A DNA stretch of 64,000 nt from Strigamia acuminata (lineage: Eukaryota): positions 5,952,001 to 6,016,000 of the forward strand of contig OX442314.1 in assembly GCA_949358305.1 (NCBI GenBank). The letters are read 5' to 3'. Position numbers and translations under genes: made by a program. How positions within the stretch are numbered: the stretch's first letter is position 1; every line of letters begins with the position of its first letter. Below the pieces are notes generated by a model. That model was not told the origin of the DNA and did not search any database. It worked only from the letters and a program-made list of their open reading frames with translations. Below are positions 1-64,000 of the stretch, piece by piece.

Positions 1-241
1 AAACAAACAAGCTCTGTATTTGAGAGGACCATAGAGTTTTAAAAAAAAGCATTTTCTTCAAACATCTTGCGGTAAGTAGCACTGTCGATGGCAAATATTA
101 GAATTTTGCAGTTTTTATTTGAACTTTTGCACCATTTTGCCATTAGAAACATCGGCATTTACTTCGATAATTTATTAAGACGTCAATTGTGCTACAAGAG
201 TCTGAACTCATCTCTGGTCTGACTCAATTATCAGAATTATA

Positions 242-3200
242 ATGCAGAATTACTTGACCGTAGGAAATAGACGAAGATTACGAAAACTGCGTCTTTCGAT
301 TCAACTGATGATTAAGGCTGATGCCAATAAACCAAACTGTGGTATAATATGTTTGGACGATTTTGTAAACAGTAGAAAATATTGGAGCGGGCATCATGCA
401 TTTTGGCTATTTTTGCTCTTATTTTGCACATGCATGTTCATTTACCAGACGTATGACAGAATAATGCATTACTTAAGTTATCCTACGGCCGTTGATGTGA
501 CGACCAAAGCGGAGGAGATTGTTTTACCGAACTTGTTGATCTGTAGTAGCAACACAAAAGAAATGGCCAGGCTTTGGAATAAAACATATCCACACCTCAC
601 AACTAAAAAACCAGAAGATATTGACTCAAACGCTTTTGCATGTGCAAATATGGTAAAATCTCTGATGGCAATTCCAACCTACAACATGGATGAACTTTGG
701 AAGGCAACCAATATGACAAAAGAGATAGTTAGCATAAAAATGAAAGTAATGGAGCTTAATCATTTTTTTGAAGAAAATAATGATTGAGGTATTGTTTCTA
801 GGGATATTCAAATAAAACAGTTGTTCAGACAGAAACCTACACTACTTATGGAATGTGCTCAGAATTCCAATTTCGTAAATATGTTACCATTACTATTACT
901 GAATACAGAGGATTAAATCTCTTGAAATTCTTTTGTTGTTGTTAGGTAAAGATTCTAGTAAATCATTTGTTGGAAAATCGCTGACGGTTAATATTGAAAA
1001 ACTTTATGATTATATCTGTCCTGCAACTGCTTACCATGTAATTTTTCTAATATTATGTAATAACAATACTGATTTTCATTATTGCATTAGATCCTTCTAA
1101 CGTTAAATAAGTTTGAAAAACCTTATTTTAGAACGTATACATATCTTGGGATAAACTCAAAAATCAATTTGAGTTACAAAAAGGTAAAATTTTAAAATTT
1201 TTGGTTTATTTTTGTCCCATTGTTATTAATCCATCTTGTATTTCATTTCAGTACATATTTATCAATGCAACTATAAACTTATGCTCCACTGAAAATGAGT
1301 ACAGGAAATGTTTCCACGGTTGCCTGAAGACAATATTAAATAAGAAGCTAACCTGCAGGTAAATCGTAAATATGAATTTTTTTGATTGCATTGATGTCAA
1401 CCTGGCACGTCTTCACCCTCGGCTCTCTCAGCAACGTCTGTCTCTCACCACATCACTCTGCTCTTACCTCCCCTGCTAGGCCGGTCCACTCTTCCAAGAG
1501 GGGCATGGCTTAGGGCCACCAGCGGGTGTGTGTAGTGACGTAGGCCACTAGGGTGGCCAAACGGTCACATTCTTATTCAAAGTTTCAAAAAATTCGTATG
1601 GGTCGTAACAATCGACGTAATTATTGAATATAGTTTTTTCTTTCTAGTTTTCCATTTATTTATTTGAAAACCAATTTATCTCGCTGTGCGTGTTCAAATG
1701 AGGCACAAGAACAATACGGTGCGGCAAATAAAATAATTGATAACACCGATCCATTTGCTGATTGTCTATGTCGTCGTCCGTGTCAACAACTGATTTCTAA
1801 ACCATATGTTGAAATAAAGGCAATCGATAATAAAAAAATGCAATCCATATCTTTAGCAATTACCAATGAGAGAATTAATGTGTACGAAGAACGATACGCG
1901 TACGATGTTATTGCTTTACTATCGGATTTAGGAGGCAATTTGGGCCTGTTTCTCGGTCTGTCCATAATCTCATTAACCGAAGTCATCTGGTATTTATATT
2001 GCATTGCAGCAAACATTATTAAAACAAGACCCGTCAATAAGATACAGCATCTTTATGGGTTATGTAAGAAGACTAAAGTTGCTAGTAATAAGAAAATTAA
2101 AACGAATGGAATCTTAATGAAGCTCAAATTAATATTAGCAATAATTAGCACAGGATTTACTGTATACATGTTGCAACATTGTTTCAATTACTACATTGAT
2201 GAACCAGTAACTAAAGTCATTAGTGTTGTTCTACTGCGCAACACTGAATTTCCTTCTGTCACAGTCTGTGGTGAAGAACAAAATGATGGAATGGACCAAG
2301 CCAGATCATATCTACTTGAACAAACTAACAAAACCTGCAATAACCTGCAAATACCTTGGCAATTGTTCAGCAATGAATTATCATTGGAAGATATTTGGAG
2401 TGCTGTCGATATCCATGAATCAATCAATACTGATGATCATGTATCTGAGGTAAGACGGTTAATACACATCAACAATAATTTGAGTTATTAATAATTGATA
2501 CATTTGCTGGTAGTATACATATGGATATTCTACAACACTAAATGTTACAAAAAGTCTTATTCCACTTCCTTTTGGTCATTGTTCACAACTAAATGCAGGT
2601 AATTTAGTAAACAACTTTAAATATCTATTGCCATGATTTTCCGTAGCAAGAAACTACCGCTATTGCAATATTTGAATGGTTTTTACCGCCAAACCATTAA
2701 GTAAAGCAACAACTGCAAATGCAATTGGGCCAATGAATAACCATACGATTAAAACTATTTTCAAAATTTATGATTAATAACTTATCCATCTGGACTTGTA
2801 GTATGTATGTAGGGAATTTGCTGTAGTCTGTGCCTGACGCCTTGGTTTTTGTTAACAAAAACACAAGTTTAAATGATGCACTGTATAATTTAATTTTTGT
2901 GCACACAGCTGGTGATTTTTTAGTTTGATTTACCAGGCTCAAAAGTTTTAACGTTATTCTGGAGTGTTAGAAGCATATGTGATGACATTTTCATTTTCAA
3001 TAAGTAATGACAATCACTAACATTGATTTTATTTGTTCTTTTCAATCTTTTAGACAAATCACACCTCTTTGCCACCCTTCGCGTTTCGTTAGAATATTTT
3101 TATCCACCAAAAGTTTGTAGACAGCATTTATGGGTATATACTATTTAACCATTGCACAAATATGAATCACCGGTATGCACATCTTTCTGCACCGTCTTTT

Positions 3201-3907
3201 TCAGGGTTTTGTAAATATCCCGGAAGAGCAAGTTAATATTTTGGCACCACTGAAGATGAACTATGGATGGGTTAATATACTAATGGTTAAAATGTTTAAG
3301 GTAACAAAGATGAAAAAGATTTTTTTAATGCTTAAACTGACTTAATTTTTACGAAATAGATTGAACGAAGAGATACAAAGCGTAATCCATGTGAAACAAA
3401 CAAAGATACTTATGCGAAGTGTCAATCTGCTTGCATGCAGAATAATTTATATCAAATGATTAATTGCAGGTACTTGTAACAGCGTATTAGACAAATCATT
3501 TTGATCCAACTACCGCTTGTTTCAGCTTGCCCTACATGTCAACATCTGCTTTGCCAGATTGCAACACTACACAAGACATTAATCAAGCCAATTACATGTT
3601 TTTAAACAATTATGACTCGAATCAAAAAAGATGCAAATGCAAACGGCTTTGTACAAACTTTTTTTACCAAATTTCTGTGCATGATGTGAAATTAGATTAT
3701 GAGTTTTACACAGTTGTGGAGGTTAAATTAGCAGATAGTTTCATTGAGACCATAACCGAGAAACAGGCGTATCCAACACCTCAATTGCTTAGTGATGTTG
3801 GCAGTATTGTAGGCTTAGCTTTGGGAATGTCATTGCTATCTTTTTACATTTGGATTATAAACACTTATAATTGGTTTTTAACTAAAAAAAACTATCAAGT
3901 TTATTAA
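242..3907 (+). CDS. DEG/ENaC (ASIC/pickpocket-like) channel gene 1 encoding two fused subunits (~807 aa, 4 predicted TM). Exons: 242-745, 802-874, 946-1037, 1091-1183, 1252-1358, 1648-2449, 2514-2598, 3054-3133, 3205-3300, 3360-3469, 3526-3907
   Basis: Hand-spliced at GT..AG sites into an open 2424-nt frame. Subunit 1 motifs: TM1 + YLSYPT, LPNLLIC, TTYGMC, Cys-rich thumb, TM2 LLSDLGGNLGLFLGLS. Subunit 2 motifs: TM1 + YYIDEPV, FPSVTVC, PFGHC, TM2 LLSDVGSIVGLALGMS. Most exon lengths match paralog 2. Confidence 0.9.
1395..1568. repeat. GC-rich dispersed repeat fragment in intron 5 of gene 1, homologous (inverted) to ~57129-57310
   Basis: Reverse complement GTGACCGTTTGGCCACCCTAGTGGCCTACGTCACTACACACAC aligns to GTGACCGTTTGGCCAACCACTGTGATCCACGTCAGTCCACACAC at 57129. 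Both also carry AGGGTGA(A/G)GACGTG. Confidence 0.55.
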
Positions 3908-4026
3908 AACTATTTTTACCTGAAAGAATTACTTTTAATCACTGCACGAATGACATTAAAGTTTTATCAATTTCAGCACAATCTGGCACAGATTTAAAAC
4001 AAATTCAAATTGTAATATCAAATTTA

Positions 4027-4032
4027 AATAAA
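4027..4032 (+). promoter_or_regulatory. Candidate polyadenylation signal of gene 1
   Basis: AATAAA 120 nt after the stop codon, followed by a T/GT-rich tract. Confidence 0.45.
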
Positions 4033-4131
4033 CATTTATCAATAATTCAGATCATTTTTCATTTTGTTGTGTTTGAGCTGAAATGAATCAGCACTGTGTG
4101 ATCTCTTAATCACTTTTGGTGGTAAACACCA

Positions 4132-6047
4132 TGTGACGGTTTACAATGGCTATAAATGCCTATTTTCTTAGAAAGAAGCGCTGTTGCGCCATTATCATGA
4201 TATCTCGAAGATATTCTGTGTAAAACTGGTATAATTCCTAAATAAAGATATTTGGGATGTTTCAAATACAAAGATGTTCGTTTATTATTAATGAACACTC
4301 ATTTCTACATGATATAAATATATCACGGCCGAATTACGAAGAGTCGTCTGCTAAAACCCGCATTTGTCAATGCTCCATATTGCCACTAGATGGCGCGATC
4401 GCAATTAGCGGTAAATTCGAATACGAACTTGAAAACCTCATGATTAAATATAAACGTATATTTAATCAAGTGAATAAATTGTGTTAAATATTAATATAAA
4501 TATATATTAAATATCTGACATTGTTAAATACAATGTAACTTCCATTTCTGCGGGACAGAATGTTTAGCGATCAATCGGTCAACCGATCAATCTGATTGGT
4601 GGAACCCATTTCCGGTCCTGGGTATCCAGTTCCGGTTGTAACAAGGATTAGCATAATTTGCATAAATGCTCCTCCGTATCCACTTCCGGTGATACGGGAT
4701 TGGAGGAATTCATGGAACCAATGTTCCAATTGGATAGTTGGATTAATCCTTAATCCAGTCAGGTTATATAAACCCAAACAACCAGCCATTCCGCAGCTCT
4801 GTTTGATTATTTCTGTTTGGTATTGTTACTTATGAAATATGATTCGTTGTTCACGTAAAAAACCTTTTGGTTCTTTGTTGATTTATTCGCAAAGAACCGT
4901 TGCATGATTCTACAGAATCATGCCACCGCCGGCAATTGAAGTCGAAGTGCTGGGATTATTATGTTGCATAAATGTTACAGTCTACGGTTGCGACGCCGAA
5001 GGAGAACCCGCCGTTGTGCAATTCAGTATCCTCCGGACAGGACCAAGTTGTCTTTTTCGGTATGAACGTATTCCGTTACCACGAGTAGCATCGGTATTGT
5101 TGAGAATTGGTTCCTTCACCTGATGGTGCCAAAGCAGTCTGTTTTACAGTAACCACGAGTAGCACCAAGTGTTTGGCAAGCTGATTCTCATGGTATTCGA
5201 TGCCAAAGCAGTCGGTCTATTATTAGTACCGCGAGAGATTAAACTGCTGTGCGGAGCCGCGAGCTATCGACCCCTGTGTACGTGGTACCGTCAACCACTC
5301 GATGGACGACCGTGCTGCGACGCCGGGGACGCTTGATACCGTTCTGCATGGCAAGGCGTATATTCTAATCGATGGCAATTGTGTGTTGCGACGGGAAGAT
5401 TAATCTTTATCTTTATTTATAACAGTGAAATCTAACTTGGGAACAAGTTAGTCAAAATCAAGTCAAGTAACTCGAATTACTTATATATTGTATTCAATAT
5501 AATTATTAAGTTGGCGACAACTTAGTTACAAGAACATCCAAATAGGAAAACACAACGATACGAATTAAATATAATTCGTATAGCGGAATATTGATAACTA
5601 AATGAATACATTTAGTTACACCAATATCCTCCCAAAGTTGTGGCGGTGCACATGAGTCAACCGCATCTCTCAGATCATTCGATTCATCGACGTGCGATGA
5701 TATTACACAGCGAACCAAGGAACCAGCGAAGCCGTATCGGACTCCAGGACACAGCCATCCGGCTTAGATGACATCTATAACCAGGTCGAGCGATGGGAAA
5801 ACCGCTCCCATCCCATGGACACGTAATGATATTATTATAAAGCCATTTGGCTAACTTGTTGTATAGTTTAAATGATTATTTAACGGGCCAAATGTCGGCG
5901 TTAGTCCTATGTATAAATTAGCTTTGATATTATTGTTTGCCAACAATAAACTGTCTTGTATTTATCTCGTATTATATTCACTGTTATTCTATTGCGATCT
6001 ATTCCCGGTACCATTGTTAAATGGGAGTTGTGGTCGTCACCGTCACA
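4132..6047 (+). repeat. 5' LTR of element A
   Basis: TGTGACGG...CCGTCACA termini. Near-identical to 52255-55884 once solo LTR E is removed. TATATAAA at 4765, AATAAA at 5945. Confidence 0.95.
4383..4421 (+). promoter_or_regulatory. U3 composite motif: CTCF-like CCACTAGATGGCGC plus E2F/CHR-like GCGGTAAATTCGAA
   Basis: Matches the CTCF core consensus and resembles the E2F-CHR (DREAM) element. Related motifs lie in the LTRs of B, C, D and E. Protein binding is inferred. Confidence 0.5.
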
Positions 6048-6049
6048 CG

Positions 6050-6067
6050 TGGAGGTCCCACCGAGAT
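6050..6067 (+). promoter_or_regulatory. Primer-binding site of A, complementary to the tRNA-Gln 3' end
   Basis: TGGAGGTCCCACCGAGAT, 2 nt after the LTR, is the reverse complement of ATCTCGGTGGGACCTCCA. Confidence 0.9.
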
Positions 6068-7336
6068 AGGTTGCAATTAATTCAAATGAATTGCAACAGT
6101 GAATAATTGAGATAAATTTTAACTAAAAGCTTAGTTAAAAACAGACAAGTAGTTTTCAGTTTTACCTCTCATCCGAGAAGTTAAATTGATTAAATAGAAA
6201 CGTTTAAAGTGAAATTTTCCTTCATTATTTTCGTTCGAAAATTTAAGGGATTTCAAAGATCACCAACCCATCTCACACGATCACCGAGATAGGTTGCAAA
6301 GTTTAAATTCATGAGAATTTAATAAAGTGAATTCAGAAATAAATTGAGATTAAAAAACTTTAAATAAGTTTGACAAGTAACAGTTTCAAAACAAATTTTA
6401 TTTTCTCGAAGAAAATTAAAAACCCAGCCCTTTACAAAAGGAATTTCGAAATTCCAAACCCATCACAAGTGAAAGTTATATCAAGATAGGTTGCAAGTTA
6501 ATTCGATTGAATTGCAAAAGAGAATTTTGAGATAAATATTTAAACTAAAAAGATTTAGTTAAAAACAGATAAAACAGGTAAATAGATTTTCAATTTACAT
6601 TTTCATGTGAAAAAGTTAGGCTGATAAATTAGAAACGTTTAGTGCATTTTTCTTTTACCATTTTCGTTCGAAAAATTAAAGGAATACGAAGTATTTTAAA
6701 ATAAGAAATCAAAAGTTTCGAGTGAAATAAGAAAACAGATATTTTTTGATGTTTGTTTTATTTGAAAAGCTAAAATACGTACAAATTTAGACAGCGGACT
6801 TCCTACGAATTTATCTTTACACTTGAAAGCTAAAAACAAGAAAACACCGCAACTATTTAGAAATATTTACAAGAAATTAAGTTTCCTGTAACGGTACGTC
6901 GACGCCGATACCCAGCGACCATGAGCCGTAGCAATACGCGACGATCTCCGTTAAAAGCGTGACCGGAAAGCCCCTCAAAACCTTCGACGCAAGGTGCGAA
7001 CGAATGCTTGGAAATTACGGCGGACAAACGGATAAAAAACAGCGTGGAAATGTTACCGAAGGTTCGTAGAGATTTATTTAAGTATTGTGAACTTATTTTC
7101 CACTGCCGTCGGTACCCAAGATAATTTAGTTGTTTTAAAAAAATAACACACTCCATTTCGCGGAAAAGATTTGCAAATCGAAATAAATATTACCTTTATT
7201 TTGAAGGAATTAACTATTTTCAAAAGGTATAGTTTTCTTCGGAAAACAATGGAAAATTAAAATGGCGACAAATGAAATTGCCGACCACATGGAATAGTAT
7301 ATTTTCGTCGAAAATTAGGAATCACAATAAACAGTT

Positions 7337-8918
7337 TGTGATGATTACAAATCAATAGTTGTCAATGTTCACCATAGATGGCGCTGTTTAACCAACGCGC
7401 GTATTTCAAACTCGGTTAAAAACTAAAAAGTGTGATAAATAATTATTTAGACACGGTGAATAAAATATAACTATTTTATTCGATATAAATTAAGTATTAA
7501 TTACTTGATGATGTTGATTCTATCGAATCAATGTCCACTTTACTTACCTGTCGAAGGGAACCAATCGGACCCTTCCGGACCCCAACTGGGCCCATCTGGA
7601 CATAGTCACATATTAGGTCCGGACTAGTGACCCACGAATCCGCCGATTCGTACGCTGATTGGCTGTCGCCAATCTAGTAGTTCTACAGAACTATATAAGC
7701 ATCAGTTTTCCACTTCCCCAGGGCTTGGCTTGATAACTGTAAATGTCTGTAATTGAATTGTTGTTATCGTTTGATTTCACTTTCTTATCGACACATCAGG
7801 CCTCCTCAGCTCTCAATGGATATGTAGACTTACTATCTCGTTATTGCTTGTTGTAAGGCCCATCTGGGAAGGCTAACCTTGTAGACATGTTAACAACATG
7901 AAATGGCCCCGTAGTGTTAGCCAGCTGTTCTAAGGGACAGTAGGATTTCATACGGTGGCATAGTATAATGCTCATGCACGGGATTGACTAACCCGTTAAA
8001 TAAATGTCAAACTATATGATCGGTGATAGTCGCATCTATCTGAGCGATTCCTCGGACGAGGGTCAGACGCTCTGCCAAGAGCGTGTGTGCGGGAGGTCCC
8101 ACCCGAGCACGAAACAAACACGGACAAATGCTATTCCAGGGCGAATTGCGTATCATAGGTCCTTCCGTACTTTAGTGGTCGGTGAATGGCATATTTAAAG
8201 GCACACTACGCCGGGTTGGTAGCCCGTGAGAATTGTCCGTGAAGACATTTCGTTAAACAATTACTCAGGTATTGGTAATCCTGGAATTGGTAAATCCATA
8301 GGAATGTTTACCCGGTGGTTGGTACCACCGATAGCGATGTAAAGCGTACAAACAAATACTCGGCGCCTGATCACGAGATCTTGTCGTCGTAAGGCATGCT
8401 GGCGGATGGAGCCTCAACAACTCCCGCGACGGTCCTGTCGACTGTCGTGACTGTCCCCGCCCCATTAATATTTATACAACAATTCATTTGTTGTATTCCA
8501 CTAATCACTTTGTATTTATTTGACCTGGAATATTCTACAGAATATTCCTTTCCATACGAAGGACTCTTCGTATTATTAGATATTCGAGCTGCGGACCAAA
8601 TGCGTCTCCGTAGCGATATTTGTGACGATGCCGCAAGTCAGCCGTATCCCTCTGGCTTCGCCCGGATCCTCAACCAGTTGATGCCGCCCGTTTACACGCG
8701 TCAAGAACCCATTTACTGTTATCATTAATATTTAGTAATAAATATGTTAAGTCACACTAAAACTGTAAGTTATTTCTATTCGATCACATATTCATGTTTG
8801 TAAAGGCTTCCGTAGCTTATCTCGGTTAGGTTGTTGCTAAACTTAGCAACGTCTTGTATAAACCGAATTATCTATCTTAAAAGGACTAATAAATTGGCCC
8901 AAAAGTAGAATCGTCACA
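7337..8918 (+). repeat. 5' LTR of B
   Basis: TGTGATGAT...ATCGTCACA. Direct repeat of 19796-21377. TATATAA at 7692. Confidence 0.97.
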
Positions 8919-8920
8919 AG

Positions 8921-8938
8921 TGGAGGTTCTACCGAGAT
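8921..8938 (+). promoter_or_regulatory. PBS of B (tRNA-Gln)
   Basis: TGGAGGTTCTACCGAGAT, 2 nt after the LTR. Confidence 0.88.
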
Positions 8939-10054
8939 AGGCTGCCAAATTTTAAATAAAATTTGAAGTTTTGCATGTCTATGATGAATTCAAGTGGTGT
9001 AACGTTTATGGTGATTTTTGTGTGAAAAATAAATTTCGTTCGAGATTTATAAGTGTTTAATATATTTTATTCTGTTTTAGGACTTCTCGCAAGAAAAATA
9101 AGTGTAATACACTTTATTCCGATTTTCCGTCGGAGAAATTATGTGTTTTAACAAAACTAATAATTTCTACCGCGTGGTCAGGCCTAAAGGTCCAACCCCG
9201 AGAATAGGAGTCTTGCCCGAACTTGTTGAAGTTGGTTCCGCCCGGGTAACGTCATTTTGTCGTCGACAATCTGACAAAACCACGCGGTCGGGCCTAATTT
9301 TGAAAAGTTGACTTGTTGATGGAATTCTTAAAGAATTCTATCAATTTAATAGTTGTTTTAATTTCAGAATATTCTTTTATATGTATTTTGCTTGAGACTT
9401 CAAGTTAAACCTCAATTTATTTGCCTAAATAAAATAGAAAGAAAATTAACGCTTTTCGAAGGAATTAAAATTTATATTTTATTTCAAAGTGGGTTTACAT
9501 TATTTTACAGACTTGATCTACATTAAAATGTTGGTTAAAAATCATGATCTCAAGTCATTGAAATCGAATTTTACGAATGGAATACCATTCGAATTTTAGC
9601 GAAGAAGAATTCTCGCTGTTTTGTTGCCAAGCAACCCGTGTTGTGCAGAAAAGCCGTCGATTCAAACGAATTGGCGCGTCTTTTGAAATTACGAGTTTTA
9701 AAACTTTAAAAAAAAAAAAAAAAAATTCCATAAAGGTGATCATTCATTTATTAATAAATGTGGTGATATTTTAAATATTTTGAAAAGTATCCATTTTGTT
9801 TGGTGACTACGTCATAACACTGGAATCTGTCAAGATTACGGTTCCACGAACTTGATGATTTCCACCAATCTAGGACGAGATTGGACTCTCGCGAGACTAG
9901 CGTTGATATTTGACCAATCAGAGAGGTGTATCGAAGTACCCTTACTTCCTTTCGAACTAGTGTGACCACTGCTTCGTTTGCGACCCTCCTGAACGTTTGC
10001 AACTTCATCGTTATCTCTCAGACTTAGGAAATTTTCTTAGTTTTAAGTTTAGTT

Positions 10055-12286
10055 ATGACTAATAACCAGCATCACATGAACACCCGTGGTAAGGAAAGAA
10101 CTTGTTTGACCGGTGGAATGAATCTATCCGGGTTTATACCTGTTCCTAATGGAATTGAAGAAGTGGGAAACCACGCGGTCCATAATGGCGTTTCAAATGA
10201 AACAGCCGGACCATCTGGAGAGAATAGAGCTCCACGTGAACCTACTCCGCCTGGAGAAGAGGAATGCATTCCTGAAGGTTCTCATTTAGGCCGAGGCGGT
10301 CTATTATTTTGTCAGGATCACGGTTTGAACCCAAACCAATTTAGATCTTTGACCGAAGTGTTAGATTTTATACACGCGCCTCGTGCTACGTCGGAGCAAT
10401 CCCATTCCCCAGCCAGCCAAAGATTAAATAATTTTAGTCCCACTCCTTCGACGCCTATTTCTAGATATAGAAATAAAAATGCACAACCTCCTCGTCAAGA
10501 TCAGTCGAATTTGACACCAGGAGATTTTAATCGTGCTTTTCAACAACGATTACGAGCGAATAACTTCGCTCGCAACCGACAAAGAGGATTTACAAATCCA
10601 GAAAACTTTGAGAATACGTTCAACAGAGCGAATTTGGGTCCGCCTAACATGGCCAACCCTAATCCAAGTTTTCCAAACGGATCAAATAGTTGTCCGAATC
10701 TCGCTGGAAATTTGAACCCAAATTCAGGTGTGACAAGAGGTCCAAACCGTCGTTTTGACCCAAACTCTAGATTTGCAAACAATTCTAGTCCAGCACCTAA
10801 CATGCAAAGGGGTCACCCAGTTCCTCCGAACTCGAATAACCCAAATAATCCTTCTACTGGAACTCCAGGAAATTCAAATAACTATTTGAATCAGGGTGCG
10901 CCAGATAATTCGAACTATCGTCCGAATTTTGGTAATCAAGAAAATTCGAACAACCGCCCGAATTTTGACAATCCGGGTAATTCTAATAATCATTCGAATT
11001 ATGGGAACCGAGGCAATTCGAATAACCATTCGAACTTTGGTAACCACAGCAGGTCAAATCAAGGAGGGTCGAATAATTTCAACCCTAATAGTGGTGGCTC
11101 AAGTCAAAATAACTCGAGTCAACCAAAAAATAATGGCGGGTCGTCAAACGACAACTCGCGCCCCCCTAGTAGTTTTGGAATGACGGCTGATGACCTCGCG
11201 TCAATTGCCACAACCATGCACAAATTAATGCAGGCTGGAAAAAGTTCCGCCACTGTCCCTCAAACTAACAGTTTGAAACCCCCAGATATCCCTGTATTCT
11301 CAGGAAAAGCAGAAGAAAGCGAACGCTTTCTCAATATTGTAAAAAATGTCGCTTTTCTGCGAAACATGTCACTCGATGACATGCTTGTTAAAGGCGTTGC
11401 TGGTTATCTAACCGAGCAAGCGCATGGTTGGTTTCATGAACGAAGAGAAGATTTTATATCTTGGGAAGTATTTGAACAGGCGTTCAAAGAACGATTTGTA
11501 GCCACTCGACAAGAGCGGACGAACCAACTAACTAAGTTGAAACAACTGGAAACAGAAAGTCTTTACGACTTTATGCACAAATATTACCAGTTATGGATAT
11601 TACAAGACAGTCTTGATGCAAAAGGGGCTGGTTGTCTTTTTATCGGGAGTGTAACTCCTGCTAATGATTTGCTTTTACATACGCAAGGCATAGCGGATTT
11701 ACCTCTGACAGAGATTTATTCCGTTATAACGAAAAATAAAGGCTTGTACAGTCGTACAGCTAATGGAGCAAGGGAAAATATCTCCAATCCAGTTGTTTTC
11801 CCACCTCGGAAAACTGACACTCGTCCTCAGCCGAAGACAAATGCTAAATCTTTAACTTTGGATTCACAAGAACAACTTAATATTTGTGAAGAAGAGTTAC
11901 CAGAGGAATGCGAGGCCGTCTATTTAATAAATGGAGTAGTAGATCAGACCAGACGTGGTCAATTAGTTTGTTACCACTGTAAGAAACCAGGACACATGCG
12001 TCGAGAATGTCCAGATTTAAAACCACGTGCAAAGTTCAACTCTGAAGAGTTGCCAAAACGAAGTACGCCAGATTCCCCGACTGTGGATCCTACTTCTAAA
12101 CGTCCTAATAACAGATGGATAACTCAAGAAGTGTTGGATGCAACACTGGATGCTAAACTTGATGCGAAATTAAATACTTTTGAAAATAAGTTACAAACTT
12201 CGCTGACTAACTCATTGGCAGAAATGGTCAAGACTTTGATCAAGCCCGAATCTGCTGATTCAAGTGCGACTAGTTCAAAAAACTAG
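10055..12286 (+). CDS. gag: Gag of B (743 aa)
   Basis: Asn/Gly/Pro-rich N-terminal half, retrotransposon capsid-like region (IPVFSG...AHGWF...WEVFEQAFKERF), CCHC knuckle CYHCKKPGHMRREC. Confidence 0.95.
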   Translation: MTNNQHHMNTRGKERTCLTGGMNLSGFIPVPNGIEEVGNHAVHNGVSNETAGPSGENRAPREPTPPGEEECIPEGSHLGRGGLLFCQDHGLNPNQFRSLTEVLDFIHAPRATSEQSHSPASQRLNNFSPTPSTPISRYRNKNAQPPRQDQSNLTPGDFNRAFQQRLRANNFARNRQRGFTNPENFENTFNRANLGPPNMANPNPSFPNGSNSCPNLAGNLNPNSGVTRGPNRRFDPNSRFANNSSPAPNMQRGHPVPPNSNNPNNPSTGTPGNSNNYLNQGAPDNSNYRPNFGNQENSNNRPNFDNPGNSNNHSNYGNRGNSNNHSNFGNHSRSNQGGSNNFNPNSGGSSQNNSSQPKNNGGSSNDNSRPPSSFGMTADDLASIATTMHKLMQAGKSSATVPQTNSLKPPDIPVFSGKAEESERFLNIVKNVAFLRNMSLDDMLVKGVAGYLTEQAHGWFHERREDFISWEVFEQAFKERFVATRQERTNQLTKLKQLETESLYDFMHKYYQLWILQDSLDAKGAGCLFIGSVTPANDLLLHTQGIADLPLTEIYSVITKNKGLYSRTANGARENISNPVVFPPRKTDTRPQPKTNAKSLTLDSQEQLNICEEELPEECEAVYLINGVVDQTRRGQLVCYHCKKPGHMRRECPDLKPRAKFNSEELPKRSTPDSPTVDPTSKRPNNRWITQEVLDATLDAKLDAKLNTFENKLQTSLTNSLAEMVKTLIKPESADSSATSSKN

Positions 12287-12317
12287 ATCCGGGGGACGAA
12301 GGTTTATTCCATCCCCC
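12277..12317 (+). promoter_or_regulatory. -1 ribosomal frameshift signal between gag and pol of B
   Basis: A AAA AAC immediately before the gag TAG, 7-nt spacer, GGGGGA...TCCCCC stem. The -1 frame is open into pol. Confidence 0.85.
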
Positions 12318-12321
12318 AGAA

Positions 12322-15300
12322 GTGGCTAATGCTACGTCGGAATCTTTGTTTATGGATGTAGACACAACTTGTCTTGAAGTAGCCACTAGTCATAGTGGCG
12401 GAGTAGAGGAAAATCTGCAAGAAATGACAGAACAATTAAAAAATCTGACATTGTTTCCACACAAGTGCTACACGAAGAAATTCTGTAGACTCCGCCGACT
12501 CAACAGAGTCATAGGTGGTAATAATTTGCACAATATTACTTTGGGTAATAATAAAGATGATCCTCGAATGAAGATCACAATTGGTGGGCTCACCTACAAC
12601 GCGCTCATGGATACAGGAGCATCTCAATGTTACATTGGGGAACAACTCTTGTCTGAAACTCAGGCTTTGCCAGAATTTTTGCAAGAAGCCCCTAGAAATA
12701 TGTTGGTTAACGCTGTAGGCGTAGCACACAAGCCTGTCGGACAAATAACTTTGTGCGTGCAATGGGCTGATGAATTTACACCAATGAATTTCATCGTTTT
12801 AGCAAAACGAGTTTGTGGCTTGATACTTGGTCACAATTTCATGCGCAGACAGAAAATTAGTCCGCATCCACATTTACAAGAGTTCTCTTGTGCAGATAAA
12901 CCTAATTGGTCCGCCCCTTATGAGTCGGAAGAAGCCAATTTGGCCCTCGCCCCGTTAAATCGAATTACTTTCGATTATTTAGGACTGTCGTCCATTCTCA
13001 ACTCAATTGAGTTAACAGACACTCCTGTGTTGACTTGGGATGAAAAATTAGTTGAGGAGAGCGACTGCACTCCGGAGCAAAGATTAGCACTTCGCGAAGT
13101 GGTTAAATCGATACCGAATGTATTTCGTGATCAAGTTGGGTGCACTAACGTGACCCAGCATCGTATTAAGTTCAAAGAAGGGCATTCATTGCCCAAAATG
13201 CAGTATAGAATGTATAACCCGGCCAAGAGAGCCATTATGACCAAACTAGCTGCAGAATTGGAACAGGATGGACTCATTGAAAAGGCCAAGGGGCCCTTCA
13301 TAAGTCATCCCGTCATTGTTGCGAAGCCTGACGGCTCGTATAGGATGTGCATTGACTACCGGTGGCTAAATGCCATCACCGAAGTCGAAGTAATACAAAT
13401 GCCAAGTATTGACCTTTTATTGCATAATACTGGTCCTGCTAGGTATTTTACGTCAATTGACCTTGTCAAAGGTTACTACCAAGTCGAGATGTGTAAAGAA
13501 GATCGACCAAAGACGGCATTTTACACGCCAAATGGTCCATATCAGTTTGTGCGAATGCCGTTTGGCCTTTGCAATGCGCCTTGTACTTTCCAGCGTCTGA
13601 TGGAAGGCATTTTAGGCTCAGCTTTGCAAGACTACGCGTTAGTTTATTTGGATGACGTAATTGTGTATTCAGATAATTGGGATGATCATCTCAAACACGT
13701 TCGAGATGTTCTAGAAAGGCTTAACCAAGCCAACATGACAATAAATAAAGCGAAATCTCGTTTTGGGCGTACAGAATTAAAATTCTTGGGCCACTGGATT
13801 AAACCCGAAGGTCTCTTCGGTGATCCCGATAAAATATCGGCGATTATGAAATTTCCCACCCCCACGTGTGCTAAAGACATTCAGCGCTTTCACGGCATGA
13901 CTAACTTCTTCAGGAAGTTTGTTCCAAATCACGGAACTATTGCCGCACCATACACACGTATGATGAATGAGAAAACTCCATTTGAATGGGGAGATGAGCA
14001 GACAGAAGCTTTTAATAAAATTAAAGAGCTACTTTGTGGTGACAATTGTCTACACAAACCAGATATGACTTTACCATTTGTTGTCATGACTGACGCTTCA
14101 CATGAAGGCTTAGGAGCTGTCCTTTGCCAAGACGTCGATATATTCGATGAAAAGAAGCAGAAAAACATTTCTGTACCCAAACCTGTAGCTTATGCAAGCA
14201 GAGTTTTACGTGGAGCGGAGAAGCGTTATACAACGCCGGAACTCGAATGTCTCGCAGTTGTGTGGGCTATTGATCGATTTAAACCATATCTCGAATATGG
14301 TACATTCACTTTAGAGTCAGATGCAGAAGCACTGAAATGGTTGATGCGAACGCCTGAACCATCTGGGAAATTTGGCCGATGGGCCTTAAGAATCCAATGT
14401 GGAAATTTTAAAATTGTTTTTCGAAAAGGTGCTGCTAACCAAGTTGCAGATGCACTTTCTAGAGCCCCACTAACAGAGGAAGACATTCCTCTTCGAGATC
14501 ATGTGGAACCTGTCGAAATTAAACAATACTGGCCTGAGTGGGACGGAAATCCTTCTGTTTCATTAAATCGTGCCCCAGAAAAACGAGAATATTTGGCTAG
14601 TGTGCGTTCCTATTTTTCTGAAAATTCTAAAGAATGTTCTGAAGAAAAGGAGGGGGAGGAAGTACAAGAAACCTTGTACAGTGCGTTGACTGAAGTACTT
14701 AAAGAAGTCCCTCCTACAAGGAGAGAAATAATAAATGCTCAATTACTAGATAATGAATGCAAACGCATTCGAGAATATTTATTGAATAACAAGGTTGTTG
14801 GGATACCACAATCTGAAATAAAAGAATGGAAAAACAAAGTCAAAAATTATTGTTTAGACAAAAAAGAAGTTGATGGTGATCAAATGATCATCTATTTTAA
14901 CCCTTCATTCGAAGAGGAATTAAACGATTCGGGAAATGGCTTTAAAGCCGTTGTACCCAGTGCACTTGTAAAGCGAGTACTCTTCGCTTGTCATGGCCAC
15001 CCCCTAAGCGGTCACGCTGGGATGAGTAAGACGCTTGAGAAAACGCGTTTAATATATTTCTGGCCTGGTATGAGTAGAAGTGTCAGGAACTACGTCAAAA
15101 GCTGCACGCACTGTGCTCAGTACAAGCCTATTCAACAGAAAAGGCACGCAGCTCCTTACACGCCACACAACATGACCAATCCTTGGGAATGTATTAATAT
15201 GGACTTGATGGGCCCAAAACCCGCGGGAAGGTCCCAAAACCAGTATATTTTTGTCATTATTGACAATTGTACCAAGTTCGTTGAAATTAAGGCTTTGACA

Positions 15301-16482
15301 AAAGCCACGAGCGCTAACTGCGTTCAAGAATTAAGATCTGTTACAAACAGATGGGGACACCCCAAAAAGATTGTGAGCGATAACGGAAAACAATTTGTTT
15401 CCGATATTTACAATGAGTATTGCGAAATGTACAACATTCGCCCGTCTCATACGAGCACGTATCATGCTCAGGCGAACCCGACAGAGCGAGCCAATAGAGA
15501 TATAAAGACGATGCTGGCCCTGTACACAGATGTGCACACGCAATGGCCGCGTTATTTAGACGAATTTGCATTCGCAATGCGAAATAATGTTTCGGCAGCA
15601 ACGGGCTCAAGCCCGATGTTACTGAACACCGGACGAATCGTAACATTACCTTTCGACCCAAGGATTATTAAACATGCCAATCCATTTGACAAAGAAAATC
15701 CAGAAAAATATGTCAGAGTATTATTAGATATATTACGCAGATCGCATCAAGAGATGCATCGCAGAATTCAATTGAATTTTGAACGACATAGAAAAATACA
15801 CGAACAAAAGTTCGTAATTACGGAGTTCGAAGTTGGAGATTTAGTTTGGAAACAAACTCACATTCTCTCGTGCGCAGATAAAAATATCTCCGCTGGATTT
15901 GCCGAGAAGAGAGATGGTCCGTGGGAAATTACTAAAGTACTTCCTGGCGGAGCGTATAAATTACGCAAATTAGCTGATGGTTCAATTGAAAAATCAGTGA
16001 ATATTAAAGCGTTGTACCCCTATACTCCGTCGTACCCGATTGAGACTTGGAAAGTAGGACAAAAGTCCGCCTCCTACTCGCCTCAAGAAAATCCTAAATG
16101 GATGGACGAAAGTAATCAACTTCCGGATGCTGAAGAAATGGAATTAATTCCTGAAACTTCTTCAGAAATTCCAATGGAATTATCCGACTCAACTTCGGTG
16201 CAAATTGACAAATCTGCGCCCATTAAGTCTAAACATAGACATAGACAACGATTAACTGCTATGGAAAGGAAAGCGGCGTTAAAAAGAGGCGAAGTTCCAA
16301 AGAAACCGCCTCGAAAACCCCGCAAACCCCAACCGATAGTTCCACGAACTAGCACTCGTCCACGACGAGAACGAAAACCAAATCCTAAATATGCAGATGA
16401 AAATTTCGTGCGAAACATCACTGTAGTATTTAAAAAACCATACCAACAACGAGGAAAAGCCTCAAAGTTCTGTTGGAATTGA
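12322..16482 (+). CDS. pol: Pol of B: protease, RT, RNase H, integrase (entered by frameshift from ~12283)
   Basis: LMDTGA, YLDD, TDAS/ELECLAV, HGHPLSGH...CTHC, MDL/SDNG/ERAN, DGPW. Domain order PR-RT-RH-IN is Ty3/Gypsy. Confidence 0.98.
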   Translation: MANATSESLFMDVDTTCLEVATSHSGGVEENLQEMTEQLKNLTLFPHKCYTKKFCRLRRLNRVIGGNNLHNITLGNNKDDPRMKITIGGLTYNALMDTGASQCYIGEQLLSETQALPEFLQEAPRNMLVNAVGVAHKPVGQITLCVQWADEFTPMNFIVLAKRVCGLILGHNFMRRQKISPHPHLQEFSCADKPNWSAPYESEEANLALAPLNRITFDYLGLSSILNSIELTDTPVLTWDEKLVEESDCTPEQRLALREVVKSIPNVFRDQVGCTNVTQHRIKFKEGHSLPKMQYRMYNPAKRAIMTKLAAELEQDGLIEKAKGPFISHPVIVAKPDGSYRMCIDYRWLNAITEVEVIQMPSIDLLLHNTGPARYFTSIDLVKGYYQVEMCKEDRPKTAFYTPNGPYQFVRMPFGLCNAPCTFQRLMEGILGSALQDYALVYLDDVIVYSDNWDDHLKHVRDVLERLNQANMTINKAKSRFGRTELKFLGHWIKPEGLFGDPDKISAIMKFPTPTCAKDIQRFHGMTNFFRKFVPNHGTIAAPYTRMMNEKTPFEWGDEQTEAFNKIKELLCGDNCLHKPDMTLPFVVMTDASHEGLGAVLCQDVDIFDEKKQKNISVPKPVAYASRVLRGAEKRYTTPELECLAVVWAIDRFKPYLEYGTFTLESDAEALKWLMRTPEPSGKFGRWALRIQCGNFKIVFRKGAANQVADALSRAPLTEEDIPLRDHVEPVEIKQYWPEWDGNPSVSLNRAPEKREYLASVRSYFSENSKECSEEKEGEEVQETLYSALTEVLKEVPPTRREIINAQLLDNECKRIREYLLNNKVVGIPQSEIKEWKNKVKNYCLDKKEVDGDQMIIYFNPSFEEELNDSGNGFKAVVPSALVKRVLFACHGHPLSGHAGMSKTLEKTRLIYFWPGMSRSVRNYVKSCTHCAQYKPIQQKRHAAPYTPHNMTNPWECINMDLMGPKPAGRSQNQYIFVIIDNCTKFVEIKALTKATSANCVQELRSVTNRWGHPKKIVSDNGKQFVSDIYNEYCEMYNIRPSHTSTYHAQANPTERANRDIKTMLALYTDVHTQWPRYLDEFAFAMRNNVSAATGSSPMLLNTGRIVTLPFDPRIIKHANPFDKENPEKYVRVLLDILRRSHQEMHRRIQLNFERHRKIHEQKFVITEFEVGDLVWKQTHILSCADKNISAGFAEKRDGPWEITKVLPGGAYKLRKLADGSIEKSVNIKALYPYTPSYPIETWKVGQKSASYSPQENPKWMDESNQLPDAEEMELIPETSSEIPMELSDSTSVQIDKSAPIKSKHRHRQRLTAMERKAALKRGEVPKKPPRKPRKPQPIVPRTSTRPRRERKPNPKYADENFVRNITVVFKKPYQQRGKASKFCWN

Positions 16483-17532
16483 TAAGTTTTATTCAAAACT
16501 TGAAGACTGTAATTATTTACATGTCAGACAGGTGTAGTGATTTATAATCTCAACACCGGGGGACAAGATATTACGATATTTATCGAAATTTGTATTAAAA
16601 TATGAATTTGTTGCGATAAGTCAAAATATTCGATAGAATATTTTATTATGTGGTCAGATTTATATGTATTTTAATTAAAATACAGAGAATTACTTTGAAA
16701 AGTGATAATCTCGCGTAATTACGAAGGTACGAGACTTACGAGGTGTGATTAAACCTCGAACCCGACAATTAATAGGGAATAAAATTCCCAGGGTTCATTG
16801 CACACAAACACTTCGTAAAAAACACGGATACTAGTGACTTCGTCCCTTCGACCCGTCTTCATTTTTCGACTCGAGATTTCCACGCTAATTCAATTAGCGA
16901 CTTCAGCAAGGAAAACAAGCTTCAACAGTAAGTAGTTTTCAAATATATTCTTTGACCAAAGAATTGAAAAAATTGTTTGCAACAATTGAAAATATCGGCG
17001 TCCCGATAAAAGTTAAAAAATTCACGTGTATTATAAGCGTGAATCGGCATTAAATCACTCTGGAAGTTTAGCTATTCAGTCGAATAGTTGGGTTAAATTT
17101 AATAATTATTTATTAAGTTTAAGTACGTGGGCACTAATTATTTAAATCAAGTCGCGGTCGAGGCTTGCATAAATTATTTAGCGGTGAATTTTCGATTTGA
17201 GATATTCATTAGACTAAGTGTTAATTAATTAATACGAAAAGTTATCTTTGATACTCGGAAGTTGGATTAAATAGTTTAAAGAAACTAAGGGGATTTTTCT
17301 TTTGAAAATTCAACAAGTTGCGATTTTCGATGAAAAATCGCTGTCAGGCGAGTCCATTCTCGTGTCATAAACACAAGGGGAATGTGACTCATTAGTGTCA
17401 CGTGTTAGGGGTTATAAATAACTCGAGCTGTGTATTTTTCGTTGCGAACAATACGTTTTAATTCTTTGGACTCAAGGAATGATTATTTAGAGTGGAATTA
17501 TTTTTAATAAAATAATTTATTTGCGTCTGCAG

Positions 17533-19053
17533 ATGGGAGGTGGTAAACACCGCTCAAAACGGAGTCATCGACGACACCGTCATGAAAGCTCGTCCAGCTC
17601 GTCCACCTCGTCTAGTGACGAGCAACGCCGTTCAGCGGAACGTGCTTACATGAGGGCCCAACCGATACCGACGGCGCCCGCCTCGATGTACGCCCTGACG
17701 CCGCTGCAACTCGCGACGCTAAATTGGCTCAGTGTCCATCCAGACGGATTTCCGCTCGATTTGAATGCGATGATGCAGGCCCCGTCCACTTCTGCTCAGC
17801 CAACCGTTTATGAGTCGGCGCAAATGGCCCCGTTGGCCCAGGTGGCGTATCCGCCCGCGAACGTTATCAACGTCCCGTTGGCCCCGCATTCGCCAGAATT
17901 TCGGCCGCCAACTGCAAGCGTGGCGCCCACCGTCGCCAACACGTCGAATGCGACTGCACCGACTGTGACGGGACAATCAGTGTCGGTTACGCATCTTCCT
18001 GCTGGTGCTGAGTCTTCTGCATCAGAATATGGATGGAACGAGCCGCCACCGGGCGCTCTGCGTTATTCGGAGCCTGTTTCTCGCAACCGCGAGTACAGAG
18101 CGGCCAATAAAGCGAAAAAGAAGGATGAGAAGGCCCGCCTGCGCAAGGAGCAGTGCGAACGAGACATGGCAGCCGGAATACCTCACGATAACATCGTGAC
18201 GGACCAAGCCACGGAGACGATATGCCCATTTTGCGTCGGCTGTGGGTGGTGCTGCGGTGCATCCGCAGGTTCTTCGCTTATGCGTTGTCCAAACTGCCGT
18301 GGAAGGAAAACGCGCCCGCGTTCGGAGCCGTGGCGCAAGGAGGTTCAGCCCCACGTGGTGAAAGGCATTAAGCCTAACGAGAAGCGATGTTGGGCTCACT
18401 GCCCCAAGTGCCGATTGTTTTTGAACAGCCGTGGCGAAGCGGTTTACATCGACCCGCGCTTCCTCACCTGGGCCCGCGCTGAAGCCAACGCCGGCGTAAG
18501 AGTCGAACTCCTTCGACAATCACCGCCGCCGTCCGAGGACTCCGAAGTTTCGACTGAAACTGTCCAAGCCGTCGAGAGCGCCGGAAGCGAGGTCATGGAA
18601 GAATTCGTTCGACCCAGAACGATGTCGCGTGGACGAGGCTGTCTGACGCTCGACCGAGCAAGAGAAATCGCCAAGGTTCAACGAACCAATATCTTGGCAC
18701 GAGGGCGAGCTCGTAAGCTTCAACAGGCCGTAGAAGCACCGTCTAAACCCGTGGAGGATCCTCCAGCGGTCATAACTGACGTGTCGAGCGCTCCTATCGC
18801 GTCTAAGTCCGAGACTTCGGACGACGCTCAGTTTGAAGACGCCGAAGAGCTGCTTTCCGTCGTCGATTTCGTGGCAGAGTTGCTCGAGGATCTGCCGTTC
18901 CCACCTCCGAGCCCAGAGGAGATTGAAGCGCCGGAGGAAGCCGTGTTTTCCGCCGTCTCGACAGAGGCGACTGAAGAGTCGGATTTCCTGACTTCTGCCG
19001 AAGTCGAGAAACCAGAAGTGAAGGAACCGACTGAAGTCGAAAAGAAGGATTAA
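17533..19053 (+). CDS. ORF3 of B: ~506-aa protein of unknown function with basic N-terminus, Cys-rich putative zinc-binding core and acidic C-terminus; not Env-like
   Basis: Long GC-rich ORF in the env position. ATG directly follows an acceptor-like CTGCAG. Conserved in C with many synonymous changes. No signal peptide or TM segment seen. Confidence 0.85.
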   Translation: MGGGKHRSKRSHRRHRHESSSSSSTSSSDEQRRSAERAYMRAQPIPTAPASMYALTPLQLATLNWLSVHPDGFPLDLNAMMQAPSTSAQPTVYESAQMAPLAQVAYPPANVINVPLAPHSPEFRPPTASVAPTVANTSNATAPTVTGQSVSVTHLPAGAESSASEYGWNEPPPGALRYSEPVSRNREYRAANKAKKKDEKARLRKEQCERDMAAGIPHDNIVTDQATETICPFCVGCGWCCGASAGSSLMRCPNCRGRKTRPRSEPWRKEVQPHVVKGIKPNEKRCWAHCPKCRLFLNSRGEAVYIDPRFLTWARAEANAGVRVELLRQSPPPSEDSEVSTETVQAVESAGSEVMEEFVRPRTMSRGRGCLTLDRAREIAKVQRTNILARGRARKLQQAVEAPSKPVEDPPAVITDVSSAPIASKSETSDDAQFEDAEELLSVVDFVAELLEDLPFPPPSPEEIEAPEEAVFSAVSTEATEESDFLTSAEVEKPEVKEPTEVEKKD

Positions 19054-19785
19054 AAGGGACAAATTAACATTCGTTATTTTTCCGAGTGGATATTTTTGAC
19101 TAAAATAATCCAAGTGTTTTGTTGTGTTTTTTGCAATTACGAAATATTCTCATGAGTGTTGTGTTTGTTTGGTTTCAAGATTTTGAACTAATCATTAAAT
19201 ACTCGAACGAGTATAGTTTAATTTTAAAATTGGATTCAATTTAATTTGTTTTGTTTTTCGAATTCAATTTGGATGTTTATTTGAATTAATCATATTAATA
19301 TCTGTGTGATTGTTTAGTTTATTTTTCATAATTATTTGTGAAAATTGTGTTTGTTTTTGCTTTGATCAAAGCGTTGAAAAATTTCAAGTTGAAATTCGTT
19401 AATTTTTTATGACAATCGTAATAAAAAATTAGTAGTTTAGATTTTCAATAAATAAAGTTTGCATAAATTTATTTTTATTGATTATCTTGTTGATTAATAA
19501 GCTATGAATAAGTTTATTTGACGAAGAAATAAAATTTCTATCGAAATTTGTATTTTCTCGAACATGTATCCATGTTCGGACGAGTCCATTTCCGTCGCTT
19601 AGCAACCGGGAGTTGCGCCGTGCAGAGAAGCCGATTAGTCTAATCGGGTGACGAAGTTTCTGAAAGAAATAACATGATTAAGTTAATAAAAAATACTTAC
19701 CAAGTGGATTAATTCGATAGAATTAGGTGAACATTCTTATCCATTAAGAATGACAATCGAGAGTTAGTAAACTCTATGTTTGTCA

Positions 19786-19795
19786 CCGGGGGATG
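19786..19795 (+). promoter_or_regulatory. Polypurine tract of B
   Basis: CCGGGGGATG abutting the 3' LTR. Confidence 0.8.
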
Positions 19796-21377
19796 TGTGA
19801 TGATTACAAATCAATAGTTGTCAATGTTCACCATAGATAGCGCTGTTTAACCAACGCGCGTATTTCAAACTCGGTTAAAAACTAAAAAGTGTGATAAATA
19901 ATTATTTAGACACGGTGAATAAAATATAACTATTTTATTCGATATAAATTAAGTATTAATTACTTGATGATGTTGATTCTATCGAATCAATGTCCACTTT
20001 ACTTACCTGTCGAAGGGAACCAATCGGACCCTTCCGGACCCCAACTGGGCCCATCTGGACATAGTCACATATTAGGTCCGGACTAGTGACCCACGAATCC
20101 GCCGATTCGTACGCTGATTGGCTGTCGCCAATCTAGTAGTTCTACAGAACTATATAAGCATCAGTTTTCCACTTCCCCAGGGCTTGGCTTGATAACTGTA
20201 AATGTCTGTAATTGAATTGTTGTTATCGTTTGATTTCACTTTCTTATCGACACATCAGGCCTCCTCAGCTCTCAATGGATATGTAGACTTACTATCTCGT
20301 TATTGCTTGTTGTAAGGCCCATCTGGGAAGGCTAACCTTGTAGACATGTTAACAACATGAAATGGCCCCGTAGTGTTAGCCAGCTGTTCTAAGGGACAGT
20401 AGGATTTCATACGGTGGCATAGTATAATGCTCATGCACGGGATTGACTAACCCGTTAAATAAATGTCAAACTATATGATCGGTGATAGTCGCATCTATCT
20501 GAGCGATTCCTCGGACGAGGGTCAGACGCTCTGCCAAGAGCGTGTGTGCGGGAGGTCCCACCCGAGCACGAAACAAACACGGACAAATGCTATTCCAGGG
20601 CGAATTGCGTATCATAGGTCCTTCCGTACTTTAGTGGTCGGTGAATGGCATATTTAAAGGCACACTACGCCGGGTTGGTAGCCCGTGAGAATTGTCCGTG
20701 AAGACATTTCGTTAAACAATTACTCAGGTATTGGTAATCCTGGAATTGGTAAATCCATAGGAATGTTTACCCGGTGGTTGGTACCACCGATAGCGATGTA
20801 AAGCGTACAAACAAATACTCGGCGCCTGATCACGAGATCTTGTCGTCGTAAGGCATGCTGGCGGATGGAGCCTCAACAACTCCCGCGACGGTCCTGTCGA
20901 CTGTCGTGACTGTCCCCGCCCCATTAATATTTATACAACAATTCATTTGTTGTATTCCACTAATCACTTTGTATTTATTTGACCTGGAATATTCTACAGA
21001 ATATTCCTTTCCATACGAAGGACTCTTCGTATTATTAGATATTCGAGCTGCGGACCAAATACGTCTCCGTAGCGATATTTGTGACGATGCCGCAAGTCAG
21101 CCGTATCCCTCTGGCTTCGCCCGGATCCTCAACCAGTTGATGCCGCCCGTTTACACGCGTCAAGAACCCATTTACTGTTATCATTAATATTTAGTAATAA
21201 ATATGTTAAGTCACACTAAAACTGTAAGTTATTTCTATTCGATCACATATTCATGTTTGTAAAGGCTTCCGTAGCTTATCTCGGTTAGGTTGTTGCTAAA
21301 CTTAGCAACGTCTTGTATAAACCGAATTATCTATCTTAAAAGGACTAATAAATTGGCCCAAAAGTAGAATCGTCACA
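19796..21377 (+). repeat. 3' LTR of B
   Basis: Direct repeat of 7337-8918 at offset 12459. Confidence 0.97.
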
Positions 21378-22045
21378 AGTTTCCCTCGGAAAAGTAAAAG
21401 ATTTTATCCAATCTTCTCTTTTCGGAAATGTTAAACAGTGTTTCAAGTTTCCAACGATATTTGGGTCTCCCAAATTTTGAGAATTTCTAAATGAAATTTA
21501 ACTGTTTGAAAAACAACAAATGTTTTAGTTATCTAATCGGATATTTTCCCAAGTGATTTCTTAAACCAGGAATAACAAATTCATTTGTGGCTACGAACTT
21601 TGCCACATGAAATATTTACGGATCGAATATTTCTTGACTGGATTGAAGCTTTAAAAATCAGATAGCTGATTTAAACGAAGAAAATAAGTTTCAACGTGTT
21701 TATTTTCTTTCTGAAAGATCAAATAAACCACCGCTGATGAAAAGTTGCATTTTTCCATTCGAAAAACTAAGAATTACAAGAAAGTTTATTTTCTATTTGA
21801 ACATAGATTTTATTCGGAAAAAGGAAAGATTCAAGATGCATTATTTTTCTCTAAAAATTAAGAATGTGGTCAAATTTCCTAAAAAGCTAGTGGAATGTGA
21901 TCATACATATACTTTCAGATCTCGGGATCTCGGGATCTCGGTCTCGGCAATCTCGGGCTTTTTTTTGGGGGAAATCTCGGTCTCGTTAAACCGAGATTTC
22001 GTCCCGAGATACGTACGAGATACGTACAAAAGTTCAAAACCAATC

Positions 22046-22172
22046 AAAACGGTTTTGATTGGTTTTGAACGGGGCAAAACGGTTTTGATTGGTTTTGAAC
22101 GAGGCAAAACGGTTTTGATTGGTTTTGAACGGGGCAAAACGGTTTTGATTGGTTTTGAACGGGCCAAAACGG
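22046..22172. repeat. 30-bp tandem repeat, ~4 copies
   Basis: AAAACGGTTTTGATTGGTTTTGAACGGGGC repeated. Confidence 0.95.
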
Positions 22173-22194
22173 CATTGTTACGTTTTTAGCACTA

Positions 22195-22394
22195 TTTTCG
22201 CCCGCATTTGTTCCATCTAATGCGGCAGAAGCTCGGCTGCAGTTGTACGATCAAATGCAGCCGATTTTCGCCCGCATTTGTTCCATCTAATGCGGCCGAC
22301 GCTCGGCTGCAGTTGTACGATCAAATGCAGCCGATTTTCGGCCGCATTTGTTCCGTCTAATGCGGCCGAAGCTCGACTGCAATTGTACGATCAA
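22195..22394. repeat. 70-bp tandem repeat (dimer of palindromic 35-bp units), ~3 copies
   Basis: (C/G)CCGCATTTG recurs at 22201, 22271 and 22341. Confidence 0.9.
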
Positions 22395-22779
22395 AAAAGA
22401 TTAAAATCGTAGTAAAAACAATAGAATATAAACAAAACCGTGCTAAAAAACATCAAAAATAATTTAAAACGTCCTAAGAAATGTCGAAAATTGATTAAAA
22501 TCGCGTAAAAATGTGTTTTTGATCAATTTTGAACTTTTTGGATAAAATCTCGTTTTTGATCTCGGTCTCGTACGAGATCTCGTCTCGGGACGAGTACATC
22601 TCGTCTCGGAAATACGAGATTTTGAAATGACCGAGAATCTGAAAGTATAGATCATACATTTTGTTCATAATTTACGTGTCAAAGTTTAAACAAAAAACGA
22701 TGGCAATATGTTTTATTTGCGATAAGTAAAAGGAAAAGTTCTTTTAAAAAATGGAATTTCAATGCAAATCCAACCTTAA

Positions 22780-23412
22780 CACTAGAACGGCCAGACCGGT
22801 CATTTTGACCGGAACAGCTGTTTAAAACAACAGCATCGTAAACCCAATGGGTTTACGATGCTGTTAATTTGTGACTTTAGATGATTTATGATGCTTTATA
22901 TCATAAATCATCGAAAATTGCATTTTTCCTAAGAAATAATGAAAAAAAAGTCAATTGACCTAGAACGGCCAAAACCGGTCGAAATGACCGGTTGAAATTA
23001 CCTGAACAATACGTGCACCAAACTGCACTAAACGTGCACCAAACGTGCACAATATGTGCACAATAAATGCATACGACGTTTTGGCATCAAACTGATTAAA
23101 GTAACACGCGAAACATGCGAAGAAAATAGCAAAACAAAAATTGATGGTTTTTATAAAATCTGATAAAATTAAAAACGGAAATTTAATTTTATCAGGTTTT
23201 ATAATAACCATCAATTTTTGTTTTGGTATTTTCTTCGCATATTTCGCGTGTTATTGAATCGATTTGATGCCAAAACGTTGTATGCACGTATTGTGCACGT
23301 ATTGTGAAAGTATTTTGCACATTTGGTGCACGTACTGTTCACGTTATTGCAACCGGTCATTTTAACCGGTTTCGGCCGTTCTAGGTAGGCCGAAATTCCG
23401 GCCGTTCTAGTG
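22780..23412. mobile_element. piggyBac-type MITE
   Basis: TTAA at 22776-22779 and 23413-23416. TIR CACTAGAACGGCC. Long internal inverted repeat at ~22960-23385. Confidence 0.85.
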
Positions 23413-23802
23413 TTAAAGGGAATGTTACGTTGTGTAGAATCAAGTAACAAAATCTGAGATAAATTCAGTTTATTTCGTTCAAAAATAATAGTGAAAAATC
23501 TGTTACAAATATTTTCAAGAAAAATAATTTTATCCGAAAAAAGTGATTTACATGTCCTCGTGCCGACCGAGTAGTAAACTGCTTAAATTGTGACATCGAT
23601 ACTATTATTGTGTCACGTGTTATTCGAAATTCCAAGCAAGTGAATTACGAATTTTTGGTGCAATAGGAATAGAAGTTTGATAGTGAAGTTCTCCAGATTT
23701 GTCTTTTCATTTTGAAAAGTTGAATTGAGGAAATGCTGCAACAGATGAAGGTATTTACGAAAATTGCGATCTGAATATTCTTTCATTCAAAAGATAAAAA
23801 TT

Positions 23803-25545
23803 TGTGACGATTCTACTTTTGGGCTAATTTATTAGTCCTTTTAAGATAGATAATTCGGTTTATACAAGACGTTGCTAAGTTTAGCAACAACCTAACCGAG
23901 ATAAGCTACGGAAGCCCTTACAAACATGAATATGTGATCAAGTGGAAATAACTTACAGTTTTGGTGTGACATAACATATTTATTACTAAATATTAACAAC
24001 AAAATATGGGTTCTTGACGCGTGTAAACGGGCGGCATCAACTGGTTGAGGATCCGGGCGAAGCCAGAGGGATACGGCTGACTTGCGGCATCGTCACAAAT
24101 ATCGCTACGGAGACGTATTTGGTCCGCAGCTCGAGTATCTAAAAATGCGAAGAGTCCTTCGCATAAGTAGGATTATTCAGCAGAATATTCCATATTCCAA
24201 ATGAATAAAAGTAAAGTAATTAGTGGAATACAACAAATGAATTGTTGTATAAATATTAATTGGGCGGGGACCGTCACGACAATTGAGAGAACGTCGCGGG
24301 AGTTGTTGAGACTCCATCCGCCAGCATGCCTTACGACGACAAGATCTCGTGATCAGGCGCCGAGTATTTAATTGTGTGCTTTAACTCGCTATCGGTGGTA
24401 CCAACCACCAGGTAAACATTTCTATGGACTTACCGGGTTTAGAAGATATTGCCAATACAGGATTACCAATGCCCGAGTAATTTATTTAACACAGTGTTGT
24501 TCAACTCCTGTTCACGGGTTACTAACCCGGAGGGTACGATGGGGCGGGGACCGTCACGACGGTCGAGAGAACCATCGCGGGAGGATTTGACTCCTCCATC
24601 CGCCAGCATGCCTTACGATGGCGGGATCCAACGATCGAGCACCGGGTAAAATATTAATTGGCCACTGCCATTGGATTACCATTATCCAGGTAGTTGTTTT
24701 ATCGCAACATCTTTAGATATTACTCACGGGCTACCAACCCGGCGTGTTACCTGTATATTAGGCTTTTACCGACTTTTAACGTGCGGAAGGACCAATCGAG
24801 AAAAGACGGGAACCTGCGAGGGCTGTTTACAACAACCACCCTGCAGCGGACTGAGGCCAGTTAGCTGAGGGACCTACTTTCATTTAGCAAGGTCGTACTG
24901 TATACGACCGTTATATTAAGCCACCGTACGAAGTCCTACTGTCCCGTAGAACAGCTGGCTAACGTTACGGGGCCATTTCATGCGAATGCATGTCTATTAC
25001 CGGAGTTAGCTTTCCCGAAATAGCCCTACAACAGCAATAACAAAATAGTAATGAATACTAACTGTGGAGAGCTGAGGTGGCCTGATGTGTCGATAGAGAA
25101 TAATGAAATCAAACGATAACAATTCAACTACAGACAATATACAAGTTCAGTTATCAAGCCAAGGGGGAAGTGAGAAACTGGAGCTTATATAGTTCTGTAG
25201 AACTACTAGATTGGCGACAGCCAATCAGCGTACGAATCGGCGGATTCGTGGGTCACTAGTCCGGACCTAATATATGACTATGTCCAGATGGGCCCAGTTG
25301 GGGTCCGGAAGGGTCCGATTGGTTCCCTTCGACTGGTAAGTAAAGTGGATATTGATTCGATAGAATCAACATCATCAAGTAATTAATACTTAATTCATAT
25401 TGAATAAAATAGTTATATTTTATTCACCGTGTCCAAGTAATAATTTATTACGCTTTTTAGTTTTAACCGAGTTTGAAATACGCGCGTTGGTTAAACAGCG
25501 CCATCTATGGTGAACATTGATAACTATCGATTTGTAATCATCACA
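23803..25545 (-). repeat. 3' LTR of C
   Basis: Direct repeat of 36442-38184 at offset 12639. Confidence 0.97.
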
Positions 25546-26282
25546 CATCCCCCGGTGACAAGCATAGAGTTTACTAACTCTCGATTGTCATTCTTAATGG
25601 ATAAGAATGTTCACCTAATTCTATCGAATTAATCCACTTGGTAAGTATTTTATTAAACTTAATCATGTTATTTCTTTCAGAAACTTCATCACCCGATTAG
25701 ACTAATCGGCTTCCCTGTACTGCGCAACTCCCGGTTGCTAAGCGACGGAAATGAACTCGTCCGAACATGGATACATGTTCGAGAAAACTAATTTCGATAG
25801 AAATTTTATTTCTCCGTCAAATAAACTTATTCATAGTTTATTAATCAACAAGATAGTCAATAAAAATAAATTTATGCAAAACTTTATTTATCGAAAATCT
25901 AAACTACTAATTCTTTATTACGAATGTCATAAAAAAAATTAACGAATTTCAACTTGAAATTCTTAATCGCTTCGATCAAAGCAAAATAAACACAAAGTTT
26001 CCACAAATAATTATGAAATTGCAAATAAACATATATTAATATGATTAGTTCAAAATAACAACCAAATTGAATTCGGAAAACAAAACAAATTAAATTGAAT
26101 TCAATTTTAAATCAAACTATATTCTTATGAATATTTAAATAATTAGTTCAAGATCTTGAAACCAAACAAACACAACACTCATGAGAATATTTCTTAATTG
26201 CAAAAACACAACAAAACACTTGGATTATTTTTAGTCAAAAATATCCACTCGGAAAATAACGAATGTTAGTTTTTTTTTCCTT

Positions 26283-27800
26283 TTAATCCTTCTTTTCGAC
26301 GTCAGTCGAAACTTTCTCATCCTTTTTCTCGACTTCAGCAGAAGTCAGAAAATCAGACTCTTCAGTCGCCTCTGTCGAGACGGCGGAAAACACAGCTTCT
26401 TCCGGCGCTTCGATTTCATCCGGACTCGGAGGCGGAAACGGCATGTCGTCGAGAAGCTCAGCCACGAAATCAACGACTGAAAGCAGCTCTTCAGCGTCCT
26501 CGAACTGTGCGTCGTCCGAAGTCTCAGACTTAGACGCTAGAGGGGCGCTAGACACGTCGGTTACGGCCGCTGGAGGATCCTCCACGGGTTTAGACGACGT
26601 TTCAACAGCCTGTTGAAGCTTACGAGCTCGCCCTCGTGCCAAGATGTTGGTGCGTTGAACTTTGGCAATTTCTCTCGCTCGGTCGAGCGTCAGACAGCCT
26701 CGTCCTCACGACATCGTTCTCGGTCGAACGATTTCCTCTACGACCTCGCTTCCGGCGCTCTCGACGGCCTGGACAGTTTCAGTTGAAACTTCGGAGTCTT
26801 CAGACGGCGGCGGCGACTGTCGAAGGAGTTCGACTCTTACGCCGGCGTTGGCTTCAGCGCGGGCCCAGGTGAGGAAGCGCGGGTCGATGTAAACCGCTTC
26901 GCCGCGACTATTCAGGAAAAGTCGGCACTTTGGGCAGTGAGCCCAACATCGCTTCTCGTTAGGCTTAATGCCTTTCACCACGTGGGGCTGAACCTCCTTG
27001 TGCCACGGCTCCGAACGCGGTCGCGTTTTCCTTCCTCGACAGTTGGGACATCTCATTAATGAGGAACCTGCGGATGCACCGCAGCACCACCCACAACCGA
27101 CGCAAAAGGGGCAGATCGTCTCAGTTGCCTGGTCCGTTACGATGTTATCGTGCGGAATTCCTGCAGCCATGTCACGTTCGCATTGTTCTTTGCGCAGGCG
27201 GGCCTTCTCGTCCTTCTTTCTGGCCTTGTTGGCCGCTCGGTACTCGCGGTTGCGAGAAACAGGCTCCGAATAACGCAAAGCGCCCGGCGGCGGCTCATTC
27301 CATCCGTATTCTGATGCAGAAGACTCAGCACCAGCAGGAAGATGCGTAACAGACGCTGATTGTCCCGTCACAGTCGGTGCCGCCGCATTCGACGTGTTGG
27401 CGACGGTGGGCGCCACGCTTGCAGTTGGCGGCCGAAATTCGAGTGAATGCGGGGCCAACGGGACGTTGATAACGTTCGCGGGCGGATATGCCACCTGGGC
27501 CAGCGGGGCCATTTGCGCCGACTCATAAATAGTTGGTTGCGCAGAAGTGGACGGGGCCTGCATCATCGCATTTAAGTCGAGCGAAAGTCCGTCCGGATGG
27601 ACGCTCAGCCAATTAAGCGTTGCGAGTTGCAACGGCGTCAGGGCGTACATCGAGGCGGGCGCCGTCGGTATCGGTTGGGCCCTCATATAAGCGCGCTCGG
27701 CCGAACGACGTTGCTCGTCACTAGACGAGGTGGACGAGCTGGAGCTTTCGTGACGATGACGTCGATGACTCCGTTTCGAACGGTGTTTACCACTTCCCAT
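26283..27800 (-). pseudogene. ORF3 of C, interrupted by an in-frame TGA at 26706-26708
   Basis: ORFs 26706-27812 and 26283-26642 share a frame and together match ORF3 of B, which has Arg at the stop position. Confidence 0.85.
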
Positions 27801-28854
27801 CTGCAGACGCAAATAAATTATTTTATTAAAAATAATTCCACTCTAAATAGTCATTCCTTGAGTCCAAGGAATTTAAACGTATTGTTCGCAACGAAAAATA
27901 CACAACTCGAGTTATTTATAACCCTCAACATGTGACACTAATGAGTCACATTCCCCTTGTGTTTATGACACGAGAATGGACTCGCCGGCAAAGATTTTCA
28001 TCGAAAATCGCAACTTGTTGATTTTTCAAAAGAAAAATTCTTTTAGTTTCTTTAAACTATTCAATCCAACTTTTCGAATATCAAAGATAACTTTCGTATT
28101 AATTAATTAACACTTAGTCTAATAAATATCTCAAATCGAAAATTCACCGCTAAATAATTTATGCAAGCCTCGACCGCGACTTGATTTAAATAATTAGTGC
28201 CTACATACTTAAAACTTAATAATTCATTATTAATTTTAACCCAACTATTCGACTGAATAGCTAAACTTCCAGAGTGATTTAATGCCGATTCACGCTTATA
28301 ACAGCACGTGAATTTATAACCTTTATCGGGACGCCGATATTTTACCAATTGTTGCAAACAATTCTTTTAAATTCTTTGGTCAAAGAATATTATTGAAAAC
28401 TACTTACGGTTGAAGCTAGTTTTCCTGTTTGAGTCGACTAAATGAATTAGTGTTGAAATTCTCAAGTCGAAAGAATGAAGACGGGTCGAAGGAACGAAGT
28501 CACTAGTATCCGTGTGTATTACGAAGTGTTTGTGTGCAATGAACCCTGGGAATTTTATTCCCTATTAATTGTCGGGTTCGAGGTTTAATCACACCTCGTA
28601 AGTCTCGTACCTTCGTAATTACGCGAGATTATCACTTTTCAAAGTAATTCTCTGTATTTTGGTTAAAATACATGTAAATACGACCAAAAAATTAAAATAT
28701 TCTACCGAATATTTAATTCATCGCAACAAATTCATATTTTAATATAAATTTCGATAAATATCGTAATATCTTGTCCCCCGGTGTTGAGATTATAAATCAC
28801 TACACCTGTCAGACATGTAAATAATTACAGTCTTCAAGTTTTGAATAAAACTTA

Positions 28855-31800
28855 TCAATTCCAACAAAACTTTGAGGCTTTTCCTCGTTGTTGGTATGGT
28901 TTTTTAAATACTGCAGTGATGTTTCGCACGAAATTTTCATCTGCATATTTAGGATTTGGTTTTCGTTCTCGTCGTGGACGAGTGCTAGTTCGTGGAACTA
29001 TCGGTTGGGGTTTGCGGGGTTTTCGAGGTGGTTTCTTTGGAGTTTCACCTCTTTTCAATGCCGCTTTCTTTTCTATAGCAGTTAATCGTTGTCTATGTCT
29101 ATGTTTAGACTTAATGGGCGCAGATTTGTCAATTTGCACCGAAGTTGAGTCGGATAATTCCATTGGAATTTCTGAAGAAGTTTCAGGAATTAATTCCATT
29201 TCTTCAGCATCCGGAAGTTGGTTACTTTCATCCATCCATTTAGGATTTTCTTGAGGCGAGTAAGAGGCGGACTTTTGTCCTACTTTCCAAGTCTCAATCG
29301 GGTACGACGGAGTATAGGGATACAACGCTTTAATATTTACTGATTTTTCAATCGAACCATCAGCTAATTTGCGTAATTTATACGCTCCGCCTGGAAGTAC
29401 TTTAGTAATTTCCCACGGTCCATCTCTCTTCTCGGCAAATCCAGCGGAGATATTTTTATCTGCGCACGAGAGAATGTGAGTCTGTTTCCAAACTAAATCT
29501 CCAACTTCGAACTCCGTAATTACGAACTTTTGTTCGTGTATTTTCCTATGTCGTTCAAAATTCAATTGAATTCTGCGATGCATCTCTTGATGCGATCTGC
29601 GCAATACATCCAATAGTACTCTGACATATTTTTCTGGATTTTCTTTGTCAAATGGATTGGCATGTTTGATAATCCTTGGGTCGAAAGGTAATGTTACGAT
29701 TCGTCCCGTGTTCAGTAGCATCGGGCTTGAGCCTGTTGCCGCTGAGACATTATTTCTCATCGCGAACGCGAATTCATCTAAATATCGTGGCCATTGCGTG
29801 TGCACGTCTGTGTACAGGGCCAGCATCGTCTTTATATCTCTATTGGCTCGCTCTGTCGGGTTCGCCTGGGCATGATACGTGCTCGTATGAGACGGGCGAA
29901 TGTTGTACATATCGCAATACTCATTGTAAATATCGGAAACAAATTGTTTTCCGTTATCACTCACAATCTTTTTGGGGTGTCCCCATCTGTTTGTAACAGA
30001 TCTTAATTCTTGAACGCAGTTAGCGCTCGTGGCTTTTGTCAAAGCCTTAATTTCAACGAACTTGGTACAATTGTCAATAATGACAAAAATATACTGGTTT
30101 TGGGACCTTCCCGCGGGTTTTGGGCCCATCAAGTCCATGTTAATACATTCCCAAGGATTGGTCATGTTGTGGGGTGTGTAAGGAGCTGCGTGCCTTTTCT
30201 GTTGAATAGGTTTGTACTGAGCACAGTGCGTGCAGCTTTTGACGTAGTTCCTGACACTTCTACTCATACCAGGCCAGAAATATATTAAACGCGTTTTCTC
30301 AAGCGTCTTACTCATCCCAGCGTGACCGCTTAGGGGGTGGCCATGACAAGCGAAGAGTACTCGTTTTACGAGTGAACTGGGTACAACGGCTTTAAAGCCG
30401 TTTCCCGAATCGTTTAATTCCTCTTCGAATGAAGGGTTAAAATAGATGATCATTTGATCACCATCAACTTCTTTTTTGTCTAAACAATAGTTTTTGACTT
30501 TGTTTTTCCATTCTTTTATTTCAGATTGTGGTATCCCAACAACCTTGTCATTTAATAAATATTCCCGAATGCGTTTGCATTCAGTATCTAGTAACTGAGC
30601 ATCTATTATTTCTCTCCTTGTAGGAGGGACTTCTTTAAGTACTTCAGTCAATGCACTGTACAAGGTTTCTTGTACTTCCTCCCCCTCCTTTTCTTCAGAA
30701 CATTCTTTAGAATTTTCTGAAAAATAGGAACGCACACTAGCCAAATATTCTCGTTTTTCTGGGGCACGATTTAATGAAACAGAAGGATTTCCGTCCCATT
30801 CAGGCCAGTATTGTTTAATTTCAACGGGTTCCACATGATCACGAAGAGGAATGTCTTCCTCTGTTAGTGGGGCTCTAGAAAGTGCGTCTGCAACTTGGTT
30901 AGCAGCACCTTTTCGAAAAACAATTTTAAAATTTCCACATTGGATTCTTAAGGCCCAACGGCCAAATTTCCCAGATGGTTCAGGCGTTCGCATCAACCAT
31001 TTCAGTGCTTCTGCATCTGACTCTAAAGTGAATGTACCATATTCGAGATATGGTTTAAATCGATCAATAGCCCACACAACTGCGAGACATTCGAGTTCCG
31101 GCGTTGTATAACGCTTCTCCGCTCCACGTAACACTCTGCTTGCATAAGCTACAGGTCTGGGTACAGAAATGTTTTTCTGCTTCTTTTCATCGAATATATC
31201 GACATCTTGGCAAAGGACAGCTCCTAAGCCTTCATGTGAAGCGTCAGTCATGACAACAAATGGCAAAGTCATATCTGGTTTGTGTAGACAATTGTCACCA
31301 CAAAGTAGCTCTTTAATTTTATTAAAAGCTTCTGTCTGCTCATCTCCCCATTCAAATGGAGTTTTCTCATTCATCATACGTGTGTATGGTGCGGCAATAG
31401 TTCCGTGATTTGGAACAAACTTCCTGAAGAAGTTAGTCATGCCGTGAAAGCGCTGAATGTCTTTAGCACACGTGGGGGTGGGAAATTTCATGATCGCCGA
31501 TATTTTATCGGGATCACCGAAGAGACCTTCGGGTTTAATCCAGTGGCCCAAGAATTTTAATTCTGTACGCCCAAAACGAGATTTCGCTTTATTTATTGTC
31601 ATGTTGGCTTGGTTAAGCCTTTCCAAAACATCTCGAACATGTTTGAGATGATCATCCCAATTATCTGAATACACAATTACGTCATCCAAATAAACTAACG
31701 CGTAGTCTTGTAAAGCTGAACCTAAAATGCCTTCCATCAGACGTTGGAAAGTACAAGGCGCATTGCAAAGGCCGAATGGCATTCGCACACATTGATAAGG

Positions 31801-33015
31801 GCCGTTTGGCGTATAAAACGCCGTTTTTGGACGATCTTCCTCACACATTTCGACTTGGTAGTAACCTTTAACAAGGTCAATAGACGTAAAATACTTTGCC
31901 GGACCAGTATTATGCAACAAAAGGTCAATACTTGGCATTTGTATTACTTCGACTTCAGTGATGGCATTTAGCCACCGGTAGTCAATGCACATCCTATACG
32001 AGCCGTCAGGCTTCGCAACAATGACGGGATGACTTATGAAGGGCCCTTTGGCCTTTTCAATGAGTCCATCCTGTTCCAATTCTGCAGCTAGTTTGGTCAT
32101 AATGGCTCTCTTGGCCGGGTTATACATTCTATACTGCATTTTGGGCAATGAATGCCCTTCTTTGAACTTAATACGATGTTGGGTCACGTTAGTGCACCCA
32201 ACTTGATCACGAAATACATTCGGTATCGAGTTAACCACTTCGCGAAGTGCTAGTCTTTGTTCCGGAGTGCAGTCGCTCTCCTCAACTAATTTTTCATCCC
32301 AAGTCAACACAGGAGTGTCTGTTAACTCAATTGAGTTGAGAGTGGACGACAGTCCTAAATAATCGAAAGTAATTCGATTCAACGGGGCGAGGGCCAAATT
32401 GGCTTCTTCCGATTCATAAGGAGCGGACCAATTAGGTTTATCTGCACAAGAGAACTCTTGTAAATGTGGATGCGGACTAATTTTCTGTCTGCGCATGAAA
32501 TTGTGACCAAGTATCAAGCCACAAACTCGTTTTGCTAAAACGATGAAATTCATTGGTGTAAATTCATCAGCCCATTGCACGCACAAAGTTATTTGTCCGA
32601 CAGGCTTGTGTGCTACGCCTACAGCGTTAACCAACATGTTTCTGGGGGCCTCTTGCAAAAATTCTGGCAAAGCCTGAGTTTCAGACAAGAGTTGTTCCCC
32701 AATGTAACATTGAGATGCTCCTGTATCCATGAGCGCGTTGTAGGTGAGCCCACCAATTGTGATCTTCATTCGAGGATCATCTTTATTATTACCTAAAGTA
32801 ATATTGTGCAAATTATTGCCGCCTATGACTCTGTTGAGTCGGCGAAGTCTACAGAATTTCTTCGTGTAACACTTGTGGGGAAACAATGTCAGATTTTTTA
32901 ATTGTTCTGTCATTTCTTGCAGATTTTCCTCTACTCCGCCACTATGACTAGTGGCTACTTCAAGACAAGTTGTGTCTACATCCATAAATAAAGATTCCGA
33001 CGTAGCATTAGCCAC
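28855..33015 (-). CDS. pol: Pol of C (PR-RT-RH-IN)
   Basis: 1386 aa, near-identical to Pol of B. Slippery A AAA AAC at 33054-33060 on the minus strand, with the same stem. Confidence 0.98.
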   Translation of the reverse strand: MANATSESLFMDVDTTCLEVATSHSGGVEENLQEMTEQLKNLTLFPHKCYTKKFCRLRRLNRVIGGNNLHNITLGNNKDDPRMKITIGGLTYNALMDTGASQCYIGEQLLSETQALPEFLQEAPRNMLVNAVGVAHKPVGQITLCVQWADEFTPMNFIVLAKRVCGLILGHNFMRRQKISPHPHLQEFSCADKPNWSAPYESEEANLALAPLNRITFDYLGLSSTLNSIELTDTPVLTWDEKLVEESDCTPEQRLALREVVNSIPNVFRDQVGCTNVTQHRIKFKEGHSLPKMQYRMYNPAKRAIMTKLAAELEQDGLIEKAKGPFISHPVIVAKPDGSYRMCIDYRWLNAITEVEVIQMPSIDLLLHNTGPAKYFTSIDLVKGYYQVEMCEEDRPKTAFYTPNGPYQCVRMPFGLCNAPCTFQRLMEGILGSALQDYALVYLDDVIVYSDNWDDHLKHVRDVLERLNQANMTINKAKSRFGRTELKFLGHWIKPEGLFGDPDKISAIMKFPTPTCAKDIQRFHGMTNFFRKFVPNHGTIAAPYTRMMNEKTPFEWGDEQTEAFNKIKELLCGDNCLHKPDMTLPFVVMTDASHEGLGAVLCQDVDIFDEKKQKNISVPRPVAYASRVLRGAEKRYTTPELECLAVVWAIDRFKPYLEYGTFTLESDAEALKWLMRTPEPSGKFGRWALRIQCGNFKIVFRKGAANQVADALSRAPLTEEDIPLRDHVEPVEIKQYWPEWDGNPSVSLNRAPEKREYLASVRSYFSENSKECSEEKEGEEVQETLYSALTEVLKEVPPTRREIIDAQLLDTECKRIREYLLNDKVVGIPQSEIKEWKNKVKNYCLDKKEVDGDQMIIYFNPSFEEELNDSGNGFKAVVPSSLVKRVLFACHGHPLSGHAGMSKTLEKTRLIYFWPGMSRSVRNYVKSCTHCAQYKPIQQKRHAAPYTPHNMTNPWECINMDLMGPKPAGRSQNQYIFVIIDNCTKFVEIKALTKATSANCVQELRSVTNRWGHPKKIVSDNGKQFVSDIYNEYCDMYNIRPSHTSTYHAQANPTERANRDIKTMLALYTDVHTQWPRYLDEFAFAMRNNVSAATGSSPMLLNTGRIVTLPFDPRIIKHANPFDKENPEKYVRVLLDVLRRSHQEMHRRIQLNFERHRKIHEQKFVITEFEVGDLVWKQTHILSCADKNISAGFAEKRDGPWEITKVLPGGAYKLRKLADGSIEKSVNIKALYPYTPSYPIETWKVGQKSASYSPQENPKWMDESNQLPDAEEMELIPETSSEIPMELSDSTSVQIDKSAPIKSKHRHRQRLTAIEKKAALKRGETPKKPPRKPRKPQPIVPRTSTRPRRERKPNPKYADENFVRNITAVFKKPYQQRGKASKFCWN

Positions 33016-33050
33016 TTCTGGGGGATGGAATAAACCTTCTTCCCCCGGAT

Positions 33051-35297
33051 CTAGTTTTTTGAACTAGTCGCACTTGAATCAGCAGATTCTGGCTTGATCA
33101 AAGTCTTGACCATTTCTGCCAACGAGTTAGTCAGCGAAGTCTGTAACTTATTTTCAAAAGTATTTAATTTCGCATCAAGTTTAGCATCTAGTGTTGCATC
33201 CAACACTTCTTGAGTTATCCACCTATTATTAGATCGTTTAGAAGTCGGATCCACAGTCGGGGAATCCGGCGTACTTCGTTTTTGCAACTCTTCAGAGTTG
33301 AAATTTGCACGTGGTTTTAAATCTGGACATTCTCGACGCATGTGTCCTGGTTTCTTACAGTGGTAACAAACTAATTGACCACGTCTGGTCTGATCTACTA
33401 CTCCATTTATTAGATAAACGGCCTCACACTCCTCAGGTAACTCTTCATCACAAATATTAAGTTGTTCTTGTGAATCCAAAGTTAAAGATTTAACATTTGT
33501 CTTTGGCTGAGGACGAGTGTCAGTTTTCCGAGGTGGGAAAACAACTGGATTGAAAATATTTTCCCTTGCTCTATTAGCTGTACGACTGTACAAGCCTTTA
33601 TTTTTTGTTATAACGGCATAAATCTCTGTCAGAGGCAAATCCGCTATGCCTTGCGTATGCAAAAGCAAATCATTAGCAGGAGTTACACTCCCGATAAAAA
33701 GACAACCAGCCCCTTTTGCATCAAGACTGTCTTGTAATATCCATAACTGGTAATATTTGTGCATAAAGTCGTAAAGACTTTCTGTTTCTAGTTGTTTCAA
33801 CTTAGTTAGTTGGTTTGTCCGCTCTTGTCGAGTGGCTACAAACCGCTCTTTGAACGCCTGTTCAAATACTTCCCAAGATATGAAATCTTCTCTCCTTTCA
33901 TGAAACCAACCATGCGCTTGCTCGGTTAAATAACCGGCCACGCCTTTAACAAGCATGTCATCGAGTGACATGTTTCGCAGGAAAGCGACATTTTTTACAA
34001 TATTGAGAAAGCGTTCGCTTTCTTCTGCTTTTCCGGAGAATACAGGGATATCTGGTGGTTTCAAACAGTTAGTTTGAGGGACAGTGGCGGAACTTTTTCC
34101 TGCCTGCATCAACTTGTGCATGGTTGTGGCAATTGACGCGAGGTCATCAGCCGTCATTCCAAAGCTACTGGGGGGGCGCGAATTGTCTTTTGACGATCCG
34201 CCATTGTTTAGTTGACTCGAGTTATTTTGACTTGAGCCACCATTGTTGGGGTTGAAATTATTCGACCCTCCTTGATTCGGTCTACTGTGGTTACCAAAAT
34301 TCGAATGGTTATTCGAATTACCTTGGTTCCCATAATTCGAATGACTATTAGAATTATCTCGATTGTTAAAATTCGGACGGTTGTGCGAACTTTCTTGATT
34401 ACCAAAATTTGGACGATAGTTCGAATTACCTGGCGTACCCCGATTCAAATAGTTATTTGAATTTCCTGGAGTTCCAGTAGAAGGATTATTTAAATCGTTC
34501 GGATTATTTAGGTTATTCGAGTTCGGAGGAACTGGATAACCCCTTTGCATGTTAGGTGCTGGACTAGAATTGTTTGCAAATCTGGAATTTGGGTCAAAAC
34601 GGCGGTTTGGACCTCTTGTCGCACCTGAATTTGGGTTCAAATTTCCAGCGAGATTCGGACAACTATTTGATCCGTTTGGAAAACTTGGATTAGGGTTGGC
34701 CATATTAGGCGGACCCAAATTCGCTCTGTTGAACGTATTCTCAAAGTTCTCTGGATTTGTAAATCCTCTTTGTTGGTTGCGAGCGAAGTTATTCGCTCGT
34801 AATCGTTGTTGGAAAGCACGATTAAAATCTCCTGGTGTCAAATTCGACTGATCTTGACGAGGAGGTTGTGCATTTTTATTTCTATATCTAGAAATAGGCG
34901 TCGAAGGAGTGGGACTAAAATTATTTAATCTTTGGCTGGCTGGGGAATTAGGTTGCTCCGACGTAGCACGTTGCGCGTGTACAAAATCTAACACTTCAGT
35001 CAAAGATCTAAATTGGTTTGGGTTCAAACCGTGATCCTGACAAAATAATAGACCGCCTCGGCCTAAATGAGAACCTTCAGGAATGCATTCCTCTTCTCCA
35101 GGCGGAGTAGGTTCTCGTGGAGCCCTATTCTCTCCAGATGGTCCGGCTGTTTCATTTGAAACGCCATTATGGACCGCGTGGTTTCCCACTTCTTCAATTC
35201 CATTAGGAACAGGTACAAACCCGGATAGATTCATTCCACCGGTCAAACAAGTTCTTTCCTTACCACGGGTGTTCATGTGATGCTGGTTATTAGTCAT
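33051..35297 (-). CDS. gag: Gag of C (748 aa)
   Basis: Near-identical to Gag of B, with CCHC knuckle. Confidence 0.95.
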   Translation of the reverse strand: MTNNQHHMNTRGKERTCLTGGMNLSGFVPVPNGIEEVGNHAVHNGVSNETAGPSGENRAPREPTPPGEEECIPEGSHLGRGGLLFCQDHGLNPNQFRSLTEVLDFVHAQRATSEQPNSPASQRLNNFSPTPSTPISRYRNKNAQPPRQDQSNLTPGDFNRAFQQRLRANNFARNQQRGFTNPENFENTFNRANLGPPNMANPNPSFPNGSNSCPNLAGNLNPNSGATRGPNRRFDPNSRFANNSSPAPNMQRGYPVPPNSNNLNNPNDLNNPSTGTPGNSNNYLNRGTPGNSNYRPNFGNQESSHNRPNFNNRDNSNSHSNYGNQGNSNNHSNFGNHSRPNQGGSNNFNPNNGGSSQNNSSQLNNGGSSKDNSRPPSSFGMTADDLASIATTMHKLMQAGKSSATVPQTNCLKPPDIPVFSGKAEESERFLNIVKNVAFLRNMSLDDMLVKGVAGYLTEQAHGWFHERREDFISWEVFEQAFKERFVATRQERTNQLTKLKQLETESLYDFMHKYYQLWILQDSLDAKGAGCLFIGSVTPANDLLLHTQGIADLPLTEIYAVITKNKGLYSRTANRARENIFNPVVFPPRKTDTRPQPKTNVKSLTLDSQEQLNICDEELPEECEAVYLINGVVDQTRRGQLVCYHCKKPGHMRRECPDLKPRANFNSEELQKRSTPDSPTVDPTSKRSNNRWITQEVLDATLDAKLDAKLNTFENKLQTSLTNSLAEMVKTLIKPESADSSATSSKN

Positions 35298-36421
35298 AAC
35301 TAAACTTAAAACTAAGAAAATTTCCTAAGTCTGAGAGATAACGATGAAGTTGCAAACGTTCAGGAGGATCGCAAACGAAGCAGTGGTCACACTAGTTCGA
35401 AAGGAAGTATGGGTACTTCGATACACCTCTCTGATTGGTCAAGTATCAACGCTAGTCTCGCGAGAGTCCAATCTCGTCCGAGATTGGTGGAAATCATCAA
35501 GTTCGTGGAACCGTAATCTTGACAGATTCCAGTGTTATGACGTAGTCACCAAACAAAATGGATACTTTTCAAAATATTTTAAAATATCACCGCATTTATT
35601 AATAAATGAATGATCACCTTTGTGGAAATTTTTTAAAGTTTTTAAAACTCGTAATTTCAAAAGACGCGCCGATTCGTTTGAATCGATGGCTTTTCTGCAC
35701 AACACGGGTTGCTAGGCAACACAACAGTAAGAATTCTTCTTCGCTAAAATTCGAATGGTATTCCATTCGTATAATTCGATTTCAATGGCTTGAGATCACG
35801 ATTTTTAACCAACATTTTAATGTAGATCAAGTCTGTAAAATAAGGTAAACCCACTTTGAAATAAAATATAAATTTTAATTCCTTCGGAAAATGTCAATTT
35901 TCCTTCTATTTATTTAGGCAAATAAATTTAGGTTTAACTTGAAGTCTCAAGCAAAATTACTTATTTGGAACATTCTAAAAATAAGGCAACTGTTAAATTG
36001 ATAGAATTCTTTAAGAATTCCGTCAAAGTCGAACTTTTCAAAATTAGGCCTACCCGCGTGGTTTTGTCAGATTGTCGACGACAAAATGACGTTACCCGGG
36101 CGGAACCAACTTCAACAAGTCCGGGCAAGATTCTCATTCTCAGGGTTGGGCCTTTAGGCCTGACCACGTGGTAGAAATTATTAGTTTTGTTAAAACACAT
36201 AATTTCCACGACGGAAAATTGGAATAAAGTGAATTACACTTATTTTCTTGCGAGAAGTTCTAAAACAGAATAAAATATATTAAACGCAAATATAAATTTC
36301 GTTCGAAACTGATTTTACACATCCAAAAAATTTCATTTGAAATTTTATCACTGTAAGCACATTTCCGAATTCTCATAAACACACGAAAAACTTCAAAATT
36401 TATTTTAAATTTAGGCAGCCT

Positions 36422-36439
36422 ATCTCGGTAGAACCTCCA
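36422..36439 (-). promoter_or_regulatory. PBS of C (tRNA-Gln)
   Basis: ATCTCGGTAGAACCTCCA on the + strand, 2 nt from the LTR. Confidence 0.88.
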
Positions 36440-36441
36440 CT

Positions 36442-38184
36442 TGTGACGATTCTACTTTTGGGCTAATTTATTAGTCCTTTTAAGATAGATAATTCGGTTT
36501 ATACAAGACGTTGCTAAGTTTAGCAACAACCTAACCGAGATAAGCTACGGAAGCCCTTACAAACATGAATATGTGATCAAGTGGAAATAACTTACAGTTT
36601 TGGTGTGACATAACATATTTATTACTAAATATTAACAACAAAATATGGGTTCTTGACGCGTGTAAACGGGCGGCATCAACTGGTTGAGGATCCGGGCGAA
36701 GCCAGAGGGATACGGCTGACTTGCGGCATCGTCACAAATATCGCTACGGAGACGTATTTGGTCCGCAGCTCGAGTATCTAAAAATGCGAAGAGTCCTTCG
36801 CATAAGTAGGATTATTCAGCAGAATATTCCATATTCCAAATGAATAAAAGTAAAGTAATTAGTGGAATACAACAAATGAATTGTTGTATAAATATTAATT
36901 GGGCGGGGACCGTCACGACAATTGAGAGAATGTCGCGGGAGTTGTTGAGACTCCATCCGCCAGCATGCCTTACGACGACAAGATCTCGTGATCAGGCGCC
37001 GAGTATTTAATTGTGTGCTTTAACTCGCTATCGGTGGTACCAACCACCAGGTAAACATTTCTATGGACTTACCGGGTTTAGAAGATATTGCCAATACAGG
37101 ATTACCAATGCCCAAGTAATTTATTTAACACAGTGTTGTTCAACTCCTGTTCACGGGTTACTAACCCGGAGGGTACGATGGGGCGGGGACCGTCACGACG
37201 GTCGAGAGAACCATCGCGGGAGGATTTGACTCCTCCATCCGCCAGCATGCCTTACGATGGCGGGATCCAACGATCGAGCACCGGGTAAAATATTAATTGG
37301 CCACTGCCATTGGATTACCATTATCCAGGTAGTTGTTTTATCGCAACATCTTTAGATATTACTCACGGGCTACCAACCCGGCGTGTTACCTGTATATTAG
37401 GCTTTTACCGACTTTTAACGTGCGGAAGGACCAATCGAGAAAAGACGGGAACCTGCGAGGGCTGTTTACAACAACCACCCTGCAGCGGACTGAGGCCAGT
37501 TAGCTGAGGGACCTACTTTCATTTAGCAAGGTCGTACTGTATACGACCGTTATATTAAGCCACCGTACGAAGTCCTACTGTCCCGTAGAACAGCTGGCTA
37601 ACGTTACGGGGCCATTTCATGCGAATGCATGTCTATTACCGGAGTTAGCCTTCCCGAAATAGCCCTACAACAGCAATAACAAAATAGTAATGAATACTAA
37701 CTGTGGAGAGCTGAGGTGGCCTGATGTGTCGATAGAGAATAATGAAATCAAACGATAACAATTCAACTACAGACAATATACAAGTTCAGTTATCAAGCCA
37801 AGGGGGAAGTGAGAAACTGGAGCTTATATAGTTCTGTAGAACTACTAGATTGGCGACAGCCAATCAGCGTACGAATCGGCGGATTCGTGGGTCACTAGTC
37901 CGGACCTAATATATGACTATGTCCAGATGGGCCCAGTTGGGGTCCGGAAGGGTCCGATTGGTTCCCTTCGACTGGTAAGTAAAGTGGATATTGATTCGAT
38001 AGAATCAACATCATCAAGTAATTAATACTTAATTCATATTGAATAAAATAGTTATATTTTATTCACCGTGTCCAAGTAATAATTTATTACGCTTTTTAGT
38101 TTTAACCGAGTTTGAAATACGCGCGTTGGTTAAACAGCGCCATCTATGGTGAACATTGATAACTATCGATTTGTAATCATCACA
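36442..38184 (-). repeat. 5' LTR of C
   Basis: Direct repeat of 23803-25545. Confidence 0.97.
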
Positions 38185-39168
38185 AATTTTCTGCAAAACA
38201 TCTCGTTATTAGAGATAAGGGGGACGAATTATTAAAACGAATAATCAAAAACACGTCCCTTCGTAAGTACCGCAAAGGAATAACCAATTGTGAAAACAAT
38301 TGTCCGTTCAGGAAAAGTAGAACTTAGCTAGATATTTTTCTTTCGAAAAATCAAAGCAATTTTTTTTTATCAAAAAGAAAGATTTGATGAATAATTTTTA
38401 CCTAAAAAGTCTAAAGAATTGCGAATAAGTTTTCTTGGGAAAAACAAGTACACATTTGTACCAATAACTCTATTGTTTAAAGTGAGAATTTTTCTCGTAA
38501 CAAATTTAAAAGGGTTTTAACGAATCTTTATTAGTTAAAAATTTGTTAAAAAAGGGGGAAATGGATGGTGAAATTTATTTTTACACTCGAAAAATGGAAT
38601 TTAGCCCTAAAAGTTTAAAAGACTTGATCAAATTATTTTTCCTATTGGAAATAAGGATAAAAGATAGTAAAATGAGAGTTTGAGAAAACTTTATCATAAC
38701 TATGGTTGTAATAATATTACACACAAAACAGAATAATTAAAAAAGAATATTTTCGAAGAAAATTATTTAATTATTTGGATTGGTAAAAATCCCAAAGTTC
38801 AAGAAGATTGAAGTAAGTGTATTTTATTTTCATTTGAAAAAATACAATATTTTACGCATGTCTTCCCGAAGGAATTTTATTTTATCGGTAAAACTGAAAT
38901 TTCCAAAGGAACGGACTTAGCAGACAACTGCTAATTAAGTATAACGTCCATTATACTATTGGTTGTCGGTAAAATCCGCCAATCAGAAGTCAAGAGATCT
39001 AGGGATCCCCAGCCCCCTGCTATTAAGGGAGGACCAGATCAGACACTGATCATTCGTTTCCAGACCAGACCCGGAGACGTGTTCCAGAGCCATATCGTCT
39101 TTTTAAAAGACGTATATTCGTCTTCTTTATAAATTAAAGAATTAAAATCGTCAGATTTTGAATTTATT

Positions 39169-40460
39169 ATGGCTCAAAAACTATTGAATATGATCGATCC
39201 AAAAGGAAATAATAAGCAGACAAACTTAAATTTAAGTTCTGTACCACTTGGCGATCAAACAGAAAAGATTCCCGATCATTTTACTCTGTATTGTAATCGT
39301 CATGGACTAGATAAAACCAAGTAAAAAATATAATCGAAGCTTCGAACTATGTAACCGCTAGGAACTGGCGAGATCGTACCCAATCTCAATCTTCACATCA
39401 AGATCCAGTACGGAATCCACAAACATACAGCCGAAACTTAGTGAATCAAGATTCTCATACTATGTTTCAAACATCCAGTAGGGGATCTAACTTAGAAAAG
39501 TTTAAACCACCTAATTCGGTAGATAAGGGGAAAAAGAATTATAAACCTAATAATTCTTGTCCAGAGAGTTCCTTAACTAACCAGTCGGTTGTTCAGAACA
39601 AATTAAAACTCGTTTACAATCGGGATCAGCTAATTTCAGTTCGATATGCTAATCCAGCTGAAGCACAACGATATGTGGCTAGCCTTAATCTGTCGATTAA
39701 CCTACCGCTATCAAAAGAATTGGGAACCGTAAACAAAAGTTTTGGGCCACCAATATCAACGCAAAGGAAAGATATTCAGGTTACAAATAAACATTTGCTG
39801 TCGCCGAATTCTTGCGATGGATTTACGACTTCGTTTTCCAATCCCGCGAACAAGAAGAGTAGTTTACATACTCCAAACAAACGTTTGCAGTCACTTAACT
39901 TGCAACAACGTGCTCGATCGCCGATCACAAACTCATGTTTGCGGACAAATAATCTGTCTACCAAGAAGAGTCCCCAGCCAAGACAATTCTACCTAACGCC
40001 CATTTCAAATCAGAAAAAGGTCAAGCAAACTTTTCCCTTAAAAAAGTATTACCAACACGATAATGAGAATGATTTTAAACCTAAAAGAGAAAGTTCTTTG
40101 ACTAACCCACGGGAGATTCGGTATCAATTCGAACAGTATTGTAAACAATACCAGTTAAATTCAGCTGAATTTACTAGTATAGACGAAGCGCAACAATTTG
40201 TATTTCGAAGTCAATACCGTACTCAACGAATAAACCCCGACCCAGTCGTCAATTTGACGGAGATACAACAAATTGCGCCTGGAAAGCAACCCTGCAATAT
40301 CCAGAATAATTCATCTCAACGAGAGGAATTAAGAACTTCTAACAAGCGTTTTCGGTCACCAAGTCCAGCTGGTGATGAAGAAACTTCAAGTACAAACCAA
40401 CTTGTTCATAAGCTGACTATAAACCCAGGTTTCCAGTCATCGGTTCCACGACTTAGAGTC
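39169..40460 (+). pseudogene. 5' part of the single ORF of element A (Gag-N-terminus-related); 1-nt frameshift at ~39322, cut by D at 40460
   Basis: ATG at 39169 reads ...YCNRHGLDKTK, then shifts frame to KNIIEASNYV and joins ORF 39441. A second motif copy, YCKQYQLNSAEFTSIDEAQQFV, resembles D Gag YCRHYQLEVTQFSSLCEAQQYT. Confidence 0.7.
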
Positions 40461-43400
40461 TGTGACGATTACCTTCTGGAGATAGCAATTGCTAAACTAA
40501 AGTGTGAACTATCTGTGTGAAAGTGTAAAATATGCAAACCTGATGTTTTCTCAAAACATATAACATTTATTCCGGTTTGAACCTTATATAAATACTATGC
40601 CTACAAGTGGCTAAAATGACGATAAGTTAAACTATACAGTTATTTGGCAAAAGCCCTGAAATAATATCATTTGAAGGCTTCAGTCATGCAATAAGAATTT
40701 GTAACGGTCTTATTGCTGTGACGTAAAAGATGTCATCTATGAATGGCTTTGGCTTCTAAATGGTCCGGGGTTGGTTCTAAAAAGCGTGTAAATGGTTAGG
40801 CTGGGTGGGTTATATCCGAGAGGTGCGGTTGACTTTTCTGTATCGTCACACACATCGCATCGCAGATAATTGTTGAAATCAATAATTACCGCAAGATGTA
40901 ACAATGTGAGAATAAATAGTCATATTAATTCTATGGAATTAATCATGATATTTTAGAGTCACAAACTTAACTTAAACTGTGAAAATAAGTAGAATATATT
41001 AAAATAGCGCCGAGCTATTTTTTGCCCCGAGTGCAATCAACATCTAAGTTAGACTTAAATGTTCCGTCAAACCAATAACGAATTGAATCGAAATATCTCG
41101 CAGGAAAGGTTATCCATCGCCGGGAAATTACTCCACTCGGTTCTGGCTGGCGGGAGAGTAACCGGGAAATTACTCCGCGTCGATTACTCTGATAATGCGT
41201 CTGTGAAATATAAATACTCCACTCTAGATTCTACATTACCAATGCATCTGTGAATTTTACTCCACTCTAGATTCTACATTCTACAACGGAATGTTGGCAT
41301 GAAGCTGGAGGGAGTGCGTCTGTGGGTTGTACCCCACTCTAGATACTACACTTAAATGTGTCTGTGAATTACTCACTCTAGTTACGACATTTCTACAACG
41401 GAATGTTGGCATGAAGAGGCGGGAATGTGTGTCTGTGAGTCTTCTACCCACTCTAGATACTTACACTAAATACAAAGTATTTCTACAACGGATTGTCGGA
41501 ACGCAGAGAAGTATAATATGTGCTCAAGTAATATCAGTATCAAACAAAAACAGAACAAGAGCGAGCTATATCCGTTTTGCAGGGGGATATATACTCGGTG
41601 AGGAGAATAGCTGTTCAGTGATCCAATGGGATCACTGGGCAGTCAAATCCATCCAATCCTAGATCACAGGAAGTGGATACTCAGGACATAGTCTTCTACT
41701 AGGTCCACTACAGGAACTGGATACGCAGGACACACTTTGGATTAAGTCCCTTTGACTATAATCCGAAAGGAGTCCAACTCACAGTGGGTGATGAAGGGTG
41801 ACTTCACCAGGTGTAAAGTTTGCACATAATTCAATAGAATTATGTGACAAATAAATCAACTAGTTTTTAAACATCCAAAAGTATTTAAAAGTGTCTAAAG
41901 TTGCAGTGGAATAAAATATAAATAGTAATTTATATTTTATTCACTCAAAAATTGTCGAAATTTGAATTTACCGCTAAAACGCATCAGCGCCATCTAAGGT
42001 GCGCGCCATAAGTATAGAATAATCAGTTTTTTTGAAATATTTTTTTTGCGCTTCATCTGGAATCAAACCAATTTTTTAATAAATGTATTTTGGCATTAGA
42101 ATTCATTTAAAATTAACAGGTTTTTAAGTTTTGTATAAAAATAAATTTGACAGTGATTTTCCTTAAAAATGGGGGTGACATAAGTATAGAATATTTTAGG
42201 TTTGATGCAAAAAAATGGAGAAAATTAATAACACATAACATGCCTTTGTTTGATTAGTCAATCAGTGATTATGTCATCAATTTTCTGCCATTTTTGAATT
42301 GTATTGCTTGCTATTTTCTTATTTTGATGCAATCCCTTGTGCAAAACTTGTAAGCATTGTAGAAATCACTGAAATATGGCAAGTAAAGTCACTGGGGCTC
42401 TCCAAACAGCAAATCCATAGAAGATCAGGAAGAAATTAATCAATTATATCAAAAGTCCTAACCCAAAGATGAAAATCAAATATGGAAGCAAGACGGGGAG
42501 GATCAAAAGTGATGATGCAGCAAGTGGACAGGAATATTTTGTGCCTGGCACTGACTTTGCTGTTGTCTGCAAATGAAATTTGCACACATGTAGATGTAAT
42601 TGTGTCTTTAGCAAACAATTCAAAGCAGAATTAGCAATTGTGATCACCTTTGTTATCAAAAATAGCTGTACAACTGTGGTTAACTGAAGCCCATAAATTG
42701 AAGTGCTCTGATTAGACTAATACCAAGCTGCCCTGGATCAAATCATGAAACTGAGTGCTTTTTACAGACAAAATACAGTTCAACTTAGATGGTCTGGATG
42801 GTTAGTGTAATAAGTGGCAAGATTTAAGGAGAGGAGAGAGGTTTTCTCAGTGGGCAGAATCATGTGATGGTTTGGGTGACATTCGGGCGAAAATTACAGG
42901 CAAACATCATAATAATGAAAGGATGGAAAGATTCACAGAAGTGTAAGGAAGTGTTGAACATGCATTTATTGCCATTTGGATGGAAAATTGTGCCAATAAA
43001 TGGGTGTTTCAGCAGGACAATGCTCACTGCATGGTCACTTTTGGTCTTTCCTGTCTGCTTTCACATTTGGATTTCATGTTTTTGTTAGAATTTTTGATGC
43101 AATTGACTAATTTCTTTCAATTTCTTCCTAATCTTCTATCAATTTGTTGTTTGGCAAGCCCCAGTGCCTTTAATCGCTTTATTTCAGCGATTTCCACAGT
43201 GGTTGCAAGTTTTGTACAAGGGATTGCTTCAAAATAAGAAAATAGCAAGTAATACAATTCAAAAATGGCAGAAAATTGATGACATATTCACTGATTAACT
43301 AATTAGACAAAGGCATGTTATGTGATATTAATTTTATTCATTTTTTTGCATCAAACCTAAAATATTCTATACTTATGTCACCCCCATTTTATGTAAAATC

Positions 43401-43615
43401 ACTGCCAAATTTATTTTTCTACAAAACTTATAAACCTGTTAATTTTAAATGAATTCTAATGCCAAAATACATTTATTAAAAAATTGGTTTGATTCCAGAT
43501 GAAGCACGAAAAGAAATATTTCAAAAAAACTGATTATTCTATACTTATGGCGCGCACCTTATTGGTGAAATAATCGTCCTATACTAACAAAGTGTATGAC
43601 AGTGTAACCGTCACA
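40461..43615 (-). repeat. 3' LTR of D, interrupted by a Tc3-like transposon
   Basis: Matches 49801-51390 after removing 41997-43561. Confidence 0.95.
41997..43559 (+). mobile_element. Non-autonomous Tc3-like (Tc1/mariner) DNA transposon with ~520-bp imperfect inverted arms
   Basis: TA duplication at 41995-41996 and 43560-43561. Termini AGGTGCGCGCCATAAGTATAGAAT. Decayed transposase motifs VLFTDKIQFNLDGLDG (~42755-42802), VMVW and WVFQQDNA. Confidence 0.88.
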
Positions 43616-43802
43616 AGTCCCCCTTAAATATATGTTAATTCCATTGAATTTACATACTATTTACTCATCTTGAGGATCAAGACCACACTGTCATCTAGGG
43701 AACTCGAGCTGAAATTCTTGGTAAGGGAAATCTCTATTTTATAACTTAATCATATAAAATAAAGTTCAACCTTCAATCAAATGCTTCAAAATATTGTGTT
43801 TT

Positions 43803-46800
43803 TTAACCCAACTTGACTTGTTTTAAACAATTTATGAGTTGTACAAAATCGGTCACGTATTTTGTGTTCGGCTTGGGTCTACGTTTAGACTGTCGAACGG
43901 GAGATGGAAATCTTTTCCTCTTTTTAGACGGATTTTGAGGAGTTTCGTCCTCTTTAGAAGAAATCTGAGAAGTTTCCTCCTCTTTCTCTTCAACTAAATC
44001 CTCTGTTTCCATGGATACAGGCTCATTTATTAGTTCTGGAGAATTAATAACTTGATCCGCCATCCAATCTGGAGTCGGGTGTGACTCGTTGGTGCCGACT
44101 TTCTGATCTAATGTCCATTCCTCAATCGGGTAACTTGGGATATAAGGCATTAAATCCTGTATGTTGATCGCTTTTGCTTTCGTGTTATCAGAAAGCTTAC
44201 GTAGTGTGTAGGAACCTCCGCCGAGAACAGCCGTAATTTCCCAAGGTCCATCACGTTTCTCCGCGAATCCTGCCGAAATCCCTTTATCTTTATTCGATAA
44301 AATATGTGTGGCTTTCCACACGAGATCTCCTTTGGCAAATTGACAAATATAATATTTGTCCTTATGTAGTCGATCATGCTTCTCGTAATTCGATTGAATT
44401 TTTCGATGCATTTCGCTGTGGGCACGTCTAATTACGTCTAAAATACTATAGACATAAGCTTCGGGATTTTCTTTGTCGAATTTGATGGCGTGTTTAGTAA
44501 TACGCGGGTCAAATGGCAAAGGAACGATTCTTCCCGTATTAAGAATCATCGGAGAACAATTTGTTGCCTCGGACTTAGCGGTGCGCATCGCAAAGGCAAA
44601 AGAATTTAAATATTTTGGCCAGTGGGAGTGAATGTCCGAGTATAAAGCTAACATCATTTTTAAAGTCCTGTTTGCTCGCTCTGTAATATTAGCGGCAGCG
44701 TGATATGGGCTAATGTGAGCAATATCTACGTGATTTTTTCGACAAAAATCATTAAATATTGTCGACACGAATTGTTTGCCGTTGTCGGAGATTATCTTTT
44801 TTGGATATCCCCAACGGTGGAAAACTTCGCTCATCTTATTAACGATACATTCACTTGATGCCGTCGCTAGTGGGAAGACTTCAATCCATTTTGTACAATT
44901 ATCAATGATTACTAAAATCCATTTTAATTGTGAACGACCGGCTGGTTTTGGTCCCATCAGGTCAATGCTTATTGTCTCCCACGGGTTGGTCATGTTGTGG
45001 GGTGTATAGCTTGCCCGATGTTTTTGGTGTTGACTAGGTTTGTATTGCTGGCAATGAGTGCAACTGCGAACGTAGTTTCGAGTGTCTTTGCTCATTCTGG
45101 GCCAGAAATACATCTTCTTCGCTCTATCCAGGGTTTTGCTCATGCCGGCATGTCCCGTAAGTGGGTGGCCATGGCATGCGAATAATGCACGTCTCACAAG
45201 AGAGCGTGGGATTACTGCCTTAAACCCGTTGCCGGAGTCGTTTAACTCTTCCTCATCGGTCGGAGCAAAATAAATTAGCATAACACCTTTATTTTCTTCC
45301 GGTTCGTCGAGAGTGTAGCCACGAATCGCATTTAACCAATGTTTATCCGTGATACGATTTTTTAATTTTTCGTTTCCTTTTAGGTAAACAAGGATTTTAC
45401 TACATGCTGGATCTTTAAGCTGCGCTTCGATAATTTCATCTCGCGTCGGCGGAACTACTTTTAGGATATCTGTTAGCGCAGTGTGTACATTTTCGTGATT
45501 ACAATTGTGGACATCTATATGTCTGCAATTTTCTCTCGTACATCCTTCTTCCTCCCCCTTTTCTCCAGAATCATGAAATCTAACTGGATTATATGATTCT
45601 GAGAAAAAATCTAAACTAAGGCCAACATTTGTAAGAAAATGTTTGCGCTCAGTTTCCGTCACTTGTAAAGATGCACACCTGTTTCCATTCCAAGTTGGAT
45701 AGAAATGTGTGATTTCCTCTGGTTCGATATAATCATAATCCGGAGTGTCTAGTGCAGACAGTGGAGTGCGTGATAATGCGTCCGCTACTTGGTTCATTGC
45801 GCCACGTCTAAAAATAATTTTAAACGCGCCACATTGTATTTTTACGGCCCAACGACCAAACCTTCCGGATGGTTCCGGCGTACTCATCAACCAGCTAAGG
45901 GCCTTAGCATCGGACTCGAGAGTGAAGGTCGTGTATTCTATATACGGGCGAAATCTCTCGATTGCCCATACAACGGCCAAACACTCCAATTCCGGCGTAG
46001 AATACCTTACTTCGGCCCCGTGTAACACTCGACTGGCGTACGCGACTGCTTTCGGGACCATTATTAATTTCTGTTTCTTTTCACAGAATAATTCGACATC
46101 TTGGCAGAGTACTGCACCCAAGCCTGAATGAGAAGCATCTGTCAAAATGACAAAAGGTTTATTCATATCTGGCATGTGGAGAAGGGCTTGGTCCTTGTCA
46201 CACAAAATATCTTTGATAGTTTCGAATGCAGTTGTTTGTGGATCATCCCACACAAACTTTGCTTGATCATGCATAATATTGGTCAATGGACGAGCAATAT
46301 TGGCGATGTTAGGAATAAATTTTCGGAAAAAATTCGCCAGTCCTACAAATCTCTGAATGTCTTTAGAACAAGTCGGTTTGGGAAAATTCCTTACAGCCGA
46401 GACTTTGTCAGGGTCTGGAAGAAGAGATCCCTCGGAAATTAAATGGCCTAAAAATCGTAATGATGTTCGACCAAATTTTGACTTATCTTTATTGATAGTT
46501 AGATTTGCGGCATCTAACTTCTCAAGTACGTCTTTAATATGCGATAAATGATTTTCCCATGTGTCAGAAAAAATAATTATATCGTCTAAGTAGACCAGAG
46601 CATGTTTATATAAAGAGTCACCCAATACAGTAGTCATGAGGTGTTGAAAAGAGCTGGGTGCATTACAAAGACCAAATGGCAATCTTTTGAATTGAAATTT
46701 GCCTTTTGGGGTGTAAAAAGCAGTTTTACTCTTGTCCTCTTCCTCCATTTCCATCTGATAATAACCTTTAGTCAAATCAATGGACGTAAAGTACTTGGCC

Positions 46801-47400
46801 TGATTAGTATGATGAATTAATAGGTCAATACTTGGCATTTGAATTGCATCAACTTCTGTGATTGCATTCAACCAGCGGTAGTCGATACATAATCGATACT
46901 TCCCGCCGGGTTTAGCCACTATGACGGGGTGACTTATATAGGGGCCAGTGGCAGGTTCGATTAACCCATCGGCCTCCAATTCCTCGACCAATTCCGTCAT
47001 AATGGCCTTCTTGGCCGGATTGTACATTCTATATGGCTGGTGTTTCCAAGTAGCACCAGGTTTAAACTTGATGCTGTGCTTGGCAACCTTCGTGCAGCCC
47101 AATTGATCTCGAAATACGTTTTTTGCTTCCAAAAGAACGTTTACGAGTAACTGTTTTTCTTCCGCCGAGCTGTTGCAGCCTTCGACGAGTTTTTCTGCCC
47201 AGTCAGGTGAAGTGGGAGTTCCTTCACCTTGGAGACCTAAAGTCCTAATGTTTGCTAAGCAACAGTTAAGTTCAGTGGTCTCGTATGGTGCTGTCCATCC
47301 GGGCATGTCATCACAGGTGAACACAGCCCGTCGGGGATTAGGGTTTATCCCCGTTCTACGCATAAAATTGTGACCCAAAATTAACCCACATACATTCTTG
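43803..47400 (-). CDS. pol: Pol of D (RT-RH-IN intact; protease N-terminal part including DTG deleted)
   Basis: YLDD, TDAS, HGHPLTGH...CTHC, SDNG. Begins abruptly at KNVCGLILGHNF, compare KRVCGLILGHNF in B. Confidence 0.9.
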
Positions 47401-48894
47401 TGTACATAACGCCGTGAAACTTTCTTGAGTTAAATTGTCGAATAATTGTGCACGTCCAGTTTTATCACCTGGCGGCACTTCACCTTGTTCTTGCGTATAA
47501 CGCAGAAGAAAACTATAAAGTGATTCGTCGGCTCGTTGTTTTACATTAAGAAGTCGCCTTTCTCTTGTAAGTGGAACGAGGTCGAAACAATCGAGAAAAG
47601 AGGCTTCGAAAGTTCGCCAACTGTTAAAAGTATGGCGTTGCTTATGGAACCAACGTTGTGCATGGCCTAATAGTCGTCCAGGTACAGCAGTGTGTACCAT
47701 GTCGTCTAAAGGAATGCCTTTCCCGAGTGCGACAGCTTTGACGATTTCAAGGAATCGCGCAACCTCTGTCTGTTTCCCGTCAAAAATAGGAATCTCGATT
47801 CCTTTTCCAAAATTCTGACTGGGATTACTCGGGCTTCGGATTTGACCTACTAAACCCTGAATAATTTGTTTTACATTTTCGTCTGACAAATTAGAAGCAG
47901 CGTTCGAGTTGGGTGTAGACCGACTTTCTTGGTCTCGGGGTGGCGGATTTGGTTCTCCTCGAAAATTTTGCTGTCTATCAGGTGGCAGTGGAGAACGCGA
48001 ATTATTTCGTTGGTGGAAATTATTGTTATAATTTCCCCCTCCACCAGCGTGAGATTCGTCACTACTCGAGTTAGGATCGGAGTCACGAGGATCACCAGGA
48101 GCTCCGGGAAATCGTTGATTTCTCGGCGGAGCTCGTCCACCTTGAGAGCGGGAATTTCTATAATTCCTAAAATCTCCATCAGATTGGGCGTGAGATTGAA
48201 AATTTTGATAATTTTCATTTCTCCCCCTTGGTTGGACCGACAGATTAGTTCGAGGCTGTGGAACTCTGAAAGAATCATTCAAATTCCCAGTGGGAGCGGG
48301 TAAATTATTATTTACTGCCGTCGCACTTGGCAAATTTCGGGAAATTGGCGCAGAAATATTTCCTTGTCCGGAATTTCCCATTCTTTCGGCCGAATTCGAT
48401 CGCCAAGAACTAGCTGGTAACTGAATCGAAGGTTGAACAGATAGTGAAGAATTTAACTGCCCATTGTCGTCACGAGCAACATTCATTCGCCATCCAGGTA
48501 ATTGCTGGTAGCGATATGTGGCCGGTGAACGAGGGCCAGTTCGATCTACAGAAACACTTCGTTCGTTGGTTACAACTACATCGGGAGTAATTACACGATT
48601 TCTCTCGTGATGATTATTCGCCGTGTATTGTTGAGCTTCACACAAAGAGGAAAACTGCGTCACTTCCAATTGGTAATGGCGACAATAAACTTCTAAATCA
48701 TGCGGGACTGATAGTGGATCCGTTCGAGAACTACCCGGGTTGGAAACGTCTCTAGGAACATTTTCTTCCCCCTGGCTTTCTAAATCAGACTCCACAATTC
48801 CTCTTGGTGTTTCACACATACCACCACGTCGTCGTGCTCCACGATTTCCTCGTGTTCCACGAACTCTTACAGGTCTACGGGCCATAATACTCAA
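47356..48894 (-). pseudogene. gag: Gag of D, C-terminally truncated (no zinc knuckle)
   Basis: IPIFDG...AQRWFH...WRTFEASF capsid-like region. Homology to B Gag stops at CTQ (~47400), where pol sequence is joined out of frame. Confidence 0.85.
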
Positions 48895-49780
48895 AGAAAT
48901 ACACGTACAAAAAGAAAAAATAAAATTTAACTGAACTAGCGTAAATGTAACACGCTTAATATTAAACTAAGAAATAATTTGAAAAAATACAACCTTAGCT
49001 GCTGAAACTGAAGTGGCTTCGGGAAAGGACTGTCCTGTTGCGTGGTCAAGAATGGTCCAAACGGGCACTGGTCACAAAGGCACAACTGGATGGTCGCACT
49101 GTCGAGAAGCAAGTGTGGCTGAATATTGGTTGTCAAACTAGCTTCCGGAAAATCTCCTTTGTCAAGACAGTCTGCTGTGATTGGCGATGTTGAAAAATTC
49201 CTGATAATTTCTAACCCGAAATTCTCAACAATCCCACATCTGGATGACCTACTCCGAGCTGCATCGTGAGTGGCTCTCTTTGTCACATTCTTTGCCTTGT
49301 CAAGGATTAAGAATAATAATCCAGAACGTTGAACAGAACAATAGAAACTTGGTCAAGTTTTTTTAACCAGTAAAATAAAATATTTTAACTTTTTATTTTT
49401 CAGTCAGCAAACTAAAAAATATTTTTATTAATATATTTTTTCAGCAGAATTTCTAGTCAAATTCGTTTTTTGATTGAAATTCAAGGTTTCGAAATTTTCC
49501 AGAATATAGCCGAATATTCTGGGAAACTCAATAAAACCAAAATAGATTTTTTTGTAGGAAATTCGGAATTATAATGAGTTTTCAAAATAATCCAAAAATT
49601 GGAATTCAGATATTTCCAAAAGATAATGAGAATTTTTTGAAAACAAATGAATATTTCACAGTAAATTTATAGAGAAAAAATCGGAAATTTTCTAATTATA
49701 ATATCTACATAAAATAATCAAAAAATTCATTTTTCAATTTTACACTTGATCACAGAGTTCACTTCAATAAAATGCAACCT

Positions 49781-49798
49781 ATCTCGGTGGGACCTCCA
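49781..49798 (-). promoter_or_regulatory. PBS of D (tRNA-Gln), identical to that of A
   Basis: ATCTCGGTGGGACCTCCA on the + strand, followed by CG and then the LTR. Confidence 0.9.
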
Positions 49799-49800
49799 CG

Positions 49801-51390
49801 TGTGACGATTACCTTCTGGAGATAGCAATTGCTAAACTAAAGTGTGAACTATCTGTGTGAAAGTGTAAAATATGCAAACCTGATGTTTTCTCAAAACATA
49901 TAACATTTATTCCGGTTTGAACCTTATATAAATACTATGCCTACAAGTGGCTAAAATGACGATAAGTTAAACTATACAGTTATTTGGCAAAAGCCCTGAA
50001 ATAATATCATTTGAAGGCTTCAGTCATGCAATAAGAATTTGTAACGGTCTTATTGCTGTGACGTAAAAGATGTCATCTATGAATGGCTTTGGCTTCTAAA
50101 TGGTCCGGGGTTGGTTCTAAAAGGCGTGTAAATGGTTAGGCTGGGTGGGTTATATCCGAGAGGTGCGGTTGACTTTTCTGTATCGTCACACACATCGCAT
50201 CGCAGATAATTGTTGAAATCATTAATTACCGCAAGATGTAACAATGTGAGAATAAATAGTCATATTAATTCTATGGAATTAATCATGATATTTTAGAGTC
50301 ACAAACTTAACTTAAACTGTGAAAATAAGTAGAATATATTAAAATAGCGCCGAGCTATTTTTTGCCCCGAGTGCAATCAACATCTAAGTTAGACTTAAAT
50401 GTTCCGTCAAACCAATAACGAATTGAATCGAAATATCTCGCAGGAAAGGTTATCCATCGCCGGGAAATTACTCCACTCGGTTCTGGCTGGCGGGAGAGTA
50501 ACCGGGAAATTACTCCGCGTCGATTACTCTGATAATGCGTCTGTGAAATATAAATACTCCACTCTAGATTCTACATTACCAATGCGTCTGTGAATTTTAC
50601 TCCACTCTAGATTCTACATTCTACAACGGAATGTTGGCATGAAGCTGGAGGGAGTGCGTCTGTGGGTTGTACCCCACTCTAGATACTACACTTAAATGTG
50701 TCTGTGAATTACTCACTCTAGTTACGACATTTCTACAACGGAATGTTGGCATGAAGAGGCGGGAATGTGTGTCTGTGAGTCTTCTACCCACTCTAGATAC
50801 TTACACTAAATACAAAGTATTTCTACAACGGATTGTCGGAACGCAGAGAAGTATAATATGTGCTCAAGTAATATCAGTATCAAACAAAAACAGAACAAGA
50901 GCGAGCTATATCCGTTTTGCAGGGGGATATATACTCGGTGAGGAGAATAGCTGTTCAGTGATCCAATGGGATCACTGGGCAGTCAAATCCATCCAATCCT
51001 AGATCACAGGAAGTGGATACTCAGGACATAGTCTTCTACTAGGTCCACTACAGGAACTGGATACGCAGGACACACTTTGGATTAAGTCCCTTTGACTATA
51101 ATCCGAAAGGAGTCCAACTCACAGTGGGTGATGAAGGGTGACTTCACCAGGTGTAAAGTTTGCACATAATTCAATAGAATTATGTGACAAATAAATCAAC
51201 TAGTTTTTAAACATCCAAAAGTATTTAAAAGTGTCTAAAGTTGCAGTGGAATAAAATATAAATAGTAATTTATATTTTATTCACTCAAAAATTGTCGAAA
51301 TTTGAATTTACCGCTAAAACGCATCAGCGCCATCTATTGGTGAAATAATCGTCCTATACTAACAAAGTGTATGACAGTGTAACCGTCACA
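49801..51390 (-). repeat. 5' LTR of D
   Basis: TGTGACGAT...CCGTCACA. Direct repeat of 40461-43615. Confidence 0.96.
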
Positions 51391-51394
51391 AGTC

Positions 51395-51667
51395 AAATAT
51401 AGGGCCCCTCGTAAGTTGCGAGGTTTCACAATTCCGAATATGGGTCCTTTCCATGTATGGTTATCCAATGAGGGTCCCATTCATGTATGGTTTTCCAGAG
51501 ATGATCTAAAGCGAAAGTTTGGGTCGTCACGGTCATTTACACTGCCAAGTGAGTACACTACATGTAACTGTCCAAAGCATCGAAAGAGATCATTAAGGCA
51601 GACTGAGAGATCTCGGAAATTAGCTCTTAAGCGCGCTCAATATTTTACAAGGAATCATGTTGACTAA
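51395..51667 (+). pseudogene. 3' part of the ORF of element A
   Basis: Removing D and one TSD joins ...PRLRV (40460) in frame to KYRAPRKLRGFTIPNMGPFHVW...NHVD*. Confidence 0.7.
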
Positions 51668-52254
51668 ACATGATAAGACACACAAAGATTTCCCGATTAT
51701 AGTGTAAAAAGAAAAATCCTTTTCTATGAATCATGATCTCTTTTCTAGAGAAAAGGGGGACAAAATATAAAGTTAAAATTAACAAATCTCGAAAAGTAAT
51801 GCTACATTATTAAAAGACAACTAGTTTAATTAAATTAGTCAATTGTACAAAGAATACCAAGTGACTCCGGTCATGACAATTAAAGGGGACAATTATGATT
51901 TCTAATTGTCAAAACTTATCATCTAGAACTATTATTTATAGCGATACATCTGACTAGGCATATGAAATAAATATTTTTGTGATAACACAAATGATGATGT
52001 TATGTATGACGAAGGTTTCTTCAAAAGAAAACTTAGAAATAAATTCTCAACTTGAATTTGTGCTATTGGAAAAGATTATTTCGGCAGAAATCCAGAACTT
52101 AGATAATTTAAAGTTAGTTTATGTAAACTCAAATTCGAAATTGGAAGTCACAGTATCTCCAAGATACATCAGGTCCGAAAATAGCATTTATGCTAATTAG
52201 GAGAATAACGAAAATTCTATAAAATTTTATATAATTGTGTTATTAAGGGGGATG

Positions 52255-55200
52255 TGTGACGGTTTACAATGGCTATAAATGCCTATTTTCTTAGAAAGAA
52301 GCGCTGTTGCGCCATTATCATGATATCTCGAAGATATTCTGTGTAAAACTGGTATAATTCCTAAATAAAGATATTTGGGATGTTTCAAATACAAAGATGT
52401 TCGTTTATTATTAATGAACACTCATTTCTACATGATATAAATATATCACGGCCGAATTACGAAGAGTCGTCTGCTAAAACCCGCATTTGTCAATGCTCCA
52501 TATTGCCACTAGATGGCGCGATCGCAATTAGCGGTAAATTCGAATACGAACTTGAAAACCTCATGATTAAATATAAACGTATATTTAATCAAGTGAATAA
52601 ATTGTGTTAAATATTAATATAAATATATATTAAATATCTGACATTGTTAAATACAATGTAACTTCCATTTCTGCGGGACAGAATGTTTAGCGATCAATCA
52701 GTCAACCGATCAATCTGATTGGTGGAACCCATTTCCGGTCCTGGGTATCCAGTTCCGGTTGTAACAAGGATTAGCATAATTTGCATAAATGCTCCTCCGT
52801 ATCCACTTCCGGTGATACGGGATTGGAGGAATTCATGGAACCAATGTTCCAATTGGATAGTTGGATTAATCCTTAATCCAGTCAGGTTATATAAACCCAA
52901 ACAACCAGCCATTCCGCAGCTCTGTTTGATTATTTCTGTTTGGTATTGTTACTTATGAAATATGATTCGTTGTTCACGTAAAAAACCTTTTGGTTCTTTG
53001 TTGATTTATTCGCAAAGAACCGTTGCATGATTCTACAGAATCATGCCACCGCCGGCAATTGAAGTCGAAGTGCTGGGATTATTATGTTGCATAAATGTTA
53101 CAGTCTACGGTTGCGACGCCGAAGGAGAACCCGCCGTTGTGCAATTCAGTATCCTCCGGACAGGACCAAGTTGTCTTTTTCGGTATGAACGTATTCCGTT
53201 ACCACGAGTAGCATCGGTATTGTTGAGAATTGGTTCCTTCACCTGATGGTGCCAAAGCAGTCTGTTTTACAGTAACCACGAGTAGCACCAAGTGTTTGGC
53301 AAGCTGATTCTCATGGTATTCGATGCCAAAGCAGTCGGTCTATTATTAGTACCGCGAGAGATTAAACTGCTGTGCGGAGCCGCGAGCTATCGACCCCTGT
53401 GTACGTGGTACCGTCAACCACTCGATGGACGACCGTGCTGCGACGCCGGGGACGCTTGATACCGTTCTGCATGGCAAGGCGTATATTCTAATCGATGGCA
53501 ATTGTGTGTTACGACGGGAAGATTAATCTTTATCTTTATTTATAACAGTGAAATCTAACTTGGGAACAAGTTAGTCAAAATCAAGTCAAGTAACTCGAAT
53601 TACTTATATATTGTATTCAATATAATTATTAAGTTTGTGACGATGACCTTTCGATGACGCTATCCGCTCAAAATGTGTATTTTGGCATAACAAGCAAGTC
53701 TATCAATTCTAGTAGTTGAGAGATAAGTTAACAAACCTAAAGTGTGAACTGGGTAAAATAATGAAACCGGTGGTTATCAAGACATAACATGTTTATTGAT
53801 ATATAAATATAATCACCGAGAAGTGATTATATTAATCAATTTGCATAAAATACAATTATACATTGACTATGCCGACAATTGGCCGTATAAATTGGTCGAT
53901 TAACTATACATACATTCGCCTAAACGGCGCTATGATAATATCAAGTCGGCTTCATCGGGTCAGTAAGATGTCATCTGAATCGGATGATTATTTGGTCCTA
54001 GTTGTACATCGGGGTCTGGTTCGAATCTGTAATGAAAAGGTTAGTATCCGAGGACGTCCGGTTGACGGTATCTGCATCGCCACAAACTTGGGGCGGTTAT
54101 TGGTTTAAATGGCTTGTGAGAGCCACTTACCAATTAACCTCTTATAAATGTTTTAAGACATTCATAATTGGTGTGATACGTCAAACTGGTTCTTCATACG
54201 AGAGTAAACTGTTGCGAGTTTACAATCATAACTTCTGGTTCCGTGTAATGGATGTATTTATTAGAGTATTACTTTTCAGTAAATACTCGTAATAATTCTG
54301 CTTACATAAAGTTGGCAATTTAGCTACACATCTACTGGCAAGTAAATGCTAATGTAGCTAGTCTTCAGTTTTGTACAGTTCTGGAAGAAGTATCCATGTT
54401 TATGCACAATGTTAAGTGTGACATAAACCAGTTGGGGATTTAATCTAACTAAACTTTTCCGAGTTTAGTTATTTCAACCCTAATGTTACATTTTCGACAC
54501 GCTGTTCGGCAGCCGTGGTTTACTGTAACTGGCAGGCCTTGTGGAACACTTGTTGAATTATATCCGGCCCGACGGGATTCTTACTACTCATCGCCGCGAC
54601 CTGATCTCCTCACGGCCACACAGCCGTCATCGGGCACCCGGACATGGAGGCATCATATCACCCATCTCCACGTCAAGTGTACGCCGTATGTAGGTTGTCA
54701 TAGGCCCGCAGTATAAGGGGCATTGACTGCGCAATCAACAGACAAGCAAGTGTCTGCGCAATCAACATGACAACCGGAGTAGTAGAAAGGGCTCAAGAAA
54801 ACATATAGTCAAAATATCTGGTCAAGAGCGAGTTACTTCCTGTTGCGAGGAAGTATATACTCGGGGAAAACAATAGCTTGGCCATTGCTCCAATGAGAGC
54901 AATGGTCCTGCAAATCCCCCCAATCACTGGTCCAGGTGATGGGATACTCAGGACACATTTTCAGTTCAGGTGGTCAGCTAGACAGACCATAGCTCTCTGC
55001 TAGGTCGGGACAGGAACTGGATAGCGAGGAACACTTTTGGATTAAGTCTTTCAACTTGATCCGCGGGGGTCCACGCTTGGAGCAAGTGCGAGGGGGAGAT
55101 TTAATCTCCTAAACCTAGTTTTGAGGTAACTTTGCAGAGTTATCACAAAACAACATAATATCTATATTTATTGCCATAAATATAAGATAAAGTCGATTCT

Positions 55201-55884
55201 CTGCCTTAAAATCACATAAAAGTTGCATTTTATGTGGTTTTACATCAAGTGACAAATTCTATTCGAATTTGCCGCTTTTGGTCGTCAGCGCCATCTATTG
55301 GCGTAATTTGTCGCTATATCGATGAGCGACTGCATGATCGTCATAAGTTGGCGACAACTTAGTTACAAGAACATCCAAATAGGAAAACACAACGATACGA
55401 ATTAAATATAATTCGTAGAGCGGAATATTGATAACTAAATGAATACATTTAGTTACACCAATATCCTCCCAAAGTTGTGGCGGTGCACATGAGTCAACCG
55501 CATCTCTCAGATCATTCGATTCATCGACGTGCGATGATATTACACAGCGAACCAAGGAACCAGCGAAGCCGTATCGGACTCCAGGACACAGCCATCTAGC
55601 TTAGATGACATCTATAACCAGGTCGAGCGATGGGAAAACCGCTCCCATCCCATGGACACGTAATGATATTATTATAAAGCCATTTGGCTAACTTGTTGTA
55701 TAGTTTAAATGATTATTTAACGGGTCAAATGTCGGCGTTAGTCCTATGTATAAATTAGCTTTGATATTATTGTTTGCCAACAATAAACTGTCTTGTATTT
55801 ATCTCGTATTATATTCACTGTTATTCTATTGCGATCTATTCCCGGTACCATTGTTAAATGGGAGTTGTGGTCGTCACCGTCACA
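52255..55884 (+). repeat. 3' LTR of A, interrupted by solo LTR E
   Basis: Matches 4132-6047 with ~6 substitutions seen. Preceded by the PPT. Confidence 0.95.
53636..55345 (-). mobile_element. Solo LTR E (1710 bp) of a family related to D
   Basis: TGTGACGAT...ATCGTCATA termini. TSD AGTT at 53632-53635 and 55346-55349. Shares GGATACTCAGGACA, CAGGAACTGGATA, TTTGGATTAAGTC and CAGCGCCATCTATTGG with the D LTR in the same orientation. Confidence 0.88.
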
Positions 55885-56054
55885 ACCAGAATAGCAACGC
55901 TGAAAAGAGCGTCGCTCGTGGATTCCCCATCATAATAGCGACGCTGGAAATAGCGATGCAACATAAGAGTGACGACACGAAACAGTGACATTGCTCTTGT
56001 ATTACATCGCTCATTCGTGCGTCGCTCTTAAATCCACACTTTCCCCAAGCCATT

Positions 56055-56290
56055 TTACTATTGGGATGGTTTCTTGTATGGATATCGGTCCAGTACATTA
56101 AATTGAGGGTATCATGGACCAATATACTTGTAAAAAAGTATTGGAGCACTGTTATGCTTCCATTTGCAGATGATAAACTGCCTTTGACATTGATATTTCA
56201 GCAGAAAAATGATTCTAAGCATAAAGTCACGGCAATTGCCCAGTGTTTCACAATGGCATTGCTTGTGGTTTGGATGTTTTAATGAAGTGT
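56055..56290 (+). pseudogene. Decayed Tc1-like transposase fragment
   Basis: VMLPFADDKLPLTLIFQQKNDSKH resembles the Tc1 FQQDNDPKH motif. An upstream frame reads EGIMDQY. Confidence 0.6.
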
Positions 56291-56519
56291 ATGAGTGACT
56301 ACACATGTGTTTATGGATAAATTTTAATATTTGCCGCATATTTTACAATGGGAATGGCTAATTGTTTGTGAGTAATGGGTATGTTAACTTAGTTTTTACC
56401 TCTAATTTTTTATGTAACTTCACAAAAGAATTTTTTTCTCAGAAACTGATGGATAGATGGTCAATAATTGGCCAAAACCAGATGTCATTTTTTTAGCGAT
56501 AGATTGCCTCGTCAAAGCG

Positions 56520-56660
56520 ATGTTTGGACGCATTTGTGCGATTGAATGTGGCCGAACATCGCCCGCATTTGTGCAATCGAATGCGGCCGAACATCGCCCG
56601 CATTTGTGCAATCGAATGCGGCCGAATATCGCCCGCATTTGTGCAATCGAATGCCGGAAT
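56520..56660. repeat. 35-bp palindromic tandem repeat, ~4 copies, related to the array at 22195-22394
   Basis: GCCCGCATTTGTGCAATCGAATGCGGCCGAACATC, period 35 (56561, 56596, 56631). Confidence 0.9.
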
Positions 56661-57128
56661 TGTCAACAATAAGTTGCTGTAGTTGTCCAAACGATATGAT
56701 AGATGGGCCATCAAATTCAGCATGAACAGATACCAAAAAATTTGTGATTTGTTTGGTTGTTGGTTCTGGCAATCCGGCATCTCAAAGTTTACTTAAAATC
56801 ATCCTTGGTTTGGTCACATCATTGTTGTACAATTCACGTATTTTTTTCTTAATGTCGGCCGAAATGTCTCATTTTAGTCGTTGTTCGTGAGTATGTGTGT
56901 CTGACGGGAGAGAAGGATGTGATGTTAAGGCCCCAATGCCAGCAGAGGCAAACTTGCCTGCTGCTGACTCTGCTCCTCTTACCATTCACCATTGTCACGT
57001 CGTCTAGAGTAACCGACCACATCACTCATGGGATTGCGACCCTGTGTGTGCCGGTTGCTGTTGCAGTGTGTCTAATAGCACTGTCACACAAAGGAGAAGG
57101 GAGACTCCAACCCCCAGACAACAAATTT

Positions 57129-57310
57129 GTGACCGTTTGGCCAACCACTGTGATCCACGTCAGTCCACACACTGCTCTCTGGCTCCTGGTCACCCCTCTT
57201 GTGAGGTAGACTGACCCAGTGGGGAAGGAGGGAGCTGAGTGGTGTGGGGAAAGAGAGAGTGAGTCAGAGAGAGAGAATTTGGACATCACAGGGTGAGGAC
57301 GTGTGCTTGA
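57129..57310. repeat. Dispersed repeat homologous to 1395-1568
   Basis: See the 1395-1568 alignment. Confidence 0.5.
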
Positions 57311-58553
57311 GAAGTTCCTCAGCCAGCCTGGGCAGTGCAGTGCCTAAGTTGACTTTGCTCTTCTCCCATTCACCACTGTGACGCTTAGTAACAGGGAGAT
57401 GTCCCTGTTGCCCTGTTGCCATGAGCTGCTACATGGGCAGTTAGTGAAGTACCACAGCAGAATGTATTATGCCATGTATTATGGGACAGTTGTAGGAGTG
57501 GTGTGCCCTTTGGTACCAGCACAGGTGATGGGTACTCCGACCCCTAGACAACAGATTAAAGGCCAAAACCAACAATGAGATGTTTGTTAAAATTTGTCCT
57601 TTTCAGACAAACGTTTTCTAGAGACGATGATACAACTGTTACATCACCCGAAACTGACTGCTAAAATTCACTTAGGGGCAGATCTGCAGATGGGGTCGTG
57701 GGAAGTTCTCAGCCCATGGTCTCTTTGGCAAAAATGGGCCACGTCTTACACATCGATGCTAGCACCGATAAAAGGTACTCCGTATAAAATTCAGATATAC
57801 GGCAATAATGGAAGATCCAAACATTGGCAAGGTAATTCATACAATGTCATTTACCATGCAAAAAACATAGAGGGTGCTGTTGAGACAGCATCATATAATA
57901 TCAAGATATTGCATTGAGTAATGCAAGTAAGCGAACGTAGCAAATGCCGTGCATGGAAGTTTTTTATTTACAGGCTGCAATTGGAAGGTTTGGAAAGATT
58001 GCCATGTGTTTAGCAGACGCAGACTAACTAAGTATTAGCTCATAAGGTCTCGGAAATCCACTACCAGCCCCTCAACGATATTGGACAAATATTCAAAAGT
58101 GATGCAGTTATTGCTGTGTAAACACAAAGCAAAATGATGAATATAAAGGCAACTAATAAAAAGAAATTAAGTGACTAAGAATTACATTTCTAGAAAATTC
58201 TTATTTGTGTTATGACTATAACTTGACTTGACTACATCTCATAAGCAAACTTGAAATTATTGAATCAGATGGATCGAAGTGTTATGTGTGCATGCGCAAC
58301 CGTGCAGTCATGAGAACAAAAATGACAAAAAAAAGGATTTCTTTTAGGAATAAAATCAATTTCAATTGTTCCCTAAAAGGGCGGTCAAGATAGTCAAGTG
58401 GATATTTTTTATATTTTCTTTAAACGAATCGATCATTGTCATAAAAAGAGTTACCATGGTACGTAAGACATTACAGTAAACAGAATTGAAGAGACAAGTC
58501 TGAACTCAGCCTTGGTCTGGCCACAAATACGGAAACTACAGAAGTACCGTATA

Positions 58554-61500
58554 ATGCAGAACAATTACTTGATGGGAAGAAATATGCGAAGATTAAGAAA
58601 ACTACGTACAGAAATTCAACGCGTGATAAAAGATGACGCCAACAAACCAAACTGCAGTTTAATTGGTCTGGATGATTTCGTAAACAGTAGAAAACATTGG
58701 AGCAGACGTCATACACTTTGGTTCATTTTGCTCATATTTTGCACATGTATGCTCACTTATCAGACATACGATAGAGTAATGCATTACTTAAGTTATCCTA
58801 CGGCTGTTGACGTAACGACAAAATTAGAAGATATTGAGTTACCAAAGTTGATGATCTGCAGTGGCAACACAAAAGAAATGGCCAGGCTTTGGAATAAAAC
58901 TTATGTGAACATCAAGACTACAGGACCAATTAATTTTGGTTCAATCCCATTTGAATGTGTAAACATGGTCAAAAGTCTGATGGCAATTCCAAATTATGAT
59001 ATGGATGAACTTTGGAGAGCGACCAATTTGAGCAGAGAGATAGTCGGCATTAAAATGAAGGTAGAAAAAATAAGATTGATTTTTTAAATAATAAGTCTTA
59101 ATTTAATTTGTTCAGGGATTTTCAAACAAAACAACTGGCCTGACGGAAACTGACACTCCGTATGGAATATGCTCAACATTTCGATTTTGTAAGTGTAAAC
59201 AAAAAAAAAAGAATGCGCTTAAGACCCCACGGTAGAATAAGTTAAACTTCCTGAAACGTAAATTGTAATTTTTTAATCTGAATTTGTAGTTTTCAGTACT
59301 CTGAGACCAAAATAATTATATTTTTGGGCCCAAATCATTTTTTTTTTTACCAAAAATCATTCTGCTTTTGCCCAACACACAACAGCCAATTTGTGGTCCA
59401 AAAACTAATCACGTTAGTGATTACGAATGAAATGTCACACGATATCAAACGAGGTGTGTTATAAAAAACAATTAAAACGTTGAAAATGTTGCAACAAAGT
59501 ACGGAATTATCACTTTGCAACAATTACCATGTTTACATGTATCCAGTTATCTGGATAAGTAAAAATGCGAATTTTACTTTTCTGGAAAACTGATCATGTA
59601 AACAAATCAGTTTTCTAGAAAAGACAGACTTATCTGGAAAACTAAATTCCAGTTGTACGAGCTAGATTTTGGGCGTTTTGCGCATTGAAAACTGCATGTA
59701 AACACCCGTGCATGCGAAAATTCAAAAACTTGGATCGAGATATTGTCGGATCGTTATAGTAAAAATACGTTAGGCCTACGTGCCAACGACATTTGGTGCT
59801 GAAATCAATGTGAAATCAGCTAAAACCACCATTTTTGGGATCAGAATTTGCATATTAGACACTATTGCAAAGATTCGAGCAAAAACCTCTTTCCTAACCA
59901 CCATTTCATTTGCTTGGCTGAAATGGATCAACAGCCATTTTGTTGTTCCAGATAATCAAAGGGCAGTATGGGTAATTCTCGTAAGACGTCTCGTTTACCA
60001 GAAAACTAACGTCATGTAAACGCAAACGGTTATCCAGATAAATAAAATCCGAATATTCACTTATCTGGAAAACTGTGACCATGTAAACATGATAAATGTC
60101 ATCGGGATCCGTAATACGCGCAACATTCTTACGCGCAACAATACCAATCGCTTGTAAGAATGGTGTTGCACAGTGCAAATATTCGTACATGCGGCCGGGC
60201 GCGTACGAACCACGTAGGCATGCGTGTGCGTGATAAACGGACGTCCAAATCGGCCGAAAATGTCGGCGCCGACTCCAATTCGCTTCGCTCGCGATGTCGG
60301 CACTGACTTCCCACCCAATCGGCGTTACTGACCACTCCACACACACAGTCCACACACACAGTGCTTTTCGTGACATCTCGTGATGCGACACGTCTCCTGT
60401 GACATCTCGTTTGGATTCACCTGTGCTGAAAGAAGTTTGACTACAAAAACATAACCTTTTTGATAACACAAATATCTTTCATTGGTACAGCTAAAACTAC
60501 TAGCAAATCATTTGTCCGGAAATTATTGACAGCAAATATTGAAAAAACATATGATTACGTATGCCCATCAGCTCCGTATGTAGTACGTAGTACAGTACCC
60601 ATGTATAATGTACAGTATCAAAAAATGCAGTTTTTGTTATTTTTTTCTTTCTATTTTCGCTTAGGTTTCCATGTCATTTTACGATTTTGGAAGAAGCATT
60701 CCTGTAGAAACACCAAAACATGGGGCCACATTAAAAATAGATTTGAGTTTTAACAAAGTAAACTTTTCAATTGTCTGATAAAACTAGCAAGTAATATTTA
60801 TATTACTCATTACATTTTAGTTCATATTTTTGAATTCATCGAAGAGTTCATGCTCCAGTGAAAATGAATACAAAGAATGCTATCGTGAATGTTTGATGAA
60901 AAAATTTAAAGAACATTTGACATGCAGGTGAGAATGCGTGATGTAGACTGTAGAGTAACTAATACAATCAGGAAAATAAGAAAACATTTTCTTTGAAAGC
61001 TTTCCTTTTACAAAGACCGATTTACCACTATGTAAATGTTCGGATAAGACACACGAGCTATATGGTATTACGAATCGTTTAATTCAAACAACAGATCCAA
61101 TTGGTGATTGTCTCTGTCGACGTCCATGCGAACATTTAATATTTATAACATACACTGATGCAGAAATAGCAGATGATAAAAACATTATATCTGTGTCACT
61201 AGCGATAACTAATGATAAAATCAATGTGTATGAAGAACGGTTCACATACGATGTTATTGCTTTACTATCAGATCTAGGAGGCAATCTGGGCCTATTTCTC
61301 GGTCTATCTTTAACTTCGTTGCCTGAAATCGCATGGTATCTAGCAAACATTCGGAAAAAAAAATGGTTAATAAGATTCGCCGTGTTTATGACAAATTCAC
61401 AAAGAATATAATTGTGAGTCAACAAAGAAATGTAATTTCACTTGATCTTAAGACAATTCTGGTTATAATATGCACTGGATTCACTTTGTATTGCTTGAAA

Positions 61501-64000
61501 ATTCGTGTAAGCTACTACATTGAAGAACCAGTAACAAAAACTGTAAGAATAGTTCCACGACGCTTTACCCAATATCCGTCTGTCACAATCTGTGGTGAAA
61601 CACAAGATGATGAAATCGACAAAGCCAGATTGAATTTAATGAATCAAACTAACAAGACCTGCAATAACATATCACCGTGGCAATTGTTCAACGACGATTT
61701 ATCATTGGACGAAATCTGGGAAAAACTCAACATCCACGAAACAATAACACTTGCCGGTAAAAACAAAGTAACTGAAACGGTATGGTTCTAAATAAAACCA
61801 TGGGTAAAATCTTAGATTAAATTATTTGATATTTATAGTATTTTCTTGGATATAAAACAATGCTTAATGCATCAAAAAGCCTTATTCCACTTCCTTTCGG
61901 ACATTGTACACACTTCAATACAGGTATATACGTACATAAACACGGGTAAATTAAAGGCCCACATAATCCCGGCCAGACAATACAAGGAGGGTCTCTAAAG
62001 ATGTCTCAAAAAATTTACCATACAATAGCTTGAAGCGATCTTACCCTTTTATACAAAAAGATTTTTGAGACTCCCTCAGTGACTGTAAGCGTACATGTCA
62101 TTTCTCTTTATGTTATTTTCTGTTGTGTCACCTACACTCTTGTTCGACTCAAAAGTGTGGCCTTCTCCTATTGGCCGAGCCGCATCACTCCTAACTCCAG
62201 TCTGTATTACTACCACTAGGAGAAGTAGTTTTTATTTGTATTATGTTTTGTGATTGCTATTACCATTTAAGTTGATATAATTTTAATTGTATTTTATTAT
62301 AAAACGTTATTTCCATTTAGGAAATAAAGTGTTATGCACAAATAAATGTAAAACTCATGTTTGTTTTGTTTATTGGTTGCTTTGTCTGGAAAGCACAATA
62401 TTTTTAAATTTTGGCTGTTACCTAGGAAATCGATTGCAATGTCTGTACATTGTAATGCATTTCTCGTGTTTGGGTCTATATTTTTGGATCACTGCACCAG
62501 TGATACGGTTCGGCCAATGGGAGAAGGTCACCCTGTTGAGTCGAACAAGAAATTAGTTTCTAAGTTCCGTTTTTGAGAACGACGATTGAGCGCGCTGAAT
62601 GTAATTTTGCAAAAGGCTTGCACGATGTAAACTTACAATAGCCAAGAAGTAAAGTTAATTTTCAATTTTTAACTATTACAAACGTTTCATTGGAATCATT
62701 TACGATAAACAAGAAGACAACTCTTGCTTTACAGTGACCCTCATTGTATTGTCGGGCCGGTATTATGCGAGCCACCCGCTGTTATAGCACATTCACACTA
62801 AATGATTTCTACACTACATGGTGAAGGGTATGTGTTGTATCCATTTGGTATTATCCATTCAGCATTACTCAATTAATTAATTAATTAATCACCTATAATT
62901 AAAATTGCACTCTAGATCTAGCTGAAGCTTCTGAAAAATGACTGTGATCTTTCTAATGTTTTCCAGAAAAAACACACAACCTAATAGTTGACTTTACGTT
63001 TACATTTGAATTCCTACAACCCTCAGACGTATGCAACCATGATATGAAGGTAAGCTAAAATCATTAGACAGATAAATACCTTACCCTCAACAGATTAGAA
63101 TCCAAACGACTGGATTCCTGTAAATCAGGATTTAAATTGATCAGTAAAGGGGTTAGCAAGAATTCTGTAAACCAGGAATGTGCATTTTCCCATATGGGTT
63201 TGAAAAGGTTTGTAACTGGAAAACTGTACGTGCAGAATGCCAGAGTAGATTGTACCATTTATTCAGCCCAGAAACAATGACATTGATAAATTTTTATTTT
63301 GCACATACAATCGCAGACCAAATACCAGGTGGCCCAAATAAAATCAATTGGCCGGACAGTATGAAGAGGGTTAGTATTGTTGGGCGGATTTTATTTAGGC
63401 CACCTGCAACCGGTACAATAGGTGTACTCAAATGAATTGTGACTGATTTGTCTGAAATTACTTGTTACTTGTTACAAGAAGTGATCCAATATGCATCCAC
63501 ATAATTTTTAATTATCTTATATTATTCAGTTATTCCTAAATAATCCAGCAGAGGAAGTTAACATTCTGGAACCATTGGTGTTAATCTATGGATGGATAAA
63601 TATTGTTGTACTTCGAGAATTTATAGTAACAATTTAAACAATATTATTTACAAAAAATACGGTACATCCTGTTTATAATGAACTTGATTTTATAAAATAG
63701 TCTGTGCAAAGAAATACAAAGCGCAATCCATGTGAAGATAACAAAACTACATATTTGATGTGTAAAAATGCTTGCATACAAAACAATTTATTTAGAAGCA
63801 TTAACTGCAGGTATACTAGCCAATTGACACATTTTACTTTATTCACATCTCACAAGTCAGTGCTGATTTGGTGAATTGGCACGAATGTTTATATCTATCG
63901 AAACATCTATGTTCCCTTGTTTCACATTTATTTTTATTTATTGCCACATTTTATTGTCATCTATTTCTTAATTACTTGTTATAATGACTTCTTAGATTAC
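58554..64000 (+). CDS. DEG/ENaC two-subunit channel gene 2 (paralog of gene 1), running off the window, with one frameshift at the A9 run 61355-61363. Exons: 58554-59060, 59116-59188, 60491-60582, 60665-60757, 60821-60927, 61000-61779, 61839-61923, 62967-63049, 63530-63625, 63701-63810, 63996->
   Basis: Same motifs, intron phases and mostly identical exon lengths (73, 92, 93, 107, 85, 96, 110 nt) as gene 1. All introns are GT..AG. Confidence 0.85.
59527..60092. mobile_element. Probable MITE in intron 2 of gene 2
   Basis: Imperfect TIR CATGTTTACATG..CAGTT.TC..GATAAGT, repeated internal CATGTAAAC motifs, TA on both flanks. Confidence 0.45.
61956..62773. mobile_element. Degenerate MITE in intron 7 of gene 2 with an inner inverted-repeat pair (~62135-62190 and ~62499-62552)
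   Basis: GGCCCACATAATCCCGGCCAGACAATACAAGGAGGGTC versus reverse complement GGCTCGCATAATACCGGCCCGACAATACAATGAGGGTC. TSD not resolved. Confidence 0.55.
63325..63406. repeat. Short inverted repeat (tiny MITE remnant) in intron 8 of gene 2
   Basis: CAGGTGGCCCAAATAAAATC and GATTTTATTTAGGCCACCTG. Confidence 0.45.

What the first reader, a model, noticed from the sequence alone, without database searches (positions are those of the whole stretch)
242..3907. Natural concatemer: one gene encodes two fused DEG/ENaC subunits
Seen: within one exon (1648-2449), TM2 of subunit 1 (LLSDLGGNLGLFLGLS) reads without a stop through a ~40-aa basic linker into TM1 and FPSVTVC of subunit 2. Both halves have five introns at equivalent positions with phases 0,1,0,0,2, which points to whole-gene duplication and fusion. 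The paralog at 58554 has the same design, so the fusion predates the gene duplication. Known: DEG/ENaC channels are trimers of 2-TM subunits. Inference: a 4-TM dimer cannot fill a trimer alone. It would need a third monomeric subunit (2+1) or cross-linked higher-order assemblies, i.e. genetically fixed stoichiometry.
Basis: partly seen in the sequence, partly recalled or inferred. Interest (0 to 1): 0.85.

Follow-up and report, generated by a model that had tools for sequence, protein, structure and literature searches.

The report
Centipede double-subunit DEG/ENaC channel gene
One gene, most likely from a soil centipede, joins two complete sodium-channel subunits in one unbroken reading frame, although channels of this family are built from three, so the predicted double protein would likely need a separate third subunit to form a pore.

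Summary
Confirmed. Eleven GT-AG exons (242-3907) give an 807-aa frame holding two complete DEG/ENaC units (24% identical; intron phases 0,1,0,0,2 in each), joined inside one exon by a basic 36-39-aa linker. It is no one-off: 21 of 23 Strigamia maritima entries looked up carry a TM2-linker-TM1 junction (a query-biased sample), the closest 59% identical over the junction exon. First and second units form separate clades (SH-aLRT 96 in one tree, 84-88 in another), which fits one old fusion and a later expansion. Both units are under purifying selection (dN/dS 0.25 and 0.42) and differ consistently in pore residues. Correction: the paralogue at 58554 has the same exons but is frameshifted in its linker as assembled (nine-A run). 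Translation as one chain and the stoichiometry are inferred; best guess: two of three trimer positions plus a monomeric partner (about 0.5). Side result: three-unit, single-chain DEG/ENaCs occur in six named decapod genera and probably in a second Strigamia family. Ten literature searches found no natural DEG/ENaC concatemer; the scan's notes hold no same finding (one mentions a fused Naegleria model).

The parts
242..745 (+). Gene 1 exon 1: N-terminus (no HG motif), TM1 of unit 1 (about 398-457), start of the ectodomain
802..1358 (+). Gene 1 exons 2-5 (802-874, 946-1037, 1091-1183, 1252-1358): unit 1 ectodomain
   Evidence: same exons in the paralogue
1648..2449 (+). Gene 1 exon 6, the junction exon: end of unit 1 ectodomain, TM2 of unit 1 (about 1904-2011), linker, TM1 of unit 2 (about 2120-2194), start of unit 2 ectodomain
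   Evidence: two ASC stretches; 59% to T1JEH2 over 99% of the exon
2012..2119 (+). Basic, probably cytosolic linker, about 36-39 aa; no stop; length kept in the family (28-58 aa) while sequence drifts
2514..3469 (+). Gene 1 exons 7-10 (2514-2598, 3054-3133, 3205-3300, 3360-3469): unit 2 ectodomain
3526..3907 (+). Gene 1 exon 11: end of unit 2 ectodomain, TM2 of unit 2 (about 3776-3862), short tail, stop; poly(A)-signal-like hexamers follow at 3955 and 4027
58554..63810 (+). Paralogue (gene 2), ten exons inside the window: 58554-59060, 59116-59188, 60491-60582, 60665-60757, 60821-60927, 61000-61779, 61839-61923, 62967-63049, 63530-63625, 63701-63810; last exon beyond the window end
   Evidence: GT-AG, same phases; 61% and 53% identity to units 1 and 2 of gene 1
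61355..61363 (+). Nine-A run in the paralogue's linker where the frame is offset by one base as assembled
   Evidence: related contigs carry one more base here

Best explanation
The gene holds two full DEG/ENaC units in one open reading frame, and its predicted four-helix product likely fills two neighbouring positions of one trimeric cation channel, with a separately encoded single-unit DEG/ENaC likely filling the third. Shown: the frame, the intact units, the selection on both, the family, and fixed differences in pore residues. Inferred: translation as one uncut chain, membrane topology, both units in the same pore, and the partner. The fusion would fix the order and ratio of two specialised subunits: unit 1 keeps the canonical pore helix (Gly at 3', Asn at 4', mostly acidic 18'), unit 2 carries Ser/Asn at 3' and mostly lacks the acidic 18'. 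The many paralogues would then act as variable two-thirds of a sensory channel, by analogy with the antennal centipede channels BRTNaC1 and PDPNaC1, which are its closest solved relatives.
For: Gene model and 4 TM. Junction in 21 of 23 named S. maritima entries; 16 of the 21 belong to this family, 5 to a second one. Unit 1 rows (14 of 14) and unit 2 rows (15 of 15) each fall on one side of a branch, SH-aLRT 96. dN/dS gene 1 vs gene 2: unit 1 0.25 (404 codons), unit 2 0.42 (232 codons), at dS 0.8-1.0. Eight thumb cysteines with like spacing in each unit. Pore residues: 3' Gly in 23 of 23 unit-1 motifs but Ser/Asn in 8 of 9 unit-2 motifs; acidic 18' in 18 of 23 vs 1 of 9 (one further unit-1 motif and one protein were not matched by the pattern). 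Unit 2 ends 22-39 aa after its TM2 Asp in 8 of 9, and no ASC piece that could be a third unit lies between 3907 and 58467. AlphaFold2 on the full-length S. maritima relative T1JD34: pLDDT 75.6, pTM 0.71, four long TM helices; best fold matches BRTNaC1 and PDPNaC1, TM 0.70-0.73 by target length. A complete monomer exists in S. maritima (T1JKA6, 395 aa) and its clade lies next to this family (unresolved fork). Precedents: engineered ASIC concatemers with 19-aa added linkers make working trimers (PMC10329638, passages); PDB 9PZN/9PZO list one amiloride-sensitive chain per two Pickpocket 26 chains; decapod three-unit proteins suggest that chained units can share one pore.
Against: The linker (28-58 aa in 23 measured rows) is much longer than between the first two decapod units (TM2-to-next-TM1-exit distance 69-99 vs 49-57) and is low-confidence in the model (pLDDT 46-51), so it could also reach a second trimer. 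The Atlas model of the same protein has pTM 0.53, and I could not see coordinates, so neighbouring packing is not checked. No single-unit DEG/ENaC lies in the window, and only 2 of 23 named S. maritima entries lack a junction (one clean monomer), though the query favoured junction carriers. The paralogue is frameshifted as assembled, and one contig each in X1 and X3 has a one-base insertion in exon 11, so some copies may be dead. Support for the two clades drops to 84-88 in the smaller tree, with long branches. The S. maritima entries are computed models, several broken. The linker is the least constrained part (dN/dS 0.55, 33 codons).
Confidence: 0.5

Rival explanations
1. Self-assembly without a monomer: three double chains supply six units and build two cross-linked trimers (for example 2+1 and 1+2), or open arrays; or a second chain lends one unit to the third position and leaves the other outside the pore.
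For: 3 x 2 = 2 x 3; the linker is long, basic and poorly ordered; double genes far outnumber monomers among the entries looked up (21 vs 2 of 23, query-biased); no monomer in the window.
Against: No such linked DEG/ENaC pair is known to me (recalled); the linker length is held to a fairly narrow range (28-58 aa); pTM 0.71 suggests one preferred packing of the two units.
Confidence: 0.25
2. The gene is fused but the products are not: the linker is cut after translation, or shorter transcripts or slippage give single units that then assemble freely. In its boldest form, the A run in gene 2 yields both a single-unit and a double product.
For: The paralogue's assembled frame gives a unit-1-only product with a normal-length tail; donor-like and poly(A)-like hexamers lie in the gene 1 linker (2064; 2018, 2096).
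Against: No stop follows unit 1 in gene 1 or in the family's models; the hexamers and donor sites are not shared between the paralogues; no Met is kept in the linker (none in gene 1, T1JGJ4, T1JEG4, T1IYF0); gene 1 has no A run there; related contigs carry one more base at that place, and the nine listed records with gaps across it each have a net 10 gap letters, which restores the frame.
Confidence: 0.12
3. Unit 2 is an accessory, non-pore module (sensor, chaperone or tether); three chains use unit 1 to form the pore and unit 2 hangs outside.
For: Unit 2 departs from the canonical pore helix (3' Ser/Asn in 8 of 9, acidic 18' in 1 of 9) and evolves faster (dN/dS 0.42 vs 0.25).
Against: Unit 2 keeps both helices, the Asp at 0', the G-x-S/C/T belt and all eight thumb cysteines; a free DEG/ENaC unit would expose its trimer faces (inference).
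Confidence: 0.08
4. Artefact or relic: two adjacent genes merged by chance or by assembly, or a fragment of a three-unit gene.
For: Merged models of tandem genes seem to occur elsewhere in this family: the units of Polypedilum (3), Abscondita (5) and Helobdella (2) entries group within their own protein. Only 241 bases lie upstream of gene 1 in the window.
Against: The junction is inside one exon, open in independent short-read contigs, conserved at 59% in S. maritima and shared by paralogues only 22-30% identical; units group by position, not by protein; the N-terminus is conserved with gene 2 (dN/dS 0.18), which has no ASC piece upstream.
Confidence: 0.05

Closest known systems
BRTNaC1 (PDB 8YMR/8YMW; PMC9974506) and PDPNaC1 (PDB 9JF7; PMC12714832), antennal DEG/ENaCs of Scolopendra subspinipes mutilans
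   Same: Best sequence hits among solved structures (E 1e-9 for exon 6; E 6e-20 for T1JD34) and best fold hits; compact ectodomain; PDPNaC1 also lacks the HG motif (passage); Gly at the position of PDPNaC1 Gly378 in both units of gene 1.
   Different: They are single-unit proteins of 431 and 421 aa; PDPNaC1 is a homotrimer. Here two units share a chain. The PDPNaC1 Ser376 position is Asn in unit 1 and Ile in unit 2. No orthology shown.
Heteromeric DEG/ENaCs with set ratios: ENaC alpha-beta-gamma, ASIC2a/3 1:2 (PMC10329638), Pickpocket 26 complex 1:2 (PDB 9PZN)
   Same: Different subunits share one trimer, and 2:1 ratios occur.
   Different: Subunits come from separate genes; chains were joined only by experimenters.
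Undescribed S. maritima entries T1JEH2, T1JD34, T1ITL7, T1IPM9, T1J963, T1JBK6 and others (UniRef, 'uncharacterized')
   Same: Same two-unit layout and junction; T1JEH2 53% identical over 700 columns.
   Different: Automatic models, many partial; I found no paper that remarks on the layout.
Decapod three-unit DEG/ENaC-like proteins (Halocaridina, Cherax, Homarus LOC121878297, Petrolisthes, Palaemon, Penaeus), uncharacterised
   Same: Units chained TM2-to-TM1, each position forming its own clade.
   Different: Three TM2 motifs, so the symmetry matches a trimer; shorter linkers; middle ectodomain shortened in most; separate from the centipede units in the trees, so likely an independent origin.
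Two-repeat and four-repeat channels of the voltage-gated superfamily (TPC, K2P, Nav/Cav) - recalled, from no call
   Same: Subunit genes joined into one chain, which lets pore positions specialise.
   Different: Unrelated fold; two divides four, so they need no partner, whereas two does not divide three.

Membership tests
DEG/ENaC (each unit) | Pfam ASC (PF00858) above the curated cut-off | tested here: met
   Exon 1 43.7 bits, exon 6 72.5, last exon 48.0; cut-off 23.6. The spliced protein itself was scored only with a profile built here: units 18-424 and 427-801.
DEG/ENaC (each unit) | Two TM helices around a large ectodomain | tested here: met
   Hydropathy peaks near 53, 388, 444, 768; ten N-glycosylation sequons, all in the two ectodomains; four long helices in the relative's model.
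DEG/ENaC (whole polypeptide) | One two-TM subunit per chain | tested here: not met
   Two units, four TM. Hence filed as a variant, not as an ordinary member.
DEG/ENaC (each unit) | Cysteine-rich thumb | tested here: met
   C265-C335 and C655-C723, eight cysteines each with like spacing.
DEG/ENaC (each unit) | TM2 with Asp at 0' and G-x-S belt | tested here: met
   D383...GLS and D771...GMS. Prime numbering is recalled ASIC usage.
DEG/ENaC (each unit) | Pre-TM1 HG motif | tested here: not met
   Absent before both TM1 helices. Not universal: the working channel PDPNaC1 lacks it too (PMC12714832).
DEG/ENaC (each unit) | ASIC-like fold | tested here: met
   Tested on the relative T1JD34 (about 25% identical), not on gene 1: Foldseek E 5e-18 to BRTNaC1, TM 0.70.
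DEG/ENaC | Trimeric assembly | not testable with these tools
   A full double chain plus a full monomer exceeds the size limit; no coordinates were returned for the model.
DEG/ENaC | Cation conduction and gating stimulus | not testable with these tools
   Needs electrophysiology.
BRTNaC1 / PDPNaC1 orthologues | Sister to either channel in a tree | tested here: not met
   Both fall outside the unit 1 and unit 2 clades; deep branches are weak.
Decapod three-unit family | Three units and shared position clades | tested here: not met
   Two units; separate clades.

The most novel reading that the evidence does not exclude
Arthropods have repeatedly hard-wired DEG/ENaC stoichiometry into single genes: soil centipedes expanded a large family of two-unit chains that act as interchangeable two-thirds of a sensory channel (2+1 with a shared monomer, or linked trimer pairs), while decapods and a second Strigamia family encode whole three-unit channels in one chain, the trimeric counterpart of the step from Kv tetramers to Nav/Cav.
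Probability: 0.55. Interest if true: 0.82.

Novelty: new variant of a known kind. Interest (0 to 1): 0.7.

Why it matters
DEG/ENaC channels are described as trimers of two-helix subunits (PMC10148893, passages), and fixing their ratio has needed engineered concatemers. A natural two-unit chain poses a clear assembly puzzle (2 into 3) that one expression experiment can answer. It also lets single pore positions evolve apart, which is visible here in sequence. With the three-unit decapod proteins it gives a natural series (1, 2, 3 units) for asking how asymmetric pores and obligate heteromers arise. Gene counts that discard or split long ASC models as annotation errors would miss these families.

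Tried and rejected
No whole genome is held, so a genome-wide count of monomers and doubles was not possible. No RNA holder listed; the three holders laid are contigs that cover introns, so splicing and expression were not tested. Complex prediction of T1JD34 (36-790) with a cut piece of the monomer T1JKA6 (150-392, without TM1, no alignments): no answer, score 0.23 against a mark of 0.34, controls not run; a stand-in pair from another species, no evidence either way. Whether the nine-A run of gene 2 is an assembly slip or a real allele: inconclusive, because the contigs with the extra A (4, 3 and 5 in X1-X3) may be paralogues. AlphaFold2 of a decapod three-unit protein gave six TM helices but pLDDT 64.7 and pTM 0.51 from 11 sequences, which does not confirm a closed pseudo-trimer; no fold search was run on it. 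Word search with T1JD34 found only S. maritima entries; Atlas searches showed only single-unit-length clusters, which cannot show absence. Sister status of units 1 and 2 differs between trees; a mixture-model run returned nothing. The Polypedilum, Abscondita and Helobdella multi-unit entries were set aside as possible merged tandem genes; their DNA was not checked. Literature searches and word look-ups in PMC9822975, PMC5203786, PMC8438182, PMC4244043, PMC7067487, PMC7510291, PMC10148893 found no natural multi-unit DEG/ENaC; no supplements were read, and the S. maritima genome paper's supplements could bear on this.

Full report
Observation. The window is eukaryotic DNA with short introns. A gene model built from the sequence has 11 exons between 242 and 3907, all ten introns GT-AG, and translates to 807 aa with one terminal stop and four hydrophobic segments. 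Pfam ASC is found in exon 1, twice in exon 6 and in the last exon. The halves are 24% identical (E 1e-14) and have intron phases 0,1,0,0,2 each; introns 2 and 5 sit at the same distance from conserved cysteines, the other three within a few codons. Exon 6 (1648-2449) runs from TM2 of unit 1 through a 36-39-aa linker with 9 K/R and no D/E into TM1 of unit 2; the chance of an open, in-frame 39-codon gap is about 0.02. Two variant short-read contigs cross the junction without gaps.

The paralogue. Gene 2 (58554 onward) has ten exons in the window with the same phases. As assembled, its two units are one base out of frame at a nine-A run (61355-61363) and unit 1 stops near 61411. With X at the break the frame is open for 675 aa. 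Against gene 1, dN/dS is 0.25 for unit 1, 0.55 for the linker and 0.42 for unit 2, at dS 0.8-1.0 (simple codon counting, one pair), so both units were under selection until recently. Contigs from three runs show one extra base at this place and dozens of related copies (39, 38 and 41 contigs differ at 61274), but they do not settle whether the nine-A form is real.

Family and organism. Exon 6 finds Strigamia maritima T1JEH2 at 59% over 99% of the exon, linker included, so the window is most likely from a geophilomorph centipede (inference). A full-library search gave 327 hits, 150 listed. I looked up 30 of them; this names 23 S. maritima entries, of which 21 have a TM2-to-TM1 junction. The sample is biased, since the query was the junction and I chose the rows. 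Sixteen of the 21 belong with the window's genes. In a 54-row tree, 14 of 14 first units and 15 of 15 second units each lie on one side of a branch with SH-aLRT 96; in a 30-row tree support is 84-88 and the two groups are sisters at 94. Both are quick trees with long branches, drawn from the units (the overview tree kept 169 of 203). One old fusion followed by expansion fits best; duplication of one gene and fusion of two neighbours cannot be told apart.

Anatomy. Both units of gene 1 keep eight thumb cysteines, the TM2 Asp and a G-x-S belt; neither has an HG motif, which PDPNaC1 also lacks. The two TM2 helices differ in a fixed way across the family: position 3' is Gly in 23 of 23 unit-1 motifs and Ser/Asn in 8 of 9 unit-2 motifs; 18' is acidic in 18 of 23 vs 1 of 9 (prime numbering recalled). 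Linkers are 28-58 aa and basic. Unit 2 ends 22-39 aa after its TM2 Asp in 8 of 9, and no ASC piece that could be a third unit or a monomer lies between the two genes, so two units is the real size. The closest solved structures are the Scolopendra antennal channels BRTNaC1 and PDPNaC1. AlphaFold2 on the complete relative T1JD34 gives pLDDT 75.6 and pTM 0.71 with a low-confidence linker; the Atlas model has pTM 0.53.

Mechanism. DEG/ENaCs are trimers of two-helix subunits (PMC10148893, passages; PDPNaC1 homotrimer, PMC12714832, first ninth of the text plus one passage). A two-unit chain cannot close a trimer alone. I favour two neighbouring positions plus a separate monomer (0.5): engineered ASIC concatemers with short linkers work (PMC10329638, passages), 1:2 complexes exist (PDB 9PZN chain counts), and S. 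maritima has a clean monomer, T1JKA6. Self-assembly into linked trimers (0.25) stays open because the linker is long and doubles seem to outnumber monomers. Processing into single units (0.12), an accessory unit 2 (0.08) and artefact (0.05) are less likely. A sensory role is inferred only from the relatives (PMC9974506, passages) and from the expansion. I put the existence of a real, selected two-unit gene at about 0.9; that it is made as one uncut chain is inferred.

Wider picture. The search also showed three-unit proteins. A family of about 930-1290 aa occurs in Halocaridina, Cherax, Homarus, Petrolisthes, Palaemon and Penaeus, and on four unnamed Logan contigs of 3.5-3.8 kb that each carry a whole ORF. 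My pattern found three TM2 motifs in 10 of 19 proteins and two or one in the rest, where profile hits or the printed sequences show the remaining units. Their first and third units group by position. Two S. maritima models of a second family, T1IZL2 and T1IU28, overlap at 96%, 75% and 98% to give an A-B-C layout. These were not checked at DNA level, and the fold of one decapod protein was too weak to show a closed trimer.

Known or new. Ten full-text searches (listings and abstract starts) and word look-ups in seven papers (passages only, no supplements) found no natural multi-unit DEG/ENaC; the S. maritima genome paper has no ENaC term in its main text. The library lacks most subscription papers. 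The scan's notes hold no same finding. Each unit is a DEG/ENaC; the chain is a new architecture within that family. The comparison with TPC, K2P and Nav/Cav is recalled.

Verdict. Real feature, new variant of a known kind, interest 0.7. What is missing is a transcript and an assembly experiment.

Noticed in passing
P0130, P0117, P0087, P0154-P0162 (database proteins): Conserved three-unit, six-TM DEG/ENaC-like proteins in six named decapod genera, most with a shortened middle ectodomain; candidates for single-chain pseudo-trimers.
   Followed up: partly
P0008, P0007, P0003, P0002, P0011 (S. maritima T1IZL2, T1IU28, T1IYP6, T1IL99, T1ITG7): A second, younger concatemer family in Strigamia; overlapping models give an A-B-C three-unit layout.
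   Followed up: partly
window 61355-61363: Nine-A run that breaks the frame of gene 2 between its units; would give a unit-1-only product; assembly slip or real allele not settled.
   Followed up: partly
window 7337-21380 (+), 23802-38184 (-), 40461-51336 (-): Three LTR retrotransposons of Ty3/gypsy type with near-identical terminal repeats (99.8-99.9%); the first two are 94% alike and inverted, and each has an extra ORF behind pol (520 aa in the first, no Pfam match).
   Followed up: partly
window 4132-5512 / 52255-53635 and 5507-6047 / 55344-55884: Near-identical repeats (over 99%) that flank the transposon block, the second copy split by about 1.7 kb; very high contig depth at 4117-4400.
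   Followed up: no
window 1397-1569: A multi-copy repeat inside intron 5 of gene 1 (high depth and loose ends).
   Followed up: no
window 3665: One contig each in X1 and X3 has a one-base insertion in exon 11, so an allele or paralogue may be broken in unit 2.
   Followed up: no
P0032, P0107, P0047, P0108: Multi-unit ASC entries in Polypedilum (3), Abscondita (5), Helobdella (2) and an unnamed ENA contig of 3.8 kb (2 units, short linker); may be merged tandem genes or further fusions.
   Followed up: no

What the first reader, a model, noticed from the sequence alone, without database searches (positions are those of the whole stretch)
4132..55884. A non-autonomous LTR element that acted as a landing pad for its relatives
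Seen: A (~9 kb native) holds four LTR insertions (B, C, D, solo E) and two MITEs. None of the LTR elements sits inside B, C or D (~39 kb together) or in the ~12 kb of flank. Every LTR pair, including that of A, differs at only ~2-6 positions, so the pile-up was rapid and recent. Three of the four inserts are antisense to A. It pushed the two channel genes from ~3 kb to ~55 kb apart. Inference: integrase targeting to A-family sequence or chromatin, or a nascent piRNA-cluster-like trap transcribed from the A LTR.
Basis: partly seen in the sequence, partly recalled or inferred. Interest (0 to 1): 0.72.

Follow-up and report, generated by a model that had tools for sequence, protein, structure and literature searches.

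The report
Retrotransposon pile-up in a centipede element
In a centipede genome, four related jumping genes landed inside one crippled 9-kb jumping gene and swelled a 3-kb gap between two ion-channel genes to 55 kb; this likely reflects a local insertion hot spot during a recent burst, and the idea that the whole host family acts as a deliberate trap remains untested.

Summary
The anatomy is real. A (4,132-55,884; 9.3 kb native, no pol) holds B, C, D and solo LTR E, each with an intact 4-bp target duplication. LTR pairs differ at 6, 2, 3 and 3 sites. Named relatives point to a Strigamia-like centipede. Corrections: B and C are one family (93.8%), D is itself deleted, and a third MITE sits inside D's LTR. 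Four hits in one element is far above a uniform null under assumed totals. Avoidance of B/C/D is only suggestive (p about 0.01-0.10), and 3 of 4 antisense is not significant (p=0.31). Public contigs show that A is a family, roughly 90-105 copies in two runs of one study versus about 3 in another, with copies lacking C and D. One A-LTR/B-like junction appears elsewhere, which chance allows. Family-wide targeting and a piRNA trap are neither shown nor excluded. Best reading: a young, locus-level nest of a known kind. Side findings: a conserved zinc-finger-like third ORF in B/C, and channel genes built of two tandem units. Two look-ups of the scan's notes showed no earlier report of this nest.

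The parts
4132..6047 (+). A 5' LTR (1,916 bp, TG...CA), followed by a primer-binding site identical to D's over 28 nt
6048..7336 (+). A internal piece 1 (5' untranslated, GC 31.5%, diverged ~220-bp repeats); ends in B's target site
7337..21377 (+). Element B, Ty3/gypsy, sense to A; LTRs 7,337-8,918 and 19,796-21,377; open gag (10,028-12,286), pol (12,274-16,482) and third ORF; TSD AGTT
17533..19053 (+). B ORF3, 506 aa, Cys-rich core with CxxCxGxG-like motifs, no membrane segment, dN/dS 0.06 against C; relatives found only in Strigamia maritima gene models
21382..23802 (+). A internal piece 2, the 2.4-kb spacer between tail-to-tail B and C; holds two MITEs
21908..22649 (.). MITE 1 in A, 9-bp target duplication, internal 30- and 35-bp tandem arrays
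22776..23416 (.). MITE 2 in A, TTAA at both ends
23803..38184 (-). Element C, same family as B (pol 98.8% aa), antisense to A; LTRs 23,803-25,545 and 36,442-38,184; ORF3 has an in-frame stop after codon 378 of the frame; TSD AATT
38189..40460 (+). A internal piece 3; frame 39,315-40,460 shares a 54-aa motif with the N-terminus of D Gag (41%, E 7e-8), has no Pfam hit, and is cut by D
40461..51390 (-). Element D, Ty3/gypsy (pol 56% to B), antisense; LTRs 40,461-43,615 (with MITE) and 49,801-51,390; lacks Gag zinc knuckle and most of protease; no ORF3; TSD AGTC
41995..43561 (.). MITE 3 inside D's 3' LTR, ~530-bp inverted arms, TA at both ends
51395..52254 (+). A internal piece 4 with polypurine tract
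52255..55884 (+). A 3' LTR, split by E; A's TSD ACCA follows
53636..55345 (-). Solo LTR E (1,710 bp), related to the D and A LTRs, antisense; TSD AGTT
238..3903 (+). Left host gene, DEG/ENaC (ASC) channel with two units in tandem; A inserted ~230 bp after its stop
58457..63813 (+). Right host gene, paralogous channel; frame shifts near 61,360

Best explanation
Four Ty3/gypsy relatives inserted independently into one non-autonomous element A, likely because this copy offered selectively harmless, AT-rich, accessible DNA beside host genes while its whole lineage was multiplying. Shown: five separate integration events with intact target duplications, near-identical LTR pairs, a shared purine-purine-pyrimidine-pyrimidine target 4-mer for all four inserts, and other A copies that lack C and D. 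Inferred: A is mobilised in trans by a D-like family; lineage integrases choose the 4-mer locally and favour AT-rich or accessible DNA; the later, GC-richer inserts were available for less time and were probably methylated soon after arrival, so they were hit less; E was a full element reduced to a solo LTR by recombination. The bias would belong to this copy and place rather than to the A family as an address.
For: TSDs 5 of 5. Uniform null rejected under assumed totals, so some local bias is needed, yet avoidance of B/C/D is only p 0.007-0.10. A is 35.5% GC against 39-42% for B-D, and 3 of 4 target sites lie in 20-40% GC context. Lineage abundance: single-contig depths give about 55 B-family copies in X2, and about 89 (X1), 106 (X3) and 3 (X2) A copies (rough). 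A and D share a 28-nt primer-binding region and LTR blocks. 6 of 14 LTR mismatches are CpG transitions (p=0.001), in line with TE methylation in S. maritima (PMC7343188, passages). Precedent: in Drosophila 60 of 263 primary nests have several inner elements in one outer element, and LTR-into-LTR is the commonest class (PMC1794594, passages); plant Ty3/gypsy favour UTRs of other elements (PMC6911290, Results part 1 and Discussion).
Against: No chromatin or expression data exist for this locus, so 'accessible' is untested. The flanks are as AT-rich as A (36.0% GC) and hold no LTR element. D landed in A's reading frame at 46% GC and E in an LTR, regions under-used in the plant data. 3 of A's 6 LTR mismatches are also at CpG, so A was probably methylated too. 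The target 4-mer is equally dense in A, B, C and D (64-69 per kb) and explains nothing about the choice of A. The ~90 near-identical A copies may be too young to have gathered inserts, so they do not exclude family-wide targeting.
Confidence: 0.5

Rival explanations
1. Family-directed targeting: the lineage's integration complex is tethered to A-family DNA or chromatin, for example through the basic integrase tail, the Cys-rich ORF3 protein, or a host factor bound to the AGATGGCGC motif shared by all five LTRs.
For: All four inserts are kin of A (shared termini, motif and primer-binding site). Inserts 2-4 all in native A has p 0.007-0.10. One more junction of an A-like LTR to a B-like LTR start, again after AGTT, exists in X1 (table 5c). 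ORF3 is under purifying selection. Autoinsertion is reported for some plant Ty3/gypsy families (PMC6911290).
Against: One outside junction is within the 0.3-1.9 expected by chance, though only part of the tables was shown. No chromodomain. The shared motif is also in the B, C and D LTRs, which took no LTR insert. D has no ORF3. Inserts are spread evenly along A, not near one motif.
Confidence: 0.22
2. Silencing trap: the nest was kept because transcription across it makes piRNA or siRNA. B and C form a 12-kb, 94%-identical inverted repeat with a 2.4-kb spacer, so read-through from either 3' LTR would yield antisense or hairpin RNA against their family.
For: Tail-to-tail geometry of B and C; 3 of 4 antisense; siRNA and piRNA pathway genes are present in S. 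maritima (PMC4244043, passages); a co-suppression role for nests was proposed in Drosophila (PMC1794594).
Against: Orientation p=0.31. B is sense, nearest to A's promoter, and its LTRs carry polyadenylation-type hexamers. A trap retains inserts but does not explain why none entered B, C or D. B/C is an abundant family, so two hits from it are unsurprising.
Confidence: 0.15
3. Assembly by recombination: the inserts arose on different A-bearing chromosomes or A copies and were brought together by crossing over or gene conversion, which gives a flat nest.
For: It explains the lack of secondary nesting. 4 of A's 6 LTR mismatches lie in the 541 bp right of E. Likeness of this A to the amplified subfamily varies from about 1% to 10% along its length.
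Against: A's own TSD is intact. It needs several crossovers within 1-2 kb intervals. The mismatch clustering rests on very few sites. It still needs four hits in A.
Confidence: 0.1
4. Assembly artefact from collapsed or misjoined repeats.
For: Long near-identical repeats; no listed contig was seen bridging the C or D junction, though the tables were cut.
Against: 5 of 5 target duplications match across 2-52 kb. Independent contigs leave the window exactly at D's TSD and continue into A piece 2 at C's site. B and C differ at dS 0.11-0.33.
Confidence: 0.03

Closest known systems
Drosophila TE nests (PMC1794594; passages read)
   Same: Several inner LTR elements in one outer element without secondary nesting is a described class (60 of 263 primary nests); LTR-into-LTR is the commonest type.
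   Different: Those nests are mostly pericentromeric (73%); this one lies between two genes, is very young, and all inserts are kin of the host.
Nested plant LTR retrotransposons and autoinsertion (PMC6911290; abstract, Results part 1 of 2, Discussion)
   Same: Ty3/gypsy nesting, a bias to related elements in some families, symmetric target sites.
   Different: Animal host; the outer element is non-autonomous; two of four inserts hit a reading frame or an LTR.
LARD and TR-GAG non-autonomous LTR elements (names seen in PMC10552921 passages; definitions recalled)
   Same: Long LTRs, PBS and PPT, no pol, multi-kb internal region.
   Different: A has a frame with only an N-terminal Gag-like motif: too coding for a strict LARD, no capsid domain for TR-GAG.
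piRNA clusters and the trap model (PMC6573471, PMC6587276; search listings only)
   Same: A dense run of young LTR elements, mostly antisense to one promoter.
   Different: Strand bias not significant; no small-RNA evidence; inserts are whole, not decayed.
Strigamia maritima Ty3/gypsy gene models T1IZB8, T1IMA5, T1IH97, T1IU31
   Same: Integrase region 48-49% identical; the ORF3 core is present, in two models downstream of pol remnants.
   Different: Fragmentary automatic models; no description of this lineage turned up in searches.

Membership tests
Ty3/gypsy LTR retrotransposon (B, C, D) | LTRs TG...CA, PBS, PPT, short target duplication | tested here: met
Ty3/gypsy LTR retrotransposon (B, C, D) | pol order protease-RT-RNase H-integrase; RT closest to Ty3 | tested here: met
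   Pfam order for B and C, with D lacking a protease hit; best PDB hit for B pol is Ty3-G Gag-Pol, E 7.5e-106
Chromodomain-targeted Ty3/gypsy (chromovirus) | chromodomain at the integrase C-terminus | tested here: not met
   no chromo family among Pfam hits at E<=0.01 for B, C, D pol
Env-bearing insect retrovirus (errantivirus) | third ORF encodes a membrane envelope protein | tested here: not met
   ORF3 maximum 19-residue hydropathy 1.12; no env family
Nested LTR cluster | each inner element flanked by a duplication of outer-element sequence; outer element continuous elsewhere | tested here: met
   4 of 4 inner TSDs; empty C and D sites in public contigs; the empty E site is A's own 5' LTR; the empty B site was not seen in the rows shown
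Nested LTR cluster | outer element older than inner by LTR divergence | tested here: inconclusive
   6/1,916 against 8/4,915, p=0.17
LARD | long LTRs, no pol, multicopy family | tested here: met
LARD | non-coding internal domain (definition recalled) | tested here: not met
   frame of at least 382 codons with a Gag N-terminal motif; 4 of 4 variant deletions inside it are multiples of three against 2 of 11 outside, p=0.011
TR-GAG | recognisable GAG domain (definition recalled) | tested here: not met
   no Pfam family in 39,315-40,520 and no gag family in 51,395-51,664
Uni-strand piRNA cluster | inserts antisense to one long transcript | tested here: inconclusive
   3 of 4, p=0.31
Uni-strand piRNA cluster | produces 24-30 nt 1U small RNAs | not testable with these tools
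   only assembled contigs were offered
TE-targeting (site-specific) retrotransposon | genome-wide enrichment inside one host family | tested here: inconclusive
   no genome held; 1 outside junction against 0.3-1.9 expected, tables cut

The most novel reading that the evidence does not exclude
A centipede Ty3/gypsy lineage steers its integration into a non-autonomous relative, using a lineage-specific zinc-finger ORF3 or a shared LTR-bound factor, so that the parasite A becomes a decoy sink for its own helpers, and the B-C inverted pair inside it seeds silencing of the helper family.
Probability: 0.1. Interest if true: 0.78.

Novelty: new member of a known kind. Interest (0 to 1): 0.38.

Why it matters
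As it stands this is a clean, young example of how a gene-flanked locus becomes a 52-kb transposon nest, in an arthropod group whose studied member methylates its transposons. If carriers and non-carriers segregate, and A copy number really differs about 30-fold between animals, it would let one test in wild material whether nests start by targeting, by shelter from selection or by selection for silencing. If family targeting were confirmed, it would be a rare animal case of autonomous elements aiming at their own parasite.

Tried and rejected
No whole genome is held, so the genome-wide enrichment test could not be run. No RNA holder was listed; this says nothing on expression. In one search, none of the 15 listed joints links A piece 3 to the C or D LTR end, where about 66 would be expected if about 90 copies were as dense as this one. 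Contigs drop rare variants and junctions between deep repeats, so this is not counted as evidence. All three runs show only the non-window allele at 3,514, and X1 and X2 at 3,590 and 3,594: a weak hint that the nest haplotype is not fixed, not a test. X6 covered 13 of 30 bins at very low depth and was not used. Target-motif density as the cause: rejected. Static probability 5e-4: rejected, it ignores insertion order. B/C as a local duplication: rejected by different TSDs and dS 0.11-0.33. ORF3: no hit in the word-index search, the Atlas or the PDB profile search; Pfam only weak (Anti-TRAP E 0.08); the fold model was poor (pLDDT 50, pTM 0.29), so no fold search was run. The Atlas search of A's frame did not complete. 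Rfam: 0 matches. Papers holding ENaC + tandem + Strigamia: 0. The scan's notes: 0 for this genome; 8 shown by words, none on this kind of nest.
Full report
1. Observation. Self-comparison of the window gives four LTR pairs and one solo LTR. Boundaries at the shared TGTGAYG...CRTCAYA termini give A 4,132-55,884 (TSD ACCA), B 7,337-21,377 (+, AGTT), C 23,803-38,184 (-, AATT), D 40,461-51,390 (-, AGTC) and E 53,636-55,345 (AGTT) inside A's 3' LTR. All 5 of 5 target duplications are intact. E is antisense, because its reverse strand matches the D and A LTRs. LTR pairs differ at 6/1,916, 2/1,582, 3/1,743 and 3/1,590 sites. Native A is 9,296 bp without its two MITEs. The gap between the host genes went from about 2.8 kb to about 54.6 kb.

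2. Host and elements. The flanking genes are DEG/ENaC (ASC) channels. All 3 hits of a search for longer relatives are Strigamia maritima proteins, the best 59% identical, so the host is probably a geophilomorph centipede. B and C have Ty3/gypsy pol order and D retains RT, RNase H and integrase; the best solved relative of B pol is Ty3. No chromodomain was found. A has no pol. It shares a 28-nt primer-binding region exactly with D, and short LTR blocks with D and E, so a D-like family is its likely helper (inference). From memory, the site matches a glutamine tRNA; I did not test that. A carries a frame of at least 382 codons whose only match among the window's proteins is a 54-aa motif at the start of D Gag (41%, E 7e-8).

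3. Other animals. No genome is held. Three runs of the same organism, from 2 studies, hold 51-62% of the words of 1-7,336; all are assembled contigs. Flank contigs have depths of about 54 (X1), 42 (X2) and 110 (X3) per haplotype. Single contigs of A's interior have depths near 9,000-10,000 (X1, 5 contigs), 23,375 (X3, 1 contig) and 207-247 (X2, 3 contigs). That gives roughly 89, 106 and 3 copies per haploid genome, and about 55 B-family copies in X2. The tool warns that summed depth is no copy number; these are single-contig ratios and remain rough, and X1 and X3 belong to one study. A 707-base X2 contig follows A to 40,460 and leaves exactly at D's TSD, and an X1 loose end at 38,195 continues into A piece 2. 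So A exists as a family without C and D, which confirms the anatomy independently. The amplified A form lacks a 90-bp stretch and differs by about 1-10% from this copy. Of the variant deletions, 4 of 4 inside A's frame are multiples of three against 2 of 11 outside (Fisher p=0.011; two of the four have unknown letters between), which suggests that the frame is kept open in the family.

4. Is the pile-up more than chance? With a genome of 200-290 Mb (290 Mb is the S. maritima estimate, PMC4244043, passages) and an assumed 300-3,000 lineage insertions, four or more hits in one 9.3-kb element has P 3e-10 to 1e-5, and 3e-8 to 1e-3 over 90 copies; at the highest total, 0.1-0.3 such windows are expected genome-wide. 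So a local bias is likely. Whether it is specific to A is weaker. Given a first hit in A, the chance that the next three avoid earlier inserts is 0.018-0.10 over all 24 orders, and 0.007-0.044 if 6-12 kb of flank is added. The window was also chosen because it held a nest. Three of four antisense has p=0.31. A is not significantly older than its inserts (p=0.17).

5. Mechanism clues. All four inner TSDs read purine-purine-pyrimidine-pyrimidine (post hoc p about 1e-4); A's own does not. The motif is equally dense in A, B, C and D, so it is a local preference only. A is AT-richer than the inserts (35.5% against 39-42% GC), but so are the flanks (36.0%). Six of 14 LTR mismatches are CpG transitions, while 9.5% of LTR bases lie in CpG (p=0.001). 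This fits the TE methylation reported for S. maritima (PMC7343188, passages) and means LTR ages may be overstated; 3 of the 6 are in A. All five LTRs carry AGATGGCGC near the 5' end; it resembles a YY1 site (recalled, untested). Outside this locus, one X1 joint links an A-like LTR to a B-like LTR start after AGTT (15 of 86 joints and 12 of 38 between-letter rows shown), against 0.3-1.9 expected by chance.

6. ORF3. B and C carry a third sense frame after pol, 506 aa in B, with dN/dS 0.06 over 378 codons (gag 0.15, pol 0.05) and dS 0.33 against 0.11-0.13, so the two copies may be mosaics. It has no membrane segment, so it is not env. A full HMMER scan gave 4 hits at E<=0.001; the best 3 are S. 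maritima models, two of them fused to pol remnants, and the fourth was not examined. They conserve CxxC...GW...CxNCxG. Its function is open. A role in targeting is speculation, and D lacks it.

7. Reading. I favour a locus-level nest (0.50): a harmless, AT-rich new target beside genes during a lineage burst, with later inserts exposed for less time. Family targeting (0.22), a silencing trap built on the B-C inverted repeat (0.15), assembly by recombination (0.10) and artefact (0.03) follow. The decisive genome-wide count could not be run.

8. Known systems. Flat nests with several inner elements are described in Drosophila (60 of 263 primary nests; PMC1794594, passages). Ty3/gypsy nesting bias and autoinsertion are described in plants (PMC6911290; abstract, Results part 1, Discussion). 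A works like a LARD or TR-GAG but fails one recalled defining feature of each. I read no supplements; the repeat tables of PMC4244043 may describe this lineage. Verdict: real, young, a new member of a known kind; interest 0.38.

Noticed in passing
window 1,634-2,491 and 60,983-61,746: Both host channel genes encode two DEG/ENaC units in tandem: one exon runs from the end of one ASC domain into the start of a second. S. maritima T1JEH2 and T1IL99 align across the same link. No paper held ENaC + tandem + Strigamia. DEG/ENaC channels are normally trimers of single units (recalled), so this may merit its own look.
   Followed up: partly
window 17,533-19,053 and 26,706-27,842: Conserved non-env third ORF with a zinc-finger-like core in B/C, dN/dS 0.06, named relatives only in Strigamia.
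   Followed up: partly
window 6,048-7,336 and 38,189-40,460 laid on X1, X2, X3: A-family depth suggests about 90-105 near-identical copies in two runs of one study and about 3 in a run of another: a possible population-specific burst of a non-autonomous element.
   Followed up: partly
window 39,315-40,460: A's Gag-like frame appears to be kept in frame across family variants (4 of 4 deletions are multiples of three), though it has no capsid domain.
   Followed up: partly
window 7,337-38,184: B and C form a 12-kb, 94%-identical inverted repeat with a 2.4-kb spacer, a candidate source of hairpin RNA or of rearrangement.
   Followed up: no
LTRs of A, B, C, D, E; MITE at 41,995: All five LTRs share AGATGGCGC near their 5' end, and the MITE in D's 3' LTR inserted right at the edge of this motif.
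   Followed up: no
window ~61,360: The right channel gene changes frame near a run of nine A: a real break or a sequencing error.
   Followed up: no
window ~7,740-8,350 versus the C LTR: The middle of the B and C LTRs is only 65-75% alike while the ends are about 90%, suggesting exchange of a regulatory module.
   Followed up: no
window 22,194-22,395 and 56,529-56,654: A related 35-bp tandem unit occurs in MITE 1 and in the right flank.
   Followed up: no

What the first reader, a model, noticed from the sequence alone, without database searches (positions are those of the whole stretch)
17533..19053. Accessory gene in the env slot: soluble Cys-rich, basic/acidic protein
Seen: a same-strand third ORF, visibly more GC-rich than gag-pol, with an acceptor-like TTTGCGTCTGCAG right before the ATG. 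It has a basic N-terminus (KHRSKRSHRRHRH), a Pro/Ala region, a basic helix, then CPFCVGCGWCC...CPNCRG...CWAHCPKC, and an acidic tail. There is no signal peptide or TM anchor. B/C differences in the Cys core are largely synonymous. Known: extra ORFs in Ty3/Gypsy elements are usually Env. Inference: a nuclear zinc-binding regulator (transactivator, anti-silencing or integration-targeting factor) made from a spliced subgenomic RNA, analogous to complex-retrovirus accessory genes.
Basis: partly seen in the sequence, partly recalled or inferred. Interest (0 to 1): 0.8.

Follow-up and report, generated by a model that had tools for sequence, protein, structure and literature searches.

The report
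Centipede-type retrotransposon zinc accessory gene
A young Gypsy retrotransposon carries, where retroviruses keep their envelope gene, a strongly conserved gene for a soluble cysteine-rich protein whose only detected relatives are in a centipede genome; it is likely a zinc-binding regulator of the element's own RNA, possibly helping it leave the nucleus, but this is untested.

Summary
[quoted passage not shown] It is under strong purifying selection (dN/dS 0.08 against the second copy), is GC-rich (GC3 0.60 against 0.33-0.38) and has no signal peptide or membrane anchor, so it is not Env. New here: the core (residues ~180-312) has relatives at 45-48% identity in Strigamia maritima gene models, downstream of pol pieces from the same Gypsy clade. 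No family or fold match was found and the models are poor. Splicing, nuclear location and function are untested; no RNA holder was listed. Best reading (0.38): a Rev/CERV-like factor for export of unspliced element RNA, made from a spliced mRNA. A transactivator or anti-silencing role is close behind (0.30). The kind is known (CERV of C. elegans Cer1; plant extra ORFs), but this family looks unrelated and undescribed. The scan noted a different env-slot zinc-finger gene earlier in a sea-urchin element.

The parts
7337..8918 (+). 5' LTR of element A (TG..CA; 4-bp target duplication AGTT)
   Evidence: 2 differences from the 3' LTR in 1583 columns
8921..8938 (+). Primer-binding site, 2 nt after the LTR; resembles the complement of a tRNA-Gln 3' end (recalled, not tested)
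   Evidence: a near-identical site follows the LTR in elements B and C
10055..12286 (+). gag (capsid-like domain, CCHC knuckle)
   Evidence: Pfam Retrotrans_gag, zf-CCHC
12277..12320 (+). Predicted -1 frameshift signal (A-run slippery site followed by a hairpin) joining gag to pol
   Evidence: sequence and fold; function inferred
12352..16482 (+). pol, PR-RT-RH-IN order (Ty3/Gypsy)
   Evidence: Pfam
16554..16563 (+). Second copy of the polypurine-tract 10-mer, 72 nt after the pol stop (central PPT, or relic of the element's 3' end before ORF3 was gained)
   Evidence: expected 7e-5 in the spacer; kept in copy B
16677..16860 (+). Candidate structured cis element upstream of the acceptor, so present only in unspliced RNA if splicing occurs; contains a 142-nt block identical in both copies
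   Evidence: 39 of 5000 shuffles reach 142 nt; z -4.4, 0 of 200 shuffles; window chosen after the fact; gag-pol RNA is similarly structured
17385..17420 (+). AP-1-like and TATA-like motifs, candidate internal promoter (rival to splicing); motif names recalled
   Evidence: kept in copy B; chance 94 of 5000 and 1121 of 5000 shuffles
17484..17532 (+). Candidate splice acceptor (T-rich tract, CAG) abutting the ATG; identical in both copies
   Evidence: rank 13 of 642 AG sites and 2 of 57 in the spacer on an ad hoc score; no RNA evidence
17533..19053 (+). ORF3, 506 aa, soluble non-Env accessory protein
17533..17625 (+). N-terminal His/Arg-rich stretch followed by a serine run (residues 1-31); the same layout begins the ORF3-like part of Strigamia model P0123
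   Evidence: composition only; BLASTP finds no alignment there
18082..18468 (+). Conserved core (residues 184-312): basic helix, C208/H218, CxxC 231/234, 252/255, 290/293; predicted to bind two zinc ions
   Evidence: helix 182-213 is the most confident part of the model (pLDDT 71-76 in two 10-residue blocks)
18613..18726 (+). Second Arg/Lys-rich segment (residues 361-398); no amino-acid change between the copies in 366-400 apart from copy B's stop
18727..19050 (+). Acidic tail (31 D/E in 108 aa) with a hydrophobic patch at 440-456
19784..19795 (+). Polypurine tract
19796..21377 (+). 3' LTR of element A
23803..38184 (-). Element B, second copy of the family (LTRs 99.8% identical, target duplication AATT)
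26283..27800 (-). ORF3 of copy B, interrupted by an in-frame stop at 26706-26708; the part after the stop still shows dN/dS 0.12, so the break is recent

Best explanation
ORF3 is a conserved, element-encoded, soluble non-Env protein with a predicted two-zinc core that likely acts in the nucleus on the element's own RNA, most likely letting the unspliced gag-pol genomic RNA be exported, as Rev and CERV do. Shown: an intact ORF in the env slot, purifying selection, no membrane features, a core shared with centipede elements of the same Gypsy clade. Inferred steps: (1) the LTR transcript splices to the acceptor at 17532, removing gag-pol and giving a GC-rich ORF3 mRNA that is exported unaided; (2) the protein enters the nucleus through its basic stretches; (3) the zinc core and flanking Arg/Lys helices bind the A-rich, structured, intron-retaining RNA, with the conserved stem block at 16677-16860 as a candidate site; (4) the low-complexity ends (His/Arg-Ser head, acidic tail) recruit host processing or export factors, so Gag-Pol is made and genomes are packaged.
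For: dN/dS 0.081 (bootstrap 0.049-0.116) against 0.149 for gag and 0.047 for pol. 27 of the 40 best-supported variants in public contigs are synonymous, against about 25% of sites (181 further variants were not shown). Relatives at E 4e-34, 8e-32 and 2e-6 are Strigamia maritima models; two carry pol pieces upstream and the integrase of P0122 groups with this element at 100/98. C208, H218, C231, C234, C252, C255 are invariant in 5 of 5 rows, and C290, C293 in the 4 rows that reach them. YAG abuts the ATG (chance 0.03) in a 49-nt invariant block, and 7 ATGs in the spacer make scanning from the genomic RNA unlikely. In P0123 the integrase piece is followed by an MG start with the same basic-then-serine head. 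gag-pol is A-rich (0.33) and structured (mean z -2.6, 14 windows), ORF3 is GC-rich and less structured (-0.9, 10 windows), host DNA is near 0; that A-rich retroviral RNA depends on export factors is recalled from HIV. Precedent: CERV, an env-slot, non-Env, spliced, nuclear protein with a Cys loop needed for export of Cer1 genomic RNA (PMC10309623).
Against: No step after 'conserved ORF' is shown. No similarity to CERV: no nematode hit among the 5 proteins returned from 1.84 billion, different Cys spacing, no G domain, no exons shared with gag. NES-like patterns are at chance level (923 of 1000 shuffles) and there is no K(K/R)x(K/R) NLS. No perfect donor exists upstream (best 7 of 9), and the acceptor score is ad hoc, with 11 AG sites scoring higher. 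The spacer is not more structured than gag-pol (mean z -1.8 in A, -1.1 in B), and only 1 of 214 predicted pairs shows a change on both sides. A TATA-like motif offers expression without splicing, and the acidic-hydrophobic tail suits an activator as well. Related element C has no ORF3 yet is young (LTRs 99.8% identical), though it is internally deleted and may be non-autonomous. Copy B has a stop in ORF3.
Confidence: 0.38

Rival explanations
1. ORF3 is a transcriptional activator or anti-silencing factor for the LTR (Tat/Tas-like or VANC-like; these comparisons are recalled), perhaps made from an internal promoter just upstream.
For: Basic helix, zinc core and acidic-hydrophobic tail is a typical activator layout (inference). 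TATA-like and AP-1-like motifs 115-150 nt upstream are kept in both copies; the AP-1-like one arises in 94 of 5000 shuffles. Strigamia methylates its transposons (PMC6673714). Maize Grande gene23 is nuclear and has its own promoter (PMC7264820). The LTR middle is the most diverged part between the copies (15-21%).
Against: The TATA-like motif is common by chance (1121 of 5000). The core protein is nearly unchanged between copies whose LTRs differ by 11%, so there is no sign of co-divergence. No DNA-binding family matches. The YAG abutting the ATG is unexplained.
Confidence: 0.3
2. ORF3 works in the cytoplasm or the particle, for example as a suppressor of small-RNA silencing, a shield against nonsense-mediated decay, or an assembly chaperone using a DnaJ/anti-TRAP-like zinc ribbon.
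For: C231-C255 follows the CxxCxGxG ribbon pattern: Pfam Anti-TRAP E 0.084 and 0.019, NCBIfam DnaJ E 0.052, Atlas feature hits at 0.87. The genomic RNA has over 3 kb after the pol stop.
Against: All these matches are below cut-off and cover only the motif. The single metagenome hit is a bacterial helicase-loader-like gene matched over 38 residues (label from its motifs, recalled). The basic and serine-rich stretches suggest a nuclear protein (inference).
Confidence: 0.14
3. ORF3 tethers the pre-integration complex to chosen chromatin, or carries it into the nucleus.
For: Strigamia Copia elements carry a methyl-CpG-binding domain proposed to steer insertion (PMC6673714). Three related elements sit within 45 kb here.
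Against: That domain is shown as part of the Pol ORF architecture in the paper's Fig. 1 legend; ORF3 is a separate ORF 1050 nt from pol. No reader domain (MBD, PHD, chromo) is matched.
Confidence: 0.1
4. ORF3 is a passenger (recently captured host sequence or a decaying remnant) or a degenerate Env.
For: Its GC3 (0.60) differs from gag-pol, and a second PPT-like motif after pol fits a cassette insertion. Copy B carries a stop.
Against: dN/dS 0.08 across all sub-regions; conserved in another species' elements; GC3 unlike host exons in the window (0.25-0.39); no TM segment or signal peptide here or in relatives.
Confidence: 0.03

Closest known systems
CERV of Cer1, C. elegans Ty3/Gypsy (PMC10309623; abstract, passages and sections 4, 9, 15 read)
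   Same: [quoted passage not shown]
   Different: No sequence similarity detected. CERV shares exons with gag, has a leucine zipper and a G-protein-like domain, and its Cys are at 193/195/200/269. ORF3 starts at its own ATG, has three CxxC pairs plus C208/H218 and is mostly low-complexity outside a 130-aa core.
Unannotated Strigamia maritima models T1IMA5, T1IH97, T1IU31 (P0122, P0123, P0125)
   Same: True homologs of the core (45-48%, 45%, 33-35%); two lie downstream of pol pieces, and the integrase of P0122 falls in the same clade.
   Different: They are automatic gene models that fuse pol fragments to the ORF3-like part and are named only after pol domains or 'uncharacterized'; they lack C237, C241, C286 and H289.
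Retroviral Rev/Rex and Tat/Tas accessory proteins (recalled; summarised in PMC7264820, parts 1-2 of 3 read, and PMC10309623)
   Same: Element-encoded soluble regulators from the 3' half, with basic and Cys-rich motifs.
   Different: No homology; ORF3 is 4-5 times longer than Rev or Tat (recalled sizes); no response element shown.
Plant LTR-element additional ORFs, e.g. maize Grande gene23 (PMC7264820)
   Same: [quoted passage not shown]
   Different: Antisense with its own promoter; no shared domain.
CopiaMBD of Strigamia (PMC6673714; parts 1-2 of 7 read)
   Same: A centipede LTR element carrying an extra, selected, non-core domain.
   Different: Copia, host-derived MBD; ORF3 has no detected host source.
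DnaJ-type / anti-TRAP CxxCxGxG zinc ribbon
   Same: Motif pattern of C231-C255.
   Different: All scores below cut-off; no J domain; extra conserved ligands outside the ribbon.

Membership tests
Ty3/Gypsy LTR retrotransposon (host element) | LTRs, PBS, PPT, target duplication | tested here: met
Ty3/Gypsy LTR retrotransposon (host element) | gag, then PR-RT-RH-IN order | tested here: met
Env (F-type, gB-type, retroviral) or FAST-like sORF2 | Signal peptide and transmembrane segment | tested here: not met
   max 19-residue hydropathy 1.12, relatives 0.78-0.96, hydrophilic N-terminus
Env (F-type, gB-type, retroviral) or FAST-like sORF2 | Profile match to a fusion glycoprotein | tested here: not met
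   no Pfam match other than Anti-TRAP at E 0.084
CERV family | Sequence homology to Caenorhabditis CERV | tested here: inconclusive
   no nematode protein among 5 hits from 1.84 billion; CERV itself was not in hand for a direct profile comparison
CERV family | H, M and G domains; N-terminal exons shared with gag | tested here: not met
   own ATG and no similarity to gag; no room for a G domain outside the 130-aa core, the rest being low-complexity
CERV family | Ring-forming multimer of the Cys domain | not tested
Rev/CERV-like export factors (works-like) | Made from a spliced mRNA | tested here: inconclusive
   acceptor-like site kept in both copies; no RNA run to test it
Rev/CERV-like export factors (works-like) | Basic RNA-binding/NLS segment and leucine-rich NES | tested here: inconclusive
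   three basic segments present; NES-like patterns at 440-456 but 923 of 1000 shuffles have one
Rev/CERV-like export factors (works-like) | Required for cytoplasmic unspliced RNA | not testable with these tools
   needs bench work
DnaJ-type / anti-TRAP zinc ribbon | Paired CxxCxGxG-like motifs | tested here: inconclusive
   pattern partly present and conserved; profile scores below cut-off; models too poor (pLDDT 54 and 51)

The most novel reading that the evidence does not exclude
A centipede-type Gypsy lineage independently gained a complex-retrovirus-style regulator with a new two-zinc fold and a matching structured RNA element at 16677-16860, forming a Rev/RRE-like switch unrelated to Rev, Rex or CERV: the first such system in an arthropod LTR retrotransposon that my searches would have shown.
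Probability: 0.25. Interest if true: 0.75.

Novelty: new variant of a known kind. Interest (0 to 1): 0.52.

Why it matters
How LTR retrotransposons get intron-retaining genomic RNA out of the nucleus, or past host silencing, is known for few elements. Among the papers I found, CERV is the only non-Env, env-slot regulator of an animal Gypsy element with a tested nuclear function. An unrelated, selected protein family in the same slot of an arthropod lineage would show that such regulators arose more than once. It offers a compact 130-aa domain and a candidate RNA site that can be tested with reporters. It also shows that automatic annotation hides these genes by fusing them to pol.

Tried and rejected
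Word-indexed homolog searches found nothing (0 of 1987 candidates; 0 of 347); only the exhaustive phmmer run found relatives. Two of its 5 hits (P0124, P0126) were dropped as repetitive Thr-rich proteins matched over 42 residues. ESM Atlas: no usable hit for ORF3; leads under 0.9 for P0125. PDB sequences: 2 hits at E 0.5-0.6, chance. PHROGs and NCBIfam: nothing above cut-off for ORF3; one unknown-function PHROG at E 5e-4 for P0125, covering the CxxC motif. Two AlphaFold2 models from 5-row alignments were poor (mean pLDDT 53.9 and 50.9). Rfam: 0 matches in 7337-21378. No RNA holder was listed, so there is no verdict on expression or splicing; no joint to 17532 appears among the 15 joints shown of 70, and these runs are contigs of unknown or DNA kind. 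No whole genome is held. CpG hypermutability does not fully explain the threefold higher dS of ORF3: four-fold sites outside CpG-prone contexts also differ more (9 of 66 against 12 of 172 in pol); RNA-structure constraint in gag-pol or recombination between subfamilies are the alternatives. A bZIP, a ferredoxin or an N-myristoylation reading of the motifs was considered from recall and dropped because the needed residues are not conserved in the relatives.

Full report
Observation. The ORF at 17533-19053 is real: 506 codons, against 15 and 21 stops in the other + frames. It lies in element A (7337-21377), a Ty3/Gypsy retrotransposon with 1582-bp LTRs that differ at 2 positions, a 4-bp target duplication, PBS, gag, a predicted -1 frameshift, pol in PR-RT-RH-IN order and a PPT. 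ORF3 sits 1050 nt after the pol stop and 742 nt before the 3' LTR. Its GC3 is 0.60, against 0.33 and 0.375 for gag and pol and 0.25-0.39 for five host-like exons in the window. It has no signal peptide or TM segment. A second copy, B (23803-38184, minus strand), carries the same ORF with an in-frame stop opposite codon 366. No other copy of the ORF is in the window.

Selection. A against B gives dN/dS 0.081 over 505 codons (Sd 111.5, Nd 33.5), between gag (0.149) and pol (0.047). Every sub-region is constrained, including the low-complexity ones and the part after B's stop (0.12). Contigs of public runs X1-X3 cover 30 of 30 bins of the ORF, and X6 covers 8 of 30. They include many variants down to 80% identity. 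Of the 40 best-supported of 221 variants, 27 are synonymous, where about a quarter is expected, and the listed indels in the ORF keep or restore the frame. One of these runs may be the source of the window, and depth is not copy number. dS in ORF3 (0.37) is three times that of gag-pol; gag-pol RNA is unusually structured (mean z -2.6 over 14 windows, against -0.9 for ORF3 and 0.2 and -0.4 for host DNA), which may hold its synonymous sites, but recombination between subfamilies is not excluded.

Relatives. Two word-indexed searches found none. phmmer of residues 170-396 against 1.84 billion proteins gave 5 hits. Two are repetitive false matches. Three are Strigamia maritima gene models: P0122 and P0123 at 45-48% identity over 120-134 residues and P0125 at 33-35%. 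P0122 and P0123 carry protease or integrase pieces before the ORF3-like part, so the automatic models fused pol to the downstream gene. In an integrase tree of the 30 best-scoring rows with enough coverage out of 64 hits, pol A, element C and P0122 form a clade at 100/98, sister to an unnamed Logan protein, far from all other hits. The host is therefore probably a myriapod, but this is inferred from these relatives only. Element C (pol 55% identical) has its PPT about 180 nt after pol and no ORF3, but it has also lost the end of gag and part of the protease, so it may be a non-autonomous derivative.

Anatomy. Invariant in 5 of 5 rows: R204, C208, E209, A214-G215-I216, H218, C231, C234, G238, W239, C252, N254, C255, G257, R263, W267. 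C290 and C293 are kept in the 4 rows that reach them, and C240 in 4 of 5. C237, C241, C286 and H289 vary; A and B are near-copies, as are P0122 and P0123, so this is about three independent sequences. The simplest reading is one zinc ribbon (231/234 with 252/255, a DnaJ/anti-TRAP-like pattern) and a second site from C208, H218, C290 and C293. Profile matches to those families are below cut-off, and both structure models are too poor to name a fold. A His/Arg-rich head followed by a serine run also begins the ORF3-like part of P0123.

Expression. Seven ATGs in the spacer argue against translation from the genomic RNA. A T-rich tract and CAG abut the ATG inside a 49-nt block identical in A and B. 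On an ad hoc score this AG ranks 13 of 642 in the element and 2 of 57 in the spacer; the best donors match 7 of 9 positions, among them 8765 in the LTR and 9489 in the leader, both kept in B. An internal promoter is possible: a TATA-like motif at 17413 (common by chance) and an AP-1-like motif at 17385 (94 of 5000 shuffles). Upstream of the acceptor, a 142-nt block is identical in both copies (39 of 5000 shuffles) and folds with z -4.4. The window was chosen after the fact, covariation is nearly absent with two sequences, and similar z values occur in gag-pol.

Mechanism. I commit to a Rev/CERV-like regulator of unspliced-RNA export at 0.38. If the acceptor is used, the genomic RNA is an intron-retaining RNA that needs help to leave the nucleus, and the one tested analogue does this. 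A transactivator or anti-silencing role (0.30), a cytoplasmic RNA-protecting or chaperone role (0.14) and integration targeting (0.10) remain open. Only the conserved, soluble, non-Env ORF is shown; zinc binding is a strong inference; location, splicing and function are untested.

Literature. Read: PMC10309623 (abstract, passages, sections 4, 9, 15), PMC6673714 (parts 1-2 of 7), PMC7264820 (parts 1-2 of 3), and passages of PMC13524379, PMC6431247, PMC13486581 and PMC4244043. Nine searches listed no description of this family; I saw most results as listings only, and the library lacks most subscription papers and Repbase. I read no supplements; the CERV alignments and the Strigamia repeat analysis (Text S1) may bear on the novelty claim. 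The scan's earlier notes hold no look-alike sequence and one unrelated env-slot zinc-finger gene in a sea-urchin element, also compared with CERV (not checked here; I had found CERV).

Verdict. Observation confirmed; interpretation partly supported. This is a new protein family of a known kind, a non-Env accessory gene in the env slot of an animal Gypsy element. Interest 0.52.

Noticed in passing
window 16554-16563 and 28774-28783: The 10-mer of the true PPT recurs 72 nt after the pol stop in both copies (expected 7e-5): a central PPT, or a relic of the element's end before ORF3 was gained.
   Followed up: partly
window 10100-16300 and leader 9100-9350: gag-pol RNA folds better than dinucleotide shuffles in all 14 windows (mean z -2.6); the leader reaches z -6.
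   Followed up: partly
window 40461-51394 (minus): Element C: young related Gypsy (pol 55% identical, LTRs 99.8%), no ORF3, internal deletion across the gag end and protease; a Tc1-like element with long inverted ends (41995-43561; label from its layout, recalled) sits in its 3' LTR.
   Followed up: partly
window 39315-40517: Open frame resembling the N-terminal part of these gags (E 2e-7 to gag C), cut by the insertion of element C.
   Followed up: no
window 7737-8537: The middle of the LTR is 15-21% diverged between A and B, with a length difference of about 160 nt, while gag-pol differs by 1-8%.
   Followed up: partly
window 206-3904 and 58467-61788: Two paralogous sets of exons that look like DEG/ENaC channel genes (label recalled from motifs), about 76% identical, flanking the nest of elements.
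   Followed up: no
window 4132-5518 / 52255-53641 and 5507-6047 / 55344-55884: A further repeat pair over 99% identical, possibly LTRs of another element.
   Followed up: no
window 22158-22433 and 56484-56689: 35-nt tandem repeat arrays; the first lies near a self-inverted stretch at 22958-23386.
   Followed up: no
P0125 (UniRef T1IU31): A 132-aa Strigamia model with a divergent half of the core and no pol pieces; it may mark a more distant ORF3 lineage or a host gene.
   Followed up: partly
L001 1410-2156: Bacterial helicase-loader-like ORF with an N-terminal CxxCxGxGW knuckle; a motif-level look-alike only.
   Followed up: yes

Follow-up and report, generated by a model that had tools for sequence, protein, structure and literature searches.

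Within a 64,000-nucleotide window of the Strigamia acuminata genome (contig OX442314.1, positions 5,952,001 to 6,016,000), a young LTR element, referred to here as element A, carries a long ORF in which a short motif from the N-terminus of Gag is repeated, and from which capsid coding is missing. That A represents a non-autonomous family using the proteins of D, a Ty3/gypsy element now inserted in the A ORF, or of elements like it, is in our judgment highly probable, and this ORF has probably been kept as a protein. As to its role, the sequence is compatible with an adaptor that would bring A RNA into helper particles, A itself, devoid of capsid and pol, being copied by Gag and Pol of the D family; we give this reading slightly less than an even chance.

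Structure of element A and its pairing with element D

Element A spans 4132-55884, is bounded by LTRs of the TG...CA type, and is young, its LTR pair being nearly identical (6 mismatches over 1916 bases, 5' versus 3' LTR). It has the paired LTRs, target duplication, primer site and polypurine tract of non-autonomous LTR elements, and coding for RT, RNase H and integrase is absent from the window copy. Three further elements are nested in it:

4128-4131 and 55885-55888: target duplication of A, ACCA (4 bp)
4132..6047, + strand: 5' LTR of A, 6 mismatches in 1916 against the 3' LTR
6048..6075, + strand: primer-binding region of A
6048..6691, + strand: A leader with three diverged copies (73-76% identity) of a unit starting at the primer site
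7337..21377, + strand: element B (gag, pol and a third ORF), nested in the A leader
23803..38184, - strand: element C, a family member of B (94%), also inserted in the A leader
40457-40460 and 51391-51394: target duplication of D, AGTC
40461..51390, - strand: element D, a Ty3/gypsy insertion that splits the A ORF; its family is probably the helper, the window copy being without CCHC and protease motif
52245..52254, + strand: polypurine tract of A
52255..55884, + strand: 3' LTR of A, interrupted by a solo LTR at 53636-55345

The primer-binding region is presumably complementary to the 3' end of tRNA-Gln; tRNA and Rfam searches of the window returned zero matches. By their domains, B, C and D belong to Ty3/gypsy: the Pfam order is PR-RT-RH-IN, and the closest solved relative is the Ty3 Gag-Pol (E 7.5e-106). 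The third ORF of B has 520 codons and lies ~740 bases upstream of its LTR; such a cysteine-rich third ORF is present in B/C and absent in D. The window copy of D is defective, and an intact D is hinted at by one contig only, from public run X3, with 593 extra letters beyond 47397.

The cis signals of A resemble those of D. The 28 bases that follow its LTR are identical to those of D, versus 4 mismatches in 26 to B; the first 10 bases of its LTR are identical to D, versus 5 to B; and the A and D LTRs have the same terminal GTCACA. The two LTRs also have four blocks in common (25-67 bases, E <= 0.002), while comparison of the A and B LTRs gave zero blocks at E <= 1. Primer-binding site identity, conserved LTR termini and common motifs in the LTR promoter region are among the features by which partners are recognised in PMC9744471, alongside simultaneous activity and subfamilies of matching structure, and A and D have the first three in common. 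From these signals, A looks built to use D-type proteins. LTR divergence of 0.3% for A and 0.2% for D (3 mismatches in 1536 for the latter), with one copy of each, suggests that both are similar in age; the LTRs of B and C have 2 mismatches in 1581 and 3 in 1743, respectively.

The ORF of element A

The preliminary description had assembled an ORF of ~520 amino acids from 39169-40460 and 51395-51667, with a 1-nt frameshift at ~39322. The coordinates proved right: with X placed at both breaks, 521 positions contain zero stops, and the frame does switch near 39322, the first frame running to 39321 and the second being stop-free from 39315. The pieces are as follows:

39169..39321, + strand: first piece, 51 codons from the ATG; the frame breaks just 3' of it, inside motif copy 1
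39315..40460, + strand: second piece, open for 382 codons; rich in N/S/Q/K/R and for the most part predicted to be disordered
51395..51667, + strand: last piece, 90 codons and a stop, with GP(F/I)HVW twice, CNCPKH and a basic tail

In 2000 shuffles of DNA of the same composition, the longest stop-free frame averaged 82 codons and at most reached 201, a maximum that the 382 codons of the second piece exceed. The C-terminal features reported earlier are all present (GP(F/I)HVW at 51443 and 51473, CNCPKH at 51563, then the basic tail), with only two cysteines and one histidine clustered there, and a single-sequence structure model of this last piece has low confidence (mean pLDDT 49.5). The whole protein is 82% predicted disordered, has a net charge of +45 and a pI of 10.2, and its N+Q content is at most 28% in 60 residues, versus 43% in B Gag.

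The reported absence of capsid and CCHC was confirmed. A search of all frames in the four pieces that make up the A interior found zero CCHC, protease or RT motifs, and tblastn of the capsid and pol of B, C and D against A gave nothing better than E 0.09. Pfam returned zero families at cut-off across the three ORF pieces, Retrotrans_gag, Ty3_capsid and CCHC being missing from them while B and D Gag yield them. At the DNA level, blastn with word size 7 gave no alignment between the A ORF and D, and similarity between the A ORF and the third ORF of B was likewise absent. Two candidate origins for the C-terminal features were unsupported: descent of the tail from an integrase tail, for which one comparison out of 20 reached P = 0.02-0.03 with 12 of 22 residues matching B pol, and descent of GP(F/I)HVW from the GPY/F motif.

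A repeated motif of helper Gag

The A ORF holds a 22-residue motif in two significant copies, and D Gag and B/C Gag have it once, near the N-terminus, as had been described; a weaker third copy, missed earlier, was added:

39289..39353, + strand: motif copy 1, with the frame break inside it
~39612..39677, + strand: probable degenerate middle copy (P = 0.0035 against the D core)
40137..40250, + strand: best copy, with a downstream PDxVV stretch common to D Gag; predicted helix-loop-helix
48622..48687, - strand: single copy in D Gag, close to the N-terminus
10307..10372, + strand: single copy in B Gag, close to the N-terminus
34980-35045, - strand: single copy in C Gag, likewise close to the N-terminus

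Copy 1, with X at the break, outscores all 2000 shuffles against both the D core and the B core. With a profile for which only the Gag sequences of D, B and C were used, a check proposed in the preliminary description, 40137-40202 is the top non-self match (iE 6e-5) when the window is searched as 2732 six-frame segments, and blastp of the best copy region against D Gag aligns 54 residues at 41% identity (E 2e-6). The middle copy (39612..39677) is likely a genuine one on its sequence, weaker than the other two; it reaches P = 0.068 against A's own third copy and was not recovered by HMMs.

The motif is 22-54 residues long and is modelled as two helices (11-24 and 35-51, pLDDT 86-90). Candidate folds for it are of the bHLH and SAP-HEH type. 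A fold search over 48161 chains gave a best Z of 4.3 and none with Z >= 5; two-helix shapes are common, and 17 of the 50 best listed were HLH proteins. Fold searches of BFVD and the PDB gave 0 matches at E <= 0.001, an empty search not being evidence of a new fold. Protein searches yielded 0 of 1001 candidates with the second ORF piece, 0 of 1906 for the motif alignment against longer proteins, and 0 of 7990 with D Gag. The Atlas contained no usable match to the motif; loci related to the motif region in metagenomes and to D RT in viral contigs were absent, and two loci with 34-35% RT identity had no match to the motif. Apparent matches in two other searches were rejected: a profile search of 1.84 billion proteins gave two, both tandem-repeat proteins summing weak matches, and 29 PDB sequence matches were TALE repeat arrays, with a best single-repeat iE of at least 64 among the three alignments listed.

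Element A as a family

Contigs from public runs were aligned to positions 38190-52300 of the window, and three runs, from two studies, gave A contigs; A thus exists as a family. Three of the four runs supply dominant and diverged contigs, each shorter than the element, for both 38190-40460 and 51391-52300; the small run X6 leaves A uncovered. The dominant forms are without the frame break of the window copy and stay in frame across the D insertion site. Three length differences are listed at a 20% share: one falls 5' of the ATG, and the other two are a single event at the window copy's break, of which the dominant contigs of X2 and X3 are free. Loose ends at 40460 in X2 (2 contigs, with 28 of 30 letters matching 51395 onward, stop-free) and X3 (1 contig) indicate an ORF junction free of D. 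The dominant form also lacks a 90-nt stretch of the window copy, so that ~490 codons are more typical of the A ORF.

Differences between copies tend to respect the frame. Of five joints, four begin inside the ORF, and in all four the length skipped, or the net change, is divisible by three (90; 106 exchanged for 79; 39; 66, the intervening letters being undefined for 39 and 66). Two further pieces have a 3-letter gap each, and in a 337-base alignment a relative that is 80% alike shows 66 substitutions and zero gaps. Among the 12 best-supported of 285 small indels, 7 fall in the non-coding flanks of A and 0 in the ORF, a contrast that by length has P = 0.06, with 26 homopolymer runs in the flanks versus 5 in the 5' part of the ORF. 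Random decay in other A copies, one of the two outcomes that the preliminary description named as counting against it, is not what was found in the stretch covered by these contigs, the dominant forms being open and the indels frame-keeping. Of the two checks it had proposed on the ORF, integrity held in the dominant forms, whereas dN/dS gave no significant selection. Among the 40 of 131 substitution rows listed, the ORF has 11 synonymous and 20 non-synonymous changes and 0 stops; the synonymous share of 11/31, versus 0.22-0.28 expected, corresponds to a ratio of ~0.65, and purifying selection is not significant (P = 0.08-0.30). Eleven lower-depth substitutions (4 synonymous, 7 not) were set aside, since some of those changes, several in number, fall on the 90-nt joint and could be alignment artefacts.

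Possible roles of the A protein

Under the adaptor reading, the A ORF would go back to the N-terminal region of a gag resembling that of D, from which capsid onward would have been lost by deletion or by copying of spliced RNA, a new C-terminus and a duplicated motif being gained afterwards. The motif may be an association module, an open helix-loop-helix that needs a partner; its multiple copies would give avidity for the single copy on each helper Gag, and the basic disordered body could bind RNA. That the N-terminal part of Gag can matter for assembly follows from Ty1, in which the corresponding domain is needed according to the available text of PMC10002725. Docking on helper Gag seems a plausible role for the motif protein, at a likelihood somewhat below one half. 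The synonymous excess short of significance, the weak indel contrast, the break and insertion in the window ORF, the shortness and common two-helix shape of the motif, and the defective helper copy in the window all argue against the adaptor reading. In its strongest form, A would be a satellite proper, its helper an animal Ty3/gypsy element, and would encode a multivalent mimic of the helper Gag N-terminal association module that clamps assembling particles and loads A RNA in place of that of the helper; A would also expose an unnamed Gag N-terminal domain. From the sequence, this is rather unlikely. Capsid-hijack proteins are known from phage satellites, none of this kind being known from LTR retrotransposons.

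Alternatively, A may move by its cis signals alone, its ORF being a near-idle leftover of a D-like gag N-terminus shaped by deletion and internal duplication. The non-significant synonymous excess, the extent of predicted disorder and the degenerate middle copy are all consistent with this, and the homogeneous dominant form may reflect a recent burst, which would keep any ORF open for a while. The gap-free 337 bases of the diverged relative and the frame-keeping of all four in-ORF joints nevertheless make it unlikely, as does the motif, still 41% identical to that of D although the DNA of the two ORFs no longer aligns, which implies that the ORF stayed open through a long divergence.

A further possibility is suggested by CERV, of the C. 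elegans element Cer1, which the available text of PMC10309623 describes as a capsid-less protein of 517 aa on which RNA export depends. In it, Gag N-terminal peptides bearing a helical-hairpin domain are fused to a novel C-terminus that contains a loop rich in cysteines and a candidate signal for nuclear localisation. A similar A protein would be nuclear and act on the export or stability of unspliced RNA of A, and perhaps of D, its Gag-derived helices self-associating instead of docking on Gag, and A would then be partly mutualistic. A is similar in size (~520 residues), in its Gag N-terminal helices and in a non-Gag C-terminus with cysteines (CNCPKH) and basic runs, and D lacks the cysteine-rich third ORF found in B/C. 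Searches returned no CERV, however, and the likeness is one of layout. Moreover, CERV is spliced from an autonomous element and has one helical and two globular domains, whereas A's protein, predicted to be mostly disordered, with a C-terminal model that is not confident and so few clustered cysteines, is encoded by the only ORF of an element of its own and contains the motif more than once. We regard this role as decidedly unlikely.

It is less probable still that A belongs to an autonomous family, the window copy having lost its gag-pol by deletion, and that the ORF is a 3' accessory one. The ORF ends 587 bases from the 3' LTR, which resembles the position of the third ORF of B, and ~4.7 kb of leader, broken by inserts, lies upstream; yet this leader holds no capsid or pol remnant, the near-identical LTRs would make a clean loss of ~6 kb very recent, the third ORF of B is dissimilar, and loose ends in 38190-39168 are short (among the 24 of 1347 listed). 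Finally, a dominant-negative protein poisoning D/B particle assembly and limiting helper copy number, as p22 does for Ty1, is very improbable: truncated Gag can inhibit assembly in trans and the motif is common to two helper families, but p22, in the available text of PMC4599808, is a Gag fragment from an autonomous element that acts on Gag and comprises its capsid-containing C-terminal half, which A does not have.

Comparison with known systems

The adaptor reading sets A beside several known kinds of element. LARDs have long LTRs and a pol-free, non-coding interior of several kb; A is like them in its long LTRs and pol-free interior and differs in keeping a long ORF. In wheat, RLG_Sabrina variants are 6-8 kb Gypsy-type elements without RT and integrase that have the primer site and LTR 5' ends in common with their otherwise dissimilar helper RLG_Wilma, and in several of them a short protein replaces gag-pro (PMC9744471, available text). 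These replacement proteins are described there, for plants, as Gag-unrelated or virus-derived, in contrast to the repeated helper Gag N-terminal motif of A. RLG_Quinta, whose helper is RLG_Cereba and which has an extra domain of unknown function (PMC11302176), and TR-GAG (PMC4350172) contain one gag-derived ORF, lack pol and are trans-mobilised; in the available parts of both papers, their GAG domain is recognisable and they are thought to be particle suppliers, whereas A has neither a recognisable GAG capsid domain nor a nucleocapsid region. The disordered, N/Q-rich, prion-like N-terminus of Ty1 Gag drives particle assembly and is needed for it (PMC10002725, available text), Ty1 being of the copia type and the N+Q content of A moderate.

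The preliminary description had called A a satellite-like retroelement in a helper-parasite system, its protein docking onto or interfering with helper Gag. The non-autonomous structure of A, its D-like cis signals, existence as a family and open ORF bear out the first part, the binding of Gag being a candidate role; such LTR pairs are not new (PMC9744471 and PMC11302176, as far as their available text goes). Helper-parasite pairs of LTR elements and a capsid-less protein from a Gag N-terminus, CERV, are thus already known; the combination seen in A, repetition of a Gag N-terminal motif in an element devoid of capsid, did not turn up in a literature search that reached neither subscription journals nor records of the Repbase type. 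Non-autonomous LTR elements are thought either to cheat via cis signals alone or to repay with capsid protein. A family probably without capsid, in which the frame is kept and a Gag motif multiplied, points to a third strategy. In addition, A marks which part of the long unannotated N-terminus of Gag matters, and as the motif has only 22-54 residues, its binding to helper Gag is directly testable; the A/D pair thereby offers a route to asking how an LTR particle picks among competing RNAs.

A nest of young LTR elements

Element A, a non-autonomous LTR element with a single ORF, houses B, C and D, which are Ty3/gypsy elements, as well as a solo LTR. Element limits were set by comparison of the window with itself, together with boundary checks.

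LTR elements of the nest, with strand and target duplication
4132-55884, + strand: element A; ACCA
7337-21377, + strand: element B, inside A; AGTT
23803-38184, - strand: element C, inside A; AATT
40461-51390, - strand: element D, inside A; AGTC
53636-55345, - strand: solo LTR within the 3' LTR of A; AGTT

All LTR pairs are nearly identical (mismatches: A, 6/1916; B, 2/1581; C, 3/1743; D, 3/1536). The solo LTR is related to the LTRs of D and A, and one of its ends is TA, not TG. B, C, D and the solo LTR represent 4 young insertions, all within A and all with a 4-bp duplication, which suggests either that these elements have a target preference or that the site is a tolerated hot spot.

Other features accompany the nest. 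An element whose inverted ends measure 530 bp (88%), with a TA duplication, lies at 41995-43561, within the 3' LTR of D, and is also present in a public sequencing run, X6. The A leader contains two palindromic inserts rich in tandem repeats (21900-22630 and 22770-23415), whose 35-bp repeat recurs at 56484-56689. B (17491-19053, + strand) and C (26283-27842, - strand) have, downstream of pol and in sense orientation, a third ORF about 500 codons long, at the position expected of an accessory gene, whether or not similar to that for CERV, the Cer1 protein of C. elegans. This ORF is cysteine-rich (CPFCVGCGWCC, CPNC, HCPKC), matches no Pfam family at cut-off, has an internal stop in C and is absent from D. 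The nest is flanked by tandem amiloride-sensitive channel (DEG/ENaC-type) genes, at 206-3907 and 58467-63813, that are 67-79% alike; the left-flank exons correspond to Pfam ASC, the right flank has copies of them at 67-76%, and these exons point to animal DNA.

A capsid-less ORF with repeated Gag motif

The ORF of A starts at 39169, has a frame break near 39322, is stop-free to 40460, where D splits it, and ends at 51667, in agreement with the coordinates of the preliminary description. With X at both breaks, it spans 521 positions with no stop, and its stop-free frame of 382 codons is far beyond chance (maximum of 201 in 2000 shuffles). Once B, C and D are taken out, the interior of A measures about 6.8 kb. 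Neither CCHC nor protease nor RT motifs were found there in the window copy, nor any match to the capsid or pol of the neighbouring elements; the reported absence of capsid and CCHC holds. The protein is basic (net charge +45, pI 10.2), and a simple charge-hydropathy index predicts 82% of it to be disordered.

A 22-residue stretch present once near the N-terminus of D, B and C Gag is repeated in this ORF. Two copies had been proposed, and both are significant: a profile made from D, B and C alone has the copy at 40137-40250 as its top non-self match in the window (iE 6e-5), and the first copy, with X at the break, scores above 2000/2000 shuffles against either putative helper (D or B). The 40137-40250 copy and residues 79-132 of D Gag, numbered in the open frame, share 41% identity across 54 residues (E 2e-6), and the best A copy is much nearer D, with a score of 106 (P < 0.004), than it is to B, which scores 44 (P about 0.015). 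Between the other two, a degenerate third copy gives P = 0.0035 against D and is not picked up as significant by HMM. AlphaFold, run on a five-sequence alignment of the motif, predicts two helices with a ten-residue loop between them (pLDDT 86-90). Fold libraries gave no clear match to this model, the weak ones often being HLH proteins, which points to a common shape and nothing more; sequence searches found no relative beyond the window.

Frame keeping in the A family

The A region is present in three public runs from two studies (X1, X2 and X3), one of which may be the window's own source. Comparison of run contigs with 38190-52300 and 39100-40500 identified dominant contigs spanning the A ORF in all three, and minor forms whose identity falls as low as 80%. 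The frame break of the window copy is absent from the dominant X2 and X3 contigs, with which a loose end in X1 agrees, as are 90 bases of that copy. Some contigs in X2 and X3 depart from the window at 40460 and run on in frame into sequence past D, showing that a D-free ORF exists as DNA. The A ORF frame is kept: all four joints starting within it preserve the frame (4/4, two of uncertain content), the fifth, which does not, starting upstream of the ATG, and one relative has 66 substitutions in 337 bases with 0 gaps. Among the best 12 of 285 rows, seven one- or two-letter indels fall in the non-coding flanks of A and none in the ORF, a weak contrast (P = 0.06) in flanks rich in homopolymer runs.

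A dN/dS analysis had also been proposed. Among 40 of 131 rows, the 31 dominant substitutions comprise 11 synonymous, 20 non-synonymous and 0 stops; the ratio of about 0.65 is not significant. Strong amino-acid constraint is not evident, in keeping with a mostly disordered protein and also with a rival explanation, namely that the ORF is a passenger remnant.

X1 and X2 exceed X3 several-fold in the summed depth of A and D, taken relative to the element with inverted ends; this may reflect RNA, a strain difference or an artefact.

D as the putative helper

Through the primer site A and D are identical over 28 bases, as they are over 10 bases at the LTR end; they also share LTR blocks and, judged from one copy of each, have a similar age. 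On these features, D fits the partner criteria of PMC9744471, and B is a poorer fit. The D copy in the window is defective: CCHC is missing from its Gag, and so is the protease motif; at 47356-47429 (- strand), gag continues into pol following an internal deletion. In one X3 contig, 593 additional letters stand at this meeting point, suggesting complete D copies elsewhere.

The primer site of A presumably matches tRNA-Gln. A primer-site unit occurs three times in the A leader (6048-6691), in decaying form, and may multiply packaging or priming signals.

Possible function and known systems

A is a young non-autonomous family that lacks a capsid, keeps its frame and is tied to D, and the initial observation is now more strongly supported than from reading the sequence alone. 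Among the explanations considered, an adaptor protein is the likeliest: A would have lost capsid and pol, and retained and multiplied the single structured part of its helper's long N-terminal Gag region, and these copies and the basic disordered body would bring A RNA to D particles during assembly. We infer docking of the motif on D Gag; such an interaction, if true, would be the striking feature of this family. In Ty1, according to PMC10002725, the disordered Gag N-terminus is required for assembly.

Besides a passenger remnant, the ORF could encode an RNA export factor like CERV, which is capsid-less, built on the Gag N-terminus and spliced from autonomous Cer1 (PMC10309623). It could also be a third ORF belonging to an autonomous family whose gag-pol was lost in the window copy. 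Least favoured is an inhibitor like p22, the Ty1 Gag fragment with inhibitory action in trans (PMC4599808).

Among the papers listed by literature searches, none describes an element with the A layout. Helper-dependent one-ORF LTR elements are known in plants: Sabrina variants encode short non-Gag proteins (PMC9744471), whereas Quinta (PMC11302176) and TR-GAG (PMC4350172) retain a GAG domain, in contrast to the A ORF. A would belong with these helper-dependent LTR elements, as a distinct variant.
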